DNA from: an uncultured Thermodesulfobacteriota bacterium
GTDB lineage: Bacteria; Desulfobacterota; GWC2-55-46; JADFVP01
Direction: 5' to 3'
Assembly: GCA_964472295.1 (NCBI GenBank)
Contig: CAYYJQ010000002.1
Location: 32,074-96,073 of the forward strand
Length of the DNA stretch: 64,000 bases
Position 1 is the stretch's first letter; every line of letters starts with the position of its first letter. The notes beneath the pieces were generated by a model. The model was not told the origin of the DNA. It ran no database searches and was given only the letters and a program-made list of their open reading frames with translations. Positions 1 to 64,000 of the stretch are shown here, in pieces. Both the position numbers and the translations under genes were made by a program.

Positions 1-1076
1 ACCGAGTTTGCCGAAGACAGGATGCTTGCCGCCTGATACGAGGTTCCAGTACCAGACCATCTTTGGCCCTGAAGATATGATGAGCAGGGTGCGTTGAACG
101 ATCTCACTGGCGTGAAGCCTGTCCCTTCTCTCCTCCAGTTCCTCGGGGATATTATGCGCGAACATTCTAACATCAGGAGGATACCCCTTCAACCCACGGT
201 CAAAGACCGAATAATCTTTTTTGATCACCCTCTTGAGTTTTCCCAGCACCTTCCTGTCTGGATACTCCATCGGCGTAGGACCGCCGTACTCGGTAACGAC
301 CATGGGCTTGGAGAGACCGAGCTCGTTCATCTTTTCCTTGAACCAGTTAATCCTGTAGGGAATATCGTAAAGGTCGTTGTATATATGGAGGTCGAAGATG
401 TCAAAGTACTTGCTCCCGTGCTTGAAGACATATTCAATTACCTCGTGCCGGGCAGGGGCCGCACCCATAAAATGCCCAGAATGCCCCCCAAAGATAACCA
501 TCGCGTCAGGGTTAACCCCCTTAACGGTCTGAGAAAAGGCCTTTAGCAGCCTGACATAATTCGCTGGCGTATCGTCCCAGAACTTCCTGCTATCGATCTC
601 CCAGTCACACTCAAAGTACCTGACCTTTCCCTCGGTCCTCTCGACGAGCTCACGGACAAAGCTCTTGTAATGCTCCATATCCTTGGGCATGGACGCTTCG
701 CCCCTTGAGGTCCAGGGGCTGTTTGTCTTTATCCTTATAAGGGCCCTGTCGCCATCTCTCAACTGTTTCACAAAGTTGTCAACAGCCCTCCAGTTACGGT
801 GGCCCTTCCGGGGCTCTACCTCCTTCCACCTGATATTGATATGGGTGGAGTTGATATTAAGCTCCCTTATATAATTCAGGAACTTACCCCCCTTGTAAAA
901 TCCACCATAGGCCACGCCGAGGGGGTTCTCATCAAACTCCACCTTACCGCCGAACTCTACTGCGCTATTAAATCTACCTCCCTGGTGCGCGCTTACGTCC
1001 CTGTCCGCACCCATAAAAAACAACATCAGCAGAAATACACCAGATAGAGCCTTTGTTAATGCAGATCTTCGCGTCA
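1..1076 (-). CDS. secreted glycoside hydrolase, TIM-barrel clan GH-A-like (GH5/GH42-like); 3' end runs off the window
   Basis: Not in the ORF track because there is no stop in the window. Minus-strand translation from the ATG at 1076..1074 reads MTRRSALTKALSGVFLLMLFF (signal peptide) ... HINIRWKEVEP ... KMNELGLSKPMVVTEYGGP, giving a TEYG-type nucleophile context. The gap to the upstream gene at 1109 is 32 nt. Confidence 0.5.
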
Positions 1077-1108
1077 TGGTCGCTCCTTAAATAAACAAGA
1101 ACAAATAC

Positions 1109-3115
1109 TCAGGGTATGGAGTGATGAACTACTGACTCACCCTGTGGCGAAATCTCAACCCAGCTGACGAACCTTCTGTTACCGTTCAATACCAGGACCC
1201 TCGGGTTGAGCACTTTGCTATTAATGGCGTTGCTTAGCTTCACGGGGCTCGTCCAGACCGCCCCGTCATACTTCATGTAATAGACCTCTCCGTGACCGTC
1301 CCTGTAGTCAACCCACGCGAGGTACAGAAAGTTGGCATCTCCGGCGGCGGTGGGATACCAGGCGTTTACGCCGCTTAGAGTGGGATGCACAGGAACAGAC
1401 CACGTAAGCCCGCCATCTACAGACTTGGACATGAATATCTCCCAGGGGCCCTTCCTGTTATCTACAAAAAAGAGATAGGGCTCTGACTTAAATACCGTAA
1501 CAAAAGGGGTGATGGATTGAGCGCGGTCATCGCCGATGTCAACGGGCGCACCCCAGAGAGCAGACTTAGATGGTCTGCTCATAATGTAAACGTCCCAGTC
1601 ACCGGCAACTCCGTGTCTAACAAGTCTCTGATAGGCCATCACCAGGCCCTGCCCCAGATATTCGGCACTAATCCCCGCAGGAAAAGAGATCCCCTCGGCG
1701 ATCACCTCTTTCTGTCTCTTAGCATTAACATGGTAGGCATACTTTGCCTTTATGGCGCCAAACTCCTCTGTATACAGAATCGCTTTGCCTCGGCTGTCCG
1801 AGACCACGATAGGCTCGTAGACCCAGGCCGGTTTGGTGCTGGCCGTCTCTATGACGCTCTTGGCCACTATATGCTCTGAGTCCCATGTCTGGCCAAAATC
1901 AGGGCTGTTACGGTACTTGAGAGACCAGAGCCCGCCCTTAAGGTCTATCCATATCACATGGAGGCCGTCCTTGTTAACAGAAATATCAGAGAACTTTGTC
2001 ATAACGCCACTGGCGCTCAACTGGAGCGACGGAGACCAGGACCTTGTGGCGTCGTCATACATTGAAAAATAGACTTCATAGACCCCGCTACTGTTGTCGC
2101 GCCAGACCTTATAGGCCTTTCCTTCATAGGAAGCAGTACGGAGGTCTCTTAAATGGACATCAAATGTGCCAGAATAGTTAAAAAAATCTACTATGCTGTT
2201 TCCCTCTGCAAAAGGGGTCTCAAACCCCATGAGTTCACCTATCGTTGGGGCGATGTCAACATGATAGTACTGAGTGGAAACTTGCATGTTCGCCGGGGAG
2301 TCAGGTCCGAGTATCAAAAGCATAATATCCCTGTCCCCGTCACACATGCCCGTATGGTTCTGGAAACCACCATGAGCGTTATCATGGCGTCCATGATCTG
2401 TAGTTATGATAAGGGTTGTATTGTCCTTGTAGAAGGGGTCGGTCTGGATATGGTTCCATAACTCGGCCACATAATTGTCGGCTGTCCTGATGGTATTGAC
2501 ATAATTGTTCCAGTCACCGCTGTGACCGCTCAGGTCTACGTCCTCGAAGTTGATAAAGAGGAGCCTCGGATGGTCTGTGTCGAGCACGGAGAGGGCCTTC
2601 TGATAGGTCTGGTCATCAGGTCCTGTTATGGCGAGTTTTGCCGCGTAATCTATCCCGTAGCCCGGGTAGATGCTGTAATTTATCATATTAAGAGAACCTT
2701 TTCCAACGACCGCCCAGGTCTCACGCTGAGTGAGACCGAGGCCCTTTCTGGCGTACTCGAAGATCGTTGGGGTCTCGGGCCGGGCATTCATCCATCTCTC
2801 GGTGTTAGGTGCCCAATGCCATCTACCGGTAATGATATTGTAATGCCCGGGGGTAGTATACGTAGCGAAAACGTTCTTGAAATTTGTAAAAGCAGTCCCC
2901 TGCGGACGGAGCTCGCCCCATATGCGCGGTATATAGGGATGTGTTACTTCTCCCGGGTTAAAGCGGTACTTCAAGGCCTCTGTATTCCTGAGCCCATCAA
3001 TGGTAATGACTATGACGTTTCTGGTGGTATAGGCAAGGGCACGATGCGAAAGCCCCAGGGTGAGGGTCAGGAAGAGAAGAAAGACTGACAAGTATCTCGA
3101 TATGGATAGCCGCAA
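1109..3115 (-). CDS. secreted nucleotide pyrophosphatase/phosphodiesterase (alkaline-phosphatase superfamily, NPP-type) fused to C-terminal BNR/Asp-box repeats
   Basis: N-terminal signal peptide MRLSISRYLSVFLLFLTLTLGLSHRALA. NPP-type core motifs VIVITIDGLR, TTPGHYNIITG and ITTDHGRHDNAHGG. The C-terminal half carries Asp-box repeats SVDGGLTWS and DFGQTWD. Confidence 0.7.
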   Translation of the reverse strand: MRLSISRYLSVFLLFLTLTLGLSHRALAYTTRNVIVITIDGLRNTEALKYRFNPGEVTHPYIPRIWGELRPQGTAFTNFKNVFATYTTPGHYNIITGRWHWAPNTERWMNARPETPTIFEYARKGLGLTQRETWAVVGKGSLNMINYSIYPGYGIDYAAKLAITGPDDQTYQKALSVLDTDHPRLLFINFEDVDLSGHSGDWNNYVNTIRTADNYVAELWNHIQTDPFYKDNTTLIITTDHGRHDNAHGGFQNHTGMCDGDRDIMLLILGPDSPANMQVSTQYYHVDIAPTIGELMGFETPFAEGNSIVDFFNYSGTFDVHLRDLRTASYEGKAYKVWRDNSSGVYEVYFSMYDDATRSWSPSLQLSASGVMTKFSDISVNKDGLHVIWIDLKGGLWSLKYRNSPDFGQTWDSEHIVAKSVIETASTKPAWVYEPIVVSDSRGKAILYTEEFGAIKAKYAYHVNAKRQKEVIAEGISFPAGISAEYLGQGLVMAYQRLVRHGVAGDWDVYIMSRPSKSALWGAPVDIGDDRAQSITPFVTVFKSEPYLFFVDNRKGPWEIFMSKSVDGGLTWSVPVHPTLSGVNAWYPTAAGDANFLYLAWVDYRDGHGEVYYMKYDGAVWTSPVKLSNAINSKVLNPRVLVLNGNRRFVSWVEISPQGESVVHHSIP

Positions 3116-3180
3116 GATTAACCCCTGGCTTCAGATATGATAGACACGTTGAGAGCGCCCGGGTATTTCATAAGGGACCT

Positions 3181-3208
3181 CTCCTTAATTCAGGGACGAA
3201 TTAAGGAG
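3181..3208. repeat. hairpin CTCCTTAATTC-AGGGAC-GAATTAAGGAG, member of a motif family also at 59901..59930 and 60042..60069
   Basis: Perfect 11-bp stem. The loop is the reverse complement of the GTCCCG/GTCCCT loops of the copies near the porin gene. It lies about 90 nt 5' of the minus-strand start at 3115. Confidence 0.6.
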
Positions 3209-3294
3209 AAACCAACCTTTAGAGACAGCAAGAGGAGTATGCTTACGAATTAAAGAGTCCTCTATTCATAAAGCCGCCTCCATGCCTTGTTGAA

Positions 3295-5703
3295 TCATTG
3301 AACTACATCAATGGCGTCCAGGGGCACAACTCCTCCGCTGGACAGGGGGTTCCTGCTCCCGCTTACCTCAATCCTCAGCGTATGCGTCCCAGCCGTTGGC
3401 CCGGAATACTCAAAGACCGGGACAGAGACCCTTGACGTTGGTGAATAAAGGTCAACAGACTGAACAAATACATCATCAACAAATACATCGGCTATCCCGT
3501 GGCTGGGGCCCATGGCTGACATCCAGCGTACAAGCCTCCCATAGAACTGGAATTGCATATAGTTTCCCGTATGGCTGGAAAACTTTAGTGTTCCGCCGCT
3601 CAAGGCAGGGTCGTCATGGTCGTTCCATTGTCCTTTATAGTATATGAGGTCACTGCTTTCTTCATAACGGTTAAGGTACTGTACGCCGCTCCAGGTGGCG
3701 CCACCATCGAGTGACCTGAAAAGCCCTTTGTAAGTGCCTGCGAAGATGGTTCCGTCAACTGCGAAGTTCGGCGATAGCTCTATGCACCTTACCATGTTAG
3801 GTAATAGTCCCGTACTGCTGAGACTCCAGCTAGCGCCACTATCAGTACTCTTGTAAACCCCTCCCACAAGCGTGCCGGCAAATACCACATGGTCCTTAAG
3901 ATAATTCGGTGAGAGTGCGAGGGCGTTAACCGTACTGTATGGCAGGCCGTTATTCATGGCAACCCAGGTCTGCCCATCGTCAGTGGACCTGAATACCCCG
4001 TCTCCTGATGTGCCGATAAATATGGTTCTGTCCAGGGAGTAGGATGGCGAGAGGCCTATCACCTCTGCGGACACATGCTCTATTCCCAGATTGACGGCAA
4101 TCCATGAATTCCCACGGTCGCTCGACTTGTATATGCCCCGTCTCGTGACGCTGACAAAGACCGTGCCGTCTCTTGCGTAGTCCGGCGATACGGCAATCGC
4201 CCTTATGCCGGGATTGGGCGGCAGACCGGTATTCGCCTGGGTCCACGTTACTCCGCCGTCTACTGAGCGGAAGACCCCCTCACCGTACTCCGATGAGGCG
4301 AAAACAGTCTGGTCAACAAAAAAGTTTGGCGACAACTTGAGCTGGCGCGCATATAACGTGGAGCCTGGTCTCAAGGGATAAAAGTTCCACGTCCCACCCC
4401 CGTCTACTGTCTTGTAAACGCCGAGGTCTGTGCCGAGGAGCACTGTCCTGTCAAGGATATAGGCAGGGGAAATATCAATGGGGTCGATATAGGTATTGGT
4501 AATTGTCTTGTTTTTAACCCTCCACGTCTCGCCATGGGTAGTCGACTTCAAGACGCCCCCCCCGTATGTTCCGGCAAAGACCGTTCCGTCCAGGGCATAT
4601 GTGGCTGATACGGCGATGGAACGGTTCGTGGTCTGGGGAATAACGTTGGCGGAGAGCCAGATGTTGCCCTGTGTGTTTGAATAAAAGAGACCTTCAAAGG
4701 TGGCGATGTAAAGGGTTTTATCAGAGAGATAGGCAGGTGATATCTCTATATCTCTAAAGTGGAAAGTCGTCTGAGGCGAGAGGTGCTGGAGGCCGTTGTT
4801 CAGTTCCTGCCAGGTAGCGCCGCCGTCTTTGGAGCGAAAGACGCCGGAGCCCTGGGAGATGCAAAACATATGGCTATTGGGGGCAACCTCCACGTCACTG
4901 ATATTAAGGTCTGGAAGCCCGGTATTTATGGCCGACCAGGTACTTCCATCATCAATGCTCTTGAATACACCACCGCCTATGGTAGAGGCCACAACCGTGT
5001 GAGTTGTAAGATAAGACGGTGAGACCGCAACAGAGGTGACATCGAGGCTTGTCAACCCTATATTTACAGTACTCCAGCTACCCCCGGTATCGATGCTTTT
5101 GTATATTCCGTACCCCTGCACCGAGACGAAAACCGTAAAGGCCGCGCCGTAGGTAGTGCCGAGCTCTATCGCGGTAACAGCGCCGGCGCCGGCGCCGGTA
5201 TTTAACGAGGTCCACGTCTGCCCGCCATCAATGGACTTGTATACAAGCCCCCCATCGGTTCCGAGGAAGAGGGTCCGGTCTATTGAGAATGAAGGAGAGA
5301 TTGCCAGCGCCGTAACGCTCGGAGTCCCTATGCCGTTGTTGCTGGCGGTCCATGACTCCCCGCCGTCAGTGGAGACGTATACACCGGAAACGGTCCCGGC
5401 GAAGATGATTCCGTCAGTCGTGAAATCAGGTGAAAAAACAGCGGCCTGAACCTTTATGTTCGACATGGGGTCTGTAGGCGGATAAAAACTCATACCCCCG
5501 TCCACGGACTTGAAGAGCACGTTCTTCTCATCGAGATCGATAAGGAGAGTGCTGTCTGAGGCGAAAGCAGGGCTTAGCGCCACTATACTAATGGGGTCAT
5601 GAGGCTGATGCGCAAAGGCACCTGTGGGAAAGAGCCCTACCATCCCAAGACATAAGGAAAGAACAATACACCCTATTAACCTTCTCAAATCCATCTTCAA
5701 CAT
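3295..5703 (-). CDS. secreted BNR/Asp-box repeat protein (tandem beta-propellers) with a C-terminal carbohydrate-binding-like beta-sandwich domain
   Basis: Signal peptide. At least 11 SxDxGxTW repeats, for example STDGGESWT, SIDGGQTWT, SKDGGATWQ, STDDGQTWV and SLDGGATWS. The C-terminal roughly 140 aa reads ...GTHTLRIEVSG...VPLDAIDVVQ, typical of CBM-like sandwiches. Confidence 0.7.
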   Translation of the reverse strand: MLKMDLRRLIGCIVLSLCLGMVGLFPTGAFAHQPHDPISIVALSPAFASDSTLLIDLDEKNVLFKSVDGGMSFYPPTDPMSNIKVQAAVFSPDFTTDGIIFAGTVSGVYVSTDGGESWTASNNGIGTPSVTALAISPSFSIDRTLFLGTDGGLVYKSIDGGQTWTSLNTGAGAGAVTAIELGTTYGAAFTVFVSVQGYGIYKSIDTGGSWSTVNIGLTSLDVTSVAVSPSYLTTHTVVASTIGGGVFKSIDDGSTWSAINTGLPDLNISDVEVAPNSHMFCISQGSGVFRSKDGGATWQELNNGLQHLSPQTTFHFRDIEISPAYLSDKTLYIATFEGLFYSNTQGNIWLSANVIPQTTNRSIAVSATYALDGTVFAGTYGGGVLKSTTHGETWRVKNKTITNTYIDPIDISPAYILDRTVLLGTDLGVYKTVDGGGTWNFYPLRPGSTLYARQLKLSPNFFVDQTVFASSEYGEGVFRSVDGGVTWTQANTGLPPNPGIRAIAVSPDYARDGTVFVSVTRRGIYKSSDRGNSWIAVNLGIEHVSAEVIGLSPSYSLDRTIFIGTSGDGVFRSTDDGQTWVAMNNGLPYSTVNALALSPNYLKDHVVFAGTLVGGVYKSTDSGASWSLSSTGLLPNMVRCIELSPNFAVDGTIFAGTYKGLFRSLDGGATWSGVQYLNRYEESSDLIYYKGQWNDHDDPALSGGTLKFSSHTGNYMQFQFYGRLVRWMSAMGPSHGIADVFVDDVFVQSVDLYSPTSRVSVPVFEYSGPTAGTHTLRIEVSGSRNPLSSGGVVPLDAIDVVQ

Positions 5704-5726
5704 GATAATCCTTCTCTTACCAGGAC

Positions 5727-7973
5727 CTAAGGCTGAATGGTGAATGCAAAGTGCCCTTCATTCCATACCCTTGAGTAAGACCCTACAAAAGCGTTATAGG
5801 TGTAATTAGACGTGCCTGCGCCTAATGGTATATCGTGACTCATTACCTTGCTGATAGACGAATGGGCCTTTATGGTAAGCGGAACAGGATCAATGAACTC
5901 ACCCGCCGCCGGATACTTCGTACCATTGGGCAAGGTTATGTTGGTCCAGTAATCAAAGGTCAGGTCAACATTTGAGTCGTTAGTAAGAGTGAGGAGGTAT
6001 TTTAGCTTGCCTCCCAAGGGGACAGCAACACTTTCGGGTGTCAAGGTCATGGTCACGCTCGGTTCGGTCAGGGTCAGGAGGTTGTCCGCCGCAACATTAT
6101 AGAGCGTCTGCATAATTCCGCTTGGCCACCTTACTGTAAGCGAATCCACTGTCTGGCTTGTGCCAAGGCCAAAGTGTATGATCTGAGAATTTTGCGAAAA
6201 ACGCGAAGCCCCGCCGGTCTGTTGCCTTGTAGCTGTTCTGGCTCCAATAGTTGCCCTGACCGTAGCGCCTACGGAATCACGGTTATCAACCGAGCCCACG
6301 AGTTTGACCTTGAGCCAGTGGTTGAGGTTTCCATTATTGTGATAAAGGAGGTGGGGGCCGAAACTGAAAGGGGCCATGCCGAAACCGTTAGCGACAAAGA
6401 TGTCCATAAAGCCATTATTGTCATAGTCGCCGATAGCGGCGTTCTCTCCCCTGCCGCCCACATTCGCCTCGACGCCGCTTAATGCGGCGACCTCGGTAAA
6501 GGTCTTGTCTCCGTTATTCATGTACAGGGTGTTGGGCGCGTTGAAGATATGGTCGAGATTAACGACATAGAGGTCGAGATACCCGTCATTGTCAAAGTCG
6601 GCCCAGTTCGCCGAGATGCTGACAGAAAGGTCTGCCGTGTTGGAGGCCGCTGATACGTCGGTAAAGGTTCCGTCTCCCATGTTTTCAAAGAGAATATTGG
6701 GGAATAACTTGAGACTGAACATATCGAAGTTAAAGGGCGTAACAGAAGTTATCGCACCGCCGCTCTTGATAATGCCGGTAAAACTCTCGCCAGAACGGGT
6801 AGAAACTGTCGTGCTCCTAAGGTACCACGTCCCGGCCTCTTCCCAGACGTAGTACGCTGTCTCGGCGCCAGGTGTATAGGCGGGTTTACCGTGAACCTCG
6901 GGAGACCATGACGCCACAGTGAAGGGCATGGACGCCGGATGGACCCCGCTTGCGCCGATGTAGACCTGTGAGGGGTCCACACGCACCTGAAAATTAGATA
7001 TGTCAAATGTAACGGCAGTGCCGGTGGTCGTAAAATCTACGCCCTTCTCGTCCCCCCCGAAGACATCGGTCATGAAATATATGCCACTGCCGTCCCATTG
7101 AATGGTGTCATTTTCGGCGCCCCGTGCAAGGTATAGATCCATATCGCCGTCATTGTCATAGTCTCCCCATGTAAAATCCTGGGCGTAGAATTGCCCACCA
7201 AGACCTGCGGCGTCAGTTACGTCCGTGTAAACTCCGCCGCCGTCATTTCGAAAGAGCATTACCCTGTCTCGGGACTGGAGGTAAATGTCCATTAGGTTGT
7301 CATTGTTGTAATCAACGGCAGTGCCCATGATGGCGCCCATGGCGCTCAGGCCAAGAGAGGGGCCCACGTCCGTAAATGTATCGTCTCCGTTGTTCCTCAT
7401 GAGCGTGGAAGGGTATCCGGTAAGTCTCTCACTACAGAGATACAAGTCAAGGCGTCCATCGAGGTCGTAATCAACCCAGAAACCTCCTCTTGACCGGGCG
7501 TGCGGCACGTCCAGACCAGCAGTAACGGCAATCTCCTCGAAGAGGCCTGTGCCGAGGTTTTTGTAAAGCTTGTTACGGCCCCCACCCTGTGACCGGTTAC
7601 CCCCCTGGGCCTGAAAAAGGTCTTCAAAACCATCGTTGTTGTAGTCGCCCCAGACCGCGCCGTGAAAGTCGCCCACAGGGACGATACCGTAACTATCGGC
7701 CACGTTCTGAAAGGTAAGGTCACCAAGGTTCATAAAGAGCGCTGGCGGGGTCTGCACGTCGGCATGTTGCAACGAATAGTGGTGATTCCCGATATATATG
7801 TCCTCGAGGCCGTCGTTGTTTACATCTCCCCAGGAGACTCCCCATGTGGGTGATACCTGGCTTACTCCTGCCTGGGCCGACACCTCTGTAAAAGAGGTCT
7901 GCGCCGAGGCCTGACCGCTGAACACACTTAAAGAAAGAATAATAATCGCCAGTATTGGAATAATTTTTTTCAT
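5727..7973 (-). CDS. secreted FG-GAP/VCBS-repeat protein with C-terminal ASPIC/UnbV domain (CRTAC1-like)
   Basis: Repeated DYNNDGFEDLF, DYDLDGRLDLYL, DFDNDGYLDLYVVN and DYDNNGFMDIFVANG Ca-binding FG-GAP motifs. An UnbV/ASPIC-like tail reads VGATVRATIG...SLTVRWPSG. The ORF extends to 8015, but the start is likely the Met at 7973, which begins the signal peptide MKKIIPILAIIILSLSVFSGQASA. It abuts the downstream gene with a 23-nt gap, so they are co-transcribed. Confidence 0.75.
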   Translation of the reverse strand: MKKIIPILAIIILSLSVFSGQASAQTSFTEVSAQAGVSQVSPTWGVSWGDVNNDGLEDIYIGNHHYSLQHADVQTPPALFMNLGDLTFQNVADSYGIVPVGDFHGAVWGDYNNDGFEDLFQAQGGNRSQGGGRNKLYKNLGTGLFEEIAVTAGLDVPHARSRGGFWVDYDLDGRLDLYLCSERLTGYPSTLMRNNGDDTFTDVGPSLGLSAMGAIMGTAVDYNNDNLMDIYLQSRDRVMLFRNDGGGVYTDVTDAAGLGGQFYAQDFTWGDYDNDGDMDLYLARGAENDTIQWDGSGIYFMTDVFGGDEKGVDFTTTGTAVTFDISNFQVRVDPSQVYIGASGVHPASMPFTVASWSPEVHGKPAYTPGAETAYYVWEEAGTWYLRSTTVSTRSGESFTGIIKSGGAITSVTPFNFDMFSLKLFPNILFENMGDGTFTDVSAASNTADLSVSISANWADFDNDGYLDLYVVNLDHIFNAPNTLYMNNGDKTFTEVAALSGVEANVGGRGENAAIGDYDNNGFMDIFVANGFGMAPFSFGPHLLYHNNGNLNHWLKVKLVGSVDNRDSVGATVRATIGARTATRQQTGGASRFSQNSQIIHFGLGTSQTVDSLTVRWPSGIMQTLYNVAADNLLTLTEPSVTMTLTPESVAVPLGGKLKYLLTLTNDSNVDLTFDYWTNITLPNGTKYPAAGEFIDPVPLTIKAHSSISKVMSHDIPLGAGTSNYTYNAFVGSYSRVWNEGHFAFTIQP

Positions 7974-8042
7974 GAATAAACGAAGACCCATCTTATACAA
8001 CCCCACGAAGTCCACATAATAACCAACAAGGTTATGGAAGGT

Positions 8043-8062
8043 CTCTTTAATTCAGACTTTCC
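8043..8062. promoter_or_regulatory. CTCTTTAATTCAGACTTTCC motif 5' of the FG-GAP/BNR/NPP/GH operon
   Basis: It shares CTCTTTAAT with 59901..59909 and AAT(T)CAGACTTTCC with the direct repeats at 60172..60200. Confidence 0.4.
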
Positions 8063-8109
8063 AACGGTGAAAATATGCGCCGCCATCTTCAAGGTTTGTC
8101 AGCCCTTGA

Positions 8110-8140
8110 AAATGCAAAAAAACCGCGTTTTTTTGCATTT
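8110..8140. repeat. 31-bp palindrome AAATGCAAAAAAA-CCGCG-TTTTTTTGCATTT
   Basis: Perfect 13-bp arms. A similar A-tract/CGCGG/T-tract palindrome GAAAAAGAAAAAA-CGCGG-TTTTTCTTTTTC lies at 60074..60105. It sits in the 400-bp spacer between the EPS locus and the secreted-enzyme operon. Confidence 0.6.
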
Positions 8141-8414
8141 CATCTCCCCTTATTTCAAGGACGAACTAAGAGGAGGTTCCCTATATTAAAAAAACAATGT
8201 AGCCATATGCTACGGCATTATACATAATTTCAAGATATTTTGCAAGCCGTTGCCCCATGGAGGGAAGGCATCATTAACCATATTTTACAGGCCCCTCCAG
8301 TAGCCCATGACCTGAACCTGGTTTACGCTACGATAGAACCCATGGCCAAACAGGGACCTTCAAAATGGAGAGTTTCCCATGATTTTCCTGAGTCGTACAA
8401 CATCTCCCTTCGTA

Positions 8415-9578
8415 TCATCCTCTTGCGGCCATATCATACACCCTCAGTATATTCTCCATCATGGTATGGACCGAAAACCTATCTTCTACGAAGCGCCTTC
8501 CCTCTTCTGCAAGCCTCTTTCTAAGAGCAGGCTCGCTTAATAGTCTCAAGATGGCCTTGCCGAGTCCCTGCTCATCACCTGCCCTCACAAGCAGTCCCGT
8601 CTTCTCGTGTATTACGGTCTTACTGATTTCGTCTACGTCTGTTGCCACAACGGCCTTTTCATGGGCCATGGCCTCTACGAGCACGAGACCCTGACTCTCA
8701 GTGGAAGAACATAGCACCAAAATGTCCATGGCACTGTACACGGCGTCCATGTCGTTACGCCAGCCCGTGAAGACAACGCTATCGCCCATGCCGAGCTCGG
8801 CGGCGAGCCTCTTAAGGCCCCCCATCAGCGCTCCATCGCCTACTACGAGAAAACGCGCATCCGCCTTGGCCTTAAGCACCCCGGCGGCCGCCCGGAGGAA
8901 GTGGTCGTGGTTCTTCACCGGGACCATCCTTCCTACGATAGCCACAACAGGTGCCCCTGCGCTGATGTCAAACTCTCTCCTAATGTCTGAAGACTCATCC
9001 CCAGCACCGGCCTCGGGAAGGAGTATGCCGTGAGGTATGGTCTCGATCTTCTCCTCACCCACCCCCTGCTCGATGAGCCTTTTCCTTATGCCCCCAGAGA
9101 CGGCGATAAACTTCTTTGTAAACCCGGACATGAGCCTGTCGACCTGAAAAAACAACCTTGCGCCAAGGGGGCTCTTCTCAAGCCCGGCGAGTTCGTCTAT
9201 CATGTAACTGTGCATGGTGGTAACAACGGGAACACCTGCAAGCCTCGCCGAGAGCCTCCCGTAAAAATTGCTGTTTATGGTATGCGTGTGCATCACATCT
9301 ATCCGGTTTCTCTTAAGATAGATGTACAGCCTCGCCACAAGGGCAGGGTCCAGGGGCATGTATTTGGGTATCAGTTCATAGGGTACTCCAAGGTCCTCGG
9401 CCACACGCTGACCCGGACCGGGTATGAAAAAAACCACCCTGACGTCGGCCCTTTCACGGGCCTCCCTGGCAAGCGTCAGGACATGGGTAAGGGCCCCACC
9501 GCCCTGGGCGTCTATAAGGCAGGCTATCCTGAGTCTTCTCCCGCGCCCTCCTCTCCTGGTTCCCGCCCTTGTCCTCAA
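8415..9578 (-). CDS. GT4-family glycosyltransferase (GT-B fold)
   Basis: EX7E-type motif EAMAHEKAVVATDVDEISKTVIHEKTGLLV and a GT-B C-domain. The N-terminus from the ORF track (MRTRAGTRRGG...) is probably over-extended. Confidence 0.75.
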   Translation of the reverse strand: MRTRAGTRRGGRGRRLRIACLIDAQGGGALTHVLTLAREARERADVRVVFFIPGPGQRVAEDLGVPYELIPKYMPLDPALVARLYIYLKRNRIDVMHTHTINSNFYGRLSARLAGVPVVTTMHSYMIDELAGLEKSPLGARLFFQVDRLMSGFTKKFIAVSGGIRKRLIEQGVGEEKIETIPHGILLPEAGAGDESSDIRREFDISAGAPVVAIVGRMVPVKNHDHFLRAAAGVLKAKADARFLVVGDGALMGGLKRLAAELGMGDSVVFTGWRNDMDAVYSAMDILVLCSSTESQGLVLVEAMAHEKAVVATDVDEISKTVIHEKTGLLVRAGDEQGLGKAILRLLSEPALRKRLAEEGRRFVEDRFSVHTMMENILRVYDMAARG

Positions 9579-9654
9579 ACCCGTCCTCTATTGATATATG
9601 CAGACATGCACGCGCCGCGCTAAAAACCCCACCAACGCCCCCTTGGGCGCCCCC

Positions 9655-10836
9655 TTACATCCTCTCGGTCTTGACCCACTTCTTGCCGCTTCCGAGCAAA
9701 CTCTCGAAGACCATGGCCAGCCTCTGCACGAGAAAGAGCGGCGCGTAGACAAGATTCACGTAAACCCTGAAGCTCGCGTGCGCTATCATGAGGCCCGAGA
9801 GGGTATATATCGTTAGTCCTCCCGCCAGCGCCGTCCAGACGCAGAACCATGTGTCAATGCCATTGTAAAATAAGAGGAGGTACATGACGTAGAAGAAGTA
9901 AGTGGCCCCTGCGTAGAGGAGGTAGGGTGGAATTATGAGTTCAAGTACTGCGTCAAGGCAGGCGGGGCTCAGCTCTCTTAACCCCTTTGCAAGTAGCAGG
10001 GGGACGTACTTGTTACGGAGTTTGTACTTCCCTACGTCCCAGCGCGACCTCTGGGTATGGTACGACTTAATCCTTGAGGGCATCTCGGCCCATACCTTTG
10101 TCTCCGGCGCGAAGACTACGGGAACATCTTCAAGGAGGAGCTGGAGCTGATATTCGAGGTCTTCTGATATGGAGAAGGCACGCCAGCCGAAACGCTCTAT
10201 TATCTCTCTTGTAATGCACATGCCGTTCCCGAGGAGGTTTACGCTGAAGCCGAGGCGGCTCCGTCCCCTGTACTTCAGGTTTCTGCTTATGGCGAAACCA
10301 AGAAAGGTAAGGCTCGCCATGGGGGAACTTGCGGGTTTGAGCACATCGTAATATGCCTGCACGACCCTGGCCCCTCCGGCAAGGTACCCATTCATGACAT
10401 TCAGGATATTGGGGTCTACAATAGTATCGGCATCTACTATTATGAAGGCGTCGGAGCCGTGGGTCTTGAGTATTTTCTTGAAGGCCCACTCAAGGGCCTG
10501 CCCCTTTCCGGGGTTGGCCCTGTCATGTCTTTCGAGGCACTCAAGCCCCGCGCCCTTTACTATCTCCACTGTCCTGTCGTCGCAGTTATCGGCCACCACG
10601 AGAACCCTGTACAGGTCCTTCGGATAGGAGATATTACCAAGGCTCTGAAGGGTATCACCTATGACGCTTTCTTCATTATGGGCGGGTACTATTATTGTAT
10701 ATCTCTTCTTGGGTGCGTCCCCCCTCTGCCGGGCAGACCCAGGCCAGAACCCGGCTACGGCCAGGAATACGTAGTAGAGGAGGAAGAGAGAGAATATCGC
10801 CCCTATGCCAAGCACTATGAACTCGATGACGAACAC
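9655..10836 (-). CDS. GT2 processive polysaccharide synthase-like glycosyltransferase (D,D,D,QxxRW class; PgaC/NodC/cellulose-synthase-like)
   Basis: N-terminal TM helix, then TIIVPAHNEE...VLVVADNCDD, IIVDADT and SEDLE, then QRSRWDVG (QxxRW), then several C-terminal TM helices. Confidence 0.75.
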   Translation of the reverse strand: MFVIEFIVLGIGAIFSLFLLYYVFLAVAGFWPGSARQRGDAPKKRYTIIVPAHNEESVIGDTLQSLGNISYPKDLYRVLVVADNCDDRTVEIVKGAGLECLERHDRANPGKGQALEWAFKKILKTHGSDAFIIVDADTIVDPNILNVMNGYLAGGARVVQAYYDVLKPASSPMASLTFLGFAISRNLKYRGRSRLGFSVNLLGNGMCITREIIERFGWRAFSISEDLEYQLQLLLEDVPVVFAPETKVWAEMPSRIKSYHTQRSRWDVGKYKLRNKYVPLLLAKGLRELSPACLDAVLELIIPPYLLYAGATYFFYVMYLLLFYNGIDTWFCVWTALAGGLTIYTLSGLMIAHASFRVYVNLVYAPLFLVQRLAMVFESLLGSGKKWVKTERM

Positions 10837-10849
10837 CTACCGCTTCCTC

Positions 10850-12520
10850 CTACAGGTAACCGAGTCCCTTAAGCCTCTCCTCCACCTCTTTGCTGTCCTC
10901 ATCGGAGTACTCGGTAATCTCTCCCTGACCTGAAAATTCCGTGGCCTTGCCCCTGCTCACGGGCCTGCCCTCTGTGAAAGACCGCTCAAAGACCTCCTTC
11001 AGCACCCGCCCATCCATGTCCTCGGGAACGTCCTCACCGAGGGCGTAGAGTATGGTTGGGGCTATGTCCGTAATGCGCGCCCCCTCGACCCTCTCGTCCT
11101 TTTTTATGACAGGACCAAGGGCCATGAAGACCCCGTCGAGCCTGTGAGTTCCTATATGGAGGTAATCCGAGGCGTCTACCTTCTGGTACTCGCCGAAGCA
11201 GTCTCCGCTCTCGCGCCCCGGGGTATTGGATGTATAAAAAGAGTAGTCCTTCCAGCAGATGATAAGGTCCGGCGCTTCCTCGATCATCTCTCCCCTGTAG
11301 AGGTCCTCCTTCCTGTATACCTTCTCGACTATCTTCTCCCCGCTCTCGGGGTCGGTAAGGGCCTCTATCTCCTCGATGCAACGGGACCGCATGTCTTCGT
11401 ACTCCGCACCGGGCTCCACTATCCCGCCGGGCTCCCTGCCCTTGAGGTTTATGAAGATATTCCCGTACATGCCGAAACCATAGGCCTTTGTCCTGGACCA
11501 GTCTATGTCGTTAAAGAACCTGTAGGACTCGACGCGGTCCCGCACGCCGGGAAGAAAGGTCTTCATGAAGTTTTTGGCCTTTCGCGGCAAGAACCTCTTG
11601 GCCATGTAGCGCCCCATCTCAAGGGTCTTGAAGGCCGCGCCGCCGTTACTATCAAGATAGGCGAGATACCCGTTGAGCTCAAGCCATCTATTGAGATAGA
11701 AGAACCTCTTTATGGGGCCAGAGCCATGGTCTGAGATAATGAAAACGGCAGTGTTGCCATGGGCGTCAGCCCTTTCGAGGAGTTTTCCTATCTGCCTGTC
11801 AACATTCACATATGTCTTTACTATGAGGTTCTCGGGGTCCACCCTTCCAGCGGCAAGCTCGCGCTCCAGTTCCAGGGTGAAGTACTGGTGCTGGACCCTG
11901 TCCGTATTGGTATATGCCGTCATGAAGAGGTCTGTTGGGGTCTTGTCCCAGAGGTAGAGGCCTATATCAGTCCGATTCCTGTCCTCGGCCTGTATATCCC
12001 TCCAGAACTTGTCTTCTTCCACCCTCTTTCTCCCTATGGGAGAAGCGAGGTGTATGTAGTAGTTCCCGAAGCGTTCCCTTATCTCGGCGAGGAGTTCCGG
12101 CGGGTATACGGCCCGCTCATCCTCGGCGGGCGAATCCATGCCAGAGAGCATGAACCCATTGACAGGCTCTGGAGGGTAGGTAAAGGGCACGGCGATACAA
12201 CCCACCTTACTGCCCCTGCGGCTCAGGTGCATGAAGATGGATTCCGCGGACCTTCTGGAGGCGTTTACGAACTCTATGCCATAGGACCCCTCGCGGCGCC
12301 TGATAAAATCAAAAACGCCGTGCTTTCCGGCGTTCTTTCCCGTGAAAAAACTACTCCACGCCTGCGGGGTTATGGGGTGTATGGTGGAGCGTAGCGGCCC
12401 GTGCATGCCTTCGGAGAAGAACCTCGCGAAGTTGGGCAGGAGCCCCTTTTCCACAAGAGGGTTTATGACCTCAAAGGTGGCGCCGTCCACGCCGATTACC
12501 ATTACCTTTAGACTCTCCAT
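10850..12520 (-). CDS. cytoplasmic alkaline-phosphatase-superfamily protein, NPP/type-I phosphodiesterase family (paralog 1 of 4)
   Basis: MVIGVDGATFEVINPL...STIHPITPQAWSSFFTGKNAGKHGVFDF, with an NPP-type metal/nucleophile context. No signal peptide. An acidic linker is followed by the C-terminal tail ERLKGLGYL. Confidence 0.75.
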   Translation of the reverse strand: MESLKVMVIGVDGATFEVINPLVEKGLLPNFARFFSEGMHGPLRSTIHPITPQAWSSFFTGKNAGKHGVFDFIRRREGSYGIEFVNASRRSAESIFMHLSRRGSKVGCIAVPFTYPPEPVNGFMLSGMDSPAEDERAVYPPELLAEIRERFGNYYIHLASPIGRKRVEEDKFWRDIQAEDRNRTDIGLYLWDKTPTDLFMTAYTNTDRVQHQYFTLELERELAAGRVDPENLIVKTYVNVDRQIGKLLERADAHGNTAVFIISDHGSGPIKRFFYLNRWLELNGYLAYLDSNGGAAFKTLEMGRYMAKRFLPRKAKNFMKTFLPGVRDRVESYRFFNDIDWSRTKAYGFGMYGNIFINLKGREPGGIVEPGAEYEDMRSRCIEEIEALTDPESGEKIVEKVYRKEDLYRGEMIEEAPDLIICWKDYSFYTSNTPGRESGDCFGEYQKVDASDYLHIGTHRLDGVFMALGPVIKKDERVEGARITDIAPTILYALGEDVPEDMDGRVLKEVFERSFTEGRPVSRGKATEFSGQGEITEYSDEDSKEVEERLKGLGYL

Positions 12521-12531
12521 TAATACCCCTT

Positions 12532-14058
12532 CTATAGATACCCCAGGGCCTTGAGGCGTCCCTTTATCTTATCAACTTCCATGTCCCCTTCGTCGCTGGC
12601 CGCGGCGCTGGTAGGATTGAAGCTCTCTATGTACGATACAGGAAGGTCCTCGGTGAAGATACCCTTAAGGACCTTTCCCGGCATGTCCCTCGCCACCTCC
12701 ACGCCCATGAGGGCAAGAGATGTGGGGGTAATATCGTATATAGAGGCATCGGGCATTGACTTGCCCACCTTGATGCCGGGGCCTGCCGCCATGAATACGC
12801 CCTCGAGTTTGTGGTCCCCCGAGACGTCAGCCTTGTGCGGCGAGAAGAGCCGGGAGAAGGGCACTTCGCCGAACCTCTCCGCCCTAATCACCCGTTGCGG
12901 GTCCATGACAACGCCGGAGAACTGGTCCCCGAGTTTTATCCCGATGAGCGACTCCTCGTAGATAATATCAAAAACCTTCTCGCCAGTATCGGCAAAACGC
13001 ATCTCCTCGACAATCCCGGAGACTTCCTTAAGGAGATCCCTGTCATTAAAGTACATGAAGGTCATGAAACCTATGTTGGCGGGTATTACCTTTTTCTCAA
13101 TGCCAATGAGGCCGAGAAAGACCTCGTGATTCAACCTAAAGGACTCCTTGAGCATTTCCATGGCCTGGGCCCCGTGGTCGGAGATGAGCATTATGGTGGT
13201 ATCGCTCCCGGCGGCGTTCATGAACTCGCCTACTGTCCTGTCGGCCTCGATGTAAGACCGGGGAATTACATCCGCGTACCTTGAAACAAGGTCTCTATCC
13301 ACGTCCTTGAACCTCTCGGGCTCATAGTACTTCCAGTACCTGTGTGCAAGGGCGTCGCAGAGGTGTATGTGAAAGGTGGCGAAATCGGGCCTGTGAAGTC
13401 CATAGAGGTAGGTGAAGAACTCGGAGCATATCCTCAGGTGCAGGGCCGCCTTTTTCCAGTACTTCTCATCATCAGGGGGCCGCCGGACCATGTTATTGGC
13501 AAGAAAGACGAGGCTCTCAAGAAGGGTACGCGCGCTGACGCCGTGTTTCTTGAGTTTCAGCGCATAACCAACGAAGGTGCCCAGCCTTGAGGACCCCTTG
13601 CCCTTTGACTCAAGCTCGGGTTTGTTCTTCTTTCTCTCACCCAATGTGAGTTCCTGCAAAAAGCTGTATTCCTCGGGGTATGTCTCAGGGCCTATGGAAA
13701 AGAGGGACGGTATCATGAAACCATTTACCGGGTAGGGGGGCCAGGTGACAAAACTTCCAAAGACCCCTACCTTATGCCCCTTCTCGCTCAATATGTCCCA
13801 TATGCGCCGCACCTTCACCATGGACGATGAACTTCCGAAGAACTCCACGCCATGCTCATTGGAACTCTTCCCGGAAAAGATGGTAACCCATAGACGCGGC
13901 GAGATAAGGGGGTGCTCGGAGATGAGGTTGCCCGATACACCTCTTCTCATGAGCGCGGCTATATTGGGGAGCTTGCCAGAGGAAATGAGCGGGTTCATTA
14001 CATCCCAGGTGGCCCCATCGAGCTCAATAATCATAAGTTTTGATCGAAGTCCTCTCAT
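12532..14058 (-). CDS. alkaline-phosphatase-superfamily NPP-family protein (paralog 2)
   Basis: The ORF-track frame extends to 14301. The likely start is the Met at 14058 (MRGLRSKLMIIELDGATWDV), with GGTGGAG 5' of it overlapping the stop of the upstream gene. Motif ISPRLWVTIFSGKSSNEHGVEFF. C-terminal tail GRLKALGYL. Confidence 0.7.
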   Translation of the reverse strand: MRGLRSKLMIIELDGATWDVMNPLISSGKLPNIAALMRRGVSGNLISEHPLISPRLWVTIFSGKSSNEHGVEFFGSSSSMVKVRRIWDILSEKGHKVGVFGSFVTWPPYPVNGFMIPSLFSIGPETYPEEYSFLQELTLGERKKNKPELESKGKGSSRLGTFVGYALKLKKHGVSARTLLESLVFLANNMVRRPPDDEKYWKKAALHLRICSEFFTYLYGLHRPDFATFHIHLCDALAHRYWKYYEPERFKDVDRDLVSRYADVIPRSYIEADRTVGEFMNAAGSDTTIMLISDHGAQAMEMLKESFRLNHEVFLGLIGIEKKVIPANIGFMTFMYFNDRDLLKEVSGIVEEMRFADTGEKVFDIIYEESLIGIKLGDQFSGVVMDPQRVIRAERFGEVPFSRLFSPHKADVSGDHKLEGVFMAAGPGIKVGKSMPDASIYDITPTSLALMGVEVARDMPGKVLKGIFTEDLPVSYIESFNPTSAAASDEGDMEVDKIKGRLKALGYL

Positions 14059-14065
14059 CTCCACC

Positions 14066-15595
14066 TCACATGTACCCAAGGCTCTCAAGGCGCTTACGCA
14101 TCTTCGCGTAGTCCACGGGTTCTTCTTTACCGGAGGCCGCCTCTCCGCTCTCGTAACTCTCAACGTAACGTATGGGATGTTCCTTGAGGAAGTCTTTCGT
14201 AAATATGGCCTTGACGGGACTGCCGTCCATGTCCTTTGCAACGGGATAACCTGCAAGGGCAAGTACCGTTGGAGCAACGTCCATGATGGAGGCGTCCCCA
14301 AGGGAGGAGCCTCTCTTTACGCCTTTACCGTGGAAGAGAAAGATGCCGTTATCCTTGTGCACGCCAGTAACACGGAGCTTCCTTGTGGGGAAGAGATCAG
14401 CAAAACGGTAAGTCCCCAAATCAGCGACAGAGACCTCGGTATCGTCGTTGACATCGGTACGCCAGAGCTTCGTAGTGGTCTGTATGCTGAGATACCTCTC
14501 GTACTGGTCCACCTTGAAGATGCTCTCCTTTGTCCCGGCAAAGGCTATCTTCTCGATAACACCCTTGGCACGCGCCATCTCTTCTTTATCCCTCGAGGGA
14601 AAGGTCAGGTAGACCTTTATGCCGAAACGCGCCGGTATGACGCTGTTCTCAAGGCCGAGTATCTTGAGAAACCTCTCTATGTCGAGGATATGGGGCTGAA
14701 TCGCATCGGGCATGGCACCAAAGCCGTGGTCCGATACAAGCACCACGCTTGTATCATCGTCTATCATATCAAGAAAAGCGCCCACGGTCCTGTCGAGCTC
14801 CATATAGGCCTCGGGGATGACCCCGGCAAACTTGGCAGTAGCGGCGTCAGGGGCCTTGGAAAACTTCTCGGGCTCATAAGACTCCCAGTACCTGTGCGAT
14901 ATGGCGTCGCAGAGGTGGACATGGAAGGTTGCAAACTCAGGCCTATGCCTCTTGTAGAGGTTAATAAAGAGCTCGGTAAGCATCCGGTGGTAAATGGTGG
15001 CCTTTCGCCAGTACTTGTCCAAGGGAGTGTGGCTTCCGGCCTTCTCCCAGAGAAAATACTTTAACATGTAGAGAAATGTGCTATTGCTTATCCCATTCCT
15101 CTGCAGACCTTTGACGGCCTTCAATATGGCGAAGAGCTTACCGCTCCTTGAGGCCTTCTGGGTCAACTTCCTTCTTTCCCTCAGCACCACTTCCTGAAAG
15201 GAGCTGTACTCCTCGGGATAAGTCTCCGGCCCCATGGCGAATACGCTCGGTATAATAAAGCCATTTATGGGGTATGGAGGCCAGGTTACGAGGCTTCCCA
15301 CCACCCCCACCTTATTTCCCTGGTCATTAAAGATGTCCCAGAGCCGTTTCTGACGCACGGACTTGGCGGAGTCGCCGAAGAACTCCACTCCGTGTTTTTC
15401 GGAGCTCTTCCCCGTGAAGATGCTCGTCCATATCCTCGGTGAGATCATGGGCTGTTCGGAACGGAGCACCCCCCAGGAACCGCGGTCCATCAAGCCCTTG
15501 ATGTTGGGAAGGCGCCCCTTGTCAACAAGGGGCTTCATCACATCCCATGTACCGCCGTCAACTTCCACTATTAGTATCTTAGAGGCTGGCTTCAT
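14066..15595 (-). CDS. alkaline-phosphatase-superfamily NPP-family protein (paralog 3)
   Basis: ILIVEVDGGTWDV...MISPRIWTSIFTGKSSEKHGVEFF. C-terminal tail KRLESLGYM. Confidence 0.75.
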   Translation of the reverse strand: MKPASKILIVEVDGGTWDVMKPLVDKGRLPNIKGLMDRGSWGVLRSEQPMISPRIWTSIFTGKSSEKHGVEFFGDSAKSVRQKRLWDIFNDQGNKVGVVGSLVTWPPYPINGFIIPSVFAMGPETYPEEYSSFQEVVLRERRKLTQKASRSGKLFAILKAVKGLQRNGISNSTFLYMLKYFLWEKAGSHTPLDKYWRKATIYHRMLTELFINLYKRHRPEFATFHVHLCDAISHRYWESYEPEKFSKAPDAATAKFAGVIPEAYMELDRTVGAFLDMIDDDTSVVLVSDHGFGAMPDAIQPHILDIERFLKILGLENSVIPARFGIKVYLTFPSRDKEEMARAKGVIEKIAFAGTKESIFKVDQYERYLSIQTTTKLWRTDVNDDTEVSVADLGTYRFADLFPTRKLRVTGVHKDNGIFLFHGKGVKRGSSLGDASIMDVAPTVLALAGYPVAKDMDGSPVKAIFTKDFLKEHPIRYVESYESGEAASGKEEPVDYAKMRKRLESLGYM

Positions 15596-17072
15596 CTGTT
15601 ATTTCCCCTCTTGATTTATGTAACGTATACAGAGTCTGCGCCAATGCGATGACCATCCAGAGGTTCTTGTCAAGGAGGCTGTTCGAAGTACAGAGGAAAA
15701 AGCCGTAACCGCTGAGGGTCCCGAAGAGGGCGAGGGCGAGGTACCTGGTCTTGATGTCTCCCGAGGCCCGCATGACCATCCACATGCGCTTCATTGTTAG
15801 AAGATAGAGGGCGGCGAGGATAGATAAACCGAAAATGCCATACTCCGCGGCTATCTGCAGAGGCGTGTTATGTGTCTTCATGACGGTCTCCTGAAAGGCA
15901 TTGGCGGTATGGTGGGCCGCGTAGCGTCTATAGTTGGAGACAAAGCCATCGGGGCCGATGCCGAATATGGGGTTGTCGAAGAACATGGCCAGCCCGATGG
16001 GCACGTGCTCAAGGCGCATGCTGGCGGTCTGCTCTGAGCGCCCCTCTGAAGAATAGAGCCTCTCTGTATTCATCTCCGGCATTGCGACTACAACGACTAA
16101 GAGCAACATGAAAAACCCCGCCACAATGCCGCCGAATATGAGCCACTTCCTGCGGATCTCGATAAATGTCCAGATCACCATGAGCGAAATGGCAAGGCCG
16201 AGAAGCGCGCCTCTTGAGGCGGTCAGCAGGACGTTTATAGAGGCCACGGCAAAGACAATCCCTATGAGGCCTTTTTTGAGTCTGGAGTTCACGGTGAAAA
16301 ACTTGTAGACACAAAGACTCGCTATAACGACCATGTAGATGCCGTGGTAGGGGGCGTCTCCGATGAGGCCGTTGATCCTTCCCGCGTGCACGTTAAGGAG
16401 CACGTCACTTACGTCAGCCATGAAGATTGACCTGTTCCCAAGAAGGGCATAGGGAGACATATTTATCCTCATCTCAAGAAAACCTATAAGCCCGACTATC
16501 AGCCCGCCGGCCAATACCCAGGAAATCGTCTTCTCCATCTGCTCGCGCTTCTTCAAGGCAGTCTGCAGGTAGAAAAAGATAAGCCAGGAGTATATGAAGA
16601 GCTGTATCTGCTTTGCTGCCGCGGCTATACTCTGACTGTTCTTAATAGATATGAACATGAGGATGAGAAAAGCGCTAACAAGGAGATGCTCGGGCCTCAT
16701 GACGAACATCCCTATGAACTCCCGATCCTTCTTAAGGAGCATGACCATGGTCCACATTATAAAACCAGTCATCATTATTACAGTGGATACTGGAAAACCG
16801 CCTGAGGTTACGGGCAGGTTCAAGAACGCGGCGAATCCAAGGGTCAGGACAAAGATGCGGGCAAAGAGGAACTCATGGCGGAGGTAGAATACCGTGTATA
16901 ATACGGGCATTACGAGTGCTACCCCTATTAACGGATTATAACCTACAAGGGCCGCGTAAACAAAGATGAATGCCAGGAGCAGACCAAGAGCGAGCAGTCT
17001 GAAGGCCGTGGCCATCTGGTAACCTGGCTTTTGCATGTTAATCTCGTACATCACGTCTCCTCGGTCCGGCAT
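15579..17072 (-). CDS. polytopic membrane protein, O-antigen ligase/polymerase-like (Wzy_C-type)
   Basis: At least 10 predicted TM segments read by eye, with a large loop. It sits between the paralog genes and overlaps the upstream gene by 17 nt. The family assignment is from the overall pattern only. Confidence 0.45.
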   Translation of the reverse strand: MPDRGDVMYEINMQKPGYQMATAFRLLALGLLLAFIFVYAALVGYNPLIGVALVMPVLYTVFYLRHEFLFARIFVLTLGFAAFLNLPVTSGGFPVSTVIMMTGFIMWTMVMLLKKDREFIGMFVMRPEHLLVSAFLILMFISIKNSQSIAAAAKQIQLFIYSWLIFFYLQTALKKREQMEKTISWVLAGGLIVGLIGFLEMRINMSPYALLGNRSIFMADVSDVLLNVHAGRINGLIGDAPYHGIYMVVIASLCVYKFFTVNSRLKKGLIGIVFAVASINVLLTASRGALLGLAISLMVIWTFIEIRRKWLIFGGIVAGFFMLLLVVVVAMPEMNTERLYSSEGRSEQTASMRLEHVPIGLAMFFDNPIFGIGPDGFVSNYRRYAAHHTANAFQETVMKTHNTPLQIAAEYGIFGLSILAALYLLTMKRMWMVMRASGDIKTRYLALALFGTLSGYGFFLCTSNSLLDKNLWMVIALAQTLYTLHKSRGEITDEASL

Positions 17073-17110
17073 GGGACAGTCCTCTATCTTTCTCCCTCAC
17101 AGACCTTCCC

Positions 17111-18199
17111 CTATACGTAATCGCTGTCGCCAATAGATATGTCCCACATGGCCGCGTCTGTGACATCTACGGGAGGTGCGTCTTCACGCTCCCATCTCAC
17201 AATAAGATTGTGGTTGGTCTCCTTTACGGCAAAGCCCTTGTGACGCATGACTTCCCATGCATGGGAGTCCTCTCTCAACCAGGAGTTGACTGAATCAGCC
17301 TTCTCATCATAGCAGTAATTGACCGCGCGGTTTATCAAGACCCCCGTGACATCTATTTCCGGGTCAGAAAGCAGTTCCAGTATATAGCCACGCCTCATGT
17401 CTTCATTGAGTACGGCTACGACGGTAAAACCAACGACCACGTCGCCCTTCTCTATGGCAAAGACCCGATAATTGACAGAAGGACAGTCTACATAACGCCA
17501 GTTAAGATAAGCTGAGTCCTTGTAGAGCATAACCTTTACACGGGAAGAGACCGACTTGAGGAGCCTGTCGAAGCGCTCGTCGAACCTCTTTATCTCACTT
17601 ATGCGAAAACCCTCGGGCAGGGTTACGTCCGTGGAGTGCACCATGTGCATCAACGCTCCGGAGACCTTGCCGAGCACACGAGCAAGAGGCGCCGGCGCGG
17701 CCTTTTTTCTCAAAAACTCCCCGGGGTCGAGAACCCTCACAAGACGGCGCACAGGAAAAACGCTCTGGAACTTGAGTAGGCGCCTGCTTATCTTAAGCGT
17801 CTTATGAATGGAGTACCCGAAGACAATCTTCACCCCCGCCGGAGAAAGCAACTGTGTGGCGCAGTCGTGCAGTCTGAAGAAGGGCCCACCCTTCTGGAAC
17901 TCCGGAAGTATTACGATATCACAGGTCTGCGCACCGAGGACCTTCTGTCCATCTATCATCAGCCAGGTAGGAATAGCGCCTACCTGTCCCACAACTCTAC
18001 CGCTCTGTGCCTCTACGCCCACAGCCATAATGTGAGCGCCAGCGGGATTGGCATAGTACTTCCACCTCCAGAAGGCCATGTCCTTGTCTACGCCGAAGAC
18101 CGTCTTGTAAATCGCAGGCAGATACTTCAAGTCCCGCTCTTCGAGCTTGCGTATCTCAATATTCTTGAACCTTTCCCTGGCCATACTCCCTCTTATCAC
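17111..18199 (-). CDS. GNAT-fold / FemAB-like acyl(aminoacyl)transferase
   Basis: Roughly 360 aa. The architecture resembles the FemAB/BioF2-like acetyltransferase proteins common in EPS loci. No transmembrane segment. Confidence 0.45.
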   Translation of the reverse strand: MIRGSMARERFKNIEIRKLEERDLKYLPAIYKTVFGVDKDMAFWRWKYYANPAGAHIMAVGVEAQSGRVVGQVGAIPTWLMIDGQKVLGAQTCDIVILPEFQKGGPFFRLHDCATQLLSPAGVKIVFGYSIHKTLKISRRLLKFQSVFPVRRLVRVLDPGEFLRKKAAPAPLARVLGKVSGALMHMVHSTDVTLPEGFRISEIKRFDERFDRLLKSVSSRVKVMLYKDSAYLNWRYVDCPSVNYRVFAIEKGDVVVGFTVVAVLNEDMRRGYILELLSDPEIDVTGVLINRAVNYCYDEKADSVNSWLREDSHAWEVMRHKGFAVKETNHNLIVRWEREDAPPVDVTDAAMWDISIGDSDYV

Positions 18200-19869
18200 A
18201 GGTAACCCAGGCCCTTAAGGCGCTTTGCAACCTCTTCCTCGTCCTCCTCGGAGAGGAAACTGTCAGCCCCGGAATCAATGACAACACCCTCGTCGTCACT
18301 GAAAGCCGCCTTGTGTGATCTCAGGAATCTGCCCTTGATAATGCCATCAAGGGCCTGACCATCCATTCCCCTTGGAACAGGAACTCCAAGAAGTCTTAGA
18401 ATCGTGGGGGCAATGTCCATTATGTGCGCGCCCTCTACAGCGCCCTTCTTTTTCAAGTCTTTTCCGTAGCCGAGCAGAATCCCCTCCATCCGGTGCGTCC
18501 CCCAGCCGCTCGCATAGCTTGCCTTCTCAAAGACATGTCCCTTTAACTGCACGTCCGCCAGATAGGCCCCTCCCTTCAAGAAGAAGATTATATCAGGCGC
18601 ATCGTCAAGGTAGGGGCCGCTGTAGAGTTCCTCCTTCTTGTAGGTATGTGTAACAACGGCCTCGCCCGTGGCGGGGTCCCGCATCTTTTTGAGAGCGGCG
18701 ATGAGGTCGTCCCTGAACTCCTCGTATTCCTGGCCAGGGCTTATCACGCCATCTGGCTCACGTCCCTTGAGGTTAACATAAAAGCCCTGTTCAGTATTGG
18801 AGGCGGAGTAGGCCTTTGTTTTCGACCAGTTAATAACCTGAAGAAAGTCATATGCGTGTATCCTGCCGCCCTTGCCCCTGCTCGGAAGGATTCGTTTGCG
18901 CAGATTATGTTTGTCTATCCTTCTTAAGTACCTCTTCACCTTGAGCACGCTCTGGCGGAAGGCCATATGAGAGAGTTGTTTGCTCTGATTGAGCTCCAGG
19001 TATCCTTGCTGGTGCAGCCACTGGTTGACGTATACCTTCTTTTCAAGAGGACCGAAGCCGTGGTCTGATACCATGAGGATATTGGCCACATCCCCGTACC
19101 TCTCCATGACCTTGCCCATGAATGCGTCGACCATCTGGTAGTACTCTTTTATCTTCTTAACAAAGCCCTTCTCGCGCGTGGTGAGCGAGTCCGGATCCAC
19201 GGGGTGGATGTACTTCCAGAGATAGTGCTGTATGCGGTCGGAACCGATAAATACCGAGATGAAAAGATCCCATTGCTTGTTTTCCATAAGGTACTCGAAG
19301 GCCCGGCATCTCTGCTCCGTGCACTCGATAATCTCATCGAGAAACTTCTCCACACCACGCTCGCCGTAGTACTGCCACCATACATCCATGGTGTATCCGC
19401 CGATCTTGTTCTTCACCTCCTCGAAGAGACCCTCGGGGTATGAGATGTTCGTGGCGTTCCCGGGCGTTAGAAGACCGGTAATTACGAAACCGTCAACCTC
19501 TGGCGGCGGGTACGTTAGCGGCATGTTGACCATGCCCACCTTCATCCCCGCGTCGTTTACGAGTTTCAGTATGGTAGCGCTCCTGATATGCTTGTAGTTG
19601 ACAGGGTGGCGGCCGACCTCGTTCTTGCCGGCCTTTACAAAGTCATAGATGCCGTGCTTTCCGGGGTTCTTCCCTGTCATGAAGGAGACCCACGACGGAC
19701 CGGTAACAGGGGGAATAGATGAACGGAGGTCGCCACGCACCCCTTCTGCGCACATCTTCTGAAGGTTGGGGAGCTCACCCCTCTTCATGTATGGGTCGAG
19801 GGCGTCGAAGGTGGCCCCATCGAGACCTATCACTATAACCTTTTCATTTATCTTCTTTTTCATTACCAA
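18196..19869 (-). CDS. alkaline-phosphatase-superfamily NPP-family protein (paralog 4)
   Basis: VIVIGLDGATFDALDPY...SIPPVTGPSWVSFMTGKNPGKHGIYDF. C-terminal tail KRLKGLGYL. Confidence 0.75.
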   Translation of the reverse strand: MVMKKKINEKVIVIGLDGATFDALDPYMKRGELPNLQKMCAEGVRGDLRSSIPPVTGPSWVSFMTGKNPGKHGIYDFVKAGKNEVGRHPVNYKHIRSATILKLVNDAGMKVGMVNMPLTYPPPEVDGFVITGLLTPGNATNISYPEGLFEEVKNKIGGYTMDVWWQYYGERGVEKFLDEIIECTEQRCRAFEYLMENKQWDLFISVFIGSDRIQHYLWKYIHPVDPDSLTTREKGFVKKIKEYYQMVDAFMGKVMERYGDVANILMVSDHGFGPLEKKVYVNQWLHQQGYLELNQSKQLSHMAFRQSVLKVKRYLRRIDKHNLRKRILPSRGKGGRIHAYDFLQVINWSKTKAYSASNTEQGFYVNLKGREPDGVISPGQEYEEFRDDLIAALKKMRDPATGEAVVTHTYKKEELYSGPYLDDAPDIIFFLKGGAYLADVQLKGHVFEKASYASGWGTHRMEGILLGYGKDLKKKGAVEGAHIMDIAPTILRLLGVPVPRGMDGQALDGIIKGRFLRSHKAAFSDDEGVVIDSGADSFLSEEDEEEVAKRLKGLGYL

Positions 19870-19884
19870 CCTGACTCCAACCTC

Positions 19885-20667
19885 TTAGATCCTCGCGAAA
19901 AACCTGTACCAAAAGAGGTATAGGATAAATTTTGTATTACCGATAAGGTATCTTCTCCAGAGGCGCCTCGGCTCCACGGCAAGTCTGCAGAGCCACTCGA
20001 AGCCATTGTCAAGGAGCCACGCCGGCCCCCTTCTCGTCATCTCGCTGATAAAATCAAATAGGCCGCCAACGCCCCAAACAACCTCCACATTCAGGCTCAC
20101 GGCGTACCTGTCTATCCACTTCTCCTGCAGAGGGGCGCCGAAACCCACAAGGAGTATATCGGGCTTTACCCTGTTAATCTCCTTTATGAGTTCACTACAG
20201 TCATTGTGATCAAAGTACCCATGGTGCGTGCCCACGACCTTGAGGCCAGGGGCCTGTTCCTCAAGTCTCCTTGCCGCCTCCTCTGCCACGCCCTCACCGG
20301 CGCCAAGAAGATACACGCTTATGCCCTGCTCCGCATACTCCTTGCAGAAGTCCGCGATAAAGTCCGCCCCCGTCATCCTGCCGGGCAGGCGCACCCCCCA
20401 GAGCCTCGCCCCGAGTACCACACCCACACCGTCTGCGTACACGAGGTCCGCGCTGTTAAGAATCCTCCTGTAGCCCCTGTCCTTGAGGGAAAGGAGTGAG
20501 CAGTCGGCGTTAAGATACATAATCTTTCGGACCTTGCCGTCGCCGGCATACTTTAAAGTCTTCCTGAGAAGGCCCTCCCTGTCAAGAATATCGGTCTTTA
20601 CGCCGAAAACCTCAACCGTATCCCTGGGCTCGCTATCCGCCTCTGACCTGCCACTCACTTCACCCAC
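19885..20667 (-). CDS. WecB/TagA/CpsF-family glycosyltransferase (GT26)
   Basis: LNADCSLLSLKD...YADGVGVV...VYLLGAGEGVAEEAARRL...GYFDHNDCSELIKEINRVKPDILLVGFGAPLQEKW, a characteristic GT26 signature. Confidence 0.8.
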   Translation of the reverse strand: MGEVSGRSEADSEPRDTVEVFGVKTDILDREGLLRKTLKYAGDGKVRKIMYLNADCSLLSLKDRGYRRILNSADLVYADGVGVVLGARLWGVRLPGRMTGADFIADFCKEYAEQGISVYLLGAGEGVAEEAARRLEEQAPGLKVVGTHHGYFDHNDCSELIKEINRVKPDILLVGFGAPLQEKWIDRYAVSLNVEVVWGVGGLFDFISEMTRRGPAWLLDNGFEWLCRLAVEPRRLWRRYLIGNTKFILYLFWYRFFARI

Positions 20668-22211
20668 CCCAGTTTTCGTCCCACGATAGATTCCACTCTT
20701 CTATACTCATCAAGCTTCAGGCAACGGCATACGACAAGAAAAAAGACCCAAGACACAAAGGAGATCAGGGCAATCTCGATTAACTGCACCGGCGTATTTT
20801 GAAGATTCAGGTATCTGGCAAGGATCCCCTTCATGAGCATAATGCTGACCCCCATGAAAAGCGTGGCCACACCTATCTTGAGGATTGAACCAAAGATATG
20901 GGAGATCTCTATGCCGCCAATTCCAGCATTGAGTTTCATGTAAAGCAATAGGGTCGTAAAGACCGAGACGCCCAATGTGGCCATTGGTATGCCGATAATA
21001 CCGAATATATTCATGAGGAGAAAATCCAGCAGGGCATTGAGTATGAGTGCCAGAAAAGTCACCTTGAAGGGGGTCCATGTGTCCCCTGAGGCAAAGAATA
21101 TCCCCGAGAGAATAACGCTTGTGGCGCTGAAGAGAATGGCAAGGCTATAGAAGATGAAGACACCTGAGGCGAGCACGGCCGCGTCCCCGGTAAAGTTGCC
21201 CCTCTGGTAGAGGAGCCGGATTATGGTCTCGCTGAAGTACACGAAAATTAGCACCAGCGGGGCAAGGCCGAAGAGCACGAACCTGATGGCATAGGGGACA
21301 AATTTACGAAGATAATCCATATTACCCTCGGCGACTTCCTTGGAAAGGTGGGGCATAAGGGTCTTGCCGAAGGTGGCAACAGCCAATGAGACGGGCAGTA
21401 AAGTAAGCCTGTAAGTATAGCCCAACACCGAGACCGAACCAGCCCCAAGCATTGAGGCAAATAAACGGTCTATCCCTATTATGCCCCTGTTTACGCCTAT
21501 ACCGCCGGCCCTTGGCCCCATGAGCCTTGCGACATTAATGAACTCTCTTATCCCGGAAAACCTGAACCTCGGAAGGACCCCCGCCTTTAAGAGGGCAAAA
21601 AAGAGGACGATGAGCTGAAGCGCCACCCCTGAGAGAAAACCTGCTACCACGGCCTTTATGCCCCAACGCCCTATGCCCCCGAAGAGGATGAAGGAGATGG
21701 CCCCGAGGTCGGGTAACTGCGCGGCCAGGGCCGGAACTCCAAACCTCTGGAGCGTATAGGAGAGCGCGGCCAGGAAGGCGGCAAGTCCCCCGATAAAGAC
21801 CACGGGGCTCAAGAGTCGGAGCAGGTCCACGGCAAGGAGGTAGGCCTCGGTGGAGAAGCCGGGTGCCAGCAGGGCGACGAGGTAGGGAGCAACAAGATAA
21901 AGTACGACCGCGAGCACGAGCAGGGAGAGAAAGAACCACGTAAAGATATGGTTCGCCGCCTCAACGGCCCTCTCTCGGCCCTCCTTGACATGCTTGGACA
22001 CAAGGTAGGGAACGAGGGAATAAGTGAGAACAGTATCGCCCATGCCCCATATGATGAGCGTTATCCAGACCGATATCATATAGGCGTCCGTAGTGGCGCT
22101 GACGCCGTACTCACGGGCTATTAATATGACCTGCAAGAGACCAAAGACCCCAAGCCCCAACCGGGACAGGAGGTTTATCAATGCGGATCTGCCAAGCCTC
22201 TGTTGTCTCAA
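20655..22211 (-). CDS. MOP-superfamily flippase (MurJ/MviN-like or Wzx-like)
   Basis: Roughly 14 TM helices. MurJ-like N-terminus LLSRLGLGVFGLLQVILIAREYGVSATTDAYMIS. Confidence 0.65.
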   Translation of the reverse strand: MRQQRLGRSALINLLSRLGLGVFGLLQVILIAREYGVSATTDAYMISVWITLIIWGMGDTVLTYSLVPYLVSKHVKEGRERAVEAANHIFTWFFLSLLVLAVVLYLVAPYLVALLAPGFSTEAYLLAVDLLRLLSPVVFIGGLAAFLAALSYTLQRFGVPALAAQLPDLGAISFILFGGIGRWGIKAVVAGFLSGVALQLIVLFFALLKAGVLPRFRFSGIREFINVARLMGPRAGGIGVNRGIIGIDRLFASMLGAGSVSVLGYTYRLTLLPVSLAVATFGKTLMPHLSKEVAEGNMDYLRKFVPYAIRFVLFGLAPLVLIFVYFSETIIRLLYQRGNFTGDAAVLASGVFIFYSLAILFSATSVILSGIFFASGDTWTPFKVTFLALILNALLDFLLMNIFGIIGIPMATLGVSVFTTLLLYMKLNAGIGGIEISHIFGSILKIGVATLFMGVSIMLMKGILARYLNLQNTPVQLIEIALISFVSWVFFLVVCRCLKLDEYRRVESIVGRKLGWVK

Positions 22212-22243
22212 CTCAATGCCCTCTGAAGTTCCTTAACGTCTTT

Positions 22244-23284
22244 TTACTTCTTGTAAAAGCCCAGCTCGGCTGCCCGCTTGTACACCTGTTTACGCTCCTT
22301 CAATATCCTCTCGTAATGCAGGGCATTGGAGGAATCGCACATCCTGCAAGTGGGAAGCCCCGAGAGGTCACGGTCGAGGTGCTTCCTTCTCAGCTCGTTA
22401 AAGGCTTCACTGTGCCAGAGGTCCTCTATACTCGAGTCGTTGAAGTTACCTACAGAGAGGGCGCCGTCTATATCTGCACAACATACGGTGGCGGTCCCGT
22501 CCCAGAATATGAGGAGGCGGTCGAAGAGCTGGTGGCAAGGCCTTACCTTCTCCCTTTCTCCGCGTTCCACGTGCGTAAGGTCCTCGACGTTTCCGTACCT
22601 CCCAACTGGCAGGACGTTTATCTTATCCGCATGAGCGGCCCATAGCTCAAAGACACCGTAGATCTCTTCCTCTGTGTCCTTGCTGAGTATGGTATTAATA
22701 ACCACTCGGGGTTTGTCCCTGCCCATATCGTTACGCATCTTTATCAAGGTCATTATATTATCCCTGACCTGCTCATATTTAGCGTTTACACGGATATTCT
22801 CGTAGGTTTCCCTGCTAGAGCCATCGAAGCTGAAAGTTATGGAGTCAAGCCCTGAATTGATTAGCCCTCTGGCCTTCTCCTCTGTCAAGAGCGTCCCGTT
22901 GCTTGTGAAGTAGACCCATGGCACACCCCTGTCCTTGGCATAGCGGATCATCTCCATGAGCCTGGGGTGCAACATGGACTCACCAAAGCGGTTGAGCTTA
23001 AGAACTGGAACCTTTATCTCCACCGCGTTGTCCACGATCCTCTTGAAGAGCTCCATGCTCATGAATCCGCTCTTACGCGTCATGCCGTCACGATCGCACA
23101 TAACACAGTTGAGGTTACAGACATCGGTAAGCTCGACGTAGACCGTAGGAGGAACTTTGGGAAGGATATGGAATTTTTTCTTTAAGGCCTTGCACGCGGA
23201 GTACAGAGGTTTTGCAAACCTTAGTGCTTTGACTTTTTTTAATTTTTGTATATCGGCAACCATCTCATTAGGCCTCTGATGCAA
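22244..23284 (-). CDS. radical SAM enzyme with C-terminal SPASM/twitch-type auxiliary-cluster domain
   Basis: CNLNCVMC (CX3CX2C) cluster motif. C-terminal Cys-rich region CCADIDG...GLPTCRMC. Confidence 0.8.
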   Translation of the reverse strand: MHQRPNEMVADIQKLKKVKALRFAKPLYSACKALKKKFHILPKVPPTVYVELTDVCNLNCVMCDRDGMTRKSGFMSMELFKRIVDNAVEIKVPVLKLNRFGESMLHPRLMEMIRYAKDRGVPWVYFTSNGTLLTEEKARGLINSGLDSITFSFDGSSRETYENIRVNAKYEQVRDNIMTLIKMRNDMGRDKPRVVINTILSKDTEEEIYGVFELWAAHADKINVLPVGRYGNVEDLTHVERGEREKVRPCHQLFDRLLIFWDGTATVCCADIDGALSVGNFNDSSIEDLWHSEAFNELRRKHLDRDLSGLPTCRMCDSSNALHYERILKERKQVYKRAAELGFYKK

Positions 23285-23313
23285 ACCTGAAAAGGGCGTA
23301 CATCTGTAAGAAG

Positions 23314-25350
23314 TCAGTCCAGAAAACTCTGGAGTATCTCAGGTACATACTCAGCCCGCTTGGTCAAGACGATGCCACTTACTGTACCGCCAGCTTCCCT
23401 TACCTTCTCTACGGCCCCCAAAAGCGAACGTCTGGAGGTCTGATCAGCCTCTACCGTGAGAATGACGCCATCGGCGGCGCGAGCGAGGAGAAGGGCATCT
23501 CTGAACCCCGTGGTGCACGGCGTATCGATAAGGACATATTCGTAATTCTCTCTGGCGTACTTGAGAAGCTCAGTCATCTTATCAGATGCGAGCACCTCGA
23601 AAGGGTCTTTTTTGTTCCTGAGAGGGTCCCCGGCGAATATCACCGCCAGACTGCAGGCACTGACAACAAGACCATCTGCCCCGAGGTCACTGCTGTAGTA
23701 ATCCATGAGCCCCCTTGAGGGCTTGACATCTAAAATCCCTTCGAGCGAGGGGGCCCTCATGTCAGCCTCAACGACAAGAACCTTCTTGCCGCGTTTGGCA
23801 AGGGCCCTTGCGAGAAAGACAGCAGTCGTGCTCTTGCCCTCACCGCGTCCGGGGCTCGAAATGAGATAGATACTGCTCGGCCTCTCCATGTTCTTTAACC
23901 GTATGCTGTCGGCAAGACGCTCGTAAGCGGAGAGTGACCTTGCGAGCACCTTCTCAGTAAGCATCCCCAAAAGCTTGTTGCCACCGGCGTGAGAGCCAGA
24001 GCCTATCATAGAAGCGAACACCTTTTTCCTGTTATAAAAGGGTATCATCGGGATAGCTCCAAGCGCAGGTATCGGCACCTCTGACTCAATATCTTTTAAG
24101 GACGTGAAGGACGTGCTCCAGTACTCAATCAAGAGGACGAAGGCAATGGCGGAGAACAGACTCGCCATAAGGGCCAGCGGTATAGTGATTGCCATCTTTG
24201 GCCAGTCAGGCTTTACATAGGAGTATACCTTCGCGCTGTCCAGGACCTTAATCTCAACATCCCCGACATCCGAGTTCATCAGGGCCTCAATCTCAAGAAT
24301 CTTCCCCTTGAGGGTAGTATAAAGATCCTGATGAACCTTCATGTCCTGGCTGAGCCTATCATACTCCACCTCCTCAAGAGGCAATGCCTTCAAGCGCTCC
24401 TTTATCTTCGGAATAATGGTATTCTTATACTCCTCTATCTTAGCGCCAAGGGCCCTTACCTCTGGATGGTTAACTGACTTTTCTATCCTTAATGACGCCA
24501 GCTGACCTTCCATGTCCTTTAGCTCATTCCCGTACTTATCCAGTCTGTTGAGTAATATCGTGGCCTCCTGATCATAGGAGAGTATGCCTGATTTGATCTT
24601 GTACTTACGGAACCTCTCCTGGGAGTCTTTGAGATTCTTGTCAGCCACGGCCAGCTGAACCTTTGTCGCCTCGAGCATGGAACGTAGCGGCAGTTTGCTG
24701 AGTTCCTTGTTCTTCTCCATAGCCAGCTCTACAAGCTTATTGCTGAGCGCCGTCGCTATCTCGGGAGACTCGCCCCATACCCCGACGTCTATGACTGTGG
24801 TATCCTCTTCAAGTTCTATATCCTCGAGGTCATCGAGCATCTCATCAACTGCCGAGGCAAGGTAGTTATCAGGCTTGTCCTTAAGTACGCCGATGTACTG
24901 CAAAAAGGCAAGGGGTTTGCCGATAAGAAAATCGTAGATATACCCGCGGATTATCTCCTTGACACTCTGCGGATCATTTGTCCTCTGCTCCCAGAGTTTG
25001 TCCCTCTTGAATGACTTGACAAGCTTCTCTGCAAGTTCGCGGCTTGTGAGCATCTGTATTATGTCGTTTGCCGGGTTGACGCCCGAGACCTGTCCGGCTG
25101 GCGTGGTAATGCCCTCGAACATTGAGAGTTGTTGCTTACTGCTGTACTGCACCCGTATCTTCGCCGTGGCCTTCCATGATGTGGTGACAAGGTAGGTCCC
25201 GAAGAGTATCCCCAGGAAGGTAACCCCGCAGACGAGAACGGCAAAATACTTCCTCTTGAACAGTGCATAGAGAAAGCCGTAAAGTATATCTCCCTGCGTC
25301 GATTCACTCTGCACTCTGTTTCCACTTGATGACTGGTTGGCCGGGCTCAT
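23314..25350 (-). CDS. polysaccharide co-polymerase / BY-kinase-like protein (Wzc/EpsG-like)
   Basis: N-terminal Wzz-like region with a TM helix and a second TM helix near residue 430. P-loop SSPGRGEGKSTTAVFLARALAKRGKKVLVVEADMR and Walker-B-like LIDTP. No C-terminal Tyr cluster. Confidence 0.75.
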   Translation of the reverse strand: MSPANQSSSGNRVQSESTQGDILYGFLYALFKRKYFAVLVCGVTFLGILFGTYLVTTSWKATAKIRVQYSSKQQLSMFEGITTPAGQVSGVNPANDIIQMLTSRELAEKLVKSFKRDKLWEQRTNDPQSVKEIIRGYIYDFLIGKPLAFLQYIGVLKDKPDNYLASAVDEMLDDLEDIELEEDTTVIDVGVWGESPEIATALSNKLVELAMEKNKELSKLPLRSMLEATKVQLAVADKNLKDSQERFRKYKIKSGILSYDQEATILLNRLDKYGNELKDMEGQLASLRIEKSVNHPEVRALGAKIEEYKNTIIPKIKERLKALPLEEVEYDRLSQDMKVHQDLYTTLKGKILEIEALMNSDVGDVEIKVLDSAKVYSYVKPDWPKMAITIPLALMASLFSAIAFVLLIEYWSTSFTSLKDIESEVPIPALGAIPMIPFYNRKKVFASMIGSGSHAGGNKLLGMLTEKVLARSLSAYERLADSIRLKNMERPSSIYLISSPGRGEGKSTTAVFLARALAKRGKKVLVVEADMRAPSLEGILDVKPSRGLMDYYSSDLGADGLVVSACSLAVIFAGDPLRNKKDPFEVLASDKMTELLKYARENYEYVLIDTPCTTGFRDALLLARAADGVILTVEADQTSRRSLLGAVEKVREAGGTVSGIVLTKRAEYVPEILQSFLD

Positions 25351-25409
25351 AATATATGCCTCATTTAACTACTCTCCTACAAGGTTTTGGATGTGCTATC
25401 TTGTAATGG

Positions 25410-25529
25410 TCAGAACTTTACGATCTTTAAGACCAGAAAAGAGAAGAAGGCCACCAGTCCTGTCCACGACGCAAAGAAAGCCGCTATTATAAAGAACCTC
25501 AGGTATCGCTGAAACTTGTTATCGTCCAT
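25410..25529 (-). CDS. candidate small single-TM protein (39 aa)
   Basis: Below the ORF-track length cutoff. Minus-strand ATG at 25529..25527 gives MDDNKFQRYLRFFIIAAFFASWTGLVAFFSFLVLKIVKF and ends at a stop at 25412..25410. AGGAAAAGG lies 5' of the start. It sits between the Wza-like and Wzc-like genes. Confidence 0.25.
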   Translation of the reverse strand: MDDNKFQRYLRFFIIAAFFASWTGLVAFFSFLVLKIVKF

Positions 25530-25589
25530 AGCCTTTTCCTATCACCCGCCCTGACGGGCGCCTTTATCTTATTTACAGCTCTACGTTAA

Positions 25590-26903
25590 TTAACGAAACC
25601 CTAATGACGTTGAAGAGCCCCTTCCCACGCCGGTCTCTATGTGCTGCCCAACCCAGTATCCGGTCTCGAGGTTGAAGAGGGGTTTGAGGATTTTGTCCAG
25701 ATGGTCGAAGAAGCGGTCCACGTTTGAGATAAAGGTTCTCGGGACATATATAATATCGCCCTTTCCAACAACGGGGTTCTGGGAGATATCGCCCTTCGCG
25801 TAGAGCCTCTTGAGATCCAGAACCTGCACGTCCGCAGACTTAGTGGCGCGCCCGCCCTTTATAAGTACGATGCTCCGTTGCTTTGCATCCAAGGTCAGCC
25901 CGCCGGCCATGGCGATGGCGTCAACTACACCAGCCTGCCCGTCAGCAAGGAATACCCCCGGGTGTTGAACCTCGCCGAAGACAAATACCTTGTGCCCGCC
26001 CAGACCGCTCACCTCTACGCCTACCTGCGGGTCGGCGATCCTCTTCGGGGCGCTAATCCTCATAATGTCGAGCGAGACCTGCGGGTCAACTACGATCTTG
26101 GGCATGCCCATTGAAACAAGGTCCACCCCCACCTGCGGGTCCTCTATGAACCCTGAGAGTCCCTCGGTTATCTCCTTCCTTAAATCGCCAAGGCTCTTGC
26201 CTTCGGCGCGTATTTCGCCGACCAGAGGGATGAAGATAACCCCGTCAGGAGGAATGAACATCTTACGGCTGAGTTCTTCCTGATGGTAGACAGTAATTGA
26301 TATTTCGTCCCCTGGCGCAAGGTATGATTTGCGGTACTTGGAAAGCCCGTCTACGATGACCTGCCTTATCTCACGCAAGGACCTACCGTCAGTGTTTATA
26401 TCGCCGACAAGGGGAAAGAATATATGCCCGTCCGAGGGCACGACAATCTCCCTGCTGAATTCATCATGACCGAAGATGGCCACGGAGATCTTGTCCCCAG
26501 GTGACAAGAACTGTTCCTTGCGCTCCGAGAGCCCTTTGGTTATAACACCCCTTAAATCCTTCAGGCTCATTCCTTTCGTATCAATCTCGCCCACTATGGG
26601 GTAAAAAAACTTTCCGTCAGCGGGGATCCTGATTTTACGTGTAAGGTCTTCATGCCCGTAGACAACGATTGAGATTTCGTCTCCGGGAGAAAGCATAAAC
26701 TTGCTGACCCCAAGTTTCTCTGTAAGAGCCCCTCCTGTAGGGGCACCCTCTGCACCGCCTTCCTGGACAGTACCCGGCGGCACGGGAGCGCTATCGCCAT
26801 GCCCCCTGAGTCCCGCGCACCCCTCTATCGCAGAAAGTAACGCGAGCATGAGCAGGAGGGCAAAGATTTTTCCAGTTTTATTCGCCAATTTTTCCTTCAT
26901 CAA
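25590..26903 (-). CDS. outer-membrane polysaccharide export lipoprotein (Wza/OPX family) with three tandem Poly_export-type repeats
   Basis: Signal peptide with Cys, ALLLMLALLSAIEGC. Three consecutive roughly 55-aa repeats LSPGDEISIVVYGHEDLTRKIRIPADGKFFYPIVGEIDTKGMSLKDLRGVITKGL, LSPGDKISVAIFGHDEFSREIVVPSDGHIFFPLVGDINTDGRSLREIRQVIVDGL and LAPGDEISITVYHQEELSRKMFIPPDGVIFIPLVGEIRAEGKSLGDLRKEITEGL. Confidence 0.75.
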   Translation of the reverse strand: MMKEKLANKTGKIFALLLMLALLSAIEGCAGLRGHGDSAPVPPGTVQEGGAEGAPTGGALTEKLGVSKFMLSPGDEISIVVYGHEDLTRKIRIPADGKFFYPIVGEIDTKGMSLKDLRGVITKGLSERKEQFLSPGDKISVAIFGHDEFSREIVVPSDGHIFFPLVGDINTDGRSLREIRQVIVDGLSKYRKSYLAPGDEISITVYHQEELSRKMFIPPDGVIFIPLVGEIRAEGKSLGDLRKEITEGLSGFIEDPQVGVDLVSMGMPKIVVDPQVSLDIMRISAPKRIADPQVGVEVSGLGGHKVFVFGEVQHPGVFLADGQAGVVDAIAMAGGLTLDAKQRSIVLIKGGRATKSADVQVLDLKRLYAKGDISQNPVVGKGDIIYVPRTFISNVDRFFDHLDKILKPLFNLETGYWVGQHIETGVGRGSSTSLGFR

Positions 26904-27374
26904 TAAGCACCAGTTTTTTAGAGACCTCTCGGATGAAACTTAAAATATCCTTTATTCTTTATCCCAGCCCATTTATATTAATTTCTCACACACCTCACAT
27001 CGTTACACCCTGGCAACCCGGCCATGAAAGACTATCTCCCCACATACATACCAGCCCCACTTATGCCCTCTCGTTCCAGGCGCTCAGGCACCCAGCCACA
27101 AAAACCGTCCCTACCTCCCCCGCCCCCCTGCCCTCTTTAACCACAAAGGTGCAAAGCAGGGTCTTGCCGATATTACCAGCACCCCTCATGTACCAGGACC
27201 TCACCCCGTCCCGCCCAATCCCAAGCGGTACTGGGCCGACCAGGATCATATCACAGATGAAGACGTTGAATAAGCGCGTAAAGCGCTACGATAAGCCCAA
27301 ATCACCTGTCACCAGACTTCAGAGCCCCCGTGAGAAGGAAGCTCTTTAGAACACCATTTGCTGTACCCCTATTC

Positions 27375-29129
27375 TTACCTGGCTCCTATCTTCTTTAGAA
27401 GCACATTAAAGGTCCTCAAGATTATCTTCAAGTCCCCTATAAGCGACTGTTCCTTCACATAGGCGACATCATACCTTATCCAGTCATGGAAGTATGGACT
27501 GCCCCTTCCCTCCACCTGCCAGAGCCCTGTAATCCCGGGCTTCACCCTGAGCCTTATATCCCTCCAGCTCGGGCTGAACTTCATCTCGTCCATAACAAGG
27601 GGCCTTGGCCCCACAAGGCTCATCTCGCCCTTGATAACGTTAATGAGCTGCGGAATCTCATCAAGACTCGTCTTTCTGAGGAAAGCGCCCACCCGTGTAA
27701 TCCTCGGGTCCCTGTCCATCTTGAATACAGGGCCGTCCACGTTCTTGCTCTCCATGTATTTTTTCTGCAGTTTGTGTGCGTCCTTTATCATTGTCCTGAA
27801 CTTCAACATGCCAAACTCGCGCCCGTCCTTGCCGCAACGCCTCTGGCGGTATATGACAGAGCCCGGAGAATCGAACTTGATGACAAGGGCTATGACCAGC
27901 ATGAGTGGGGAGAGCGCCATGAGCGCAACGGCGGAGAGAACGACATCCATGGCCCTCTTTGTAATGAGATAGGCCTGCGACTTCACCGCCTCCATCTTTG
28001 CCATGGAAACGCTGCTTATGCCCTCGGCACTGTCCCTTGAAGGGGCAAGGTTCATGTCCCCATGTTTTATATCACCCACAAGTGCCTTGTTGTTATAGGA
28101 ACGGCCTTCTTTTATATCCGAATTGGAGGCGGCCACGCAGTAAAAGAGGCTCGCCCGGCTCATTACCTTCGTGTCCTGCCAGAGTATGCTCTCCCGGACA
28201 ATGGCGCCCTCGTCCACCACGCACCCGCGGCCGAGTATGACCGGCCCAACGATCTGAGCGTGGTCCTTTACAACGCAGTTGTCGCCGATGACGGCAGGCC
28301 CGATCAGATAAGACCTCGGTGATATTGCCACGTTCTTTCCAACCCAGACATTGGCGCCAACTTCCTTGAGCCCGCTTGGCACATGGCCCTTGAGGATGCG
28401 GGACCTGTGAAGGTTGTAATAATCATCAATACTCTCAATGGTCCTTATAAAGCCCTCGAGCCTGTGAACATATACAGGCATTGAGGCCTTTTTCATGGCA
28501 GGGAACAACTGCTCCTTTATATCAAAATACCCTTCGCTGTCCACAAGAGAGAGCACCTTGGAATTCACCATGAAAATGCCCTCGGACTTTACGAGGGACC
28601 GCCTGTTCCTTGAGGCATGGATAATGGAGATGTCATCGACAAGGCCGTCATCGCGGGCCTTGATGGTCTCGAGTGTGGCGTCCCGCCTGCACGAAGCCCC
28701 GATGGTAAGGGCCGCCCCCTTGTTCATGTGAAATCTTATCAACTCGTCAACAGCGCTGTACTCGGCATAAGTGTTGCATTGCATAACAAGGACATCGTCG
28801 TCCTCGAAAAAGTCCCTGAGGTCGCGAAGGACCCCTGCCGTGCCCCGCGGCCGATCTTCCTCGTAGTACTCTATCTTTACGGGTGGCCTCCTGCCTCCAA
28901 AGTGCTCCGACGGGTCTACAGGCCGGGCGCCCTTGCGTCCAACTACCACTACGCTGGAGATGCCGTTGTCAGAGAGACACTGGATGGTCTGTTCCAGTAT
29001 GGGCCTGTTAAAGACCGGCAGGGAACATATTGGGGCGTGCTTGATGAGGGGCCTGAGGAGAGCGTTCTCTCCATCGGCAAGGATAACCGCCCTCTTTACC
29101 CTGGCTTTGATATGCGCGTGGTTAATCAT
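27375..29129 (-). CDS. fusion of nucleotidyltransferase-like domain, left-handed beta-helix domain, and polyprenyl-phosphate sugar-phosphate transferase (initiating PGT, WbaP/PglC-type)
   Basis: N-terminus RAVILADGENALLRPL has the NTP_transferase fold with the glycine-rich motif degenerate. Hexapeptide repeats VGKNVAISPRSYLIGPAVIGDNCVV. TM helix, then the bacterial sugar-transferase core SVIYRQRRCGKDGREFGMLKFRTM...DEIPQLINVIKGEMSLVGPRP...PGITGLWQV. Confidence 0.75.
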   Translation of the reverse strand: MINHAHIKARVKRAVILADGENALLRPLIKHAPICSLPVFNRPILEQTIQCLSDNGISSVVVVGRKGARPVDPSEHFGGRRPPVKIEYYEEDRPRGTAGVLRDLRDFFEDDDVLVMQCNTYAEYSAVDELIRFHMNKGAALTIGASCRRDATLETIKARDDGLVDDISIIHASRNRRSLVKSEGIFMVNSKVLSLVDSEGYFDIKEQLFPAMKKASMPVYVHRLEGFIRTIESIDDYYNLHRSRILKGHVPSGLKEVGANVWVGKNVAISPRSYLIGPAVIGDNCVVKDHAQIVGPVILGRGCVVDEGAIVRESILWQDTKVMSRASLFYCVAASNSDIKEGRSYNNKALVGDIKHGDMNLAPSRDSAEGISSVSMAKMEAVKSQAYLITKRAMDVVLSAVALMALSPLMLVIALVIKFDSPGSVIYRQRRCGKDGREFGMLKFRTMIKDAHKLQKKYMESKNVDGPVFKMDRDPRITRVGAFLRKTSLDEIPQLINVIKGEMSLVGPRPLVMDEMKFSPSWRDIRLRVKPGITGLWQVEGRGSPYFHDWIRYDVAYVKEQSLIGDLKIILRTFNVLLKKIGAR

Positions 29130-29462
29130 GGAGTGGTTTTATCTGCAGTTTCCAAAGGTGTGATGTGAAGGTTTCAGAGGTTTATGCCGTAAAACCGGCG
29201 ATGAGCATCTGAGGCCTGAAGCCCTTGAGGAGGGCTGGAGATGAACCCCGCACTTGCAACTATTTTCGCCTGAACGGCTCTTTTTTGAGGAGGCCCGGGG
29301 AGGCCCGCCGATACATCATGTATTAAAATAAACCATAAGCCCCCTTTTGTCAATCCCTCTTTAGGGGGTTTTTAAAATTCTGCATACAGTGGGGGGGGTA
29401 GGGATCTTGAGAGGGGGACTCTTTTGAAATACCTAAGCCAGGCGTGATGCGAAGAAGGAGGA

Positions 29463-30083
29463 CTATCTATGACTCTCGAAAATCCTACAAATAAGAAGCG
29501 AGCGGTTGTTGACGCCTATCTTCTGCATGAGGCTCTTCACGTGGTCCTTCACCGTATGCTCGCTTATGAAGAGAAGACCGGATATGTCCCTGTTGGTCAT
29601 GCCCCTGGCAAGCCCCTTCAAGACCTCGGTCTCGCGCTTTGTAAGCCCGAACCTCGAGCAAATCTTGCCGATGTCAGCCGTAAGCCTCGTAGAGAACCTC
29701 TCCACTGTAATCATTACATGGGAGGCGCCGTCTTTCTTTGAGATCCTGTGTATGGGTATGGCCCTGAGGAAGTACTCCTCTCCCATGGAGACGATATTCT
29801 TGTAAATAAAGTGTTTTTTACCCTCCTTTTCCTCCCCTTCCTCCTTTTCCTCTCCGCCCATGGCCGAAAGGAGTTCATCGCAAAGCGATGGTATGGGTTC
29901 TGGCAAAGAGACGTCCTTCCCATCGGCGGGGTCCGGCTCCAGGTCCCCTTTTCCCATGAGGCCGCGGAGGAATTTTCGGGCCTCCTCGTTAACATAGAGG
30001 AGTTCCTTGCCGGCGCTCAATATCATCACCCCCGCAAGGGCCCGTTTCTGTATTATATCGCTATACGAATCCATACCAGTCAA
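29463..30083 (-). CDS. LuxR-family transcriptional regulator (PAS-like N-domain + LuxR HTH)
   Basis: C-terminal LTKRETEVLKGLARGMTNRDISGLLFISEHTVKDHVKSLMQKIG. It is transcribed divergently from the plus-strand glycan operon. Confidence 0.8.
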   Translation of the reverse strand: MTGMDSYSDIIQKRALAGVMILSAGKELLYVNEEARKFLRGLMGKGDLEPDPADGKDVSLPEPIPSLCDELLSAMGGEEKEEGEEKEGKKHFIYKNIVSMGEEYFLRAIPIHRISKKDGASHVMITVERFSTRLTADIGKICSRFGLTKRETEVLKGLARGMTNRDISGLLFISEHTVKDHVKSLMQKIGVNNRSLLICRIFESHR

Positions 30084-30385
30084 GTCATCGGCCCCCGGGC
30101 CGGCCGGGAGGTCTTCATGGCCGGCGCATACTTTGACATATTATCATATTCTCTGTTACGGCCTGTTGTCAAGAAGTTCCATGGTCACCTGACCTCAAGA
30201 CCCCGGGGCAGGCAAGAGACCGGGGAGCGGCGCGGAGTTAAATCTTTTTTATTGCCAAGAAGAGGCCTGCTCTTATATTATTACTTATTCAGTATAATTT
30301 TCATCCCGGTGCGGGAAGGCCCCTGACGCGGCGAAGTGGGCCCGGACCATCCAAGATTCCGGCCTATAGGAGACATAAGACATAG

Positions 30386-31132
30386 ATGAGCCTATCGGAG
30401 ACCAACAAGAGGATCTGGGACGGATTTGTCCCTGATTACGTTGACAAGAGGGTGGAGAAGATCCTCGACCTCCTGCCCTCTTCCCTTAAGAACCCCCGCT
30501 ATCTTGACATAGGTTGCTCCAACGGGGCGGCGACAATGCTCGTGGCAGGACGCATAGGGGCGGACGTGGTAAAGGGCGTTGACCTTGTGCTCACTGACGA
30601 GGCAATAAAAAGGGGCGTTGACGCCTCAGCCAATGACCTTAACAGCGGCGAGCCGCTACCATTTGACGACAACTCCTTTCACGTCGTAACGTGCATGGAG
30701 ACCCTTGAGCACGTCCATGACACGGACTTCCTCCTCTCGGAACTACGCCGCGTCCTCCAAGACGACGGCACAGCCATAGTGGACATTCCGCGCCTTGACT
30801 CCATGATGAACGTCCTACTCCTCTTCTTCGGTTTTCAGCCCCCTGGAGTTGAGTGCTCGGCAAAAAAAAGATACGGCGCCATAAACGAGGGGAGCATCCT
30901 TACAGGCCATGTATCGTACTTTACAAAGCGGGCCTTCATGGAGATACTCGGGGCCAGCGGCTTCAATGTCCTTGAATTCGCCCAGAGCGGGCAGAAGAGC
31001 GACTGGGAGGCCGTGCAGGCAAAGCTTGGCCGAAGGCCCGGAACCATTCCAAGGCTCCTCTGGACGCTCTACGACCTTATCCCCTTCAAGAAAGACTACA
31101 TGATAGCGAAGATCGGGAAAAAGATTAGATGA
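30386..31132 (+). CDS. class I SAM-dependent methyltransferase
   Basis: Motif I YLDIGCSNGAATMLVAG and an acidic motif II. It overlaps the next gene by 4 nt (ATGA). Confidence 0.7.
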   Translation: MSLSETNKRIWDGFVPDYVDKRVEKILDLLPSSLKNPRYLDIGCSNGAATMLVAGRIGADVVKGVDLVLTDEAIKRGVDASANDLNSGEPLPFDDNSFHVVTCMETLEHVHDTDFLLSELRRVLQDDGTAIVDIPRLDSMMNVLLLFFGFQPPGVECSAKKRYGAINEGSILTGHVSYFTKRAFMEILGASGFNVLEFAQSGQKSDWEAVQAKLGRRPGTIPRLLWTLYDLIPFKKDYMIAKIGKKIR

Positions 31133-34100
31133 AGTCACCCGAGAGGCCCACTTACCCCCATGCAACCGGTCTTGCCGTCTTTATCCTCGCCATAGCCGCG
31201 TACCTTCCCATCTCGCAAGTAGACCTCTCCATGCTCGACGAGGGCGCTCTCCTCTATGTGGCCGAGAGGCTCACAAAAGGGGATGTCCTCTACAGAGACA
31301 TTGTAACAGGCATAATGCCGGGGGTATATTACCTTCAGGCGCTCTTCTTCTCGGTCCTCGGATACTCGGTCATGGCGGGCCGTGTCCTTGCCTGCGCAAC
31401 TCTGGCGCTGAACGCGCTCCTTGTCTATCTTCTCGCCACCCGATTCTTAAGTAAAAAGACCTCAATCGCCCTTGGCCTATTCTTCATCTCCACGGCGCTA
31501 CCGTCCTACTGGATGGCCGGTTACTCGCAGGTATCCCTTACCTTTGTCCTCACAGGCCTCCTCTTTTTTCTCCGTTATCTCGGCTCCAGGGGTCTTGTTG
31601 ACCTTCTCATCTCAGGGGCCGCGGCGGGCATGGCCCTTGTCTTCAAACAGAACTACGGCGTCTTCATTACAGCGGGGCTCGGCATGACGCTTATGGCGAG
31701 GCTGGTCTTAAAGAGAGAATGGCGGCCCGTACTTGTCTTTTCCGCGGCCTTCCTTACCCCTCTTATCGTGATGGTCCTCTATTTCTATTCCACCGGGGCC
31801 CTCCCCAATATGACAGAATATACCTTCTTCTCGCTCTTCAAGAAGGCGGCGGGCGCGTACTACAAGCCCTATCCCCTTCTCTCGCGAACTGACCCCCTGT
31901 TTTTCAACCATGAACTCTACAACTTCATCCCCTTCAGGAACCTCGCCATCTGGTCCTTAAAGGAGGGATATGCCCGCGAGGCCTGGGTGCGCGCCGCCGT
32001 GGTCATTATATACGCCCTCGCGCCCCTTATAATAGCGTCTTCCCTTGTTTACGGGGCCATCGCCCTTGTACGGAGAAGACTCAAGTGGGAAGAGGGCGTC
32101 CTCATGCTCGTATCCTTCCTCCTCTTTCTCGGCGTATTCCCTCGTAGCGACATTCACCACCTTATCTTCATAGCCCCGCCCCTCATGGTCACAGGGGCCA
32201 TGCTCGCGGGCAGGCTACCCGTGGGGGGCAAGGCCCTCATGATCTCAAGGACCTGCGCCCTTGTCATCATGGGTCTTTTCTCGGCCCTCTGCCTTGTCTC
32301 GTCATACATGCCGCTCCTGCACCCAGCGCCAGGCCGCGAAAAAGTAGCCCTCGACATACCAAGGGCAGGGGGGATAAGGGTCGAGAAGCGCGAGGCCAGG
32401 GTAATAAGGGCCGTTACGAATCATATCAGAAAGCATACCCGGCCAGACGAGCCAATCCTCGTGGTGCCAACAGGGGCCATGTACTATTTTCTCGCGGGCA
32501 GGAGGAGCGTGGTCCCATACCCCCTCATAATGCCCGGCGCCATGGACGAGGCCGTTGTAATCAAGGCCATGGAGAAGGCCTCGCTCAGATACATAATCTA
32601 CTCGGACATGAGCTTTGACGAGGAGACCCTCAGCCGGCACATGCCCCTTATCCATGATTACATACAAAAGAACTACAGTATAGACCCCTCCTATCCATTA
32701 AGAGAGACGGGCGGGAATGTCTATGTCCTGAAGAGGGGAAGGCCCGGAGAAGAAATAACCCCCCTCGATAGCGAGGCCGGTGAGGCCCTCGTGCATACGC
32801 GCGGCAGACATCTGCCCGTGCTCCTTGACCTTGCAGGGGGCCTTGAGAAGGCCCGTAGCGGCGTAATCCTCGGGAGCGGCAGGGGCGTGCCGCTCTTCCG
32901 GGAAAATCAGGTAACGCGCAACGCCTGGCTCCTGAAGGACGCCATACTACAGGAACCGGGCCGTGGCTGGTCCAAGGTATACACCGCCTTCAGCCTCCAC
33001 GTCCCGCGCTCCTCTGGACTCAGGTTCTCCATAGGCCAGTCCCCTGTGGTATGGTCCCCATGGTTCGGCGACGGGGCCCTCTTCGAGGTCTTTTTATATG
33101 ATAAAAGCGAGGGGAGACTCGTGAGGCTCTTCTCACGCTACCTTGACCCCAAGAACAACCTTAAGGAACGAAGGTGGTTCACCTATCTTGCGGGTTTGAA
33201 AAAATACGGCGGTCGTGATTTAATAATATACTTTGTAACATCTGGCGGGCCGCGGCTCAACCTCACCCTGGGAGAGATGAACAGGTGGAGGCAGATTGAC
33301 ATGGCCGGCTGGGGCGCCCCGGCAATCGTGGGCATTGGCAAGGTAGAGGGCTCCAATGGCGCCATGGTCTCTGGCAAGGCACAGAAGGTCCTCCTGCCGC
33401 CAATGGCCGCGCGGGAGATGGCGCGCTTTGACGACATATCCTTTATACTGGAAGAAAAAAAGAAGTACCCCGGTGATTATGACGTGCTCCTCACGCTGGG
33501 GAGGATATATGAGAGGGCGGGCAGAAAAGATAAGGCAATCAGGGAGTACAGGGCCGCACTTAAGTCCTACGCCCGGGGAAGCGAGGCAAGGAACCTCCTT
33601 TCGAGATATTATATAAGGAAGGGCCAGCATAAAAAGGCCGAGGGCCTTCTAATTGAGGGCCTCGGCCTTGACCGGACGGACGCGAAGCTCAATATGACCA
33701 TGGCGGACCTTTACAGGCGCAGGGGAAAATATGAGATGGCCGTCATGAGTTACGGCCAGGTTCTTCGCGCACGGCCAGGTGACGAGTGGGCTCTCCTTGG
33801 GCTGGCCCGCACCTACCTCGCCGAAAAAAAACCCGGGAAGGCCATGTCCGAGGCCAATAAGGCCCTTGACGCGCACCCCGGGAGCACGGCGGCCCTGATA
33901 ATGATTGGCGATGCCTACAGGCTCAAGAAAGAATGGAAAAGGGCCGAAAAAACTTACAGGAAGGCCTTGAGGACAAATCCGGACAGCCCGGCCCTGAAAC
34001 TCAAACTCGCCCTCTCGCTTAAGGCCATGGGCAGAACTGAAGAGGCCCTGAAGGCTTACGGCGAGGCCCTCACGGCAAGGGGGGCCAGCGATGCCCTCAA

Positions 34101-34158
34101 GAAGATGGCGAAAAAGGAAATATCCTCCATCTTGAGACAAAAGAAGGAACAGAGATAA
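31129..34158 (+). CDS. GT-C-fold membrane glycosyltransferase (ArnT/PMT-like, polyprenyl-P-sugar dependent) with periplasmic DUF and C-terminal TPR repeats
   Basis: Roughly 12 N-terminal TM helices. The central soluble domain FEVFLYDKSEGRLVRLFSRYLDPKNNLKERRWF...IYFVTSGGPRL is shared with the protein at 39648..43298. The C-terminal 250 aa are TPR repeats. Confidence 0.65.
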   Translation: MKSPERPTYPHATGLAVFILAIAAYLPISQVDLSMLDEGALLYVAERLTKGDVLYRDIVTGIMPGVYYLQALFFSVLGYSVMAGRVLACATLALNALLVYLLATRFLSKKTSIALGLFFISTALPSYWMAGYSQVSLTFVLTGLLFFLRYLGSRGLVDLLISGAAAGMALVFKQNYGVFITAGLGMTLMARLVLKREWRPVLVFSAAFLTPLIVMVLYFYSTGALPNMTEYTFFSLFKKAAGAYYKPYPLLSRTDPLFFNHELYNFIPFRNLAIWSLKEGYAREAWVRAAVVIIYALAPLIIASSLVYGAIALVRRRLKWEEGVLMLVSFLLFLGVFPRSDIHHLIFIAPPLMVTGAMLAGRLPVGGKALMISRTCALVIMGLFSALCLVSSYMPLLHPAPGREKVALDIPRAGGIRVEKREARVIRAVTNHIRKHTRPDEPILVVPTGAMYYFLAGRRSVVPYPLIMPGAMDEAVVIKAMEKASLRYIIYSDMSFDEETLSRHMPLIHDYIQKNYSIDPSYPLRETGGNVYVLKRGRPGEEITPLDSEAGEALVHTRGRHLPVLLDLAGGLEKARSGVILGSGRGVPLFRENQVTRNAWLLKDAILQEPGRGWSKVYTAFSLHVPRSSGLRFSIGQSPVVWSPWFGDGALFEVFLYDKSEGRLVRLFSRYLDPKNNLKERRWFTYLAGLKKYGGRDLIIYFVTSGGPRLNLTLGEMNRWRQIDMAGWGAPAIVGIGKVEGSNGAMVSGKAQKVLLPPMAAREMARFDDISFILEEKKKYPGDYDVLLTLGRIYERAGRKDKAIREYRAALKSYARGSEARNLLSRYYIRKGQHKKAEGLLIEGLGLDRTDAKLNMTMADLYRRRGKYEMAVMSYGQVLRARPGDEWALLGLARTYLAEKKPGKAMSEANKALDAHPGSTAALIMIGDAYRLKKEWKRAEKTYRKALRTNPDSPALKLKLALSLKAMGRTEEALKAYGEALTARGASDALKKMAKKEISSILRQKKEQR

Positions 34159-34961
34159 TGTCCATATCCATAACAAGGGGGCTCAAGCGGTCCCTTGAGT
34201 TCAGGAACCTTGTCACCGAGTTCGTAAAGAGCGACCTTCGGGCACGGTACGTGGGCTCAACGCTGGGCATCTACTGGTCCATAGTAAACCCCATTCTGCT
34301 CCTCATCATCTACACGCTCGTCTTCTCTGTCATACTCGGCGTAAGGTTCAAGGGCGGGCAGAGTTCTGACCACTACGCCCTCTATCTCTTCTGCGGCATG
34401 CTCCCCTGGCTCACCTTTCAGGAATCCATCACCACCAGCGTCGGAATACTGCCAAAGAACGCGAGCCTCATAAAAAATGTCGTATTCCCGCTAAAGACCC
34501 TGCACACCTCCATGGTCATATCAGGACTCATAAGCGAACTCATCGGCATAGCCATACTCCTTGTCTTCAGGCTTGTGCTCCTACACTCCATCGGAAACCT
34601 CTTCCCACTGCTCCTGGTAATCATATTCTTCCAGTTTTTCATGACCATGGGTTTTGCCCTCTTTCTCTCGGCCCTCAACGTCTTTTTCCGGGACGTGAAC
34701 CCCCTCATGAGGCCGCTTATCAGGATGTGGATGTACCTTACCCCGGTATTCTTCCCCCTCTCCATAGTACCCTCCACGGTAAGGTTCTTCATATACTTGA
34801 ACCCCATGACCCCCCTCATCATGGCGTACAGGGACGTGCTCCTGAATGACAAACTCCCTGGAGTAGGCTTTATTTACTTCATGATATTCTCGATAGTCAT
34901 CTTTATATACGGGTACAGGTTCTTCACAAAAAACCATATGAAACTCGTGGACCTCCTATAG
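34158..34961 (+). CDS. wzm: ABC-2 type polysaccharide exporter permease (Wzm/KpsM/TagG family)
   Basis: LRARYVGSTLGIYWSIVNPILLLIIYTLVF. Six TM helices. It is followed immediately by the ATPase gene. Confidence 0.8.
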   Translation: MSISITRGLKRSLEFRNLVTEFVKSDLRARYVGSTLGIYWSIVNPILLLIIYTLVFSVILGVRFKGGQSSDHYALYLFCGMLPWLTFQESITTSVGILPKNASLIKNVVFPLKTLHTSMVISGLISELIGIAILLVFRLVLLHSIGNLFPLLLVIIFFQFFMTMGFALFLSALNVFFRDVNPLMRPLIRMWMYLTPVFFPLSIVPSTVRFFIYLNPMTPLIMAYRDVLLNDKLPGVGFIYFMIFSIVIFIYGYRFFTKNHMKLVDLL

Positions 34962-34964
34962 ACA

Positions 34965-36218
34965 ATGATTGCCATCAAGGCCGAGAACCTCGGCAAAAAA
35001 TACGAGGTATACAAAAAACCCTCTCACCGGCTTGCGGAGATGCTCTTTCCAAAGGGCAAGAAGAGGCACAGGGACATGTGGGCCTTGAGAGAAGTCGACT
35101 TCGAGATAGAGAAGGGCTCTACCTGCGGGATTATCGGCCATAACGGGGCTGGAAAGAGCACGCTCTTAAGGCTCCTCTCGGGGCTCAGCCAGCCCAGTAC
35201 GGGCAGGATAACCACAAGGGGCAAGGTCACGAGCGTGCTTCAGCTTGGCGCTGGCTTCAGGGGAGACTTCACTGGAAGGGCGAACCTCTTCATGAACTGC
35301 TCCCTCATGGGTATCCCCAGAGAGGTAATCGAGACCAAGTTAGAGGAAATCCTGGACTTTTCCGAACTCGGGCACTTCATAGACATGCCCGTGAATACCT
35401 ATTCCTCTGGCATGAAGATGCGCCTTACCTTCTCCATCATGGTTGCCCTTGAACCGGAGATACTCCTCATAGACGAGGTCATTGCCGTTGGGGACGAGTA
35501 CTTCAGGGGGAAATGCTTCAACAAGATAAACGACCTCAAGCGCAGCGGCACGACCCTTGTAATAGTCACGCACAGCCTTTACAATCTAAGGAGCATCTGC
35601 GACCGCGTCATACTCCTTGAAAGAGGCCGCCTTGTTGCCAACGGCCAGCCCGACGAGGTGGTGGACAAATACCTCAACATGGTCCATGCCCAGAGAGAGG
35701 AACAGATACATAAGATAAATACTCGGGTAAAGGCAAAGGATTCGAGACCACGATGGGGCGAGGGCACCATAACCATAGACAAGGTGCGGCTCCTCGACAA
35801 TACCGGAACCGAACGCTACGTCTATCAGCCCGGTGACAGGGTAATAATCGAGGCCTCCTACAGTGTCAGAGAGACTACGAAAAAACCCGTCTTCGGCATA
35901 GGCATTTTCAGAAGCGACGGCACGTATATCTCGGGACTCAACCACCTCTGGCACAGAGACCCCCTTGAGATAGAAGAACTCAGGGAGGGAACACGGGGCA
36001 CCATAACCTGCCGAGTGAACGAACTCCCCCTTCTCAAGGGTTCTTATTATATATCCTATTACTGTTACGACCACAGCGAACTCGCCCCCACGCCCGTGGA
36101 CCACATGGAAAAGGCCCTCATCTTCGAGGTCATGGAGGGTAATGTCATAGAGCATGGCATGGTCTCCATTGCCACGTCGTGGGAATTAAGGCAGAACGAG
36201 GCCCATGAACCCGCTTAA
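34965..36218 (+). CDS. wzt: ABC polysaccharide exporter ATPase (Wzt/KpsT/TagH family) with C-terminal carbohydrate-binding extension
   Basis: Walker A GHNGAGKST, signature YSSGMKMRL, Walker B ILLIDEV. A roughly 170-aa C-terminal extra domain is typical of Wzt terminal-residue-binding modules. Confidence 0.85.
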   Translation: MIAIKAENLGKKYEVYKKPSHRLAEMLFPKGKKRHRDMWALREVDFEIEKGSTCGIIGHNGAGKSTLLRLLSGLSQPSTGRITTRGKVTSVLQLGAGFRGDFTGRANLFMNCSLMGIPREVIETKLEEILDFSELGHFIDMPVNTYSSGMKMRLTFSIMVALEPEILLIDEVIAVGDEYFRGKCFNKINDLKRSGTTLVIVTHSLYNLRSICDRVILLERGRLVANGQPDEVVDKYLNMVHAQREEQIHKINTRVKAKDSRPRWGEGTITIDKVRLLDNTGTERYVYQPGDRVIIEASYSVRETTKKPVFGIGIFRSDGTYISGLNHLWHRDPLEIEELREGTRGTITCRVNELPLLKGSYYISYYCYDHSELAPTPVDHMEKALIFEVMEGNVIEHGMVSIATSWELRQNEAHEPA

Positions 36219-37260
36219 ACTGCCCTTTGACCAGTACCAGAGATACCGCGTTGCTTGCGACGCCATAGAGGCGGTGCGCGAGGAGGGGGAAAAACTCACC
36301 GTCCTTGACGTTGGCGGCAGCCCGGGCCTTGCGCTGGATTTTCTCCCCAAGGACCGTGTCTTTGTCATCGACAGGACTGATGCCTCGAAGGGGCCTTTTA
36401 TCCGCGGTGACGGCACGGCCATGCCCTTCAGGGACAGGGCCTTTGACGTGGTAATGAGCGTGGACGTGCTCGAACACATCGCGCCCGAGAGAAGAGAGAC
36501 CTTCCTGAATGAACTCAAGCGTGTCTCGAAGAGATACGTCTTTATCGCCGCGCCCTTCCGCTCGGACGCCGTGGTAGAGGCCGAACGCGTCCTATATGAC
36601 GTAATAAAGGCCGCAAGCGGCGAGGAGCACGCCTTCTTGAAGGAGCACCTTGAGCACGGCCTGCCCGAAGAGTCAGGCGTGAGAGAGACCCTGGAGGGAG
36701 ACAGATGGGAGACCCTCTCCATACCCAACGGCGCCCTCAAGCGCTGGCTCCCCATGATGGCGCTCATGCTTTACATGATAGGGGACGAGAACCTCAGGGA
36801 CATTGCCGGACGGGTAAGCGCCTTTTATAACTCCAACTACTACGAGGACGACAACAGGGAACCCTCGTACCGCCGCCTTGTGGGCGCGGCAAGGGGCGGG
36901 TTCCCGCAAGGGGCCGCCGAAAAGATAGCGTTCCTTGCCTCAGGTGAAAAAGACGAAAAGGGACTGGACCTCTCGTGGCTCTCACTCTTTATCACCCTCT
37001 TCGGGTACAGAGACCTTAAGAAGGCACGCCATGACGAGAGAGAAGAATTCAAAAAAGTCATCGAGGCGAGGGATAACCATATAGAGAGCCTCAAGGAGAC
37101 GGTTACGGAGAAGGACAGGCGCATAAAAAGACAGAAAGATACGATAGAGGGTCAGAAAAAGACCATTGAAGCGCTCAGGAAGAGGCTTGAGACGCTGGAA
37201 AGATCCCCTGCCGTAAAGGCCCTCAAGGGGATTGGCGTCATAAAGAAGACCGGGAAATAA
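36205..37260 (+). CDS. SAM-dependent methyltransferase with C-terminal coiled coil (WbdD-like chain-terminating/capping enzyme candidate)
   Basis: LTVLDVGGSPGLALDFL...FDVVMSVDVLEHI methyltransferase fold. C-terminal heptad-like ESLKETVTEKDRRIKRQKDTIEGQKKTIEALRKRLETLE. It overlaps wzt by 14 nt. Confidence 0.6.
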   Translation: MNPLKLPFDQYQRYRVACDAIEAVREEGEKLTVLDVGGSPGLALDFLPKDRVFVIDRTDASKGPFIRGDGTAMPFRDRAFDVVMSVDVLEHIAPERRETFLNELKRVSKRYVFIAAPFRSDAVVEAERVLYDVIKAASGEEHAFLKEHLEHGLPEESGVRETLEGDRWETLSIPNGALKRWLPMMALMLYMIGDENLRDIAGRVSAFYNSNYYEDDNREPSYRRLVGAARGGFPQGAAEKIAFLASGEKDEKGLDLSWLSLFITLFGYRDLKKARHDEREEFKKVIEARDNHIESLKETVTEKDRRIKRQKDTIEGQKKTIEALRKRLETLERSPAVKALKGIGVIKKTGK

Positions 37261-37268
37261 GGGTTCTA

Positions 37269-38672
37269 ATGAAGGTACTTGAGGTCATTCACGATTTTCT
37301 GCCCCGCCATACGGCGGGTTCCGAGGTCTACACCTTCAAACTCTCGAAGGAACTTCAGAAGATGGGCCACGAGGTGAGCCTTTTTTTCACAGAGGCCGAC
37401 CGCTCCCAGAAGCAGTACACCCTGAGAGAGTACACCTACGAGGGGCTTCCCTGCTTCGAGGCCATTGTCAACCGCGCATACAGCGACTTTACCGAGACCT
37501 ACCTGAACCCGGCCATGGACGCTCTCTTCTCCGAGGTCCTCGACAGGACCAGGCCCGATGTCATACACCTTCAACACATCATCAACCACTCGCTTAACTA
37601 CACACGCATGGCAAGGGAGCGCGGCATCCCCGTTGTCTTCACCCTTCACGACTACTATCTCACCTGCCCGCTTGGCGGGCAGAGGATAAGGCCCGACCTC
37701 ACCATATGCCATGACGTTCTGTCGGCAAGATGCGCCAGGTGCATCTCAAGGTACTCAAAGGGCTCATTCAAACTCAAGAAACTCTTCAACCGCGTCTCTG
37801 GACGCATCACACCCCGGGGGGCCGGCAACTCATCTCCAGGCAGGGGCCTTGCGGCAAGGTCGCTCATGAGGTTCAACGGGATCTTTGATACCATGGCCGT
37901 TAAAAAACTCATCCCAGAGGTTGAAAAGAGGCTCCTTCGAGTACTGGAGGCATCGAAGGACGTTGACCTCTTTATCGCGCCCTCGCGCTTCCTGAGGGAC
38001 AGGTTCCTGGACTTCGGCATCCCTGAGGAAAAGATACTCTACTCTGATTACGGCTTTGACGTGGCGGCCTTCAGGAAGATAAAAAAGGAGAGGAAAAAGC
38101 ACAGAGGCCCCATGGTCTTCGGCTACACGGGAAGCCTCGTGCCCCACAAGGGCGTGCACGTCCTTGTCCATGCCTTCAGCGCCCTGGAGCCCGGAAGGGC
38201 GGAACTCAAGATATACGGCAACCTCACATGGTTTCCCGATTACGTCGCAAGGCTTCGCAAGATAGCGGGGGACGCGGACATAAAGTTCATGGGGGCCTTT
38301 GATAATAGCGATGTGCCCGGCGTGCTCGCGGACATGGACGTACTTGTCGTGCCCTCCATATGGTTCGAGAACTCGCCCCTGACCATACACGAGGCCTTTA
38401 TCTCCAGAACCCCTGTCATAACGAGCAACCTCGGCGGCATGGCCGAACTCATAGATAACAACGTCTCGGGCCTTGTCTTTGAGACAGGCGACTCAGATGA
38501 CCTTCGCGCCAAGATGGAGGCTCTCATAAACGAACCTGGCCTTTTGGAAAGGCTCCGAAAGGGCCTGCCCCCTGTAAAGACCATAAGCGACGACGCCCGT
38601 CATATGGAGGAGATTTTCAGGGGGCTTATCGCCGGCAAGCCGTCCGTGCTTAGAGCCAGGGGGCAGGGCTGA
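37269..38672 (+). CDS. GT4-family glycosyltransferase with N-domain Cys4 insertion
   Basis: EAFISRTPVITSNLGGMAELIDNNVSGLVFETGD GT4 motif. Insert TCPLGGQRIRPDLTICHDVLSARCARC. It is a paralog of the N-domain of the protein at 39648..43298. Confidence 0.75.
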   Translation: MKVLEVIHDFLPRHTAGSEVYTFKLSKELQKMGHEVSLFFTEADRSQKQYTLREYTYEGLPCFEAIVNRAYSDFTETYLNPAMDALFSEVLDRTRPDVIHLQHIINHSLNYTRMARERGIPVVFTLHDYYLTCPLGGQRIRPDLTICHDVLSARCARCISRYSKGSFKLKKLFNRVSGRITPRGAGNSSPGRGLAARSLMRFNGIFDTMAVKKLIPEVEKRLLRVLEASKDVDLFIAPSRFLRDRFLDFGIPEEKILYSDYGFDVAAFRKIKKERKKHRGPMVFGYTGSLVPHKGVHVLVHAFSALEPGRAELKIYGNLTWFPDYVARLRKIAGDADIKFMGAFDNSDVPGVLADMDVLVVPSIWFENSPLTIHEAFISRTPVITSNLGGMAELIDNNVSGLVFETGDSDDLRAKMEALINEPGLLERLRKGLPPVKTISDDARHMEEIFRGLIAGKPSVLRARGQG

Positions 38673-38696
38673 GGGGATGACACCTCTATCTTAACC

Positions 38697-39644
38697 ATGA
38701 AAAAGGTCCGCGTCTCCATAGTCATACCCTCTCTTAACGGCGGCCCGCTCTTCAGGGAGTGCCTTGAGGCGGTCTTTTCACAGGAGACAGAGACGCCATA
38801 TGAGGTAATCGTGCTGGACTCGGGCTCCACGGACGGCACAATTGAGGCGGCCAAGGCGCGCGGCGTGAGGCTTTACGGCGTAGGTCCCGGAGAGTTCAAC
38901 CACGGCGAGACGAGAAACAGGGGCATAGCGCTCTCAAAGGGAGAGTTCGTGGTCCTGATGACGCAGGACGCCGTGCCAATGGGAAGGGGCTGGCTCAACG
39001 CACTGATAAGGCCCTTTAATGGCGACCCCCTCGTGGCGGGCGTATACGCGAGACAAGTACCGCACGAAGACGCGGACGTGCTAACGAAAAAACACCTCAA
39101 TGAGTGGCTCACGGGAAGGGCCGAGAGACACGTCTCCTATATCACGGACCGCGATGAGTATGAGACCATGAGGCCCATGAAGAGGTATTTTTTCTGTAAC
39201 TTCGACGACGTTTGCTCGGCCATACGAAAGAGCGTATGGGAAAAGATACCCTACGAAAGGACGGACTTTGGCGAGGACATCGAGTGGTCCAAGAAGGCCC
39301 TTGAGGCGGGCTTCAAGATAGTCTATGAGCCAGCGGCCAGCGTGAGGCACTCTCACGCAAGGCCCCTTAAGTATGAGTACCAGCGGACACGCCTCTGCCA
39401 CAGGCGTCTTAATGAGATATTCGGCATGAGGACAGTGCCAACAAGAAAACTTATACTCCGTTATGCCCTTAACTCGGCCATGAAAGACGCGGCCTATGTA
39501 TGGCGAAACGAGCCTTCTCTTAGTAGGCGCCTTGTCCTCATGGCGCGCGCGCCGCTTGCGAGTCTTATAAATGTTTACGCCCAGTACAGCGGGGCAAGGG
39601 ACGCCATGAAGGGGCGGACCAAAAAAAAGATTGCCGGAGTCTGA
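38697..39644 (+). CDS. GT2-family glycosyltransferase
   Basis: VSIVIPSLNGGPLFRECLEAVFSQ...VIVLDSGSTDGT, with a DxD-type region. Confidence 0.75.
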   Translation: MKKVRVSIVIPSLNGGPLFRECLEAVFSQETETPYEVIVLDSGSTDGTIEAAKARGVRLYGVGPGEFNHGETRNRGIALSKGEFVVLMTQDAVPMGRGWLNALIRPFNGDPLVAGVYARQVPHEDADVLTKKHLNEWLTGRAERHVSYITDRDEYETMRPMKRYFFCNFDDVCSAIRKSVWEKIPYERTDFGEDIEWSKKALEAGFKIVYEPAASVRHSHARPLKYEYQRTRLCHRRLNEIFGMRTVPTRKLILRYALNSAMKDAAYVWRNEPSLSRRLVLMARAPLASLINVYAQYSGARDAMKGRTKKKIAGV

Positions 39645-39647
39645 TAT

Positions 39648-42600
39648 ATGCGCATCGCCCTTGTTATACATGGTTTTCCGCCGGAGAACATGGCAGGCTC
39701 CGAGGTATATACCTGTAACCTTGCCGTGGAACTCGCAAAAAAACACGAGGTCTTTGTCTTTCAGAGGACCGCCGACCCGGACCGGCCAGAGTACGACGTT
39801 CAGAAACGCGGGTACCGGGGCCTCAACATAACCGCCATAAACAACAACTTCCGAAAGTGCCCGGATTTTTCCTGGACCTATCGTAACGACGAGATAGCGA
39901 AAAAATTCGGCGAGTTCCTTGACGAGACCAGGCCGGATGTAGTGCATTTTCACCACCTTACGTGCCTCTCCACCACCTGCGTGGAAGAGGCAAAAAAAAG
40001 AGGTCTTCCCGTTGTATACACGCTTCACGACTTCTGGCTCATCTGCCAGAGGGGCCAACTCCTCACAAGGGACCTCCATATATGCCCCGGCCCCTCGGTA
40101 GAGGCCTGCGCCGAATGTCTCGCAGGGCAGCTCGCCATGGGCGAGAGGACGAAAAAGGCCGCCGAGGCCCTCAAGAAGGGCCTTCCCGTGCTCGGGGGCA
40201 AGGGCAGGGCAAAGGAACTCCTCAGAAAGGTCTTTCTCTTCTCATCAAAGACCCTGCAGAGGGATGGGACCAAGGCCGCGGGGAAGATAAGACAACGGGA
40301 AGGGCATATAAGAGAGACCTTGTCTCTTATTGACAGGTTCATCTCTCCATCAGAGTTTGTAAGGGAAAAATTCATAGAGGCCGGAGTACCTGAAGACAGG
40401 ATAACCTTTCTTGACAATGGCTTTGATACCGCCATCTTCAAGGGGCTGAAGAGAAAGCCCTCCAAGAAGATACGCTTCGGATACATAGGCACATGGATAC
40501 CATCAAAGGGTGTGCATGTGCTCCTGAAGGCCTTCAGCCGCGTAAAAGAGAGCAAGGCCACGCTCACCGTGTACGGACGCCACGCCGCATATGATGGTTA
40601 CAGGGATTATGGAAAAGACCTTGAGGCCCTTGCGGACAACAAGGCCATACGCCTTGCCGGTCCCTATGACAATTCTGACGTTGGGAAGATACTCTCCGGG
40701 ATAGACGTCCTTATCGTGCCCTCCATCTGGTACGAGAACTCCCCCCTTACTGTGCACGAGGCCTACCTTGCCGGGGTGCCCGTCCTCGCTTCAGACATCG
40801 GCGGCCTTGCCGAGTACGTGGGCGAGGGCCGGGGCGGCATGAACTTTCGCGCGGGAGACGACAAGGACCTTTACGAAAAGATAAAGGAGATTATGGATAA
40901 CCCCTCCCTTATCGAGAAGATGAGAAGCACAATCCCACCCGTAAAGTCCATAGAGGAAAACGCAGGAGAGTTGGAGGGGATATACAGGGACCTTGCCAGC
41001 CCGGCCATGACCAGTGGTTATGACTTCATAAGCAATATCTTCACGGCAGAGGTCAAAAAAGACGGCAAGGGCTTCACCGAGTGCGCCTACCCCAAGTACA
41101 GGCACAAGGAGATGGTGAACGAGGGCGCCTTCAAGGTTGGAGGCGAGGAACGCCGCGTACTCTTCGAGCACCCCGCCATACGCGTTGGCGATACGTCCAT
41201 GACAGTGGCCTTCAGGAAAGTCAATGTAAAGGAAGGCGACGCACTCGAATTCGGCATTGGCGTAAACGAAGAGGCATGGACTAAGCCCGGCGACGGCGTG
41301 GACTTCGAGGTCCTTATAAAGGACGGCGAGACGCTGAAGCCTGTCTTCAAAAAATACATTGACCCCAAGCGAAATGAGGCGGATAGAAAGTGGTTTGATG
41401 AAAGAGTAGACCTTGGCGCATTTGAGGGCCGGACCATTGAAATACTCTTTCGCACCTCTGCCGGGCCGCGCGGCGATACGGAGTATGACTGGGCAGGCTG
41501 GAGCGAGCCCGCGGTGGTAAGCGGGGACGGCGCGTGTCGTTGCCTCCTTGACGAGTTGGACCGCGCCTTTATTGTGCGTTATGAAAAAAAGGAAGAGCAG
41601 GTCCTCGAAGACGTCCTGTATCTTGGCGACGACGCCCGGCAGGTGGTCTCTCTTGAGAACGGCGTGGAACTCGTCTACAGGGGCGTTACAGTTCCAGAGG
41701 GGGCGAGACTGAGGCTCGGCATAGGCGGAAGGAGCGGCCCCTCTGGCATGAGCCTCAAGGGGGGGCTTGAGATAGACGTAACAAGAGACGGGTCGAGGGA
41801 GACCATCTTCTCAAAAAACGCCCTTAGCGTGCTCTCAAAGCGCCTTACGAGCAAGGCCTGGCACGACGTGGAACTGGACCTTGAGAGATACTCGGGCCAG
41901 ACCCTTGACTTTCACTTTCGTAACAGGAGCAGTCAGATAATGGGCCTTGGCCCCCTTGAGATAATTTCAAAGGAAAAGAAAGAGATACGCCCACGGAAGT
42001 CAGAGCATACAAACGTCCTCATCATCACCCTTGACGCCGTGCGGGCCGACCGCATGGGTTTCATGGGCAACAAGGCCATGAAGACACCCTGCATGGACCG
42101 CTTAGCCCGCGAGGGCGTAGTATTTACCAACCACTTCGCCCAGTCGCACATTACAATACCATCGCACATGTCTCTTCTCTCATCAAAATTTCCGCGTACC
42201 ATAAAGACCCTCGATAACTACCAGTACAACCTCCCGTCCCTCCAGACCATAGCCGAGAGGCTCGGAGACAAGGGCTACAGGAGCTCGGCGGTGGTAAGCG
42301 TATCTCTACTCAACCCCTCGTGGTGCCGGGGAATAGAGCGGGGGTTTGACGACTACTTCCCAGTGCTTGGAAGGGAGCGCACCGCCTCACAGGGCATGAA
42401 CATCCTTGGCAACTGGATAGAAAAAAACAGCGAGAACCCCTTTTTCTCGTGGATACACCTCTATGACGCCCACTTCCCATACCAGGCCCCAAAACCCTTT
42501 CACACCATGTTCAAGGGGGGCGCGTCCCGTAGCGGCGCGCCCGCCATTGACGAGATAAAACTACACCCCCAGACAAGAAAATGGCTTGCTGACAGGGGCA

Positions 42601-43298
42601 TCACGGCCATGGACGCCCCAGTGGCCGAGTACAACGCCGAGGTGACATACCTTGACCATGAACTAAACCGCCTCTTCACCCGCATGGAGGCCCTCGGGGT
42701 CCTCGATAATACCCTTGTCATGATAACGGCTGACCACGGCGAGTGCCTCGGCGAGAGGGGGAGTTTCTTCTCCCACGTCGGGGTCTTTGACGAGACCATG
42801 CGAATACCCCTTGTCATGCGCCTTCCCGGGAGGCTTCCCGCCGGAAAGAGGATAGACGCCATGACCATGAACGTAGACCTCGTGCCAACGGCCATGGACA
42901 TACTCGGCCTCGCAGAAGAAAAAAAGGGCATGGAGGGTAAAAGCCTCCTGCCCCTCGTGGAAGGGAGCGCCAAGGGGATCCATGAGTATGTCATCGACGA
43001 GGGCGGCCACGGTGCCCAGGTGGCCCTGAGGACAGAAAAATGGAAGTTCATAAAGACCTTTGACGACATCTCCTATCTTGCCAACTTCCAGCGAAACAAG
43101 GGCGATGTGGAACTCTTTGACCTTGAGTCTGACCCGGGGGAGAAAAAGAACATTGCCAAGGAAAACCCGGAGACCTGCAGGCGTCTTTCCGGCCTCCTCG
43201 ACAAGTGGCTCGCCTCGCGAGCGGGAGCGGAGCAGGCCGAGATGATAGAGGCCGACGAAGAGACAAAGAAGAAACTCGAGGCCCTGGGGTATCTATAG
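39648..43298 (+). CDS. multidomain 1216-aa protein: GT4 glycosyltransferase + two copies of an uncharacterised domain + C-terminal sulfatase-family (alkaline-phosphatase superfamily) domain with Thr/His in place of the Cys/Arg sulfatase motif
   Basis: N-terminus MRIALVIHGFPPENMAGSEVYT...EAYLAGVPVLASDIGGLAEYV (GT4), with Cys4 insert ICQRGQLLTRDLHICPGPSVEACAEC. DUF copy 1 FEVLIKDGETLKPVFKKYIDPKRNEADRKWF...EILFRTSAGPRGDTEYDWAGWSEP, then a second degenerate copy. C-domain NVLIITLDAVRADRMGFMG...HITIPSHMSLLSSKFP...TADHGECLGERG...DLESDPGEKKNIAKE. It ends with the tail KKLEALGYL. Confidence 0.75.
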   Translation: MRIALVIHGFPPENMAGSEVYTCNLAVELAKKHEVFVFQRTADPDRPEYDVQKRGYRGLNITAINNNFRKCPDFSWTYRNDEIAKKFGEFLDETRPDVVHFHHLTCLSTTCVEEAKKRGLPVVYTLHDFWLICQRGQLLTRDLHICPGPSVEACAECLAGQLAMGERTKKAAEALKKGLPVLGGKGRAKELLRKVFLFSSKTLQRDGTKAAGKIRQREGHIRETLSLIDRFISPSEFVREKFIEAGVPEDRITFLDNGFDTAIFKGLKRKPSKKIRFGYIGTWIPSKGVHVLLKAFSRVKESKATLTVYGRHAAYDGYRDYGKDLEALADNKAIRLAGPYDNSDVGKILSGIDVLIVPSIWYENSPLTVHEAYLAGVPVLASDIGGLAEYVGEGRGGMNFRAGDDKDLYEKIKEIMDNPSLIEKMRSTIPPVKSIEENAGELEGIYRDLASPAMTSGYDFISNIFTAEVKKDGKGFTECAYPKYRHKEMVNEGAFKVGGEERRVLFEHPAIRVGDTSMTVAFRKVNVKEGDALEFGIGVNEEAWTKPGDGVDFEVLIKDGETLKPVFKKYIDPKRNEADRKWFDERVDLGAFEGRTIEILFRTSAGPRGDTEYDWAGWSEPAVVSGDGACRCLLDELDRAFIVRYEKKEEQVLEDVLYLGDDARQVVSLENGVELVYRGVTVPEGARLRLGIGGRSGPSGMSLKGGLEIDVTRDGSRETIFSKNALSVLSKRLTSKAWHDVELDLERYSGQTLDFHFRNRSSQIMGLGPLEIISKEKKEIRPRKSEHTNVLIITLDAVRADRMGFMGNKAMKTPCMDRLAREGVVFTNHFAQSHITIPSHMSLLSSKFPRTIKTLDNYQYNLPSLQTIAERLGDKGYRSSAVVSVSLLNPSWCRGIERGFDDYFPVLGRERTASQGMNILGNWIEKNSENPFFSWIHLYDAHFPYQAPKPFHTMFKGGASRSGAPAIDEIKLHPQTRKWLADRGITAMDAPVAEYNAEVTYLDHELNRLFTRMEALGVLDNTLVMITADHGECLGERGSFFSHVGVFDETMRIPLVMRLPGRLPAGKRIDAMTMNVDLVPTAMDILGLAEEKKGMEGKSLLPLVEGSAKGIHEYVIDEGGHGAQVALRTEKWKFIKTFDDISYLANFQRNKGDVELFDLESDPGEKKNIAKENPETCRRLSGLLDKWLASRAGAEQAEMIEADEETKKKLEALGYL

Positions 43299-43300
43299 AT

Positions 43301-44002
43301 ATGAAAACACTCGTAATCCTTCCCACATATAACGAAGCCGGAAACATCGAGAAGATGGTGCGCGCTGTCCTCAAGATGCGATGCGCCCACGTGCTTGTCG
43401 TGGACGACAACTCCACCGACGGCACAGGGGAAATCGCCGACCATCTCGCCAAGAAGGACAAAAGGGTGCGCGTACTTCACAGGAGCGGAAAACTGGGCCT
43501 TGCCTCGGCCTATATAGAGGGCTTTCACCTTGGGTTCGAGAATGGATATGAGTTCATACAGCAGATGGACTGCGACTTTTCCCACGACCCCGCGGACCTG
43601 CCAAGATTTCTTGAGGAGATGAAGACCAGCGGCGCGGACGTGGTCATCGGGTCGCGCTATGTGCCGGGCGGGGCCATTATTGGTTGGCCCCTTGCGAGAC
43701 ACATACTCAGCAAGGGCGGCAACCTCTACGCGCGCTTTATCCTCCGATGCAACCTCAGGGACTGGACAGGAGGGTTCAACCTCTTCAGGGCCGCGGCGCT
43801 AAGAGAGATTATAGATGAGAAGAACTTTGCCGAGGGATACGCCTTTCTCGTGGAGATGAAGTACCACGCCGTAAAGAGGGGATTCAAGGTAAGAGAGATT
43901 CCCATTGTCTTCAGGGAAAGGACCATAGGCGAGTCCAAGATGGGAAGGAATATCGTCACCGAGGCGGCAAAGAGGGTCTGGAAACTGAGAAGAGAGGGCT
44001 GA
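43301..44002 (+). CDS. polyprenyl-phosphate sugar synthase, GT2 (DPM1/GtrB/CsbB-like)
   Basis: The ORF-track frame starts at 43205 inside the previous gene. The likely start is the ATG at 43301, 2 nt after the upstream stop. MKTLVILPTYNEAGNIE...VLVVDDNSTDGT...GSRY... gives a dolichol-phosphate-mannose-synthase-like pattern. Confidence 0.8.
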   Translation: MKTLVILPTYNEAGNIEKMVRAVLKMRCAHVLVVDDNSTDGTGEIADHLAKKDKRVRVLHRSGKLGLASAYIEGFHLGFENGYEFIQQMDCDFSHDPADLPRFLEEMKTSGADVVIGSRYVPGGAIIGWPLARHILSKGGNLYARFILRCNLRDWTGGFNLFRAAALREIIDEKNFAEGYAFLVEMKYHAVKRGFKVREIPIVFRERTIGESKMGRNIVTEAAKRVWKLRREG

Positions 44003-44005
44003 GGG

Positions 44006-46117
44006 GTGAGAAGGCCTGCAACCCTCTTGGCGGCGCTCCTCCTCATTGGACTGGCCGCCCTCTACTGGAAGATATGCGTCCTCATGGCCGCCACGGGCAG
44101 GGTCTCGCCTTTTGGCTCCGAGAACCTCTACGTACTCTACTACCCCCTCATACGCTACGGCGTAGAGTCCATGAAGGCCCTGCATATCCCCCTCTGGAAC
44201 CCCTACCAGTCCCTTGGAGCGCCCTTTCTGGGCTCAGCGCTCTTCGGTCTCTTCTCGCCCTTCAGTTTTCTCTACTACATACTGCCGACGCACATTGCCA
44301 TGGGCTGGTCCACCGTTCTGAACATAGCCCTTGCAGGGTTCTTCACCTTTTTATTCCTCAATAAGAGCCTTAAGATAGCACCTGCCGGCGCCCTCGCCGG
44401 GGCCATTGTCTTCATGTTCTCAGGGCCACTGCTTCTTGAGATAATACACCCATCGCTCGTAGGGGCCATGAGTTTTCTACCCCTTCTGCTCTATCTCACG
44501 CAAAAGATATTCGAGAGAGAGAGCACCCGGTGGGCGGCACTCTTTGCCGTCATACTTGCCTGCCAGATGCTTACAGGCGCCGTGCAGGTAATCGTCCATA
44601 GCATCTTCCTGACAGGGGCCTACGCCATGGCGCTCTTCTACCATGCCTGGCGTGACAAAAGGGCAGGCATGAGGCCCCTTGTCCTCATCGTCATCGGCGG
44701 CCTTGTGGCCATTGCCCTCTCTTTAATACAGTGGCTTCCGCTCCTTGAACTCTCGGGCCATACTGGAAGAGACGCGAGCGGGCTCTCCCTCAAAGACGCC
44801 GAGCCATTCATATCCGTCTTCACCCCCGCCTTTGTCATAAAGAGTCTCCTCTTCGGCGGACGCGGCATGACTATTGGTCTTATTCCTGTATTACTGGGCC
44901 TCTTTGCCGTCTTTAACCGCAGGTCTCGTGGCCGCACGCTTTTTTTCGCCTTCATGGCCCTTCTCACGCTCCTCATGGCCTTTGGCACTCATACGCCCCT
45001 TTACGGCATTTACTACCACTATATACCCACAGGCAAGATGTTCCGCGTGCCCGTGCGCTGGCTCTGGCTAACGGCATTTTCCGTGGCCGTACTCGCGGCC
45101 TACGGCGCGGGGGCCATCTTCAGGGAGTTGGAGGCCCGAAGGGGCCTTCGCGCCGCGGCCCTCATCATCATCCCCTTCCTCATTACGGTCTTTCTCTTTC
45201 AGAAGAACGTGATGAGACTCTATAACCACCCCCAGCAGACGCCAGCCCTCTTCACGCGCCACGCGGAAGAAGGCGCATTCCTCAGAAAGGTTCAGGGCAC
45301 GTACCGCACATACATATCAAGCGACTTTGGAAGAGATTTTTCGCTCCTTCAGAAGTTCGGCACCATAGAGAAGGTCTATGTCCTCAATGACTACGAATCC
45401 CTGAGCCTCGGCTCCTACCAGAGGTTCGCGGCCGCGGTCCTCGGTAGAGACGATATGCTCTCAAAAAAAATCTTCTACGGCGCCTTCATGCTCAAGAACG
45501 GCCAGAAGAGCCTCCGCCTCATGAGCCTCTTAAGCACAGGCTTTGTAATGGAAAAAGGCCATGGCCCCTTCGGCAAAAAAACGCCACCCGGCATGGACGA
45601 GATATACAACAAGAAGGGCGTTAAGATATACCGCTATAAAGGCGCCCTCCCGAGGGCCTATGTGGTCTACAGGAGCGAGACCATAAAGGACGAGACCACG
45701 GCCCTTAAGAGGCTCGCATCTCCTGCCTTCAACCCCAGGGCCGCCGCAATTCTTGAGCATGACGCGGGCCTTGCCAAGGCCCCCCCGCAAGGCCCTGCCC
45801 TTACAAGGGCGCGCATAACGCGCCTTCTCCCCGAAAAAGTGGAGATAAGGGCAGACCTCCGGGAAAGGGGCGTCCTCGTCATGACGGACTTTTTCTATCC
45901 CGGATGGCGCGCCTACGTGGACGGAGCGGAGGCCCCCATTCTCAGGGCAAACACCATCATGAGGGGCCTTGTCCTTGATAAAGGCCCTCACAAGGTGGTA
46001 TTTGTCTACAGGCCCCTGCCCTTCAGGATAGGGCTCTGGGTATCTATCCTTACCCTTGCGGGACTTCTCATATACCTCGGCCTTGACATCAAGAAAGGTG
46101 CGCGGAAAAGACCATGA
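44006..46117 (+). CDS. YfhO-family GT-C membrane glycosyltransferase
   Basis: At least 12 TM helices. The periplasmic C-terminal domain ends ...MTDFFYPGWRAYVDGAEAPILRANTIMRGLVLDKGPHKVVFVYRPLPF plus a final TM helix, the YfhO hallmark. Confidence 0.65.
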   Translation: MRRPATLLAALLLIGLAALYWKICVLMAATGRVSPFGSENLYVLYYPLIRYGVESMKALHIPLWNPYQSLGAPFLGSALFGLFSPFSFLYYILPTHIAMGWSTVLNIALAGFFTFLFLNKSLKIAPAGALAGAIVFMFSGPLLLEIIHPSLVGAMSFLPLLLYLTQKIFERESTRWAALFAVILACQMLTGAVQVIVHSIFLTGAYAMALFYHAWRDKRAGMRPLVLIVIGGLVAIALSLIQWLPLLELSGHTGRDASGLSLKDAEPFISVFTPAFVIKSLLFGGRGMTIGLIPVLLGLFAVFNRRSRGRTLFFAFMALLTLLMAFGTHTPLYGIYYHYIPTGKMFRVPVRWLWLTAFSVAVLAAYGAGAIFRELEARRGLRAAALIIIPFLITVFLFQKNVMRLYNHPQQTPALFTRHAEEGAFLRKVQGTYRTYISSDFGRDFSLLQKFGTIEKVYVLNDYESLSLGSYQRFAAAVLGRDDMLSKKIFYGAFMLKNGQKSLRLMSLLSTGFVMEKGHGPFGKKTPPGMDEIYNKKGVKIYRYKGALPRAYVVYRSETIKDETTALKRLASPAFNPRAAAILEHDAGLAKAPPQGPALTRARITRLLPEKVEIRADLRERGVLVMTDFFYPGWRAYVDGAEAPILRANTIMRGLVLDKGPHKVVFVYRPLPFRIGLWVSILTLAGLLIYLGLDIKKGARKRP

Positions 46118-47214
46118 CCAGGACCCCCCCACTCGTTAGCATCATTATCATACACTATGGAGACGCGGGCGTGCTCGGCGAGTGCCTCGCCTCGCTAAGG
46201 TCCATAAAATACCCTGATGTAGAGTTCATCGTCCTCTCCAACTCCCCGCGAGACAGCCTCCTTGATGCCATAATCTCCGCTCACCCAGACAAAAAATTCA
46301 TCTTTACAGAGACCAACCTCGGTTATGCGGGAGGTTGCAACAGGGCCGTGGAGGCGGCCCGTGGAAAGTACGTCTTCATACTCAATAACGACGTAACCCT
46401 TGACTCCGACGCTGTTTCGCCCCTTCTGAAGGTATTGGAGGCAGACGGCAACATAGCCCTTGCCCAGCCAAAGATACTCTCCATGAGTGAGCCGGAGCGC
46501 TTTGAGTACTCCGGGGCCGCTGGAGGGCTCATGGACAGATACGGCTATCCCTTTGCCGCGGGAAGGATTTTCAATGATATAGAGCGTGACACCGGCCAGT
46601 ACGAAGAACCAAGAGAGATATTCTGGGCCTCAGGGGCCGCCCTCTTCGCAAGAAGAGACGTTATAACCAGGGCCGGCCTAATGGACGAGAGTTTCTTTGC
46701 CTACATGGAAGAAATCGACCTTGCCTGGCGCGTCCACCTAATGGGATACAAGGTCGTATACGTGCCAGGGGCGCGAATCTTTCACCTCGGGAGCCCCAAC
46801 CTGGACAGAAAAAGCGCCCGGCACCTCTACCTTAACCACAGGAACAACCTCGTCATGGTCCTCAAAAACTACTCACTTGCCTCGCTCCTTCGTACCCTCC
46901 CCCCAAGACTCGCACTCGAAGGCGCCACCATGCTATATGGCCTTGTACGCGAAAACCCCCTCAGGGCAAAGGCCATCATAAGGGCCATGCTGAACGTAAC
47001 TGGAAACATCCTAAGCATATTAAAGGAGAGAAAAAAGGCGCAGGCCATGAGGAAAGTCGGAGACGACGTAATACTCAAGAGGATGTATCACGGCTCCATA
47101 GCGGTCGAGTATTTCTTGAGAAAAAAAAGGACCATAAAAGAAATACCCGGTGCCGCGCCGCGGCCTTATGTGGATAGAAAAAACAAGAGAGGGAAAATAA
47201 AAGACAAAAGATAA
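46114..47214 (+). CDS. GT2-family glycosyltransferase (Glyco_tranf_2_3-like)
   Basis: VSIIIIHYGDAGVLGECLASL...NLGYAGGCNRA...ILNNDVTLD. The last 20 codons are Lys-rich and are encoded by a purine-rich stretch that merges into repeat element A, so the true stop may be uncertain. Confidence 0.75.
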   Translation: MTRTPPLVSIIIIHYGDAGVLGECLASLRSIKYPDVEFIVLSNSPRDSLLDAIISAHPDKKFIFTETNLGYAGGCNRAVEAARGKYVFILNNDVTLDSDAVSPLLKVLEADGNIALAQPKILSMSEPERFEYSGAAGGLMDRYGYPFAAGRIFNDIERDTGQYEEPREIFWASGAALFARRDVITRAGLMDESFFAYMEEIDLAWRVHLMGYKVVYVPGARIFHLGSPNLDRKSARHLYLNHRNNLVMVLKNYSLASLLRTLPPRLALEGATMLYGLVRENPLRAKAIIRAMLNVTGNILSILKERKKAQAMRKVGDDVILKRMYHGSIAVEYFLRKKRTIKEIPGAAPRPYVDRKNKRGKIKDKR

Positions 47215-47221
47215 AAAAACC

Positions 47222-47380
47222 TCCCAATTTCTTTTAGAAAAAAGAAAGTCTTTTGATTGGGCGGCGAAGCCCATCTCAATTATTTGGTCAATACGCATGA
47301 CAGGCAAATTTTGCCAGAAAGAAAGCGCGTCAAAGAAAACCAATAGTGGAGTGGGCACTGCCCACCAAAAAAAAGAAGAA
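47222..47380. repeat. intergenic repeat element, copy A (truncated; ncRNA / MITE-like candidate)
   Basis: T-tract/A-tract palindrome TTTCTTTTAGAAAAAAGAAAG (47227..47250). Core GTCAAAGAAAACCA (47329..47342). Hairpin GTGGGCACTGCCCAC, then an A-rich tail. Confidence 0.7.
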
Positions 47381-47419
47381 AAAAAGGAGAGGCCCGCGCC
47401 CCCAAAGGGGACGCGGGCC
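47366..47419 (-). terminator. rho-independent terminator after the DUF2249-hemerythrin gene, embedded in repeat element A
   Basis: Stem GGCCCGCG/CGCGGGCC enclosing CCCC-AAA-GGGG, followed on the minus strand by CTCTCCTTTTTTTCTTCTTTTTTTT. Confidence 0.6.
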
Positions 47420-47446
47420 GGGGTGTACAACACAAAACAAAGGCCT

Positions 47447-48124
47447 CTAAAGGGTCTGGGCCTTCCTGATAAAGTCCTTGCGCTCGCCGGGAGAGAGAAA
47501 CGAGTCAGACTCGGGGTAGAGTATCTGCTCTTCCTTCATGTTGTGGTCCGCAAGGGTATTGACCAGCATGTCCGTGCCCCTTGCCGTCTCCTCGCGGTCC
47601 CTGGCCTCTGTGGCGTTCATAATCTTCTCAAGAAAATCCCTTATATCCGTGTGCTCCATGCGCATCACAAATGTGGGACCTGCGTCATGCATGCCTGTCT
47701 TTTCCTCGAAGAGGGGAAATAGCACATCTTCCTCGCCCTGTATGTGCCTCCTGAGGCCAAGGTCAAACTCCCTGAAATAGGCTTTGGCCTCGTCCCATCT
47801 CTCTTCCTTGAAGGCCTCCTGAAAACTGTTGAATATGTGATCAAGCCTCCTGTGGTCCTCCTGAAGATAATCCGTCACATCCCGCTCCACGGCCTTTGTG
47901 CGCCTCTTCACAATGCGGACACGCCAGGCCTCGGGACCGCGCTCAAGGGGCCACCACTCGAACTCGCCGTCATGCTCGTTCTGAAACTGATAAAGGAGCG
48001 GCTTTGGGTCGTGGTCATTAACGAGAACAAAACTATCCCCTGGCTCAAGAGATTTAAAGGTGTTGAATATGCCGGGGTGCCTCTCCGGCGGGCTGAGCGG
48101 CCTTACGTCAAGTACGGTCTCCAT
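47447..48124 (-). CDS. DUF2249 + hemerythrin-like (HHE cation-binding) two-domain protein
   Basis: The likely start is the ATG at 48124 (METVLDVRPL...), preceded by CAGGAGG. DUF2249-like VLDVRPLSPPERHPGIFNTFKSLEPGDSFVLVNDHDPKPLLYQFQ. A hemerythrin-like helical domain carries H/E/D ligands (HIFNSF, EEDVLFPLFE, MRMEHTDI). The ORF track extends it to 48196. Confidence 0.6.
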   Translation of the reverse strand: METVLDVRPLSPPERHPGIFNTFKSLEPGDSFVLVNDHDPKPLLYQFQNEHDGEFEWWPLERGPEAWRVRIVKRRTKAVERDVTDYLQEDHRRLDHIFNSFQEAFKEERWDEAKAYFREFDLGLRRHIQGEEDVLFPLFEEKTGMHDAGPTFVMRMEHTDIRDFLEKIMNATEARDREETARGTDMLVNTLADHNMKEEQILYPESDSFLSPGERKDFIRKAQTL

Positions 48125-48526
48125 ATGTATATCTGCCTCCTGTTTATAATTATTATAGACGCATTTTAACAAGAAGGGAAAGATTGTAAATGACAAAAGT
48201 CAGTTATGCGGGGAAGGCTACACGTAAAAAAAATATCATAATCACCCCCATGTCAAAAAAATGAATATCCCCCTTCCGTGGGGTTGTTTTTCTGACATGC
48301 CTGTGCTATTATTACACAAACTTCAGTCCTGACGACGGGGCGGATGATGGCAGAGTGGCCACTGGGCAGGGATGGGGCTTAGTTAAAGTCCCCACCTGCG
48401 AGCACATGGCCTTACTCAAGGCCTGGCCCCTGGTTTGTACGTCCATAAAAGAGGAAGGTCTCTATTCTCCTCCTTATTGCGTAATCTTTTACCGCCCCGA
48501 GTATATTCTCATCCCGGAGACTCAGC

Positions 48527-49597
48527 ATGGCGCGCGTAAGCGTTCTTATCGTTACATACAATTCCAAAGATACCATAGGCACTGTTCTTGAATCACTCAA
48601 CAGGCAGACCCACAAAGACTTCGAGGTAATACTTGTTGATAACGCCTCAACGGACTCTACCCGCGCCGTTGTGCGGGGGTTTGCCCCACGGGCCTCCTAT
48701 ACGCTCAAGACCCTTTTCCTTGACAAAAACAGGGGCTTTGCAGGGGGTAACAATGAGGCCTACTCCCTTGCAACAGGCGAGTTCATAGCCCTTCTTAACC
48801 CCGATGCCAGGGCCTCCGAGACCTGGCTCGATGAACTCCTCTCAGGCCTCGAAAGAGACCGTTCCGCCGGCATCTGCACTTCCCGCGTCCTTACCTGGGA
48901 CGGCTCTGCCGTTGATAGCGCGGGCGACGTCCTTCTATCCACCCTCAGGTGCTTCAAACGCGAGGCTACGGAGAACGAGAGATACAAAAAACGCGAGTAC
49001 GTCTTCAGCGCCTGCGCCGCGGCGGCCATGTACAGAAGAGAGATGCTCGACAAAATAGGTTTTTTTGACGAAGACTTCTTCATACAGTGTGAGGACACTG
49101 ACCTCAGCATGAGGGCACAGGTCGCGGGGTGGAAGGTCCTCTACCTCCCTCGGGCCGTGGTATACCACAAGGTGGGCCACTCCATTGGAAAGGCCAGCGC
49201 CACAGGCGTGTACTACAGCCAGCGCAACATGGAGTTCCTGCGAATAAAATACCTGCCTCTCTCGCTACTCGTAAAGAGCCTGCCGCAGATGCTCTTTGGT
49301 TTCACGGCAGACATGCTCTACTTCGCCATACGCCAGAGAAAGGCAGGCCCCTTCTTCCGGGCAAAGCTCGACGCCTTGAAGATGACAGGGGGTATGCTGA
49401 AAAAGAGAAAATACATCAGAAAAGAACTTAAAAAGGTGGATAACGCCTACCTTGCCTCTCTTGTCACACCAGTATTCCTGAATAAAGAACTCATAAAAAT
49501 GAAACTCGCCAAACTCATGCCAGCGCCTGCCGCGAAAGACACTACCCCAGCAACAAACCCCGGCTTTCTGAGACGACTCCTCTCCATCTACAGATAA
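48527..49597 (+). CDS. GT2-family glycosyltransferase (paralog of 46114..47214)
   Basis: VSVLIVTYNSKDTIGTVLESL...NRGFAGGNNEA...LLNPDARAS. Confidence 0.75.
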   Translation: MARVSVLIVTYNSKDTIGTVLESLNRQTHKDFEVILVDNASTDSTRAVVRGFAPRASYTLKTLFLDKNRGFAGGNNEAYSLATGEFIALLNPDARASETWLDELLSGLERDRSAGICTSRVLTWDGSAVDSAGDVLLSTLRCFKREATENERYKKREYVFSACAAAAMYRREMLDKIGFFDEDFFIQCEDTDLSMRAQVAGWKVLYLPRAVVYHKVGHSIGKASATGVYYSQRNMEFLRIKYLPLSLLVKSLPQMLFGFTADMLYFAIRQRKAGPFFRAKLDALKMTGGMLKKRKYIRKELKKVDNAYLASLVTPVFLNKELIKMKLAKLMPAPAAKDTTPATNPGFLRRLLSIYR

Positions 49598-49659
49598 AAA
49601 CTAAAAAAGGAAAGAGAGAAGGTCAAGGATGGACTGCGTCCACCAGAAGAGATGAAATG

Positions 49660-49885
49660 ATATTTCCCCTTTCTTTTTGGAAAAAGAAAGTTTTTTATTC
49701 AGGCGGCCATCTCCCTCAGGATTTCTTGGACACACCGTATGATATGCACGCTTTATCAGGAAGAAACCGCGTCAAAGAAAACCAAAAAATTTGTAGTAGT
49801 GGGGTGTGCCCCCAAAAGAAAAAAGTTCTCGTAGGATGGGTGGAGCGTGTGCGAAACCCAACAACTCAAAAGATAAAAAGACAGT
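49660..49885. repeat. intergenic repeat element, copy B (full length)
   Basis: Palindrome CTTTCTTTTTGGAAAAAGAAAG (49668..49692). Core GTCAAAGAAAACCA (49771..49784). Hairpin GGGGTGTGCCCC. Second core AGGATGGG...GCGAAACCCAACAA (49831..49865). Confidence 0.7.
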
Positions 49886-49906
49886 AGTCCCATGGCCCAA
49901 GGCCAT
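49860..49906 (-). terminator. candidate terminator after thiE, embedded in repeat element B
   Basis: Stem ATGGCC-CAA-GGCCAT, followed on the minus strand by GGGACTACTGTCTTTTTATCTTTT. Confidence 0.4.
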
Positions 49907-49932
49907 TTGACGTGCCCGGCAGACTTCTACCC

Positions 49933-50577
49933 CTACTCCATCATACCCATAATCCGCCGCGCCTTCTTGGCGGGGTCCCGGTCCAGCAGTACGTCCGAGA
50001 TCAAGGCAACGGCGTCAACACCAGTTGCAAGCACCTCTGGCAGTCTGTCTTCCGTTATGCCGCCTATGGCAACGAGTTTTTTTGTGACAATACTCCTGGC
50101 CTCGCCAAGAAGACCAATCCCCTGGGCCGGGTCCGCGTTCTTCTTGGTGCTCGTCGCGAAGACAGGACCAAAAGATATATAATCAGCGCTTGAATCGCCG
50201 GCCCTCCGGGCCTGCCCGAGGTCGTGCGTCGAAAAGCCTATAACAGCCCCCTCTCCAAGGAGCCTTCGCGCCTCATCCACAGGTATATCGTCCTGCCCGA
50301 GGTGCACGCCCCCGGCCCCCGAGAGTAGCGCTATATCCACCCTGTCGTTCACAATAAAGAGCGCGCCCCTTGAAGAGGCCATGGAAGAAAGCCGCCTCGA
50401 AAGAACGAGAAACTCACTGGACCCGAGGCCCTTTGCCCGTAACTGCAGAACCCCTGCCCCGGCGCCAAGGAGCTTTTCCGCCAGCGCCGCCGTCTCCTTA
50501 ACGGGCACGAGTGACGTATCCACAATGGCGTAAAACCCCTTTATCCCCGCCGCCTTATCCATCCCCGGAGAGATCAC
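49933..50577 (-). CDS. thiE: thiamine-phosphate synthase
   Basis: FYAIVDTSL...LQLRAKGL...GVHLGQDDIP...LVAIGGITEDRL, the ThiE TIM-barrel signature. Confidence 0.75.
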   Translation of the reverse strand: MISPGMDKAAGIKGFYAIVDTSLVPVKETAALAEKLLGAGAGVLQLRAKGLGSSEFLVLSRRLSSMASSRGALFIVNDRVDIALLSGAGGVHLGQDDIPVDEARRLLGEGAVIGFSTHDLGQARRAGDSSADYISFGPVFATSTKKNADPAQGIGLLGEARSIVTKKLVAIGGITEDRLPEVLATGVDAVALISDVLLDRDPAKKARRIMGMME

Positions 50578-52016
50578 GGCCTGCCCCGTCCCCCGGCGCC
50601 GGCCTTCTTCTCTATGCCAAGGAGTTTTATCTTCTTCCTGAGGGTGTTCCTGTTTATGCCAAGAACCTCGGCGGCGCGAAGCTGATTCCCCCCTGTCTTC
50701 TCAAGGACAAGACGGAGCAGGGGCCTCTCCATGAAGGGCATGATAAGGGCGTATATGTCCTGCCTGCCCCTCGACTCCATTCTCTCGAAAAAGGGCTTCA
50801 GCCTCGCGGCAATGACATTCTCAAGGGAATCTCCCCTGCGCTCTCCCGGTGTTATGTTAAGGTCGCAGGGAAGTATCTCCATGGTGGAAGAAAGGAGCAC
50901 GGCCCTCCTTATTACGTTCTCCAGTTCGCGCACGTTACCGGGCCAGCGGTAATGCTTGAGGGCCTCAACGGCCGCCGGAGAAAGAGTCCTCGCCCCTGTG
51001 CCGAACTCACTGGAAAACCTCGCGAGAAAGTACCCGGCAAGGAGCGGAATGTCAGAGCGGCGTTTTCTGAGAGGAGGCATGGTAATCGTGACCCCGCCGA
51101 GACGGAACCAGAGGTCTTCCCTGAAACTCCCGTCTCTAACCATGGCCGGTATGTCGTGATTCGTGGCCGCTATGATGCGCACATCTACCTTTATGGGCGC
51201 CTTTCCCCCCACCCTGTAGAACTCGCGTTCCTGCACCACGCGAAGGAGCCTGGCCTGAAGGTCCGGGCTCATGTCCCCTATCTCGTCAAGGAAGATGGCC
51301 CCGGTATCGGCAAGCTCAAACTTTCCGGGCCTCGCCTCCACCGCGCCTGTAAAGGCGCCCTTCTCGTGCCCGAAGAGTTCGCTCTCCATGAGCCCCGCAG
51401 GAACAGCGGCGGCATTGAAGGCCACAAAGGGGCCGTCCTTCCGGGGGCTCGAGGCGTGGAGGATGCGCGCCATGAGTTCCTTTCCCGTGCCGCTCTCGCC
51501 AAGGACCATTACGTCCACATCCGAGGCGGCAAGCCTTCCCACGGTCTTGAAGACCTCCTGCACGGCCCGGGACTTTCCCACAAAGACGGTGCTCTCGGCA
51601 AGGCCTTCGTCCAGCCTTGTCGAGAGCCTTCGGAGTTTTTTACGCATGGCCCGGTCTTTGAGGGCACGCTCCACGATTATCTCAAGTTCATCAAGGTCAA
51701 AGGGCTTACCTATATAATCAAAGGCCCCGAGCTTCATGGCCTCAACCGTGTTATCCATGGTGGCCTCGGCGGTCATTATGATGAAAGAGGTCTCTCCCGC
51801 GAGGTCTCCTGCGTCCTTTAATATGGCGAGGCCGTCCTTTCCCGGCATGTTTATATCCAGAAGGGCCATGTCCGGCGACTTCTCACGCAGGAGGGCCTCG
51901 GCCCCATTGCCGTCAGAGGCACGTAGAGTCTCAAGACCCTTGTCCGAGAAAAAACTCTCAAGGAGCCAGAGCATGCTCTCGTCATCATCTGCTATAAGAA
52001 CAACCTGTTTCTTCAT
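50574..52016 (-). CDS. sigma-54-dependent response regulator (NtrC family: REC + AAA+ sigma-54 activator + Fis-type HTH)
   Basis: REC domain LIADDDESM...DINMPGKDG. AAA+ domain with GESGTGKELMARILH and ESELFGHEKGAFTGA (GAFTGA). C-terminal HTH. Confidence 0.85.
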   Translation of the reverse strand: MKKQVVLIADDDESMLWLLESFFSDKGLETLRASDGNGAEALLREKSPDMALLDINMPGKDGLAILKDAGDLAGETSFIIMTAEATMDNTVEAMKLGAFDYIGKPFDLDELEIIVERALKDRAMRKKLRRLSTRLDEGLAESTVFVGKSRAVQEVFKTVGRLAASDVDVMVLGESGTGKELMARILHASSPRKDGPFVAFNAAAVPAGLMESELFGHEKGAFTGAVEARPGKFELADTGAIFLDEIGDMSPDLQARLLRVVQEREFYRVGGKAPIKVDVRIIAATNHDIPAMVRDGSFREDLWFRLGGVTITMPPLRKRRSDIPLLAGYFLARFSSEFGTGARTLSPAAVEALKHYRWPGNVRELENVIRRAVLLSSTMEILPCDLNITPGERRGDSLENVIAARLKPFFERMESRGRQDIYALIMPFMERPLLRLVLEKTGGNQLRAAEVLGINRNTLRKKIKLLGIEKKAGAGGRGRP

Positions 52017-52038
52017 TTTCCTGATTCTATTTCTTGAC

Positions 52039-53205
52039 TTATCCGGCCCGCGCCGCCCCTCTCCGGTCCGTCACTGCGCGCGCTATGGGTAGATAAACCC
52101 TCACCCTTGTGCCCTCACCGGGCGTGGACTCTATATTCAAGTACCCGCCCTGCTCCCGCACTATCTTGAGCGATACGGGCATTCCAAGTCCGCTCCCGCC
52201 CTTCTTGGTGGTGAAAAATGGGGTGAAAATCCTCTCAAGGTCCTCTGCCTCAATGCCGCACCCCTTATCACGTACCTCCACCACGGCCATCCTTGCTCCC
52301 CCGGGCCCCCTTGCCGCCGTTTCTCCCACGGCACGACCCGTCCCGCCGCGCCCTGTGCCTGAGATATGAAAATCCGTTATAATCCTTGTCCCAACAGAGA
52401 TGACCCCCGCGCCCGAGAGGGCCTCCCTCGCGTTCTTGAGGAGGTTCAGGAATACCTGCACCAGGGCCCCTTCATCTCCCGCCACAGGCGGAAGGGAGGG
52501 GTCGTACTCCCGTCTTATCACGAGGTCCGGGCACTCTCCAGAGACGAGGAATATTACTGAATCAAGGAGTTTGTGTATGTTTATCTCCTTCTTTACATCT
52601 CTTCGAGGGGCCGTGAGCGCCGCCACCTCCATAAGCATGGCGTCGAGGCGGTCAGTCTCTCTTATGATAATATCCGTATAATTGGAGAGTCCGCCATCTG
52701 TAGTCTTCCTTGAGAGGAGCTGGGCCGCGGCCCTGATGCCGCCAAGCGGGTTTCTTATCTCATGCACGAGTTTTGCCGCGAAAAAACCAATGCCAGAAAG
52801 ATCCCCGTCCTGCGGCGACTGGCCCGCAAGGGATTTTCCTCCTGAGCCAAGGTCCCTTATAAAGGCAATGGCCCCTTTAAGGACTCCTTCGGCATCGTGG
52901 ACCAGCCCTGTTGTCACGCTCACCGAGAGAGGCCCGCCAAAGGCACGGTGAAGACGCCCGGCGCGGTCGATAAAGACCTTGCCATCCCTGATGGTCTCCT
53001 CCATCAGCTCAAAGAACCAGGGGTCGCGGGGAAAGACCTCGTCAAGGGACCGATTGAGGGCCTTTTTCCTTGACCTTCCCGAGAGGCGCTCGGCCATCTG
53101 GTTGAAGACCTGTATCCTCATGGAGAGATCCACATAGACAAGCCCCCCCAGGAAGCTGTCCATGATCTCCTCGTAGATCTTCTCCTGCTCTCCTCTCATG
53201 GCCAT
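52039..53205 (-). CDS. cytoplasmic PAS sensor histidine kinase (NtrB-like)
   Basis: The likely start is the ATG at 53205 (MAMRGEQ...), preceded by AGGTG. PAS domain, H-box HEIRNPLGGIRAAAQLL, and HATPase_c with G-boxes. No TM segment. Confidence 0.75.
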   Translation of the reverse strand: MAMRGEQEKIYEEIMDSFLGGLVYVDLSMRIQVFNQMAERLSGRSRKKALNRSLDEVFPRDPWFFELMEETIRDGKVFIDRAGRLHRAFGGPLSVSVTTGLVHDAEGVLKGAIAFIRDLGSGGKSLAGQSPQDGDLSGIGFFAAKLVHEIRNPLGGIRAAAQLLSRKTTDGGLSNYTDIIIRETDRLDAMLMEVAALTAPRRDVKKEINIHKLLDSVIFLVSGECPDLVIRREYDPSLPPVAGDEGALVQVFLNLLKNAREALSGAGVISVGTRIITDFHISGTGRGGTGRAVGETAARGPGGARMAVVEVRDKGCGIEAEDLERIFTPFFTTKKGGSGLGMPVSLKIVREQGGYLNIESTPGEGTRVRVYLPIARAVTDRRGAARAG

Positions 53206-53235
53206 CACACACCTATATTTGCCTAAATAATAGGC

Positions 53236-53264
53236 ATTATAACACGGTATTTTCCAGAAGACAA
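53236..53264 (-). promoter_or_regulatory. sigma-70-like promoter for the NtrB-like kinase / NtrC-like regulator operon
   Basis: The minus strand reads TTGTCT-17 nt-TATAAT, about 30 nt 5' of the AGGTG/ATG at 53205. Confidence 0.45.
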
Positions 53265-53387
53265 GGTAATGAAAAGTGAAACGCCTACAGCCGGACCTGC
53301 GCGGCCACGGCACCCGGCGCGGCAAAAGGGGAGTGAAAGTCCCTGGTCCTCGGCATAAAGGGAGCGCCCAATACCGGTTTTCTTTGT

Positions 53388-53417
53388 CTTACTTTCTTTT
53401 TTCAAAAAGAAAGTAAG
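53388..53417. repeat. 30-bp perfect palindrome CTTACTTTCTTTTT-TC-AAAAAGAAAGTAAG (partial relative of elements A-C)
   Basis: Same arm sequence (CTTTCTTTT / AAAAGAAAG) as the palindromes opening elements A, B and C. It is followed by GGAAAACCAAGG and the nirB terminator hairpin. Confidence 0.6.
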
Positions 53418-53459
53418 GAAAACCAAGGGGGGCGAGGGGGCTCAAGGCCCCTCGCCCCC
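53395..53459 (-). terminator. rho-independent terminator after nirB
   Basis: 12-bp GC stem GGGGGCGAGGGG/CCCCTCGCCCCC with an 8-nt loop, followed on the minus strand by CTTGGTTTTCCTTACTTTCTTTTT. Confidence 0.6.
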
Positions 53460-53470
53460 ACTTCCCCCCC

Positions 53471-55852
53471 TCAACCCGCGATTCGTTCCTTCCATGGGTC
53501 CCGTACAACGGCAAGGGCGGAAGAGAGGCGTTGCAGGAGCCTGGCTCTCCCAGGCGCGTCCTCCACCACGGCCTTTTTCACGGCCTCAAGGCCAACTCGT
53601 TCAATAAACGTAGCGGTCCTCTCTCCATAATGGGCCTCTTCGCGATAATACTGGAGAAATGCCCCGGCAATCTCGCGTACTTCATCGGCTGTCTTTACGG
53701 TGCAGAGGATCTCGGCCCCCCGCGTCTTTGTGCCGCCGCAGCCGCCGACATAAATCTCCCAGCCGCCCGATATTCCCGTTATGCCTATATCCTTTATCGC
53801 TGTCTCGGCGCAGTTTCGCGGACAGCCCGTAACTCCCATCTTCACCTTGGCGGGTGTCCAGAGCCCCTCGAACTCCTTCTCAAGGGCCATGCCGAGGCCC
53901 ACGGAGTCCTGCGTGCCGTACCTGCAAAAAGTCGACCCCACACAGGTCTTTACGGTGCGAAGGGCCTTTCCATAGGCATAACCCGAGGGCATGCCGAGGT
54001 CTTTCCAGACACGCGGAAGGTCTTCTTTTTTTATACCAAGGAGATCAAGACGCTGGCCTCCTGTTACCTTCACGAGGGGCACATGGTACTTCTCGGCAAC
54101 CTCGGCTATGCGCCGTAGTTCCCTGGGCGTGGTAATGCCTCCGTACATCCTCGGCACAACGGAGAAGGTCTTGTCCTTCTGGATATTTGCGTGGGCGCGC
54201 TCATTTACCACCCTTGATGTGGGGTCGTCCTCGCTCTCTCGGGGCCAGACCATGGAGACATAGTAGTTTATGGCGGGCCTGCACCTGTCGCACCCCACGG
54301 TCTCCCAGCCAAGGGAATCCATGACAGCCATGACAGAGGTAAGCCTGTTATCGCGTATGTTCCTTATAAGGTCATCCCGCGTATAACGTGTGCAGGCGCA
54401 GATGGCGCGGTCCTCGCCCCCGCCCTGAAAATCAGAGCCAAGTACTGCCTCGAGTATCTGCTCAACGAGCGTTCCGCATCCGCCGCAGGACGTTGCGGCC
54501 TTTGTCTCGCGCTCCACGTCTTCGCGCGTGAAGAGGCCCTTTTCCTCTATGGCCTTTACGATTTCGCCCTTTGTCACTCCGTTACAGCCGCAGATAATGG
54601 CATCATCAGAGAGGGCGTCCACTGAGGCCGTGGCCCTCGCGGAGAGGCCCTCGCCAAAGAGTATGGTGCCCCGCTTCTCAGTGATGTCATTCCCGTCAAT
54701 AAGGTGCTGAAAGAGACGCGGCCCGTCGCTGGTCTCGCCGTAGAGGAGTATTCCCTCTATCCTACCGTCCCTTATGAAGAGTTTCTTGTACGTGCGAAGC
54801 CCCCTGTCCGAGAACTCGATGGTCTCAACGCCAGGGCCGGTCTCTACACTCCCCGCGGAATATAACTCAATGCCCGGGACCTTGAGTTTTGTTGAGAGGG
54901 GTTTATTCACAAAATAAAGCCGCGCGTCCCCAGCAAGGTGGTTGGCAAGGACACGGGCCTGCTCAAAGAGCGGGGCAACAAGGCCGAAGGTCAGGCCCCT
55001 ATGCTGGACGCACTCGCCAACAGCGTATACGGCAGGGTCATAGGTCTGCAAGGTGTCGCTCACCACTACGCCGCGCTCGCAGTATATGCCCGAGGCACGG
55101 GCAAGGACCATATTGGGCCTGATTCCAGTAGAGAGGACTACGACATCAGTCTCAAGGTGGCTGCCATCAGAGAAGGTAATCCCCTCGACCCTCTCCCTGC
55201 CCGTAATCTCCGTGGTCTTCGCTCCAAGGCGTATCTTCATGCCCCGCTTCTCGAGGTCTTCCTTGAGGAGCGCACCGGCCTCGGCGTCGAGCTGACGCTC
55301 CATGAGCCGGTCCATGAGGTGTACTACCGTAACCTCAAGGCCAAGGTCCATGAGCCCCCTTGCCGCCTCAAGGCCCAGAAGCCCGCCACCAAGGACTACT
55401 GCGCGTCTGCTCGCGGCGGCCTCGCGCTTAAGGCGTTCGCAATCCTCGATGTTACGAAAGGGGATTACCCCTTCCTTATCTATCCCATCTATGGGGGGCA
55501 CAAAGGGGACCGAGCCCGTGGCGAGGATAAGGCTGTCATAGGCGGCCTCCGTGCCGTCCTCGGAGACGGCCACGCGGCGGCTCCTATCTATCTTCTTAAC
55601 AGGACTCCCCGTATGGAGCGTAATCCCCCGCTCTTCATACCACTCAAAGGCATTGAGTGTTATATCTTGAAGGGTCTTCTCGCCCGTAAGGAGCGATGAG
55701 AGAAAGACCCTGTTGTAGTTGGGGTGGCGCTCCTTGCCGAATACCGTTATCTCGTAACGCTCGGCGTCAAGGCGCAGTATCTCCTCGATACAACTCGTGC
55801 CTGCCATACCGCCACCTATGACAACGAGTTTTTTTCTTGTGTTCTTCTTCAT
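53471..55852 (-). CDS. nirB: assimilatory NAD(P)H-nitrite reductase large subunit
   Basis: The likely start is the ATG at 55852 (MKKNTRKKLVVIGGGMAG). FAD/NAD Rossmann folds, BFD-like [2Fe-2S] CGCNGVTKGEI, and siroheme/4Fe-4S motifs CVGSTFCRYG and TGCPRNCAE. Confidence 0.8.
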   Translation of the reverse strand: MKKNTRKKLVVIGGGMAGTSCIEEILRLDAERYEITVFGKERHPNYNRVFLSSLLTGEKTLQDITLNAFEWYEERGITLHTGSPVKKIDRSRRVAVSEDGTEAAYDSLILATGSVPFVPPIDGIDKEGVIPFRNIEDCERLKREAAASRRAVVLGGGLLGLEAARGLMDLGLEVTVVHLMDRLMERQLDAEAGALLKEDLEKRGMKIRLGAKTTEITGRERVEGITFSDGSHLETDVVVLSTGIRPNMVLARASGIYCERGVVVSDTLQTYDPAVYAVGECVQHRGLTFGLVAPLFEQARVLANHLAGDARLYFVNKPLSTKLKVPGIELYSAGSVETGPGVETIEFSDRGLRTYKKLFIRDGRIEGILLYGETSDGPRLFQHLIDGNDITEKRGTILFGEGLSARATASVDALSDDAIICGCNGVTKGEIVKAIEEKGLFTREDVERETKAATSCGGCGTLVEQILEAVLGSDFQGGGEDRAICACTRYTRDDLIRNIRDNRLTSVMAVMDSLGWETVGCDRCRPAINYYVSMVWPRESEDDPTSRVVNERAHANIQKDKTFSVVPRMYGGITTPRELRRIAEVAEKYHVPLVKVTGGQRLDLLGIKKEDLPRVWKDLGMPSGYAYGKALRTVKTCVGSTFCRYGTQDSVGLGMALEKEFEGLWTPAKVKMGVTGCPRNCAETAIKDIGITGISGGWEIYVGGCGGTKTRGAEILCTVKTADEVREIAGAFLQYYREEAHYGERTATFIERVGLEAVKKAVVEDAPGRARLLQRLSSALAVVRDPWKERIAG

Positions 55853-55943
55853 CTCATTAACCTCGAAGACGCCTGGCGTCGGCTCATAACCAGGACCAGA
55901 GAGTTTTATCCCTCCTGGAGAGGCGGGGGCCACCGAAGTGGGC

Positions 55944-55997
55944 CGCAAAAAACCATTTAAACAGGCGAGGGGCGCGGGGAAAGACCCCGCGCCCCTC
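55944..55997 (-). terminator. rho-independent terminator after amt copy 2
   Basis: 13-bp stem GAGGGGCGCGGGG-AAAGA-CCCCGCGCCCCTC, followed on the minus strand by TGTTTAAATGGTTTTTT. Confidence 0.6.
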
Positions 55998-56021
55998 GTA
56001 TCTTTCCTTAATTTGTCTATC

Positions 56022-57296
56022 TCAGAGGCTATATCCGCTCTCGCCGTGAAGCGCGTAGTCAAGGCCGGCCACCTCGTCCTCGTCAGTGACCCTGAGGCCA
56101 ACCACAAGGTCAACTATCTTGAGGATTATGAAGGTAGCCACAGCCGCAAGCACCATGGTGGCCACGACACCTATAATCTGCGCCTTCATCTGCCCCGGGT
56201 TGCCAAAGAAGGCACCCTTTGCCCCTACGGAGGCGAAGAGCCCCGTGGCCAGCGCCCCCCAGGTACCGCCAACGCCGTGTATGCCAAAGGCGTCAAGGGC
56301 GTCGTCATAACCAAGGGCGGGTTTTACAATAGCCACCATGAAGTAGCAGATAACTCCACCAACAGCACCGATGATGATGGACGATACAGGCCCCACAAAG
56401 CCAGCCCCGGGAGTAATGGAGACAAGGCCGGCCACGGCGCCAGAGACAACGCCAAGCACAGTGGGTTTGCCCCTGTGAGCCCACTCCACAAATACCCAGG
56501 CAAGGGCCGCGGCGGCGGAGGCCGTGTTTGTCGTGACAAAGGCCATGGCCGCTATGCCGTCTGCCGCAAGGGCGCTCCCCGCGTTAAAGCCAAACCAGCC
56601 AAACCAGAGTATGGCGGCGCCAATGACCGTAAGGGTCATGTTATGGGGCGGCATGTGCTCGCGCGGATAGCCCCGCCTCTTTCCAAGGACTATGGCCACG
56701 ACAAGGGCCGATATGCCCGAGCTTATATGAACTACCGTGCCGCCGGCAAAGTCCAAGGCCCCCATGCTACCTATCCAGCCCCCGCCCCAGACCCAGTGGC
56801 ATATGGGGTCATATACAACGGTGGTCCAGATGAGGCTGAATATGATAACAGCGGAAAATTTCATTCTACCGGCTACTGCTCCGGTGATGAGGGCTACGGT
56901 AATGATGGCGAACATTCCCTGAAACATCATGAAGATAAGGTGCGGGATGCTGCCCTTCGCCTCCATGCCCACATGGGCAAGCCCAAAGTACTTAATGCCC
57001 CCGACAATGCCACCAAGGGCGTGGGGCCCAAAGGATAGCGAGTATCCCCAGAGGACCCATTGAACGCTAATCAGGCAGAGCAGGAAAAAACTCTGCATGA
57101 TAGTGGAGAGGACATTTTTCTGTCTTACCATGCCCCCGTAAAAGAGGGCGAGCCCGGGGGTCATGAACATCACAAGGGCCGTTGATACGAGTATCCATGC
57201 CGTGTCACCTGCGCTTATGGAGCCCCCCTCCCCCGCAAAGGCCGTGCCCCCGAGGGCAATGAAAAGAAACAAGACCAATGATGCCTTTTTGAGCAA
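56022..57296 (-). CDS. amtB: ammonium transporter (Amt family), copy 2
   Basis: Signal peptide. 11 TM helices. DFAGGTVVH and FGWFGFN Amt signatures. TTG start. Confidence 0.85.
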   Translation of the reverse strand: MLKKASLVLFLFIALGGTAFAGEGGSISAGDTAWILVSTALVMFMTPGLALFYGGMVRQKNVLSTIMQSFFLLCLISVQWVLWGYSLSFGPHALGGIVGGIKYFGLAHVGMEAKGSIPHLIFMMFQGMFAIITVALITGAVAGRMKFSAVIIFSLIWTTVVYDPICHWVWGGGWIGSMGALDFAGGTVVHISSGISALVVAIVLGKRRGYPREHMPPHNMTLTVIGAAILWFGWFGFNAGSALAADGIAAMAFVTTNTASAAAALAWVFVEWAHRGKPTVLGVVSGAVAGLVSITPGAGFVGPVSSIIIGAVGGVICYFMVAIVKPALGYDDALDAFGIHGVGGTWGALATGLFASVGAKGAFFGNPGQMKAQIIGVVATMVLAAVATFIILKIVDLVVGLRVTDEDEVAGLDYALHGESGYSL

Positions 57297-57372
57297 CTCT
57301 CTTCTCCTTTCAGACCATTTTTGTATTTAAACATTAAACATATCACCTCCTGTAATTACTGACAACTGAAAA

Positions 57373-59857
<2,485 letters not shown>

Positions 59858-59897
59858 CTTGTCTCCTCTTCTTGCCCCGGTTTTTTATCTTGAGGAA

Positions 59898-60212
59898 CCT
59901 CTCTTTAATCCGTCCCGGAATTAAGGAGAGACGGGAAAGAAAAAAACGCTGTTTTTCTTTCCCTCACATTTTCAAGAACTTACAGTTATAGAAAATCTCA
60001 ACACGTCCCGGCGTTGCTGGAACATCTGAATTAAGGAAGCTCTGAATAATTCGTCCCTGAATTATTCAGAGACGAAAAAGAAAAAACGCGGTTTTTCTTT
60101 TTCTCACATTTTCAATAACTTACAGTTATCGAAAATGGCAACACGTCCATGTGTTGCTGGAAAGTCTGAATTAATCAGACTTTCCTTAATCAGACTTTCC
60201 TTTCTTATCCCG
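59898..60212. repeat. tandem 139-bp direct repeat (2 body copies, 3 hairpin modules) in the leader of the porin-glnK-amt operon
   Basis: Unit 1 starts at 59935 (GAAAGAAAAAAACGCTGTTTTTCTTTCC...) and unit 2 at 60074 (GAAAAAGAAAAAACGCGGTTTTTCTTTTTC...). The units contain ACTTACAGTTAT(A/C)GAAAAT and GCAACAC-N6-GTGTTGC. The hairpin modules lie at 59901..59930, 60042..60069 and 60164..60200. Confidence 0.7.
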
Positions 60213-60339
60213 AAGGTCATCCATATCTCCCCCCCTGCCCCGGGCGCGCCGCGCCGCGCTCCACCTGCCAACCGCCGTCATGACAATCAGGAGGGAGACG
60301 AATAAGGACATGCCTACTCGTCAATTCCCTTCATATAAC

Positions 60340-60355
60340 GCAACTTTGGTGCCAC
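60340..60355 (-). promoter_or_regulatory. sigma-54 (-24/-12) promoter for the porin-glnK-amt-amt operon
   Basis: The minus strand reads TGGCAC-CAAAG-TTGC, a perfect match to TGGCAC-N5-TTGC, about 480 nt 5' of the porin start. An NtrC-family activator gene is present in the window. Confidence 0.55.
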
Positions 60356-60439
60356 AATGGGCCTGTTTTAAAAAACTATTATTTTTTAAATAGTTAGAGT
60401 GATTAAAGAAAAGATGGGAAGGTATTTGCGAGGGCAATA

Positions 60440-60456
60440 TGCCTATATTTTAGGCA
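60440..60456. promoter_or_regulatory. candidate enhancer-binding-protein site (6-5-6 palindrome) upstream of the sigma-54 promoter
   Basis: TGCCTA-TATTT-TAGGCA lies about 95 bp 5' of the -24 element. An AT-rich palindrome AACTATTATTTTTTAAATAGTT sits in between, at a position expected for IHF-induced bending. Confidence 0.35.
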
Positions 60457-60522
60457 TCGGTTGAGCATAAAAGGGCTTTATTGAGGCAGTTTTGTAAGAG
60501 TCTGATTGATCTTCCGGGGCGC

Positions 60523-61236
60523 TCAGGCTATCTGGCGAAGGAACCTCTTTATGATGGCCCGGCCAAGGCCGTTGATGGCGGGAAGTACTTCGCGGGCCTC
60601 TTCCATTATGGCCTCTGGGGACTTTATATAGGGGACCCCTCTGAGTTCGTCCTCTCCGGCCGTGAGAAATTCCCTCACCATGTGTTCAGTCACCTCTATA
60701 TGAAACTGAAGACCATAGGAATTTGTACCAACCTTTATGAGCTGATGTTCAAAGAGGGGCGATGAGGCGAGGTTTCTCGCACCTTCCGGGATGCTGAAGG
60801 TGTCTCCGTGCCACTGAAATACAGTGAACTCTTCGGGAAGGCCAAGAAGGAGCCTATCGCCAAGGCCTTCTGGCGTAAGGCCTATATCATAAAAACCTAT
60901 CTCTTTCTTATCTCCGCTCGTCACCCTGCCGCCAGCGGCGCGGGCCATCATCTGGGCCCCGAGGCATACGCCGAGCACGGGCACCCGCGCCCTGAAGGCA
61001 GACTCGATAAGCCGGAGTTCGTGGGGTATGAAAGGATACTCCTCTTCGTCATATACACCCATGGGCCCGCCTATGACAACTATGGCGCACCACGGCAGGG
61101 GGTCCGCCGGGACCCTCTCGCCGCGAAAGAGCCCCACCGTCTGAAGCGAAAAGCCATTTTCCAGGGCCACGGCGCCTATGAGGCCAGGTCCCTCGGCCTC
61201 TACATGCTGAAGAACGAGTATCTCATTATCTCTCAT
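60523..61236 (-). CDS. class I glutamine amidotransferase-like protein
   Basis: The likely start is the Met at 61236 (MRDNEILVLQHVE), preceded by GGAGAGG. Catalytic-Cys context GVCLGAQMMA. Confidence 0.65.
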   Translation of the reverse strand: MRDNEILVLQHVEAEGPGLIGAVALENGFSLQTVGLFRGERVPADPLPWCAIVVIGGPMGVYDEEEYPFIPHELRLIESAFRARVPVLGVCLGAQMMARAAGGRVTSGDKKEIGFYDIGLTPEGLGDRLLLGLPEEFTVFQWHGDTFSIPEGARNLASSPLFEHQLIKVGTNSYGLQFHIEVTEHMVREFLTAGEDELRGVPYIKSPEAIMEEAREVLPAINGLGRAIIKRFLRQIA

Positions 61237-61320
61237 AAAGAACCTCTCCTGATGAAAAGACAGCCATCCCTTGCCTGTGGTATCCCTGCTCACCACTCCC
61301 CCCTCCAGCCCTGCCCCTCC

Positions 61321-62829
61321 TCAACCTTGCCGCGGTCTCCTGCCCCAGATGTCCTTTTTAGCCCTGCCCCCTCCTGGCGCCGCCTTTTTCATGGCAAGTT
61401 CGTATAGTTCCATGTACCTCTCTGCTGAACGCGACCACGAAAAGTCCTCGCTCATGGCCCTGGCCTGAAGTTCACGCCACTCTTCCCTCTTCCTGAAGAC
61501 TTCCACGGCCCTTCCAACTGCCTCTATAAGGGCGCCCGTGGAGTATCGCCTGAACTTGAAGCCCGTGGGCCGGGGCTCGTTTCCATAGTCCCTTACAGTG
61601 TCGTCAAGGCCGCCCGTAGCCCTGACAACAGGTATGGTCCCGTACTTCTGACTGTATATCTGGTTAAGACCGCAGGGCTCGAACTTCGAGGGCATGATAA
61701 ATATGTCGCTCCCCGCCTCCACGAGGTGGGCAAGGTTGTTGTCAAAACCCGTCCTGAGCGCCGCCCTGCCAGGGTGTCTTTCGCAGGCTCGGCCAAGGCG
61801 GGCCTTGGTCCTGCTCTCGCCCGAGCCAAGAATGGCAAGGCTGATGCCCTGCTTCATAAGCCCGTCCATGGCCCTTATGACAAGGTCTATGCCCTTCTGC
61901 GAAGTTAGCCTCGTAACCATCCCTGCGACCAGCCCATGGCCCTCCTCCCTGAGCTCAAATTCCTTCAATAGGGCGCTGCGGCACACGGCCTTGCCGCTCA
62001 AATCCACCTTCGAGTACCGCGCCGGGATAAGGGGGTCCACGGCAGGGTCCCACTCATTATAATCAATGCCGTTAAGAACACCGAAAAGGTCGTCACTGCG
62101 TATCTTGTAAAGCCCCTCAAGGCCATAGCCACACCGCGGGGTCTTTAGCTCCCTGCAGAACCCGGGGCTCACGGTAGTGAGTACGTCCGAGAAGACAAGA
62201 CCTGCCTTCAAGAGACTTATTCTCCCCCAGAACTCAATGCCCTGCGGCGTAAAGAGCCTGTGGCTGACTCCAAGAAGGCTGTAGTCCTCTGAAGAGAAGA
62301 GCCCCTGAAATGCGCTGTTGTGCACCGTAAAGAGCGTGCCAGTGCCCCTGAAGGCAACGTCCCCCCTGTAAAGATTCTTAATGTATAGCGGGACAAGGCC
62401 TGTCTGCCAGTCATTGGCGTGCACCACCCCGGGCCTGAGCCCAAGGGCACAGACCGCCTCGAGCACTGCCCTTGAAAAAAGCGTGAACCGCTCAAGGTTA
62501 TCAAAGTAATCCCTCTCAGGGGTGCCGTAAAGAAAAGACCTGTCAAAGTACTCGTCACAGCTTATAAAATACGTCTTTACCGCCGCACCGCCTGCCCTGT
62601 AGACCCCGGCCCTGATCATCCGCCGCCCAAGGGGTACCACCACCTCAAGGCCCGTGTCCCTTATCTCAAGCCCCCTGGAGAGGGTCTCCCTGTAAAGGGG
62701 TAAAAAGAGCGTAACGTCAGCCCCCTCCCCCTTCATGGCCGCGGGCAGGGCCCCGGCCACGTCGCCGAGCCCGCCTGTCTTTGAAAAAGGAGCGGCCTCG
62801 GAAGATACGAATATTACACTCAGAGCCAT
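61321..62829 (-). CDS. glgA: glycogen synthase
   Basis: MALSVIFVSSEAAPFSKTGGLGDV (KTGGL) plus a GT-B C-domain. Confidence 0.85.
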   Translation of the reverse strand: MALSVIFVSSEAAPFSKTGGLGDVAGALPAAMKGEGADVTLFLPLYRETLSRGLEIRDTGLEVVVPLGRRMIRAGVYRAGGAAVKTYFISCDEYFDRSFLYGTPERDYFDNLERFTLFSRAVLEAVCALGLRPGVVHANDWQTGLVPLYIKNLYRGDVAFRGTGTLFTVHNSAFQGLFSSEDYSLLGVSHRLFTPQGIEFWGRISLLKAGLVFSDVLTTVSPGFCRELKTPRCGYGLEGLYKIRSDDLFGVLNGIDYNEWDPAVDPLIPARYSKVDLSGKAVCRSALLKEFELREEGHGLVAGMVTRLTSQKGIDLVIRAMDGLMKQGISLAILGSGESRTKARLGRACERHPGRAALRTGFDNNLAHLVEAGSDIFIMPSKFEPCGLNQIYSQKYGTIPVVRATGGLDDTVRDYGNEPRPTGFKFRRYSTGALIEAVGRAVEVFRKREEWRELQARAMSEDFSWSRSAERYMELYELAMKKAAPGGGRAKKDIWGRRPRQG

Positions 62830-62925
62830 GACGAAAACTTAACAAAAAAAAACCATGAGGGCAAGACATATGAGGAGAGGAGAAAAGGGATAAAATAAAA
62901 AAAGGGGAAGAAACAAAGGGGGAAT

Positions 62926-63044
62926 GGGCGGGCTTCGCCCGCAAAGAGATAGAATAGGAAAGAAGGGGTGAAGCGGGCGGGCTTCGCCCAAAGAGGCCAA
63001 AGAGAGACAAAAAGAGGATAATGGGTGGGCGGGCTTCGCCCGCA
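62926..63044. repeat. three regularly spaced GCGGGC-TTCG-GCCCGC hairpins/inverted repeats inside a roughly 220-nt polypurine tract
   Basis: GGGCGGGCTTCGCCCGC at 62926..62942, 62973..62989 (variant) and 63028..63044, with about 50-nt spacing. The plus strand at 62840..63056 is almost devoid of C and T outside the hairpins. Confidence 0.65.
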
Positions 63045-63057
63045 AAGAAAAAGACTT

Positions 63058-63260
63058 CAAACTTTCTTTTAGAAAAAGGAAAGTTTTTTGGCTGGGTTGC
63101 TCTCTACCTCTGGCTTTTTGGAAGTTAAATCAAGAAAGGTTAGTCTGCCACAAAAAGAAATTGTCAAAGAAAACCAATACCAATGGCCTTCGGCCATTGG
63201 AAATAACTTGCAGGATGGGCGAAGCACAGCGAAACCCAACAAGAAGCACAGAAGAGAAAG
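63058..63260. repeat. intergenic repeat element, copy C (full length)
   Basis: Palindrome CTTTCTTTTAGAAAAAGGAAAG (63062..63085). Core GTCAAAGAAAACCA (63163..63176). Hairpin CCAATGGCC-TTCG-GGCCATTGG. Second core AGGATGGG...GCGAAACCCAACAA (63211..63243). Confidence 0.7.
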
Positions 63261-63264
63261 AAGC

Positions 63265-63303
63265 GGCAAGACCCTGTCTTTGCCTTCCCCTCCTTTTTGT
63301 GTT
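63265..63303 (+). terminator. plus-strand rho-independent terminator at the 3' end of repeat element C
   Basis: GGCAAGAC-CCT-GTCTTTGCC followed by TTCCCCTCCTTTTTGTGTT. No plus-strand CDS lies upstream, since glgA is on the minus strand. Confidence 0.45.
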
Positions 63304-63342
63304 AAAAAAAGGTAAGGGAAAAAAACAGGAAATGGATAAAAG

Positions 63343-64000
63343 ATGTTCATAAAGACACTTAACGACGTGCAGGCCGAGGCCGCCACCTTCGGCGACGGCC
63401 CCATACTCGTACTTGCCGGGGCCGGGAGCGGAAAGACGCGTGTGCTTACCTCGCGCGTGGCCTGGCTCATGAAAGAGCGCGGAGTACCGGCCCGCCGCAT
63501 ACTTGCCGTAACCTTTACCAACAAGGCCGCCGGAGAGATGCGCTCCCGTCTCGCCTCGCTCCTTGGAGGGGCGGCAAAAGACCTCTGGCTCGGCACCTTT
63601 CACAGCATTGGCCTCCGCATACTAAAGGAACAGGCAGGCCCCGGGCGCGCGGGAATGAGCGTCTACGCCGAGGACGAGCAGATAGCCCTCATAAAGAAGA
63701 TACTAAAGGAACTAAACCTTGGCGACAAGGCCATGACGCCAAAGTCCATAGCCTGGAAGATCTCCCGCGCCAAGAACGAACTCATGGACCCCGAGGCCCT
63801 CCTGGCCTCTTCCCACGATTTTCTCACCGAGCGCCTCTACAAGATATACAGCCTATACCAGAAGCGTCTTCGCGAGATGAACGCCTATGACTTTGGAGAC
63901 CTCATCGCCGAGCCCGTGCGTATCCTTGAGCGCAATCCCGAAGTCCTGAAAAGGTACCACGAACAGATCCACTATATCCTTGTAGATGAGTACCAGGACA
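63343..64000 (+). CDS. UvrD/PcrA/Rep-family DNA helicase, 5' part (continues past window end)
   Basis: Not in the ORF track because there is no stop. The ATG at 63343 gives MFIKTLNDVQAEAATFGDGPILVLAGAGSGKTRVLTSRVAWL...ILVDEYQD. Confidence 0.8.
   Translation, partial: MFIKTLNDVQAEAATFGDGPILVLAGAGSGKTRVLTSRVAWLMKERGVPARRILAVTFTNKAAGEMRSRLASLLGGAAKDLWLGTFHSIGLRILKEQAGPGRAGMSVYAEDEQIALIKKILKELNLGDKAMTPKSIAWKISRAKNELMDPEALLASSHDFLTERLYKIYSLYQKRLREMNAYDFGDLIAEPVRILERNPEVLKRYHEQIHYILVDEYQD

Follow-up and report, generated by a model that had tools for sequence, protein, structure and literature searches.

Transporters of the Wzt_C type are known best from O-antigen systems, and some O-antigen ABC transporters function without caps. 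Carbohydrate-binding domains (CBDs) have been described as recognising the terminal moiety, and a coiled-coil protein has been called 'a characteristic marker' of assembly with a terminator of this kind (PMC11231755). In WbdD the C-terminal region spans residues 460-708 (PMC3482155), and ABC-dependent O-antigen pathways offer earlier examples of carbohydrate-binding modules (CBMs) on a GT-C and on a terminator (PMC11127046, PMC11231755). We analysed a 64-kb stretch of DNA (the window) from an uncultured, sulfate-reducer-type Thermodesulfobacteriota diderm, and propose that 11 of its genes (g1 to g11, Table 1) form an ABC-dependent capped-glycan pathway with periplasmic decoration, a proposal that we consider, as a whole, probable with appreciable room for doubt.

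All 11 plus-strand ORFs at 30386-47214 are present at the coordinates given in the preliminary description, and every domain named there was confirmed by Pfam search. Neighbouring genes overlap or are spaced by at most 24 nt (from g1 to g11: -4, -1, 3, -14, 8, 24, 3, 2, 3 and -4 nt). Gene order is kept in 7 Thermodesulfobacteriota/'Deltaproteobacteria' MAG contigs, with protein identities of ~51-78%, and the synteny includes the upstream divergent Wza / phosphoglycosyltransferase / LuxR unit. Because the order recurs in these related contigs, the arrangement is not due to chance, and the view of these genes as one overlapping or abutting set is borne out. Within the divergent promoter-like region, sigma-70-like matches lie at 30252-30281 on the plus strand (10/12) and 30172-30143 on the minus strand (11/12), both consensus matches only. 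At the other end, the hairpin is likely a bidirectional terminator; the T-run scored is that of the minus strand, and the plus-strand operon would presumably use the same element.

Table 1. Features of the 11-gene operon and its boundaries (positions within the window)
Feature	Position	Strand	Evidence or remark
Divergent promoter-like region	30143..30281	.	between minus-strand LuxR-type regulator gene and g1
g1, stand-alone class I SAM methyltransferase, 248 aa, no coiled coil	30386..31132	+	Methyltransf_23/11/25 matches
g2, PMT_2-type GT-C, ~11 TM helices, CBM-like domain, C-terminal TPR, 1009 aa	31129..34158	+	
g2 CBM-like jelly-roll domain, residues 613-734	32965..33330	+	similarity to g8
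g3, Wzm, ABC-2 permease	34158..34961	+	ABC2_membrane 62 bits
g4, Wzt, nucleotide-binding domain and C-terminal carbohydrate-binding domain, 417 aa	34965..36218	+	ABC_tran and Wzt_C (Pfam)
g4 Wzt_C domain, residues 262-401	35748..36167	+	PF14524
g5, methyltransferase, coiled coil and basic tail, 351 aa	36205..37260	+	putative chain terminator/ruler
g5 long single helix, predicted coiled coil, residues 257-332	36973..37200	+	DSSP on AlphaFold2 model
g5 basic amphipathic C-terminal tail PAVKALKGIGVIKKTGK	37207..37257	+	family-wide charge
g6, GT4 glycosyltransferase, 467 aa	37269..38672	+	Glyco_transf_4 and Glycos_transf_1
g7, GT2 glycosyltransferase, 315 aa	38697..39644	+	Glycos_transf_2
g8, GT4, two CBM-like domains and alkaline-phosphatase-superfamily domain, 1216 aa	39648..43298	+	Pfam GT4, Sulfatase and SGSH_C
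g8 two all-beta CBM-like domains, residues ~486-626 and 654-780	41103..41987	+	
g8 alkaline-phosphatase-superfamily (sulfatase-fold) domain	42012..43166	+	Sulfatase 127.7 bits and SGSH_C
g8 Thr836, nucleophile position	42153-42155	+	alignment to solved sulfatases
g9, soluble DPM1/Ppm1-type polyprenyl-phosphate hexose synthase, 233 aa	43301..44002	+	PDB 5mlz match
g10, YfhO-family GT-C, 703 aa	44006..46117	+	YfhO 82.6 bits vs cutoff 28.5
g11, GT2 glycosyltransferase, 366 aa	46114..47214	+	Glycos_transf_2
Perfect 13-bp GC-rich hairpin	47391..47419	.	between convergent g11 and hemerythrin gene

The exporter is a Wzm/Wzt pair in which, as had been proposed, the C-terminal extension of Wzt is a genuine Wzt_C domain. 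Wzt_C in g4 scores 89.1 bits (cutoff 30.4) and covers profile positions 3-142 of 143, and the best PDB match of g4 is 8dku, a Wzt from Aquifex aeolicus that bears a CBD (E 9e-72; the alignment extends into the CBD). The isolated Wzt_C domain gave no pairwise match to any solved CBD; among NCBIfam models, g3 weakly matches those for galactan Wzm and KpsM. The exported product may not be an LPS O antigen: both halves of the locus diverge from one regulatory region and are jointly syntenic in 7 MAGs, the window holds a single phosphoglycosyltransferase, and a Wza-type exporter, a Wzc-type co-polymerase and a WecG/TagA-type enzyme are encoded next door, so that the plus- and minus-strand halves might build one composite capsule, EPS or lipoglycan that exits by the divergent Wza/Wzc or is held by another anchor. 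Against this, a MurJ/Wzx-like flippase and a Wzy_C protein give the minus-strand half a complete Wzx/Wzy route of its own, and the Wzt_C domain marks a transporter type best known from O-antigen systems. We regard a capsule, EPS or lipoglycan as unlikely but deserving of serious weight; if true, it would alter the fate of the polymer but not the logic of its assembly.

Decoration of the glycan would depend on g9, g10 and g2. As first described, a polyprenyl-P-sugar synthase lies directly 5' of a YfhO-like GT-C: g9 abuts g10, and both families are confirmed, g10 passing the YfhO profile search. The longest g9 ORF starts at 43205, and the start adopted here, 43301 (ATG, MKTLVILPTYNE), is also called by JGI, which places the g10 start at 44027. 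g9 matches the dolichol-P-mannose synthase (DPMS) of P. furiosus (PDB 5mlz) across the whole catalytic domain (E 1.8e-30), its best NCBIfam matches are polyprenyl-P sugar synthases, and Pfam assigns it to GT2. Of its former label, 'DPM1/GtrB-like', only the first half stands: hydropathy reveals no TM segment in g9, and because it is without GtrB's transmembrane helices we reject the GtrB-like assignment and call it DPM1/Ppm1-like. Judging from these homologies the sugar it moves is probably mannose, and the sole nearby nucleotide-sugar gene is mannose-1-phosphate-guanylyltransferase-like, fused to the phosphoglycosyltransferase. Hydropathy gives g10 more than 10 TM segments, with a soluble stretch at ~400-675 and the last TM segment at 675-693. 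It carries a nonsense variant in one locus (L002) and is missing from another (L009) that keeps g9 and g2; g9 therefore does not serve g10 solely. g2 has PMT_2 above cutoff (residues 64-205, 33.8 bits vs 26.1), an LDE motif after TM1 and TPR repeats at residues 773-991, in keeping with its description as an ArnT/PMT-like GT-C, and a hand-made positive-inside reading would place its C-terminal half in the periplasm. The 'three-component' system of the preliminary description thus has its synthase and GT-C but not its flippase, there being no flippase gene within the operon and no GtrA/SMR-like small membrane ORF anywhere in the window; the only candidate is a MurJ/MATE-like gene in the minus-strand half.

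These same three enzymes could be a protein O-glycosylation system that shares the operon and leaves the glycan alone, on the model of actinobacterial PMT, eukaryotic TMTC or Streptococcus mutans PgfS/PgfM. PMT_2 with C-terminal TPR is the TMTC architecture (PMC7801869); TPR repeats usually bind proteins, and the combination fits O-mannosylation equally well. The g10 C-terminus weakly resembles PgfM1 and PgfM2, g9 resembles PgfS, and genes for large secreted repeat proteins (BNR/sortilin, FG-GAP/ASPIC) lie close by. Nevertheless, we find this reading improbable: the genes g2, g9 and g10 alternate with wzm, wzt and others in a tight operon kept in 7 MAGs, the CBM-like domain of g2 occurs also in the cytoplasmic, polymer-handling g8, and CBM-bearing GT-Cs are on record as decorating O antigens exported by ABC transporters (PMC11127046). 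It is plausible that the acceptor of the periplasmic GT-Cs is the exported glycan and not a protein, and the glycan is probably decorated outside the cell. The common domain (g2 residues 613-734 vs g8 residues 514-624, 35% identity, E 9e-16) bears in g2 the family motifs GDGxxFEV, DPKNNxxxRxW and DxAGWxxP, is covered by no Pfam or NCBIfam model, and is elsewhere fused to GT-C/TPR, YfhO, GDSL, sulfatase-fold, GT2 and B12-radical-SAM enzymes. Structural matches to its jelly-roll fold include domains that do not bind sugars, reelin and MAM among them; in g2 and g8 it probably binds the polymer backbone.

The putative terminator, g5, is a class I methyltransferase with a C-terminal coiled coil, as had been recognised: its AlphaFold2 model (pLDDT 90.5) consists of a core at residues 1-242 and a confidently modelled helix of 76 residues, ~11 nm if fully extended. 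Pfam returns the methyltransferase and weak coiled-coil family matches C-terminally, and a profile of the helix region weakly matches the GCN4, Sec2 and tropomyosin coiled coils. The last 30 residues carry a mean net charge of +4.7 across the family, and by analogy with WbdD the basic tail is a candidate membrane anchor. Our family search recovered 255 homologues with a common N-terminal core; among the 120 best-scoring, the C-terminal extension ranges over 56-376 aa and coiled-coil-like content from ~30 to 307 aa, a roughly ten-fold spread on a conserved catalytic core. The g5 start overlaps the end of wzt by 14 nt, and such coupling is widespread: species-representative genomes yielded 206 relatives, and in 65 of the 67 fetched loci with a wzt homologue the wzt stop and the start of the methyltransferase gene lie within 35 nt of each other. 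The coupled loci span Planctomycetota, Thermodesulfobacteriota, Chloroflexota and one Actinomycetes MAG. The median length of Wzt in g5-type loci is 419 aa, and Wzt there therefore carries a C-terminal extension. Because g5-type genes adjoin a wzt of this length so consistently, g5 appears to be a terminator and ruler in the manner of WbdD.

The WbdD-like logic proposed earlier fits the variation in coiled-coil length and the adjacency to wzt, but g5 is not a WbdD homologue, sequence and structure comparison having found no specific relationship. The structures nearest g5 are generic small-molecule and sugar methyltransferases, and its acceptor is accordingly read from gene context only. g5 might instead methylate internal residues or a non-glycan substrate, its short helix serving for oligomerisation or docking only, with chain length and export independent of a cap, as in those O-antigen ABC transporters that need none. 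We think this quite improbable in view of the coupling to CBD-bearing wzt across several phyla, the range of coiled-coil lengths on one catalytic core, the fusion in Chloroflexota of g5-type methyltransferase and coiled coil to polymerase GT modules, and the presence of Wzt_C, given the role of CBDs as terminal-moiety readers (PMC11231755). Cap or internal methyl groups could equally well come from g1, which passed none of the NCBIfam models and is present only in Thermodesulfobacteriota orthologous loci.

The remaining glycosyltransferases include g6, which shares 38% identity with the g8 GT4 module and whose counterparts in distant loci likewise lie 3' of the methyltransferase gene; the donor sugars of the two GT4 enzymes could not be inferred. 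g8 is assigned to the cytoplasm because hydropathy finds no TM segment, and its full architecture is restricted to 14 close orthologues. The former label 'GT4-sulfatase-like fusion' is right as to GT4 and the sulfatase fold, but the formylglycine motif is absent: T-I-P-S-H aligns with C/S-x-P-x-R of solved sulfatases, and all 14 orthologues keep T-[IV]-P-S-H and the metal-ligand motifs D / DHG without change. We reject a formylglycine sulfatase, and the domain is better described, from its motifs, as a putative threonine-nucleophile alkaline-phosphatase-superfamily domain. That it is nonetheless a true sulfatase trimming a sulfated glycan, matured by the radical SAM/SPASM enzyme of the neighbouring half (22244-23284), is very improbable, although its best family matches are choline sulfatase and arylsulfatase and an SGSH_C subdomain is present: Thr invariably replaces Cys/Ser and His replaces Arg, threonine is not known to be convertible to formylglycine, T-x-P-x-H-x-S-[LI]-L matches the nucleophile motif of nucleotide pyrophosphatase/phosphodiesterases, and no sulfotransferase was found among ~40 large window ORFs scanned.

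Under the capped-glycan reading, a polyprenyl-diphosphate-linked glycan, for which the phosphoglycosyltransferase of the divergent unit is the probable priming enzyme, would be polymerised on the cytoplasmic face by g6, g7, the GT4 module of g8 and g11. Chain growth would be ended by g5, kept at the membrane by its basic tail, with an oligomeric coiled coil spacing the methyltransferase head from the polymerase so that a chain is methylated at its non-reducing end once it is long enough to reach the head. Wzt_C would then read the methyl cap, and Wzm/Wzt would export finished chains only. For the periplasmic side, g9 would provide polyprenyl-phosphate hexose, most likely mannose, to be flipped by a flippase outside the operon and used by g10 and g2. 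The jelly-roll domain probably tethers g2 and g8 to the backbone, and the g8 C-terminal domain would most likely give the nascent chain a phospho-substituent or take one away, and not desulfate it. What the analysis establishes is gene content, domain identities, folds, synteny and the coupling of wzt to the methyltransferase gene; the cap chemistry, the ruler action, the identity of the sugar, the GT-C acceptor and the role of the phosphatase-superfamily domain are inferred. The preliminary description is partly supported, with most of its logic retained.

The pathway would be of the type found in E. coli O8/O9a and Klebsiella. The g5 coiled coil, at 76 residues, is short compared with the WbdD C-terminal region. 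The Chloroflexota fusions, to GT4 and GT2 modules, reproduce the terminator-coiled-coil-polymerase order of K. pneumoniae O7 and O12 (PMC11231755). The operon is an ABC-export glycan design already known, with some new parts.

The eleven plus-strand genes listed in the preliminary description (here g1 to g11) are all present in the window, and a Pfam search bore out the domains proposed for them (see table). Successive intergenic gaps are -4, -1, 3, -14, 8, 24, 3, 2, 3 and -4 nt, with a divergent promoter-like region upstream of the operon and a hairpin downstream; an Rfam scan of the whole window matched no RNA family. Identical DNA is carried by the JGI metagenome contig Ga0256727_1000049, and the nearest named proteins originate from Thermodesulfobacteriota MAGs. 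In seven MAG contigs (L003-L009) the order g1-g11 is kept together with the divergent unit encoding Wza, a phosphoglycosyltransferase and LuxR, at protein identities of ~51-78%. The operon is conserved, and a chance run of ORFs is ruled out. All ten proteins scanned (g1-g10) missed the NCBIfam equivalog cutoffs and so cannot be named as known orthologues, and homology searches gave only unspecific matches for the donor sugars of the GT4 enzymes. The additional GT2 gene beyond the hemerythrin gene may still be part of the glycan locus.

Positions and domain content of the operon, its neighbours and homologous loci (positions refer to the window unless a locus is named; domains of g1-g11 are from Pfam)
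Feature	Position (strand)	Content
Operon g1-g11	30386-47214 (+)	
g1		methyltransferase
g2		PMT_2, residues 64-205 (33.8 bits, above cutoff); TPR, residues 773-991
g3		ABC-2 permease; ABC2_membrane, 62 bits
g4		ABC_tran; full-length Wzt_C (PF14524), residues 262-401, profile positions 3-142 of 143, 89.1 bits (cutoff 30.4)
g5		methyltransferase; C-terminus with weak coiled-coil family matches
g6		GT4
g7, g11		GT2
g8		GT4; Sulfatase, 127.7 bits; SGSH_C, 60.8 bits
g9		GT2
g10		YfhO, 82.6 bits (cutoff 28.5)
g10 codon 163	44492-44494 (window); 10275-10277 (L002)	TAT in the window; TAG stop in L002
Hairpin	47391-47419	13 bp, GC-rich
DUF2249-hemerythrin gene	47447-48196 (-)	convergent to the operon; downstream in L009 as well
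Further GT2 gene	48527-49597 (+)	beyond the hemerythrin gene, outside the operon
Phosphoglycosyltransferase	27375-29129 (-)	584 aa, the only one in the window, kept in 7/7 syntenic MAGs; fusion of mannose-1-phosphate-guanylyltransferase-like nucleotidyltransferase, left-handed beta-helix and Bac_transf domain
Radical SAM/SPASM protein	22244-23284 (-)	resembles anaerobic sulfatase-maturing enzyme
MurJ-family protein	20655-22211 (-)	MatE match
Four paralogous alkaline-phosphatase-family proteins	10850-19869 (-)	PF01663; no obvious signal peptide; in the Wzx/Wzy-type half
Two large repeat proteins	3295-8015 (-)	one BNR/sortilin-like with N-terminal hydrophobic segment, one FG-GAP/ASPIC; far end of the glycan region
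Sulfatase/metalloenzyme-type protein	1109-3115 (-)	apparently secreted
L009, syntenic MAG contig	17606-19499	no g10; g9, g2 and final GT2 retained, hemerythrin gene next, as in the window
L011, Planctomycetota MAG (1.48 Mb contig)	8682-13545	four tandem g5-type paralogues after wzt, C-terminal extensions of different lengths
L017, homologous locus	4499-6313; 2-1453	CBM-like domain fused to B12-binding radical SAM enzymes and GT2
L018, homologous locus	2378-4162	as L017

The best explanation of this operon, and in our judgement a fairly probable one, is a pathway of four steps taken jointly. GT4 and GT2 enzymes would polymerise a glycan in the cytoplasm; membrane-anchored g5, with its coiled coil as a spacer, would terminate the chains; Wzm/Wzt would export them in a cap-dependent manner; and g2 and g10 would add hexose in the periplasm from a lipid donor made by g9. 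Both g8 and g2 would stay bound to the chain through their CBM-like domains, and a phospho-modification of unspecified type would fall to the phosphatase-superfamily domain of g8.

The transporter consists of an ABC-2 permease gene (g3) adjoining an NBD gene (g4) homologous to Wzt/TagH, with matches to Aquifex aeolicus Wzt at E 9e-72 and to TarH/TagH at E 1e-50 to 1e-58. The nearest solved relative of g4 is this CBD-bearing A. aeolicus protein (8dku), and the alignment extends into the CBD. Compared by itself with PDB sequences, the C-terminal domain of g4 gave no significant pairwise match to solved CBDs, so that its assignment draws on two sources, the Pfam profile and the full-length alignment. 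Wza is encoded in the conserved divergent unit, and Wzm and Wzt in the operon itself; it is possible, though we think it the less probable course, that the polymer exits through Wza/Wzc as a capsule or EPS and not as an O antigen, which would alter its fate but not the logic of its assembly.

For the periplasmic branch, g9 aligns over its full length with the dolichol-phosphate-mannose synthase of Pyrococcus furiosus (5mlz, E 1.8e-30). Because it has no TM segment, in contrast to GtrB and CsbB with their TM helices, g9 is DPM1/Ppm1-like; the "DPM1/GtrB-like" enzyme proposed from the window survives as a polyprenyl-phosphate sugar synthase of the DPM1/Ppm1 type but loses its likeness to GtrB. 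Its suggested pairing with a YfhO GT-C holds, as g9 abuts g10, a gene pairing already known from CsbB/YfhO (PMC5836110), and the predicted PMT-type GT-C with TPR repeats was recovered in g2. An LDE motif can be read at residues 36-38 of g2, after TM1; a hand-made positive-inside reading suggests ~11 TM helices for the protein, assigns this acidic motif to the first outer loop and puts the C-terminal half, comprising the CBM-like domain and the TPR repeats, probably in the periplasm. No sequence relatives of g2 or g10 were found among solved structures. The label "three-component" applies to two-thirds: the GT2 synthase (g9) and the GT-Cs (g10, g2) are there, but the operon lacks a dedicated flippase, and a hydropathy screen of every ORF with 60 aa or more revealed no GtrA/SMR-like small multi-TM ORF in the window. 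The sole candidate is the MurJ-family protein in the other half of the window, presumably the Wzx of the minus-strand pathway. In Citrobacter, a MATE-family flippase serves a comparable periplasmic glycosylation system (PMC11127046).

The YfhO-type gene is absent from one syntenic MAG contig (L009), and in a second metagenome contig that carries the window locus with only 7 SNPs in 11 kb (L002, JGI 3300023444) it is interrupted by a stop codon, so that the population includes a naturally occurring knockout of this GT-C. Since g10 is missing in the one and interrupted in the other, the YfhO enzyme is a variable accessory, and g9 does not act solely for g10. Mannose is suggested as the sugar by the DPMS-like g9, the PMT_2-type g2 and the neighbouring guanylyltransferase-like domain. 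The acceptor of g2 could be a protein or a glycan. Systems built on DPM1 with PMT/TMTC, or on Ppm1, mannosylate proteins or lipomannan, and if the GT-Cs act on proteins the two large repeat proteins listed in the table are possible targets; g2, by contrast, sits in a wzm/wzt operon, and we consider it unlikely that the GT-C branch glycosylates proteins.

An AlphaFold2 model of g5 (70-sequence alignment, pLDDT 90.5) comprises a class I methyltransferase core (residues 1-242), an uninterrupted helix (257-332) and a short terminal helix. The 255 homologues retrieved are alike over their first 230-270 residues, with an N-terminus of invariant LPFDQYQRY type, and their lengths are bimodal (~330-370 and 450-615 aa). 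Among the 120 best-scoring of the 255, C-terminal extensions measure 56-376 residues, with a coiled-coil-like content that scales from ~30 to 307 residues. The last 30 residues in the family are basic (mean net charge +4.7) and amphipathic, making membrane association and polymerase recruitment candidate roles. A scan of one genome per species yielded 206 g5 relatives, the best 80 of whose loci are mostly from Planctomycetota, with others from Thermodesulfobacteriota, Chloroflexota and Actinomycetes. A Wzt homologue is present in 67 of these 80 loci, and in 65 of the 67 the methyltransferase starts no more than 35 nt from the wzt stop codon, often overlapping it. The median Wzt length in these loci is 419 aa, corresponding to a C-terminal extension of ~170 aa that is detectably similar to the Wzt_C region of the window in 65 loci. 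The two exceptions to wzt coupling are from Chloroflexota and encode the methyltransferase and its coiled coil as fusions with GT4 and GT2 modules. A GT4 gene follows the g5-type gene in the window and in the homologous loci L017, L018 and L076. The tandem g5-type paralogues of L011, and the two found in each of the loci L014 and L021, may represent several rulers or caps per transporter.

Chain terminators are described as a catalytic head, a coiled-coil "molecular ruler" and a membrane-proximal C-terminus working with a CBM-gated transporter, and a coiled-coil protein is considered "a characteristic marker" of this ABC-transporter-dependent termination strategy (PMC11231755, PMC3482155). The WbdD-like logic proposed for g5 is sustained in its layout of methyltransferase and coiled coil and in its linkage to wzt, but not in ancestry: specific sequence or structural homology to the methyltransferase (and kinase) domains of WbdD was sought, and none was detectable beyond the class I methyltransferase fold. 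Weighing this missing homology against the layout and the wzt coupling, we regard it as quite improbable that g5 is not a terminator.

The GT4 module of g8 is a paralogue of g6 (38% identity), and in other organisms its counterparts are joined to additional modules of GT4, GT2, methyltransferase, radical SAM or sulfotransferase type; GT4, middle region and sulfatase fold come together only in 14 close orthologues of g8. Having no TM segment, g8 is taken to be cytoplasmic. Its description as a GT4-sulfatase-like fusion is correct as to fold, but T-I-P-S-H is aligned where sulfatases have the formylglycine motif C/S-x-P-x-R, and because Thr cannot turn into formylglycine, a true sulfatase is highly improbable. 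All 14 orthologues carry T-[IV]-P-S-H without exception, and the metal-ligand motifs LDAVRAD and DHGE are conserved too. Maturation of g8 as a sulfatase by the neighbouring radical SAM/SPASM enzyme was likewise considered and rejected as incompatible with the nucleophile motif. T-x-P-N-H, which the g8 motif resembles, is the nucleophile motif of nucleotide pyrophosphatase/phosphodiesterases, and we read the C-terminal domain as a putative phosphoester-handling enzyme, with its reaction unassigned, rather than as a sulfatase. Some proteins in which a related T-x-P-S-H domain is joined to a g8-type middle domain bear Tat or lipoprotein signals. The literature searched contained nothing relevant on cytoplasmic GT-sulfatase-like fusions. 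With g8, six alkaline-phosphatase-superfamily proteins are encoded within 64 kb, and none of those checked has a canonical, correctly placed C/S-x-P-x-R target.

A CBM-like domain is shared by g8 (residues 514-624) and g2 (613-734) at 35% identity (E 9e-16). The first such domain of g8 has no Pfam match at E <= 10 and no NCBIfam match at E <= 0.01; its fold is a beta-jelly-roll sandwich as in known CBMs, which also matches reelin and MAM domains. A second domain in g8 is only moderately confident because the alignment for structure prediction was shallow (18 rows), and a word-indexed homologue search with the middle region returned 5 proteins only. An exhaustive HMMER search found the domain in 1,896 cluster representatives at E <= 1e-3; among the best 149 of these, 65 have at least seven TM segments and 49 have none. 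Partners in a sample of 70 carriers include PMT_2 with TPR, sulfatase-fold, YfhO, GDSL and Wzy_C domains, no single family being common to more than 18 of the 70. A stand-alone CBM-plus-phosphatase protein (P0241) is encoded on a 2.7 kb contig. The fusions in L017 and L018 lie directly upstream of the coiled-coil methyltransferase gene and suggest cytoplasmic radical-SAM tailoring of ABC-pathway glycans.

Most economically, the CBM-like domain would be a polymer-binding module bringing tailoring enzymes to one glycan at both membrane faces. We extend this to a tentative joint reading, to which we give less than even credence: the ~130-residue jelly-roll would be a new, widespread glycan-binding family, without Pfam or NCBIfam model, that tethers GT4-phosphatase-superfamily fusions, GT2 and B12-radical-SAM enzymes in the cytoplasm and GT-C/TPR, YfhO and SGNH enzymes and lipoproteins outside it, while g8, whose sulfatase scaffold bears a Thr in the nucleophile position, would either attach a phospho-substituent to the growing chain or take one off. 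If so, the g8 step could belong to a phosphate-containing cap that is then methylated by g1 or g5. We know of no cytoplasmic phospho-substituent step described for ABC-transporter-dependent glycans.

The principles involved have all been described before: the CBD-gated ABC transporter, the coiled-coil terminator, decoration of ABC-exported glycans of the three-component type, and CBMs on biosynthetic enzymes. What appears to be new is a large non-WbdD methyltransferase/coiled-coil family coupled to wzt across several phyla, together with the CBM-like family and a Thr-type sulfatase-fold domain fused to a cytoplasmic GT4. The first may already figure in Mann et al. 2019 (Glycobiology 29:822), reportedly the likeliest survey to list terminators of this kind. 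None of these findings overturns current understanding. The Whitfield-type model, with its terminator, its ruler and ABC export gated by the cap, would reach beyond enterobacterial O antigens to uncultured Thermodesulfobacteriota and, via the g5 family, to numerous genomes of Planctomycetota, Chloroflexota and Actinomycetes, about whose surface glycans hardly anything is known. In this family one conserved catalytic head carries coiled coils that range in length from ~30 to 300 residues, a natural series with which the ruler idea could be tested across lineages, and the CBM-like and Thr-type domains offer concrete leads to new activities in glycan binding and glycan modification.

The gene order wzm-wzt-terminator-GT4 is that of E. 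coli O8-type loci. The operon shares this neighbourhood, and Wzt_C on Wzt, with the polymannan systems of E. coli O8 and K. pneumoniae O5, and g5 resembles their methyltransferase-only WbdD in having the methyltransferase at its N-terminus and, towards the C-terminus, a coiled coil and a basic tail (PMC3482155, PMC7685785, PMC11231755). GT4 polymerase modules (there the WbdA/B/C mannosyltransferases) and a nearby GDP-mannose-type supply gene are further likenesses. By contrast, the coiled coil of g5 is much shorter and its relation to WbdD is one of class I fold only; the operon adds a stand-alone methyltransferase, GT2s, two GT-Cs and the GT4-CBM-phosphatase-superfamily fusion, and we can only infer its sugar. 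[quoted passage not shown] The Chloroflexota g5 relatives are fused to GT modules, as are ORF6 and WbbB. Caps in these systems are methyl-phosphate or beta-Kdo, whereas g5 has neither a kinase-like domain nor a GT module, and the CBM-like domain lies on g8 and g2 instead of on the terminator as in O7.

In the Shigella/Salmonella GtrA-GtrB-Gtr*, Klebsiella O2 gml and Citrobacter youngae ORF12/14/15 systems, a GT2 polyprenyl-phosphate sugar synthase and GT-Cs act on a polymer after its export, as proposed for the operon; ABC-transporter-dependent O antigens are among these polymers, and in Citrobacter a backbone-binding CBM is part of the GT-C (PMC11127046). Unlike them, the operon has no GtrA/SMR or MATE flippase, its synthase is of the soluble DPM1 type where GtrB has TM helices, and there is one synthase gene for two mutually unrelated GT-Cs, of YfhO type and of PMT_2/TPR type. 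A GT2 synthase gene adjoins that of a YfhO-family GT-C in CsbB-GtcA-YfhO of Bacillus and Listeria lipoteichoic acid and in S. mutans PgfS/PgfM1/PgfM2 (PMC5836110, PMC7389260, PMC8035078). The host of the window differs in being diderm, with no teichoic acid, GtcA is absent, and g10 (703 aa) is shorter than the PgfM1 and PgfM2 profiles (955 and 884 positions).

The streptococcal group A carbohydrate and lactococcal cell-wall polysaccharide pathways also combine an ABC-exported homopolymer backbone with side-chain addition by GtrB-like and GT-C enzymes, and with an enzyme of the sulfatase family (alkaline-phosphatase superfamily); GacH is one phospho-substituent transferase of this kind. Enzymes of the GacH type are membrane-anchored and extracytoplasmic, whereas the g8 domain is fused to a cytoplasmic GT4, lacks TM segments and has an S1-sulfatase-like, not LtaS-like, fold. 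A sulfatase-like enzyme is mentioned in loci of the streptococcal/lactococcal type (PMC12599335). Soluble DPM1-type synthases supply PMT_2-clan GT-Cs in eukaryotic DPM1 with PMT/TMTC and in mycobacterial Ppm1 with PPM-dependent GT-Cs, and the GT-C-plus-TPR architecture of g2 is TMTC-like (PMC7801869), but differs from PMT/TMTC in that a CBM-like domain separates the TPR repeats from the membrane region.

Follow-up and report, generated by a model that had tools for sequence, protein, structure and literature searches.

The window, by which we mean the whole 64,000-nucleotide stretch of DNA that was analysed, derives from an uncultured sulfate-reducer-type bacterium (Thermodesulfobacteriota) and contains an open reading frame whose 1216-residue product runs from a GT4 glycosyltransferase through two CBM-like domains to a Thr-type sulfatase-like domain of S1 fold, and ends in an LxxLGY tail. 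The open reading frame and its Pfam domains agree with the first-pass annotation, which had described a fusion of a GT4, two copies of a domain of unknown function (DUF) and a sulfatase-like domain; what that annotation said at the sequence level proved correct throughout. The features of the locus are as follows.

32971..33333, + strand: CBM-like copy in a GT-C (PMT_2)/TPR membrane protein (ORF 31129..34158, aa 615-735)
34158..36218, + strand: locus export system, made up of the ABC-2 permease Wzm and the ABC ATPase Wzt, whose C-terminus carries a carbohydrate-binding Wzt_C domain, from Pfam
36205..37260, + strand: SAM-methyltransferase with a coiled-coil-like C-terminus (aa ~268-332), from a Pfam methyltransferase match and weak coiled-coil matches
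39648..43298, + strand: whole open reading frame, 1216 aa, ATG start
39648..40997, + strand: GT4 (GT-B) glycosyltransferase domain, aa 1-450, from Pfam
41001..41522, + strand: predicted CBM51/MAM-like beta-jelly-roll, copy 1, aa 452-625
41565..41972, + strand: CBM-like copy 2, divergent, ~aa 640-775, from BLASTP and HMM
42006..43217, + strand: AP-superfamily domain with a predicted S1-sulfatase fold, in the Thr clade, aa 787-1190, from Pfam, PDB profile, AF2 and Foldseek
43218..43295, + strand: C-terminal tail ending KKLEALGYL, with the clade's LxxLGY motif (invariant L1210, L1213, G1214 and Y1215)

Hydropathy analysis of the 1216-aa protein found no signal peptide or transmembrane segment (maximum KD19 = 1.14), and the protein is predicted to be soluble and cytoplasmic; the topology check proposed earlier to decide on which side of the membrane the sulfatase-like domain sits thus points to the cytoplasm. 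Glyco_transf_4 (aa 17-131) and Glycos_transf_1 (aa 269-426) are matched by Pfam in the GT4 domain, whose E363-x7-E371 motif is invariant. This domain contains a Cys-rich insert (C133, C146, C154 and C157), is 38% identical to a stand-alone neighbouring GT4 (37269..38672) and, judged by its sequence, is apparently intact. The LxxLGY motif of the tail recurs in 83 of 120 relatives, versus 2 of 120 shuffled sequences. Four more cytoplasmic Thr/Ser-type AP-superfamily paralogues are encoded in a neighbouring EPS locus, and the window also carries a radical-SAM/SPASM gene (22244..23284) whose product is not anSME-like.

Fourteen homologues share the architecture, eleven of them with 100% query coverage and two (P0012 and P0013) as partial fragments, and all of those that are named belong to Thermodesulfobacteriota. 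Synteny with Wzm/Wzt is kept in loci L001-L005 and is strict in all homologues examined; being confined to one narrow lineage, it carries little independent signal of co-occurrence, for which independent support comes only from loci L011 and L010. A stand-alone DUF-DUF-sulfatase-like module, P0242, shows 44% identity over 767 aa. In the distant locus L011 the gene order is GT4, GT2, module, GT4, PMT_2/TPR and methyltransferase, with a GT2 that is 52% identical to the upstream neighbour of the fusion and a separate, orthologous GT4 gene, adjoining the stand-alone module, that is 45% identical over its full length to the GT4 domain of the fusion. The GT4 and the DUF-DUF-sulfatase-like module are therefore genetically coupled, fused here and encoded by adjacent separate genes in L011.

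The two middle domains

Two copies of the DUF had been reported between the enzyme domains, and both were recovered. Copy 1 (aa ~452-625, with a folded core at ~aa 491-625, nt 41118..41522) and copy 2 (aa ~647-761) share 25% identity (BLASTP, E=3e-5), and an HMM of copy 1 matches aa 672-759 (iE=1.3e-5); on these sequence comparisons copy 2 is real but divergent. The copy noted earlier in the GT-C/TPR protein was also found, with 35% identity to copy 1 (E=2e-18; HMM E=5e-40); its placing in a periplasmic region, as first read, is putative, since hydropathy gives no clear transmembrane count for that protein. The domain was not, as had been supposed, specific to this locus, since a profile search yielded 2,597 cluster representatives at E<=1e-3. 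It is thus common, as one of the outcomes foreseen for it had it, but not a known family, as no Pfam or NCBIfam model matches it and no named CBM family covers it. In most family members the domain comes as a tandem pair, and it lies mostly in GT-C/TPR membrane proteins and beside Thr-type sulfatase-like domains, being paired with the latter without a GT4 in 17 of the 149 top matches.

The fold of the middle domain is predicted to be a carbohydrate-binding-module/MAM-like beta-jelly-roll. Identity to CBM51 (2vmi, 2vng and 7jrm) and MAM (PTPmu, 2c9a) structures is only 7-14%, and the family differs from both by a signature of its own (W..PGDG..FEV ... Y.DPK.N...R.WF ... TS.GPR ... D.AGW..P). 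Given the CBM-like predicted fold, polymer binding, which had been suggested at the outset, is a reasonable role, with ligand binding itself a prediction.

The sulfatase-like domain and its active site

Pfam matches Sulfatase (PF00884) at aa 789-1087 (E=7.6e-37) and SGSH_C at aa 1040-1173 (E=2.2e-16), and the domain scores 149 bits against the choline-sulfatase family model and 43 bits against that of YejM. A PDB profile search matched S1 sulfatases over the full length, at E down to 5e-73, with the top 60 matches all S1 or PMH, and with an AF2 model of the domain (pLDDT 89.8) the top 50 Foldseek matches were likewise all S1 sulfatases or PMHs (TM 0.68-0.78). By sequence and predicted fold, then, the domain is of S1-sulfatase/PMH type and lies in a large uncharacterised Thr clade. 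The resemblance first drawn to the LtaS/EptA/MdoB Thr branch holds for the set of active-site ligands and fails for branch membership, which we rejected because the best matches are all S1/PMH, the S1 C-terminal subdomain is retained and there is no membrane anchor.

Choline sulfatase (6g5z/6fny), BT4656 (5g2v) and SpAS1/PMHs (4upi, 4uph and 2vqr) share homology with the domain over both subdomains, along with the metal ligands, the D...DH site of PMH/EfAS type and the equivalent of His220. Unlike them, the domain has Thr for the FGly-precursor Cys/Ser, His for the signature Arg and His for the second active-site Lys, has S884/S886 in place of the 'GKWHL' Lys/His pair, and is predicted to be cytoplasmic and fused to GT and CBM-like parts. 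The active-site features are listed below, with conservation among the nearest 120 relatives and among 106 clade ORFs taken from species-representative genomes.

42033..42035, + strand: D796, first metal ligand; invariant in the family, Asp in 114/120 relatives
42153..42167, + strand: T836-I-P-S-H840, with T836 as predicted nucleophile; FGly sulfatases carry their C/S-x-P-x-R signature here
42471..42473, + strand: H942, the EfAS His220 equivalent; His in 120/120 relatives and 106/106 ORFs
42732..42737, + strand: D1029-H1030, metal ligands in a 'TADHGE' motif; 120/120 relatives and 106/106 ORFs
42774..42776, + strand: H1043, replacing the sulfatase active-site Lys (EfAS K324 position); invariant in the family

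HMMER aligns TIPSH residue for residue with the (C/S)-x-P-S-R of solved sulfatases (for example 'hitipshms' with 'LSGPSRAC' of 5g2v), and 12 full-length homologues, at 53-79% identity to the window protein, show no variation at T836, P838, S839 or H840. The motif can thus be put down neither to misalignment nor to a sequencing mistake, and stands as first read. The substitutions are not special to this protein, since Thr is present in 117 and His (at the Arg position) in 65 of the 120 relatives. His occupies the Lys position in 103 of the same relatives, and 105 of the 106 clade ORFs have a His within positions 1041-1043; the H942 position corresponds to His229 in human ARSA numbering.

With Thr at the nucleophile position, the domain cannot be a formylglycine sulfatase, as had been recognised. 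Thr is not convertible to FGly (PMC5066984), and no anSME-type maturase is encoded in the window. It is highly improbable that the domain is a genuine sulfatase in which Thr836 is oxidised to a keto analogue of FGly, or acts directly, to desulfate a sulfated glycan: the S1 fold and overall homology, the probable relationship of the organism to sulfate reducers and the radical-SAM/SPASM gene at 22244..23284 would fit, but there is no observed case of Thr oxidation, which would give a ketone (PMC5066984), the product of that gene is not anSME-like, the sulfate-binding Arg, Lys and His are replaced (the Arg and Lys being lost in the Thr clade) and the locus has no sulfotransferase or PAPS genes. 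We infer that the active site is suited to the chemistry of phosphate and not to that of sulfate.

The clade-conserved site consists of D796, T836, H942, D1029, H1030 and H1043. In MCR-1, Zn1 is bound by E246/T285/D465/H466 and Zn2 by H395/H478 (PMC5175174), so that both proteins have a site of acid, Thr, Asp and His with two further His in the same order and at near-equal spacing (40/106/87/13 here versus 39/110/70/12 in MCR-1). Residue order, spacing and the S1 alignments suggest that the six-residue site resembles the MCR-1 two-zinc site. The Thr nucleophile is common to MCR-1/EptA/EptC (pEtN transferases), LtaS, OpgB/MdoB and GacH, which decorate glycans or lipids with phospho-substituents, an activity that is only proposed here. 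MCR-1/EptA/LtaS-type enzymes are, however, far weaker sequence matches, are absent among the top PDB sequence and fold matches, and have an N-terminal polytopic membrane anchor and a periplasmic location, neither of which is predicted for the fusion. The T-x-P-S-H motif also differs from the T-x-N-x-E of a Streptococcus mutans PF00884 group in SulfAtlas, which we read as LtaS-like.

The domain is probably catalytically competent. The canonical sulfatase signature and several active-site residues are missing and the YejM model gives a weak match, as would suit a dead binding or scaffold module recruiting partners or lipid, as proposed for YejM/PbgA; this is unlikely, as four metal ligands (the nucleophile included) and two further His are invariant in the family and the site is near-universal in ~30%-identity relatives across many phyla, a pattern that marks a functioning active site and not decay.

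Possible roles in Wzm/Wzt-dependent glycan assembly

The reading that we favour, at about an even chance, is that the protein is a multi-module enzyme of Wzm/Wzt-CBM-dependent glycan assembly that would first attach a sugar and next form or cleave a phosphoester via phospho-Thr836. The N-terminal GT4 would transfer a sugar from a nucleotide-sugar to a lipid-linked glycan at the inner membrane face, the two jelly-roll domains would hold or position the glycan, and the C-terminal domain would carry out metal-dependent phosphoester processing through a covalent phospho-Thr836, as in MCR-1/EptA, LtaS and NPP, so that this glycan would gain or lose a phospho-linked substituent ahead of export. What the analysis shows in support is which domains the protein has and of what fold class, the absent export signals, the conservation of the six residues, the lost sulfatase residues, the conserved locus and the genetic coupling between GT4 and module. 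Both the glycan as substrate of the C-terminal domain and the direction, transfer or hydrolysis, are things that we infer. The original suggestion of a sugar and a phosphodiester-linked substituent added in one step is accordingly hypothetical, with hydrolysis about as likely as transfer.

The characterised Thr-type glycan phosphotransferases (LtaS, EptA, OpgB and GacH) are extracytoplasmic and use lipid donors, and a cytoplasmic C-terminal domain counts against the proposed mechanism, as does the lack in the window of any pathway to a phospho-donor, such as a kinase or CDP-alcohol synthesis. Multi-module enzymes are the norm in the ABC-transporter-dependent glycan pathway (PMC11231755). WbbB (K. 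pneumoniae O12), WbdA/WbdD (O9a/O3/O5), O7 ORF6 and the H. influenzae b capsule polymerase likewise combine cytoplasmic GT and non-GT modules, and loci of such enzymes have, like this one, Wzm/Wzt, with the Wzt CBM reading a terminal modification (PMC11231755). None of the known examples has an AP-superfamily/sulfatase-fold module, or tandem jelly-rolls replacing the coiled-coil spacer.

A role as terminator, as in WbdD/WbbB, is hypothetical here. It would have the C-terminal domain add a phospho cap at the non-reducing end, possibly methylated afterwards by one of the two methyltransferases, ending growth and being read by the Wzt CBM, with the jelly-rolls as spacer or ruler that separates the polymerising module from the terminating one. 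Known caps include methyl-phosphate from kinase and methyltransferase pairs, and this locus has two methyltransferases without a recognisable kinase. The Wzt has a Wzt_C domain, and characterised transporters of this kind export capped chains only; a polymerase and terminator in one polypeptide also has a precedent in WbbB (PMC11231755). We consider this reading doubtful, however, as phosphate on the glycan is only hypothetical, the fusion itself has no coiled-coil, and the 351-aa methyltransferase at 36205..37260, a candidate WbdD-like chain terminator by its sequence, has a coiled-coil-like tail resembling WbdD from serotype O8/O5, a methyl-only terminator, and might be enough on its own.

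A stronger contender, though still a tentative one, is that the C-terminal domain acts hydrolytically, as a phosphatase, phosphodiesterase or pyrophosphatase, and either trims a phosphorylated intermediate that the GT4 makes or uses, by analogy with other pairs of sugar-phosphate synthase and phosphatase, or removes a phospho-substituent in editing or maturation. Most AP-superfamily members with the S1/PMH fold are hydrolytic, the known cytoplasmic enzymes of the AP superfamily are mutases or hydrolases, and the locus has no donor-synthesis gene. Loss of the Arg and Lys that bind the extra negative charge of a monoester in sulfatases and PMH argues the other way, the analogy to NPP, LtaS and EptA would favour diester substrates or transfer over the hydrolysis of monoesters, and the tandem CBM-like domains and GT fusion suggest a polymer rather than a small metabolite as target.

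Other members of the clade lie in unrelated contexts that resemble nutrient scavenging, in tandem arrays and with TonB-type OMPs, Phosphodiest genes and OpuAC transporters, which favours a hydrolase role in at least some of these proteins. The fusion of a GT4 with a sulfatase-like domain is rare, and both of its unusual parts come from large, widespread and uncharacterised families.

Fold and active site of the sulfatase-like domain

The target protein joins an N-terminal GT4 glycosyltransferase, two middle domains and a C-terminal sulfatase-like domain (C-domain), with Pfam coverage as follows.

39648..43298, + strand: target open reading frame, ATG start, 1216 aa
aa 17-131: Glyco_transf_4 (PF13439), 77 bits
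aa 269-426: Glycos_transf_1 (PF00534), 83 bits
aa ~450-785: no significant Pfam match
aa 789-1087: Sulfatase (PF00884), E=7.6e-37
aa 1040-1173: SGSH_C, E=2.2e-16

The GT4 region has the two-domain GT-B signature above the Pfam gathering thresholds and an E-x7-E motif; E363 and E371 are invariant in the homologue alignment. The architecture is common to 14 proteins in a collection of 5.8 billion sequences, 11 of them spanning 100% of the query and two being partial fragments, and the named carriers are Thermodesulfobacteriota metagenome-assembled genomes.

The first-pass annotation had described TIPSH in place of the sulfatase motif C/S-x-P-S-R, and this was borne out, as were all of its sequence-level details for the reading frame. 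Positions 42153..42167 translate to TIPSH, which falls exactly on (C/S)-x-P-S-R in HMMER alignments to solved sulfatases, and T836, P838, S839 and H840 are invariant in 12 full-length homologues (53-79% identity to the window protein). A canonical sulfatase seen through an alignment artefact is ruled out, the motif being invariant and in register in both single-sequence and profile alignments.

The accompanying proposal that the domain belongs to the LtaS/EptA/MdoB branch did not survive. The domain scores 149 bits against the NCBIfam choline-sulfatase model, 140 against arylsulfatase and 122 against PehA, versus 43 bits for YejM, the best Thr-type model. Its profile matches S1 sulfatases (the formylglycine, FGly, class of SulfAtlas) and phosphonate monoester hydrolases (PMHs) in the PDB across the full length of the domain (best E=5e-73); all of the best 60 PDB matches belong to these two groups, as do the best 50 Foldseek matches (TM 0.68-0.78) of the AlphaFold (AF2) model (pLDDT 89.8). 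No LtaS/EptA-MCR/OpgB-type relative occurs in either set. The domain combines the alpha/beta core of the alkaline phosphatase (AP) superfamily with an S1 C-terminal subdomain and sequence homology to S1 members. Topology differs too: the LtaS/EptA-MCR/OpgB enzymes have an N-terminal polytopic membrane domain and act outside the cytoplasm, whereas the target begins with a GT4 and has no hydrophobic segment or membrane anchor (peak KD19 hydropathy 1.14). Sequence, fold and topology together rule out membership of that branch. The mechanistic intuition behind the proposal, phospho-chemistry on a Thr nucleophile, was reasonable; the family assignment was wrong. Since the protein lacks a hydrophobic segment and starts with a nucleotide-sugar-dependent GT-B domain, all of it, CBM-like and sulfatase-like domains included, should be cytoplasmic.

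The experimental reference set for the AS/PMH group is that of EfAS: D20, Q21, C61, R65, K110, H112, H220, D311, H312 and K324 (PMC12421950). The target retains the S1 complement of metal ligands (Asp, Asp, His/Asn) and conserved active-site His as D796, D1029, H1030 and H942, all invariant or near-universal. At the other positions the nucleophile Cys is replaced by T836, the Arg by H840 and the K110/H112 pair ('GKWHL') by S884/S886, which align to the K and H of 5g2v, and the K324 position is taken by S1042/H1043. The target accordingly lacks the FGly-source signature C/S-x-P/A-x-R (it has T836-I-P-S-H840), the sulfate-binding Lys/His and the second active-site Lys. EfAS itself, a Mn-dependent arylsulfatase (NCBIfam NF052527), was rejected as a Thr-type precedent because it uses Cys61/FGly (PMC12421950).

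Formylglycine cannot be obtained from Thr (PMC5066984), and no FGly-generating system (anSME or FGE) was seen in the window, where the only radical-SAM/SPASM gene (22244..23284) has no anSME model among its best 25 NCBIfam families, its best matches being W-cofactor or metalloenzyme maturases. Its product is not anSME-like and is ruled out as an anSME modifying Thr836. For both reasons the C-domain is not a formylglycine enzyme. That it is a true sulfatase, as its best-scoring family models are named, is an extremely remote prospect.

D796, T836, D1029 and H1030 make up the one-acid/Thr/Asp/His metal site with a Thr nucleophile that marks the LtaS/EptA-MCR/OpgB enzymes. In MCR-1, Zn1 is held by E246/T285/D465/H466 and Zn2 by H395/H478 (PMC5175174). 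In sequence position, H942 and H1043 resemble H395/H478 of the Zn2/phosphate site in order and spacing; the six site residues are spaced 40/106/87/13 in the target versus 39/110/70/12 in MCR-1. The six invariant residues thus appear to track the MCR-1 site in order and nearly in spacing. The C-domain is probably a catalytically competent Thr/metal phosphoesterase or phosphotransferase and not a sulfatase. A dead scaffold, stripped of the S1 cationic residues with its metal ligands and Thr nonetheless held invariant, is very doubtful.

Relatives with threonine at the nucleophile position

The TIPSH motif was initially taken to be unique to the target. This claim is weakened, as the nucleophile position is Thr in 117 and Cys in three of the 120 nearest domain relatives (26-34% identity), so that Thr is a clade trait. 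The Arg position is His in 65 of the 120 and the K324 position is His in 103; H942 and D1029-H1030 are present in every one. The six positions are likewise conserved among 106 open reading frames from species-representative genomes: H942 and the DH pair occur in all 106, 105 have a His at 1041-1043, and the nucleophile position is Thr in 98 of 101 aligned frames. Among 185,579 species genomes scanned, at least 568 confirmed relatives turned up, from many bacterial phyla and some archaea. The word-index search with the isolated sulfatase-like domain missed the target's own family (P0001-P0014; the query was a sub-sequence of P0001) and its counts are lower bounds; family membership was taken from the whole-protein homology search rather than from the domain-only search.

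An LxxLGY motif lies just after the catalytic domain in 83 of the 120 relatives (P0121-P0240), versus 2 of 120 shuffled sequences. In its fuller form, (D/E)...LxxLGY[VLI], it either ends the protein or marks the junction to TPRs; the target ends with it (43218..43295), invariantly so in the homologue alignment. LxxLGY is a further hallmark of the Thr clade.

Reading these data with established AP-superfamily enzymology, the clade would be one that kept the S1 scaffold, switched to a Thr nucleophile and lost the positively charged residues that hold sulfate or monoester charge. Such changes would fit chemistry that proceeds via a phospho-Thr intermediate, on phosphodiesters or by phospho-transfer. 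Within PF00884 in general, a Thr replacing Cys is known (SulfAtlas, PMC5066984), and that remark is the sole relevant text we found; we found no description in the literature of a Thr/His clade that has the S1 scaffold and an MCR-like set of ligands.

Tandem arrays of three to five Thr-type paralogues are seen at L029, L034, L049, L063 and L065 (Acidobacteriota, Gemmatimonadota and others), and many of these paralogues are 650-950 aa long with extra domains (TPR and others). The arrays suggest a large and diversified family. Genomic contexts of clade relatives that lack the middle domain of the target gave no uniform functional clue. At one locus (L006, the context of P0122) a gene for a Thr-type sulfatase-like domain with TPRs lies between a CarboxypepD_reg/OMP beta-barrel gene (TonB-dependent-like), two Phosphodiest genes and an OpuAC-type ABC transporter. 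The setting resembles nutrient scavenging and makes hydrolytic activity probable for part of the clade. For the target C-domain itself, the role of a hydrolase or trimming enzyme seems somewhat unlikely.

The middle domain and the glycan loci

The middle domain (DUF) is an unannotated CBM51/MAM-like jelly-roll. Copies 1 and 2 of the target are weakly homologous (25% identity, E=3e-5; HMM iE=1.3e-5), and copy 1 matches aa ~615-735 of the GT-C/TPR protein (31129..34158) with 35% identity (E=2e-18), which upholds the original observation that the two proteins share the domain. It had also been thought locus-specific, and this does not hold: an exhaustive HMMER search with a profile built from copy 1 and the GT-C copy recovered 2,597 cluster representatives (50% identity) at E<=1e-3 and 1,235 at E<=1e-10, and the DUF is therefore widespread, with two tandem copies in most proteins. 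No Pfam or NCBIfam model covers it in the target or in the other family members examined, the sole Pfam hit, InhA-like_MAM, being below threshold (E=0.01); its likeness to CBM51/MAM is one of modelled fold and does not extend to sequence-family (Pfam) membership. We found no published description of a jelly-roll family accompanying both the Thr/His clade and GT-C/TPR enzymes.

Architectures were surveyed in the best 149 of the 2,597 matches with local HMMs, the sulfatase model covering just the catalytic domain. Of the 149, 66 are polytopic membrane proteins whose DUF copy or copies lie close to the C-terminus; three of these run against Pfam gave two PMT_2 proteins with TPRs and one DUF2079. 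In 17 of the 149, most with lipoprotein or Tat-like signals, one or two copies immediately precede a Thr-type sulfatase-like domain, and there is no GT4. The GT4-DUF-DUF-sulfatase-like order is confined to the target family among these best 149, and one other DUF match, P0388 (2174 aa), also fits the GT4 model. The Thr and His set is present in all DUF-associated sulfatase-like domains. P0242 is 44% identical to the target across its entire C-terminal 767 residues, and P0297 and P0262 are 36% and 32% identical; none of the three has an obvious signal. Since the DUF and the Thr-type domain occur together elsewhere without a GT4, DUF-DUF-sulfatase-like is a pre-existing evolutionary module to which a GT4 was fused in the target lineage. 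No description of a cytoplasmic GT polypeptide containing a sulfatase-fold module, or of a GT4-sulfatase fusion, was found in the literature.

The genes of the target locus are, in order:

LuxR, minus strand
Methyltransferase
31129..34158: GT-C(PMT_2)-DUF-TPR protein
34158..36218: Wzm, and Wzt with Wzt_C (Pfam ABC2_membrane, ABC_tran, Wzt_C)
36205..37260, + strand: SAM-methyltransferase, 351 aa, overlapping the wzt end, with a coiled-coil-like tail
37269..38672: GT4
GT2
39648..43298, + strand: target
43301..46117, + strand: polyprenyl-phosphate-GT-like GT2, then YfhO
GT2

This order is kept in all four homologue loci examined, save that YfhO is missing from L004, and all are of one narrow lineage. 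The coupling is backed independently by a distant metagenomic locus, L011, which encodes a lipoprotein Thr-type sulfatase-like protein, a GT4 with a DUF inserted, a GT2, a DUF-DUF-sulfatase-like protein, a second GT4, a PMT_2/TPR protein and a methyltransferase. The downstream GT4 of L011 shares 45% identity with the target GT4 domain over the full length (E=1.5e-145), the GT2 shares 52% with the GT2 upstream of the target, and the remaining GT4 corresponds to the one that neighbours the target. In L010 a stand-alone module follows a PMT_2 gene and a methyltransferase. With GT4 and module adjacent as separate genes in L011, the target fusion joins neighbours, which is classic evidence that both act in one pathway.

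The N-terminal half of the target GT4 carries a Cys-rich insert (40044..40118; aa 133-157), in which C133, C146, C154 and C157 are invariant in 12 homologues and which recurs in the neighbouring paralogous GT4. It could be a Zn-ribbon-like element; 'Zn-ribbon' is the JGI annotation on one related GT4. In the L011 orthologue of the neighbouring GT4 the jelly-roll DUF is inserted (aa 161-286) about where the Cys-rich insert sits. Downstream of the target, the 233-aa GT2 (AglJ, PpgS and PgfS models) and the YfhO-family membrane protein, which has a weak PgfM1 match, look like a two-component extracytoplasmic glycosylation system for the exported polymer or a protein. A GTG start at 43205 would make this GT2 overlap the target; the ATG at 43301 is the gene call in homologous contigs. 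In every homologous contig a hemerythrin/DUF2249 gene (here 47447..48196, minus strand) keeps its place, with the glycan locus on one side and another GT2 (48527..49597) on the other.

The window holds a second glycan locus, of Wzx/Wzy type, which also includes GNAT, GT2 and GT4 genes:

1109..29129, minus strand: second glycan locus
27375..29129: NTP_transferase-hexapeptide-Bac_transf fusion
25590..26903: Wza-like Poly_export
23314..25350: Wzz/GNVR/P-loop tyrosine-kinase-like gene
22244..23284: radical SAM/SPASM
20655..22211: MurJ/MATE flippase
15579..17072: Wzy_C ligase-like gene
1109..3115 (exported), 10850..12520, 12532..14301, 14066..15595, 18196..19869: five AP-superfamily proteins

The last four AP-superfamily proteins are PF01663 paralogues whose nucleophile position is Thr or Ser and which have no signal peptide or transmembrane segment; the host genome thus repeatedly places cytoplasmic AP-superfamily enzymes in glycan loci.

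A proposed role in glycan assembly

In ABC-transporter-dependent assembly multi-module cytoplasmic enzymes are usual, and where Wzt carries a CBM a terminal cap is implied (PMC11231755). The target locus is WbbB/WbdD-like in having Wzm, Wzt with a C-terminal CBM and a GT-bearing enzyme without export signal. It departs from those systems in the coiled-coil ruler: the target matches no coiled-coil family, and the coiled-coil-like region lies in the methyltransferase at 36205..37260, whose C-terminal ~65 residues weakly match DUF16, TACC_C and SKA1. This methyltransferase looks like a methyl terminator of the WbdD type whose ruler is short. No genes for CDP-alcohol synthesis, a kinase or PAPS were found in the window. 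The C-domain might, as a special case of transfer, install the cap that terminates the chain; since the methyltransferase could plausibly act as a methyl terminator unaided, this is one possibility only, and a decidedly improbable one.

In the favoured scenario, to which we give about an even chance as a whole, a lipid-linked glycan is extended by the GT4 and kept in place by the CBM-like domains, and the Thr-type domain forms or cleaves a phosphoester on this glycan via phospho-Thr836 before Wzm/Wzt exports it. That the substrate of the C-domain is the locus glycan is moderately likely, and transfer and hydrolysis are roughly evenly balanced. In a bolder form, which is speculative and on balance unlikely, the domain would be the first cytoplasmic AP-superfamily glycan phospho-transferase, adding a phosphodiester-linked group, or else a methyl-phosphate cap's phosphate, through phospho-Thr836 to the chain just extended by its own GT4 and fed by the tandem CBM-like domains; by extension, thousands of Thr/His-clade 'sulfatase' annotations, with the jelly-roll domain and the GT-C/TPR enzymes, would form a widespread unrecognised phospho-decoration system for bacterial surface glycans.

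The findings that replace the unique motif and the locus-specific domain are broader and testable. The common beta-jelly-roll domain, which has some 2,600 representatives and no Pfam model, marks GT-C/TPR glycosyltransferases and Thr-type enzymes and deserves a family definition. Multi-module glycan-assembly enzymes are already known (PMC11231755), and if the proposed role is correct a new type of module joins their repertoire; the rare GT4 fusion and its split-gene counterpart in L011 would provide a concrete, testable link from the Thr-type class to glycan assembly, in a target locus that is small, cloneable and ABC-transporter-dependent. The clade would be an FGly-independent Thr-nucleophile class whose active site converged on that of MCR/EptA/LtaS with the S1 scaffold kept, a natural experiment in how AP-superfamily enzymes switch nucleophile and substrate. 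A large and phylogenetically broad set of proteins, with at least 568 loci in species-representative genomes of Acidobacteriota, Planctomycetota, Myxococcota, Armatimonadota, Chloroflexota and some archaea, would then almost certainly be mis-annotated under its current labels of 'sulfatase', 'arylsulfatase A-like' and 'choline-sulfatase'.

Follow-up and report, generated by a model that had tools for sequence, protein, structure and literature searches.

Tagged REPs are the described elements closest to the repeat reported here. They consist of a palindrome of 20–40 bp with an unpaired conserved tag at one end; neighbouring units are closely spaced and inverted relative to each other, the ORFs around them are unidirectional or convergent, and they are probably transcribed and function as RNA hairpins (PMC3733652). 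Their head-to-head doublets are treated under the REPIN concept (PMC3116915).

The stretch of DNA analysed in this study, hereafter called the window, is 64 kb long and carries four copies (A–D) of an intergenic element built on a similar plan. Its basic module, P-K, combines an A/T-rich palindrome (P) with a conserved, unpaired polypurine 11-mer directly after it (K, CAAAGAAAACC). On balance, we interpret A–D as a new, REP/BIME-like family of 'tagged palindrome' intergenic repeats that would be co-transcribed at gene boundaries. Like REPs, P-K is a short extragenic palindrome, or hairpin, one end of which bears a conserved tag that is unpaired. It occurs as singlets, as head-to-head doublets (REPINs) and in hairpin mosaics with conserved linkers between the hairpins. 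Again as in REPs, it lies between convergent or co-directional genes, downstream of coding regions, and its presence or absence differs among relatives.

P-K also differs from REPs. Classical REPs are GC-rich, whereas P has an A/T-rich stem whose inner part is invariantly polypyrimidine/polypurine. A polypurine stretch of 11 nt forms the tag, and neither GTAG nor CGTC, the tags of REPs, is found at either end of P. Nearly identical modules are present in three phyla, whereas REPs are normally lineage-specific, and the tandem arrays of 83–90-nt units seen here are not a REP feature. Furthermore, a Pfam scan of the genes adjoining the copies revealed no transposase, and no RAYT gene was found among these neighbours. 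Because the architecture of REPs is matched but the tag is polypurine, the stem is A/T-rich and no RAYT was found beside the copies, we regard P-K as a variant of the REP/BIME kind that falls outside the known superfamilies. If confirmed genome-wide, it would be a third kind of 'tagged palindrome' repeat beside the GTAG and CGTC REP superfamilies: A/T-stemmed, polypurine-tagged, array-forming and common to distant anaerobic and gut lineages. It could then serve as a strain-typing marker for uncultured Thermodesulfobacteriota and Nitrospirota, its terminator-like or mRNA-end hairpins might reshape operon expression, and it would offer a handle to find the copying enzyme.

Other families of intergenic repeats share part of this design. 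BOX elements of Streptococcus pneumoniae have distinct A and C end modules. Both BOX and the mycobacterial MIRU/VNTR resemble P-K in joining a constant end module to a variable number of internal tandem units, in occupying operon spacers where they abut stops and starts, and in differing in copy number between strains. However, neither has sequence similarity to P-K, and P-K has a single palindromic end module, unlike BOX. The coupled small ORFs of the MIRU type are inapplicable here, since the unit lengths of P-K are mostly not multiples of three. The P-K doublet (P-K-X-K'-P) also recalls the Correia/NEMIS-type MITEs, as an element of about 100–200 bp with inverted ends of ~45 bp, and, like these MITEs, it would be co-transcribed with its neighbours and can form a long hairpin. 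In contrast to Correia/NEMIS, the outermost bases of P-K are not conserved between copies, and the two K boxes of the Nitrospirota doublets are not mutually complementary. Neither the terminal inverted repeats nor the target-site duplications of a classic MITE were found at the copies: the outermost bases belong to the variable outer stem of P, and the flanks carry no duplication, their sole feature being a K-like AAAACC box that occasionally precedes P on its 5' side.

Copies in the window

The first-pass annotation of the window had proposed three copies, A, B and C, that share a palindrome and a 14-mer, and our scans recovered both in all three, far beyond chance expectation (Table 1). The palindrome CTTTCTTTT-N3-AAAAAGAAAG was found in A, B, C and D, and a search allowing up to 3 mismatches gave 8 strand-matches in the window versus 0.04 expected by chance. 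The exact 14-mer GTCAAAGAAAACCA, which we call core K, starts at 47329, 49771 and 63163, against a chance expectation of 0.41 at up to 2 mismatches. The palindrome and this core are 79 nt apart in copy C and 80 nt apart in the other two copies. A second core, GCGAAACCCAACAA, was found at 49851 in copy B and at 63229 in copy C. The first and second cores are 80 nt apart in copy B and 66 nt apart in copy C, which is the 14-nt difference reported earlier. The same annotation considered a conserved small ORF unlikely, and this holds: six-frame translation revealed no ORF common to the copies, and indels of 76, 77, 85, 87 and 88 nt rule one out. According to the repeat finder, A and B align over 116 nt with 73% identity, and A, B and C align across the palindrome and core blocks. 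The mean column identity of a MAFFT alignment of the copies was 69%.

The element is present in 4 of the 14 intergenic regions of at least 60 nt in the window. The survey covered the window and pieces of ~20 kb from relatives; the density of the element is four copies in the 64-kb window, three in 21.5 kb of contig L025 and four in 8 kb of L002. A Pfam scan of the neighbours identified GT2, DUF2249-hemerythrin, thiE and UvrD with GlgA, in line with the paralogous GT2 genes, hemerythrin, thiE and uvrD of the first reading. Convergent genes flank copies A and B, co-directional genes flank D and the three L025 sites, and divergent genes flank C. Overall, the element is extragenic, occurs in either orientation and sits tight to coding ends, and the genes on its two sides are mostly convergent or co-directional.

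In the long form, represented by A, B and C, P is followed by one unit of ~80 nt, K and a hairpin; the core K of these copies is preceded by a degenerate half-palindrome AGAAAGAAAGCGCG-TCAAAG... that scores 18–22 bits with the covariance model. Copy D is a compact form. It had been described as a palindrome-only relative, but K in fact adjoins P there: on the minus strand, 4 nt separate P from ACAAAGAAAACC, and the plus strand carries GGAAAACCAAGG. D is the only symmetric copy in the window. The P-K covariance model, whose training alignment includes D, gives it 71 bits for the minus strand and 40 bits for the plus strand. On one side of D lies the terminator of a nirB-like gene, and on the other an operon of a PAS histidine kinase and a sigma-54 activator. 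Block 2 is common to B, C and the L020 ortholog of C only, and stands outside the general family.

Table 1. Features of copies A–D and their immediate context, in window coordinates (H, hairpin after core K; ".", no strand assigned)
Feature	Position	Strand	Basis and details
Copy A, module P, ATTTCTTTT-AGA-AAAAAGAAAG	47227..47248	+	A/T-rich palindrome; window scan and covariance model; begins 13 nt past GT2 stop codon (47212-47214)
Copy A, variable spacer, first part of ~85-nt unit	47249..47309	+	Alignment and folds; only G..GC common with B and C, otherwise neither fold nor sequence
Copy A, degenerate half-palindrome and core K	47310..47344	+	14-mer exact at 47329-47342; 18.5 bits, E=0.013 against P-K covariance model
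Copy A, hairpin H, GTGGGC-ACT-GCCCAC	47351..47365	.	Sequence and fold; on minus strand followed by 8 nt (UCCACUAU), then UGGUUUUCUUUGAC
Intrinsic terminator of DUF2249-hemerythrin gene	47391..47419	-	13-bp stem with 12 GC pairs, T-rich tail; context, outside the repeat
Copy B, module P, perfect palindrome CTTTCTTTTTGGAAAAAGAAAG	49669..49690	+	27 bits, covariance model; starts 71 nt beyond stop codon of second GT2 gene
Copy B, half-palindrome and core K	49745..49786	+	14-mer at 49771-49784; 22.5 bits, E=0.0013
Copy B, weak hairpin GGGG-TGTG-CCCC	49801..49812	.	16 nt after K
Copy B, block 2, AGGATGGG...GCGAAACCCAACAA	49833..49864	+	Shared with C and its ortholog only
Copy D, compact symmetric, GGTTTTCC-TTA-[P 53392-53413]-TAAG-ACAAAGAAAACC	53373..53427	-	Scan and covariance model
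Terminator hairpin of nirB-like gene	53428..53459	-	T-rich tail CTTGGTTTTCC is the K'-like arm of D; directly after the gene's stop codon
Copy C, upstream mosaic, two GC hairpins each followed by A-rich K-like box	62975..63055	+	Sequence and L020 alignment; hairpins GGGCG..CGCCC at 62975-62989 and GCGGGCTTCGCCCGC at 63029-63043; K-like box AAAGAAAAAGAC at 63044-63055; a third GC hairpin unit toward glgA lies inside a 77-nt indel relative to L020
Copy C, module P, CTTTCTTTTAGAAAAAGGAAAG	63062..63083	+	26.8 bits, covariance model
Copy C, ~76-nt unit	63084..63162	+	Gap at alignment columns 202-277 versus L020
Copy C, core K, exact 14-mer	63163..63176	+	Half-palindrome and K model match at 63149-63178
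Copy C, hairpin H, CCAATGGCC-GAA-GGCCATTGG	63180..63200	-	9-bp stem, then UAUUGGUUUU; terminator-like
Copy C, block 2, AGGATGGGCGAAGCACAGCGAAACCCAACAA	63212..63242	+	Alignment with B and L020
Terminator-like hairpin GGCAAGACCCTGTCTTTGCC with T-rich tail, just upstream of uvrD	63265..63301	+	Part of conserved C composite

Anatomy and distribution of the P-K module

In relatives, the module usually takes the compact form, found at five sites there: P, 4–5 nt, and then A or G followed by CAAAGAAAACC. P consists of 22 nt of inner stem and loop, plus an outer stem of 3–5 bp. The inner stem (CUUUCUUUU/AAAAGAAAG) is invariant. The outer stem is variable and compensating, with A-T, G-C, C-G and T-A pairs all seen. 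At each of four positions, 16–20 of the 29 distinct modules show Watson-Crick pairing in this stem, where 8–11 would be expected; every position has at least three pair types, and at most 5 of 2000 shuffles reached the observed covariation. P is a true, selected hairpin because its outer stem covaries, and single-sequence folds form it in every copy. Its loop comprises 2–8 nt, and this variation speaks against a rigid duplex site to which a dimer would bind. Mismatches within P are balanced between the G-U type (8) and the A-C type (9), and hence P bears no strand signature and neither strand is favoured.

A K-like box is often present 5' of P as well. At copy A it overlaps the C-terminus and stop codon of the GT2 gene (GACAAAAGATAAAAAAACC), and at copy C it comes after a GC hairpin. 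Head-to-head doublets, P-K-X-K'-P, occur in L002 (30-165), L028, L040, L062 and L114, with X standing for a short hairpin that in many cases is GC-rich. Overall, the arrangement is that of a hairpin mosaic with A-rich K linkers in between. P forms the end of the element nearest to the gene, at 0–13 nt after the stop codon at copy A, L025:12269, L141 and L062, and at 17–46 nt before the start codon at L122, L062, L114, L071, L057 and L119. At L122, a hairpin, K', P and the ribosome-binding site make up the whole 85-nt spacer between two co-directional genes, and this filling of the spacer makes efficient termination there unlikely.

The module is common to several phyla, a wider scope than the reading of a single sequence could show. 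A first scan of a genome collection with the long-form pattern gave 17 matches, of which two were true homologs, and the same pattern had no match in metagenome and viral contigs. Metagenomes were also scanned for the right arm and K (AAAAAGAAAG-N4-5-CAAAGAAAACC), leaving the left arm outside the pattern, and this combination was found at 120 loci or more. Among the matches listed, nearly all non-coding loci possess the left arm, and about three quarters of the loci form one family on human-gut contigs of ~60% GC; two other loci belong to Nitrospirota MAGs. In the human-gut family, the module is embedded in long GC-hairpin mosaics, and a neighbouring protein clusters with a 'Bacillota bacterium' MAG. 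The hosts of P-K include Thermodesulfobacteriota, Nitrospirota and this gut Bacillota MAG, and near-identical 45-nt modules occur in organisms of 43% and 54% GC. A plasmid or phage origin was rejected, as BLAST against plasmids and phages gave no match to the element and a viral-contig scan with the module gave stray matches only. Literature searches by sequence words returned primers and unrelated matches only, and a search for repeats in these phyla returned a general REP survey, with no such element in the passages retrieved.

Gain, loss and resizing among relatives

Syntenic contigs from three related species were obtained via protein look-ups; the GlgA encoded in the window shares 81%, 71% and 68% identity with the GlgA proteins of these species. 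Site B is empty in L147, L149 and L151, with spacers of 48–119 nt versus 335 nt in the window. At site A, P is retained in the window, L147 and L149, each time 13 nt past the stop codon of the orthologous GT2 gene; the length of the array varies, and L151 has no array. At site C in L020, exactly 76 nt between K and P are missing, such that K abuts P, and the 77-nt GC-hairpin unit is missing too. The entire C composite is absent from L023 and L025. Site D is orthologous in L020; in L025 it has the opposite orientation and two units. With orthologous sites that are empty, filled or resized, the element is evidently modular and dynamic.

One to four tandem units of 83–90 nt may extend a module. 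L025 contains three units of 87–88 nt, each starting with GCAAAGAAAACCAATAGGGGG, and L149 contains 3.8 units of 90 nt with 94% identity, each starting with a half-palindrome and K. Probably, slippage or unequal exchange resizes these arrays. New sites would arise by a copying mechanism; as in the REP/RAYT case, this might involve a single-strand DNA transposase that recognises hairpins. Transcripts of the flanking genes would carry the copies, given how closely P follows stop codons or precedes start codons. On whichever strand reads GGUUUUCUUUG at K, a preceding hairpin and K' would act as a terminator-like or 3'-end-stabilising structure, with P serving as the end hairpin.

The region between uvrD and glgA, which harbours copy C, is 95% identical to its L020 counterpart over 360 aligned nt. 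This is in contrast to the glgA, uvrD, GATase, histidine-kinase and nirB-like genes, which are 77–85% identical (79–84% for the genes flanking C). Two ordinary spacers are ~70% identical and the D spacer 88.6%. Identity falls abruptly at the glgA start codon. The higher identity of the C spacer than of its flanking genes could reflect either strong constraint on the whole mosaic or a recent exchange limited to the spacer, and indicates that a selfish repeat alone leaves this conservation unexplained. Together with block 2, it leaves room for the competing view that the element has an RNA or regulatory function. Both the conservation of this spacer and the mirror relation of K to the arm of P (see below) are oddities that can be tested.

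Functional RNA, terminators and DNA structure

The first-pass annotation saw in the element a candidate for a structured ncRNA or a miniature mobile element. Its repeat or mobile half is supported by gain and loss, unit indels and the presence in other phyla, but its structured ncRNA half is not. The three hairpins that it named after the core do exist, both in sequence and in folds. Yet, they do not share one shape maintained by compensatory changes, as was claimed: the stems differ, their offsets are 8, 16 and 3 nt, and they cannot be aligned. RNAalifold, applied to five full-length copies (A, B and C, plus L002 and L015 from Thermodesulfobacteriota MAGs), predicted on either strand the palindrome and, weakly, a stem after the core, but nothing else; the covariation term was positive (unfavourable), and no common fold extends beyond the palindrome. 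The z-scores of single-sequence folds ranged from -2.5 to +0.6, and the interior of ~80 nt folds differently in each copy. Structure covariation across the element was not found; it supports the outer stem of P, not the interior or the post-core stems. Rfam gave no family match at the gathering threshold for the window and 20 related loci, and noise only at E<=10 for the copies, and known RNA families were rejected on this basis. A tRNA search of the window found none.

These results bear on the possibility that each copy is an sRNA gene or a cis-regulatory RNA, that is, a functional transcript with conserved single-stranded seeds, which we consider rather unlikely. Such a transcript might comprise block 2, the hairpin and a UGGUUUUCUUUG terminator on the minus strand, or P, K and the hairpin on the plus strand. 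The separation of conserved P, K and block 2 by variable sequence is reminiscent of paralogous sRNAs, and the minus strand offers ends made of a hairpin and a U-tract at C and D, and weaker ones at A and B. The strong conservation of the C region (95% versus 79–84% for the flanking genes), the selection on the P hairpin and the location of A and B in spacers of convergent genes, which would not otherwise require a promoter, also point in this direction. However, the lack of a common fold beyond P, the lack of an Rfam match and the balanced mismatches of P (8 versus 9, no strand signature) argue against an RNA gene. So do the 0 to 4 units at orthologous sites, the occurrence in both orientations relative to the neighbours, and the very short operon spacers that leave no room for a promoter. 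By eye, no conserved promoter is apparent on either strand, and a promoter consensus scan gave one weak -35/-10 match (9/12), at 47307-47279 on the minus strand of A, and none in B and C.

Another explanation might be that there is no separate element, and that the copies are mere terminator context combined with the low-complexity, A-rich spacers of this genome. On the minus strand, each post-core hairpin is followed by the U-rich core complement UGGUUUUCUUUG in a terminator-like manner, K thereby forming the U-rich tail (at D, that of the nirB-like gene), and intergenic DNA is generally purine-rich here. In a terminator scan, the minus-strand hairpins of C and D qualify as terminator-like; those of A and B are 8–16 nt away from the U-rich box and come after another, stronger terminator. 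P-K resembles an intrinsic terminator in having a hairpin and then GGUUUUCUUUG on one strand, with an A-rich complement ahead on the other, and at D in coming after the stop codon of a real gene. In contrast to intrinsic terminators, its U-tract keeps exactly the same bases at different loci and in different phyla, and is always accompanied by a second, A/T-only hairpin without a U-tract of its own. It is also found in tight operon spacers such as L122, where efficient termination would silence the downstream gene. Terminator context does not account for an exact 14-mer located 79–80 nt from a 22-nt palindrome three times, or for the same 45-nt module in other phyla. Moreover, other strong terminators in the window have unrelated tails, no U-tract follows P in relatives, and C lies between divergent genes, where a terminator is unexpected. 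The earlier caveat that part of the element may be terminator context is partly right. The repeat statistics and the recurrence across genomes largely refute a reading without any separate element, which we regard as very unlikely.

P-K might alternatively act at the DNA level, as a duplex site that binds a protein or forms a structure and marks gene boundaries, for instance a cruciform, a mirror repeat forming H-DNA, a nucleoid or topology site, or a recombination site. This would be consistent with a device that works in either orientation without strand asymmetry, and with a 45-nt A/T island at coding-sequence ends in a genome of 54% GC. A homopurine mirror repeat is the classical requirement for H-DNA. 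K is the mirror image of the purine arm of P, three variant families alter arm and K together and so keep the relation, and D is a four-fold symmetric array of AAAGAAA words. Yet, there is little evidence for mirroring: AAAGAAA, the shared core, has mirror symmetry of its own, which leaves the flanking positions, with ~2–3 independent changes. In addition, arms of 8–9 nt are short for H-DNA, and, with the outer stem paired, hardly any linker remains from which a third strand could fold back. The variable loop and the covariation of the outer stem suggest a folded single strand rather than duplex half-sites. We consider a DNA-level element unlikely, and prefer the REP/BIME-like repeat.

Several other candidates were tried and rejected. 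By eye, neither K nor P provides a sigma-70 promoter, the -10 positions not being conserved on either strand, and the GG..GC spacing is 1–2 nt off the sigma-54 rule. None of the IHF, LexA, CodY and NikR-type operators fits, as judged by eye against consensus sequences. A long-range stem of GUUUUUUGAY with GUCAAAGAAAAC was not seen by RNAalifold and is missing in the compact forms. A type III toxin-antitoxin repeat array was rejected as no consistent toxin gene lies downstream, an integron attC site as no R'/R'' cores were seen by eye, and a CRISPR as the 'spacers' inside an array are identical.

The Bacillus-type rrn boxA reads UGUUCUUUGAAAA and is accompanied by a boxB hairpin. Similar to boxA/nut sites, K' contains UUCUUUG and has hairpins at its flanks. 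However, P-K occurs in multiple copies, half of which are in the wrong orientation with respect to transcription, and the 3' part of boxA is replaced by the variable outer stem of P. A more speculative idea, and in our judgement quite an unlikely one, is that P-K is an ancient or widely transferred nucleic-acid device, either an RNA triplex or H-DNA at gene boundaries, or a boxA-like landing pad for Nus factors in the form of K'. In the triplex version, K' (UUUUCUUU) would lie parallel to the AAAAGAAA arm as a third strand with U.A-U and C+.G-C triples. If true, such a device would explain the base-level conservation across Thermodesulfobacteriota, Nitrospirota and Bacillota, as well as the joint change of arm and K in the variant families.

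Conservation of the uvrD-glgA spacer

The entire uvrD-glgA spacer, which contains copy C of the P-K repeat (an A/T-rich palindrome, P, beside an A-rich polypurine tag, K), is 95% identical between two species (window 62830-63342 vs 9638-10000 of L020, a relative's contig with the orthologous spacer). In the flanking genes it is 79–84%; the fall in identity is sharp, at the start codon of glgA. Upstream of copy C, a hairpin of the GCGGGC-TTCG-GCCCGC type occurs three times, each followed by an A-rich box; one of the window's GC-hairpin units is missing from L020. The motif TTTTTTGTTAA(G/A)TT is kept in all four relatives (the window, L020 and two further contigs, L023 and L025) and ends ~8 nt before the glgA ATG. 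This motif looks like an extended -10 box, at a position that would make the glgA mRNA leaderless or nearly so.

Coordinates of the sequence features
Feature	Location	Strand
TTTTTTGTTAA(G/A)TT motif	window about 62830-62870	minus
TTTTTTGTTAA(G/A)TT motif	L020, L023, L025, just upstream of position 10001	
GCGGGC-TTCG-GCCCGC-type hairpin, two copies	window 62975-62989, 63029-63043	
GCGGGC-TTCG-GCCCGC-type hairpin, third copy	glgA-ward of the other two, inside a 77-nt indel relative to L020	
CTCTCCTTAATTC...GAATTAAGGAGAG hairpin family	window 3168-3212, 8133-8177, 59888-59932, 60029-60073	
RF01740 match	window 59880-59969	minus
99-nt repeat pair	window 59936-60174	
Sigma-54 promoter	window 60340-60355	minus
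Hairpin/P-K mosaics, Bacillota MAG	L086 4640-7230; L056 4480-5400; L088 1640-2180	
Hairpin before histidine kinase	L025 19655-19715	
P-K-like sequence	L145 1100-1300	

Other spacer repeats in the window

The CTCTCCTTAATTC...GAATTAAGGAGAG hairpins make up a second family of intergenic elements, with copies that are 60–73% identical to the reference copy, so that spacer repeats of several unrelated kinds occur in the source genome. A pair of 99-nt repeats (86% identity, 140 nt spacing), both opening with the palindrome GAAAGAAAAA...TTTTTCTTTC, has a textbook sigma-54 promoter, GTGGCACCAAAGTTGCG, on one side and the 246-aa / glnB / amt operon on the other. One possibility is that the pair forms a repeated element in the 5' leader of an operon under nitrogen regulation. 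The Rfam match to gyrA RNA (RF01740) scored 29.5 bits (E=1.6e-4), below the gathering score of 45, and overlaps the hairpin CTCTCTTTAATCC...GGAATTAAGGAGAG.

Structures at related and distant loci

L025 has a hairpin with a perfect 17-bp stem, CCCCCATGCTACAATGCC...GGCATTGTAGCATGGGGG, and TTTTTT after it, directly upstream of the histidine-kinase start codon; the structure is terminator-like, placed at a translation start. An abundant human-gut Bacillota MAG of ~60% GC contains non-coding mosaics of kilobase length, in which short GC hairpins are interspersed with P-K modules and P-K variants. In L145, a P-K-like sequence with additional K boxes is flanked by tRNA-like genes. This contig (39% GC) may be archaeal, and its P-K-like sequence could either have matched by chance, through low complexity, or point to another domain of hosts.
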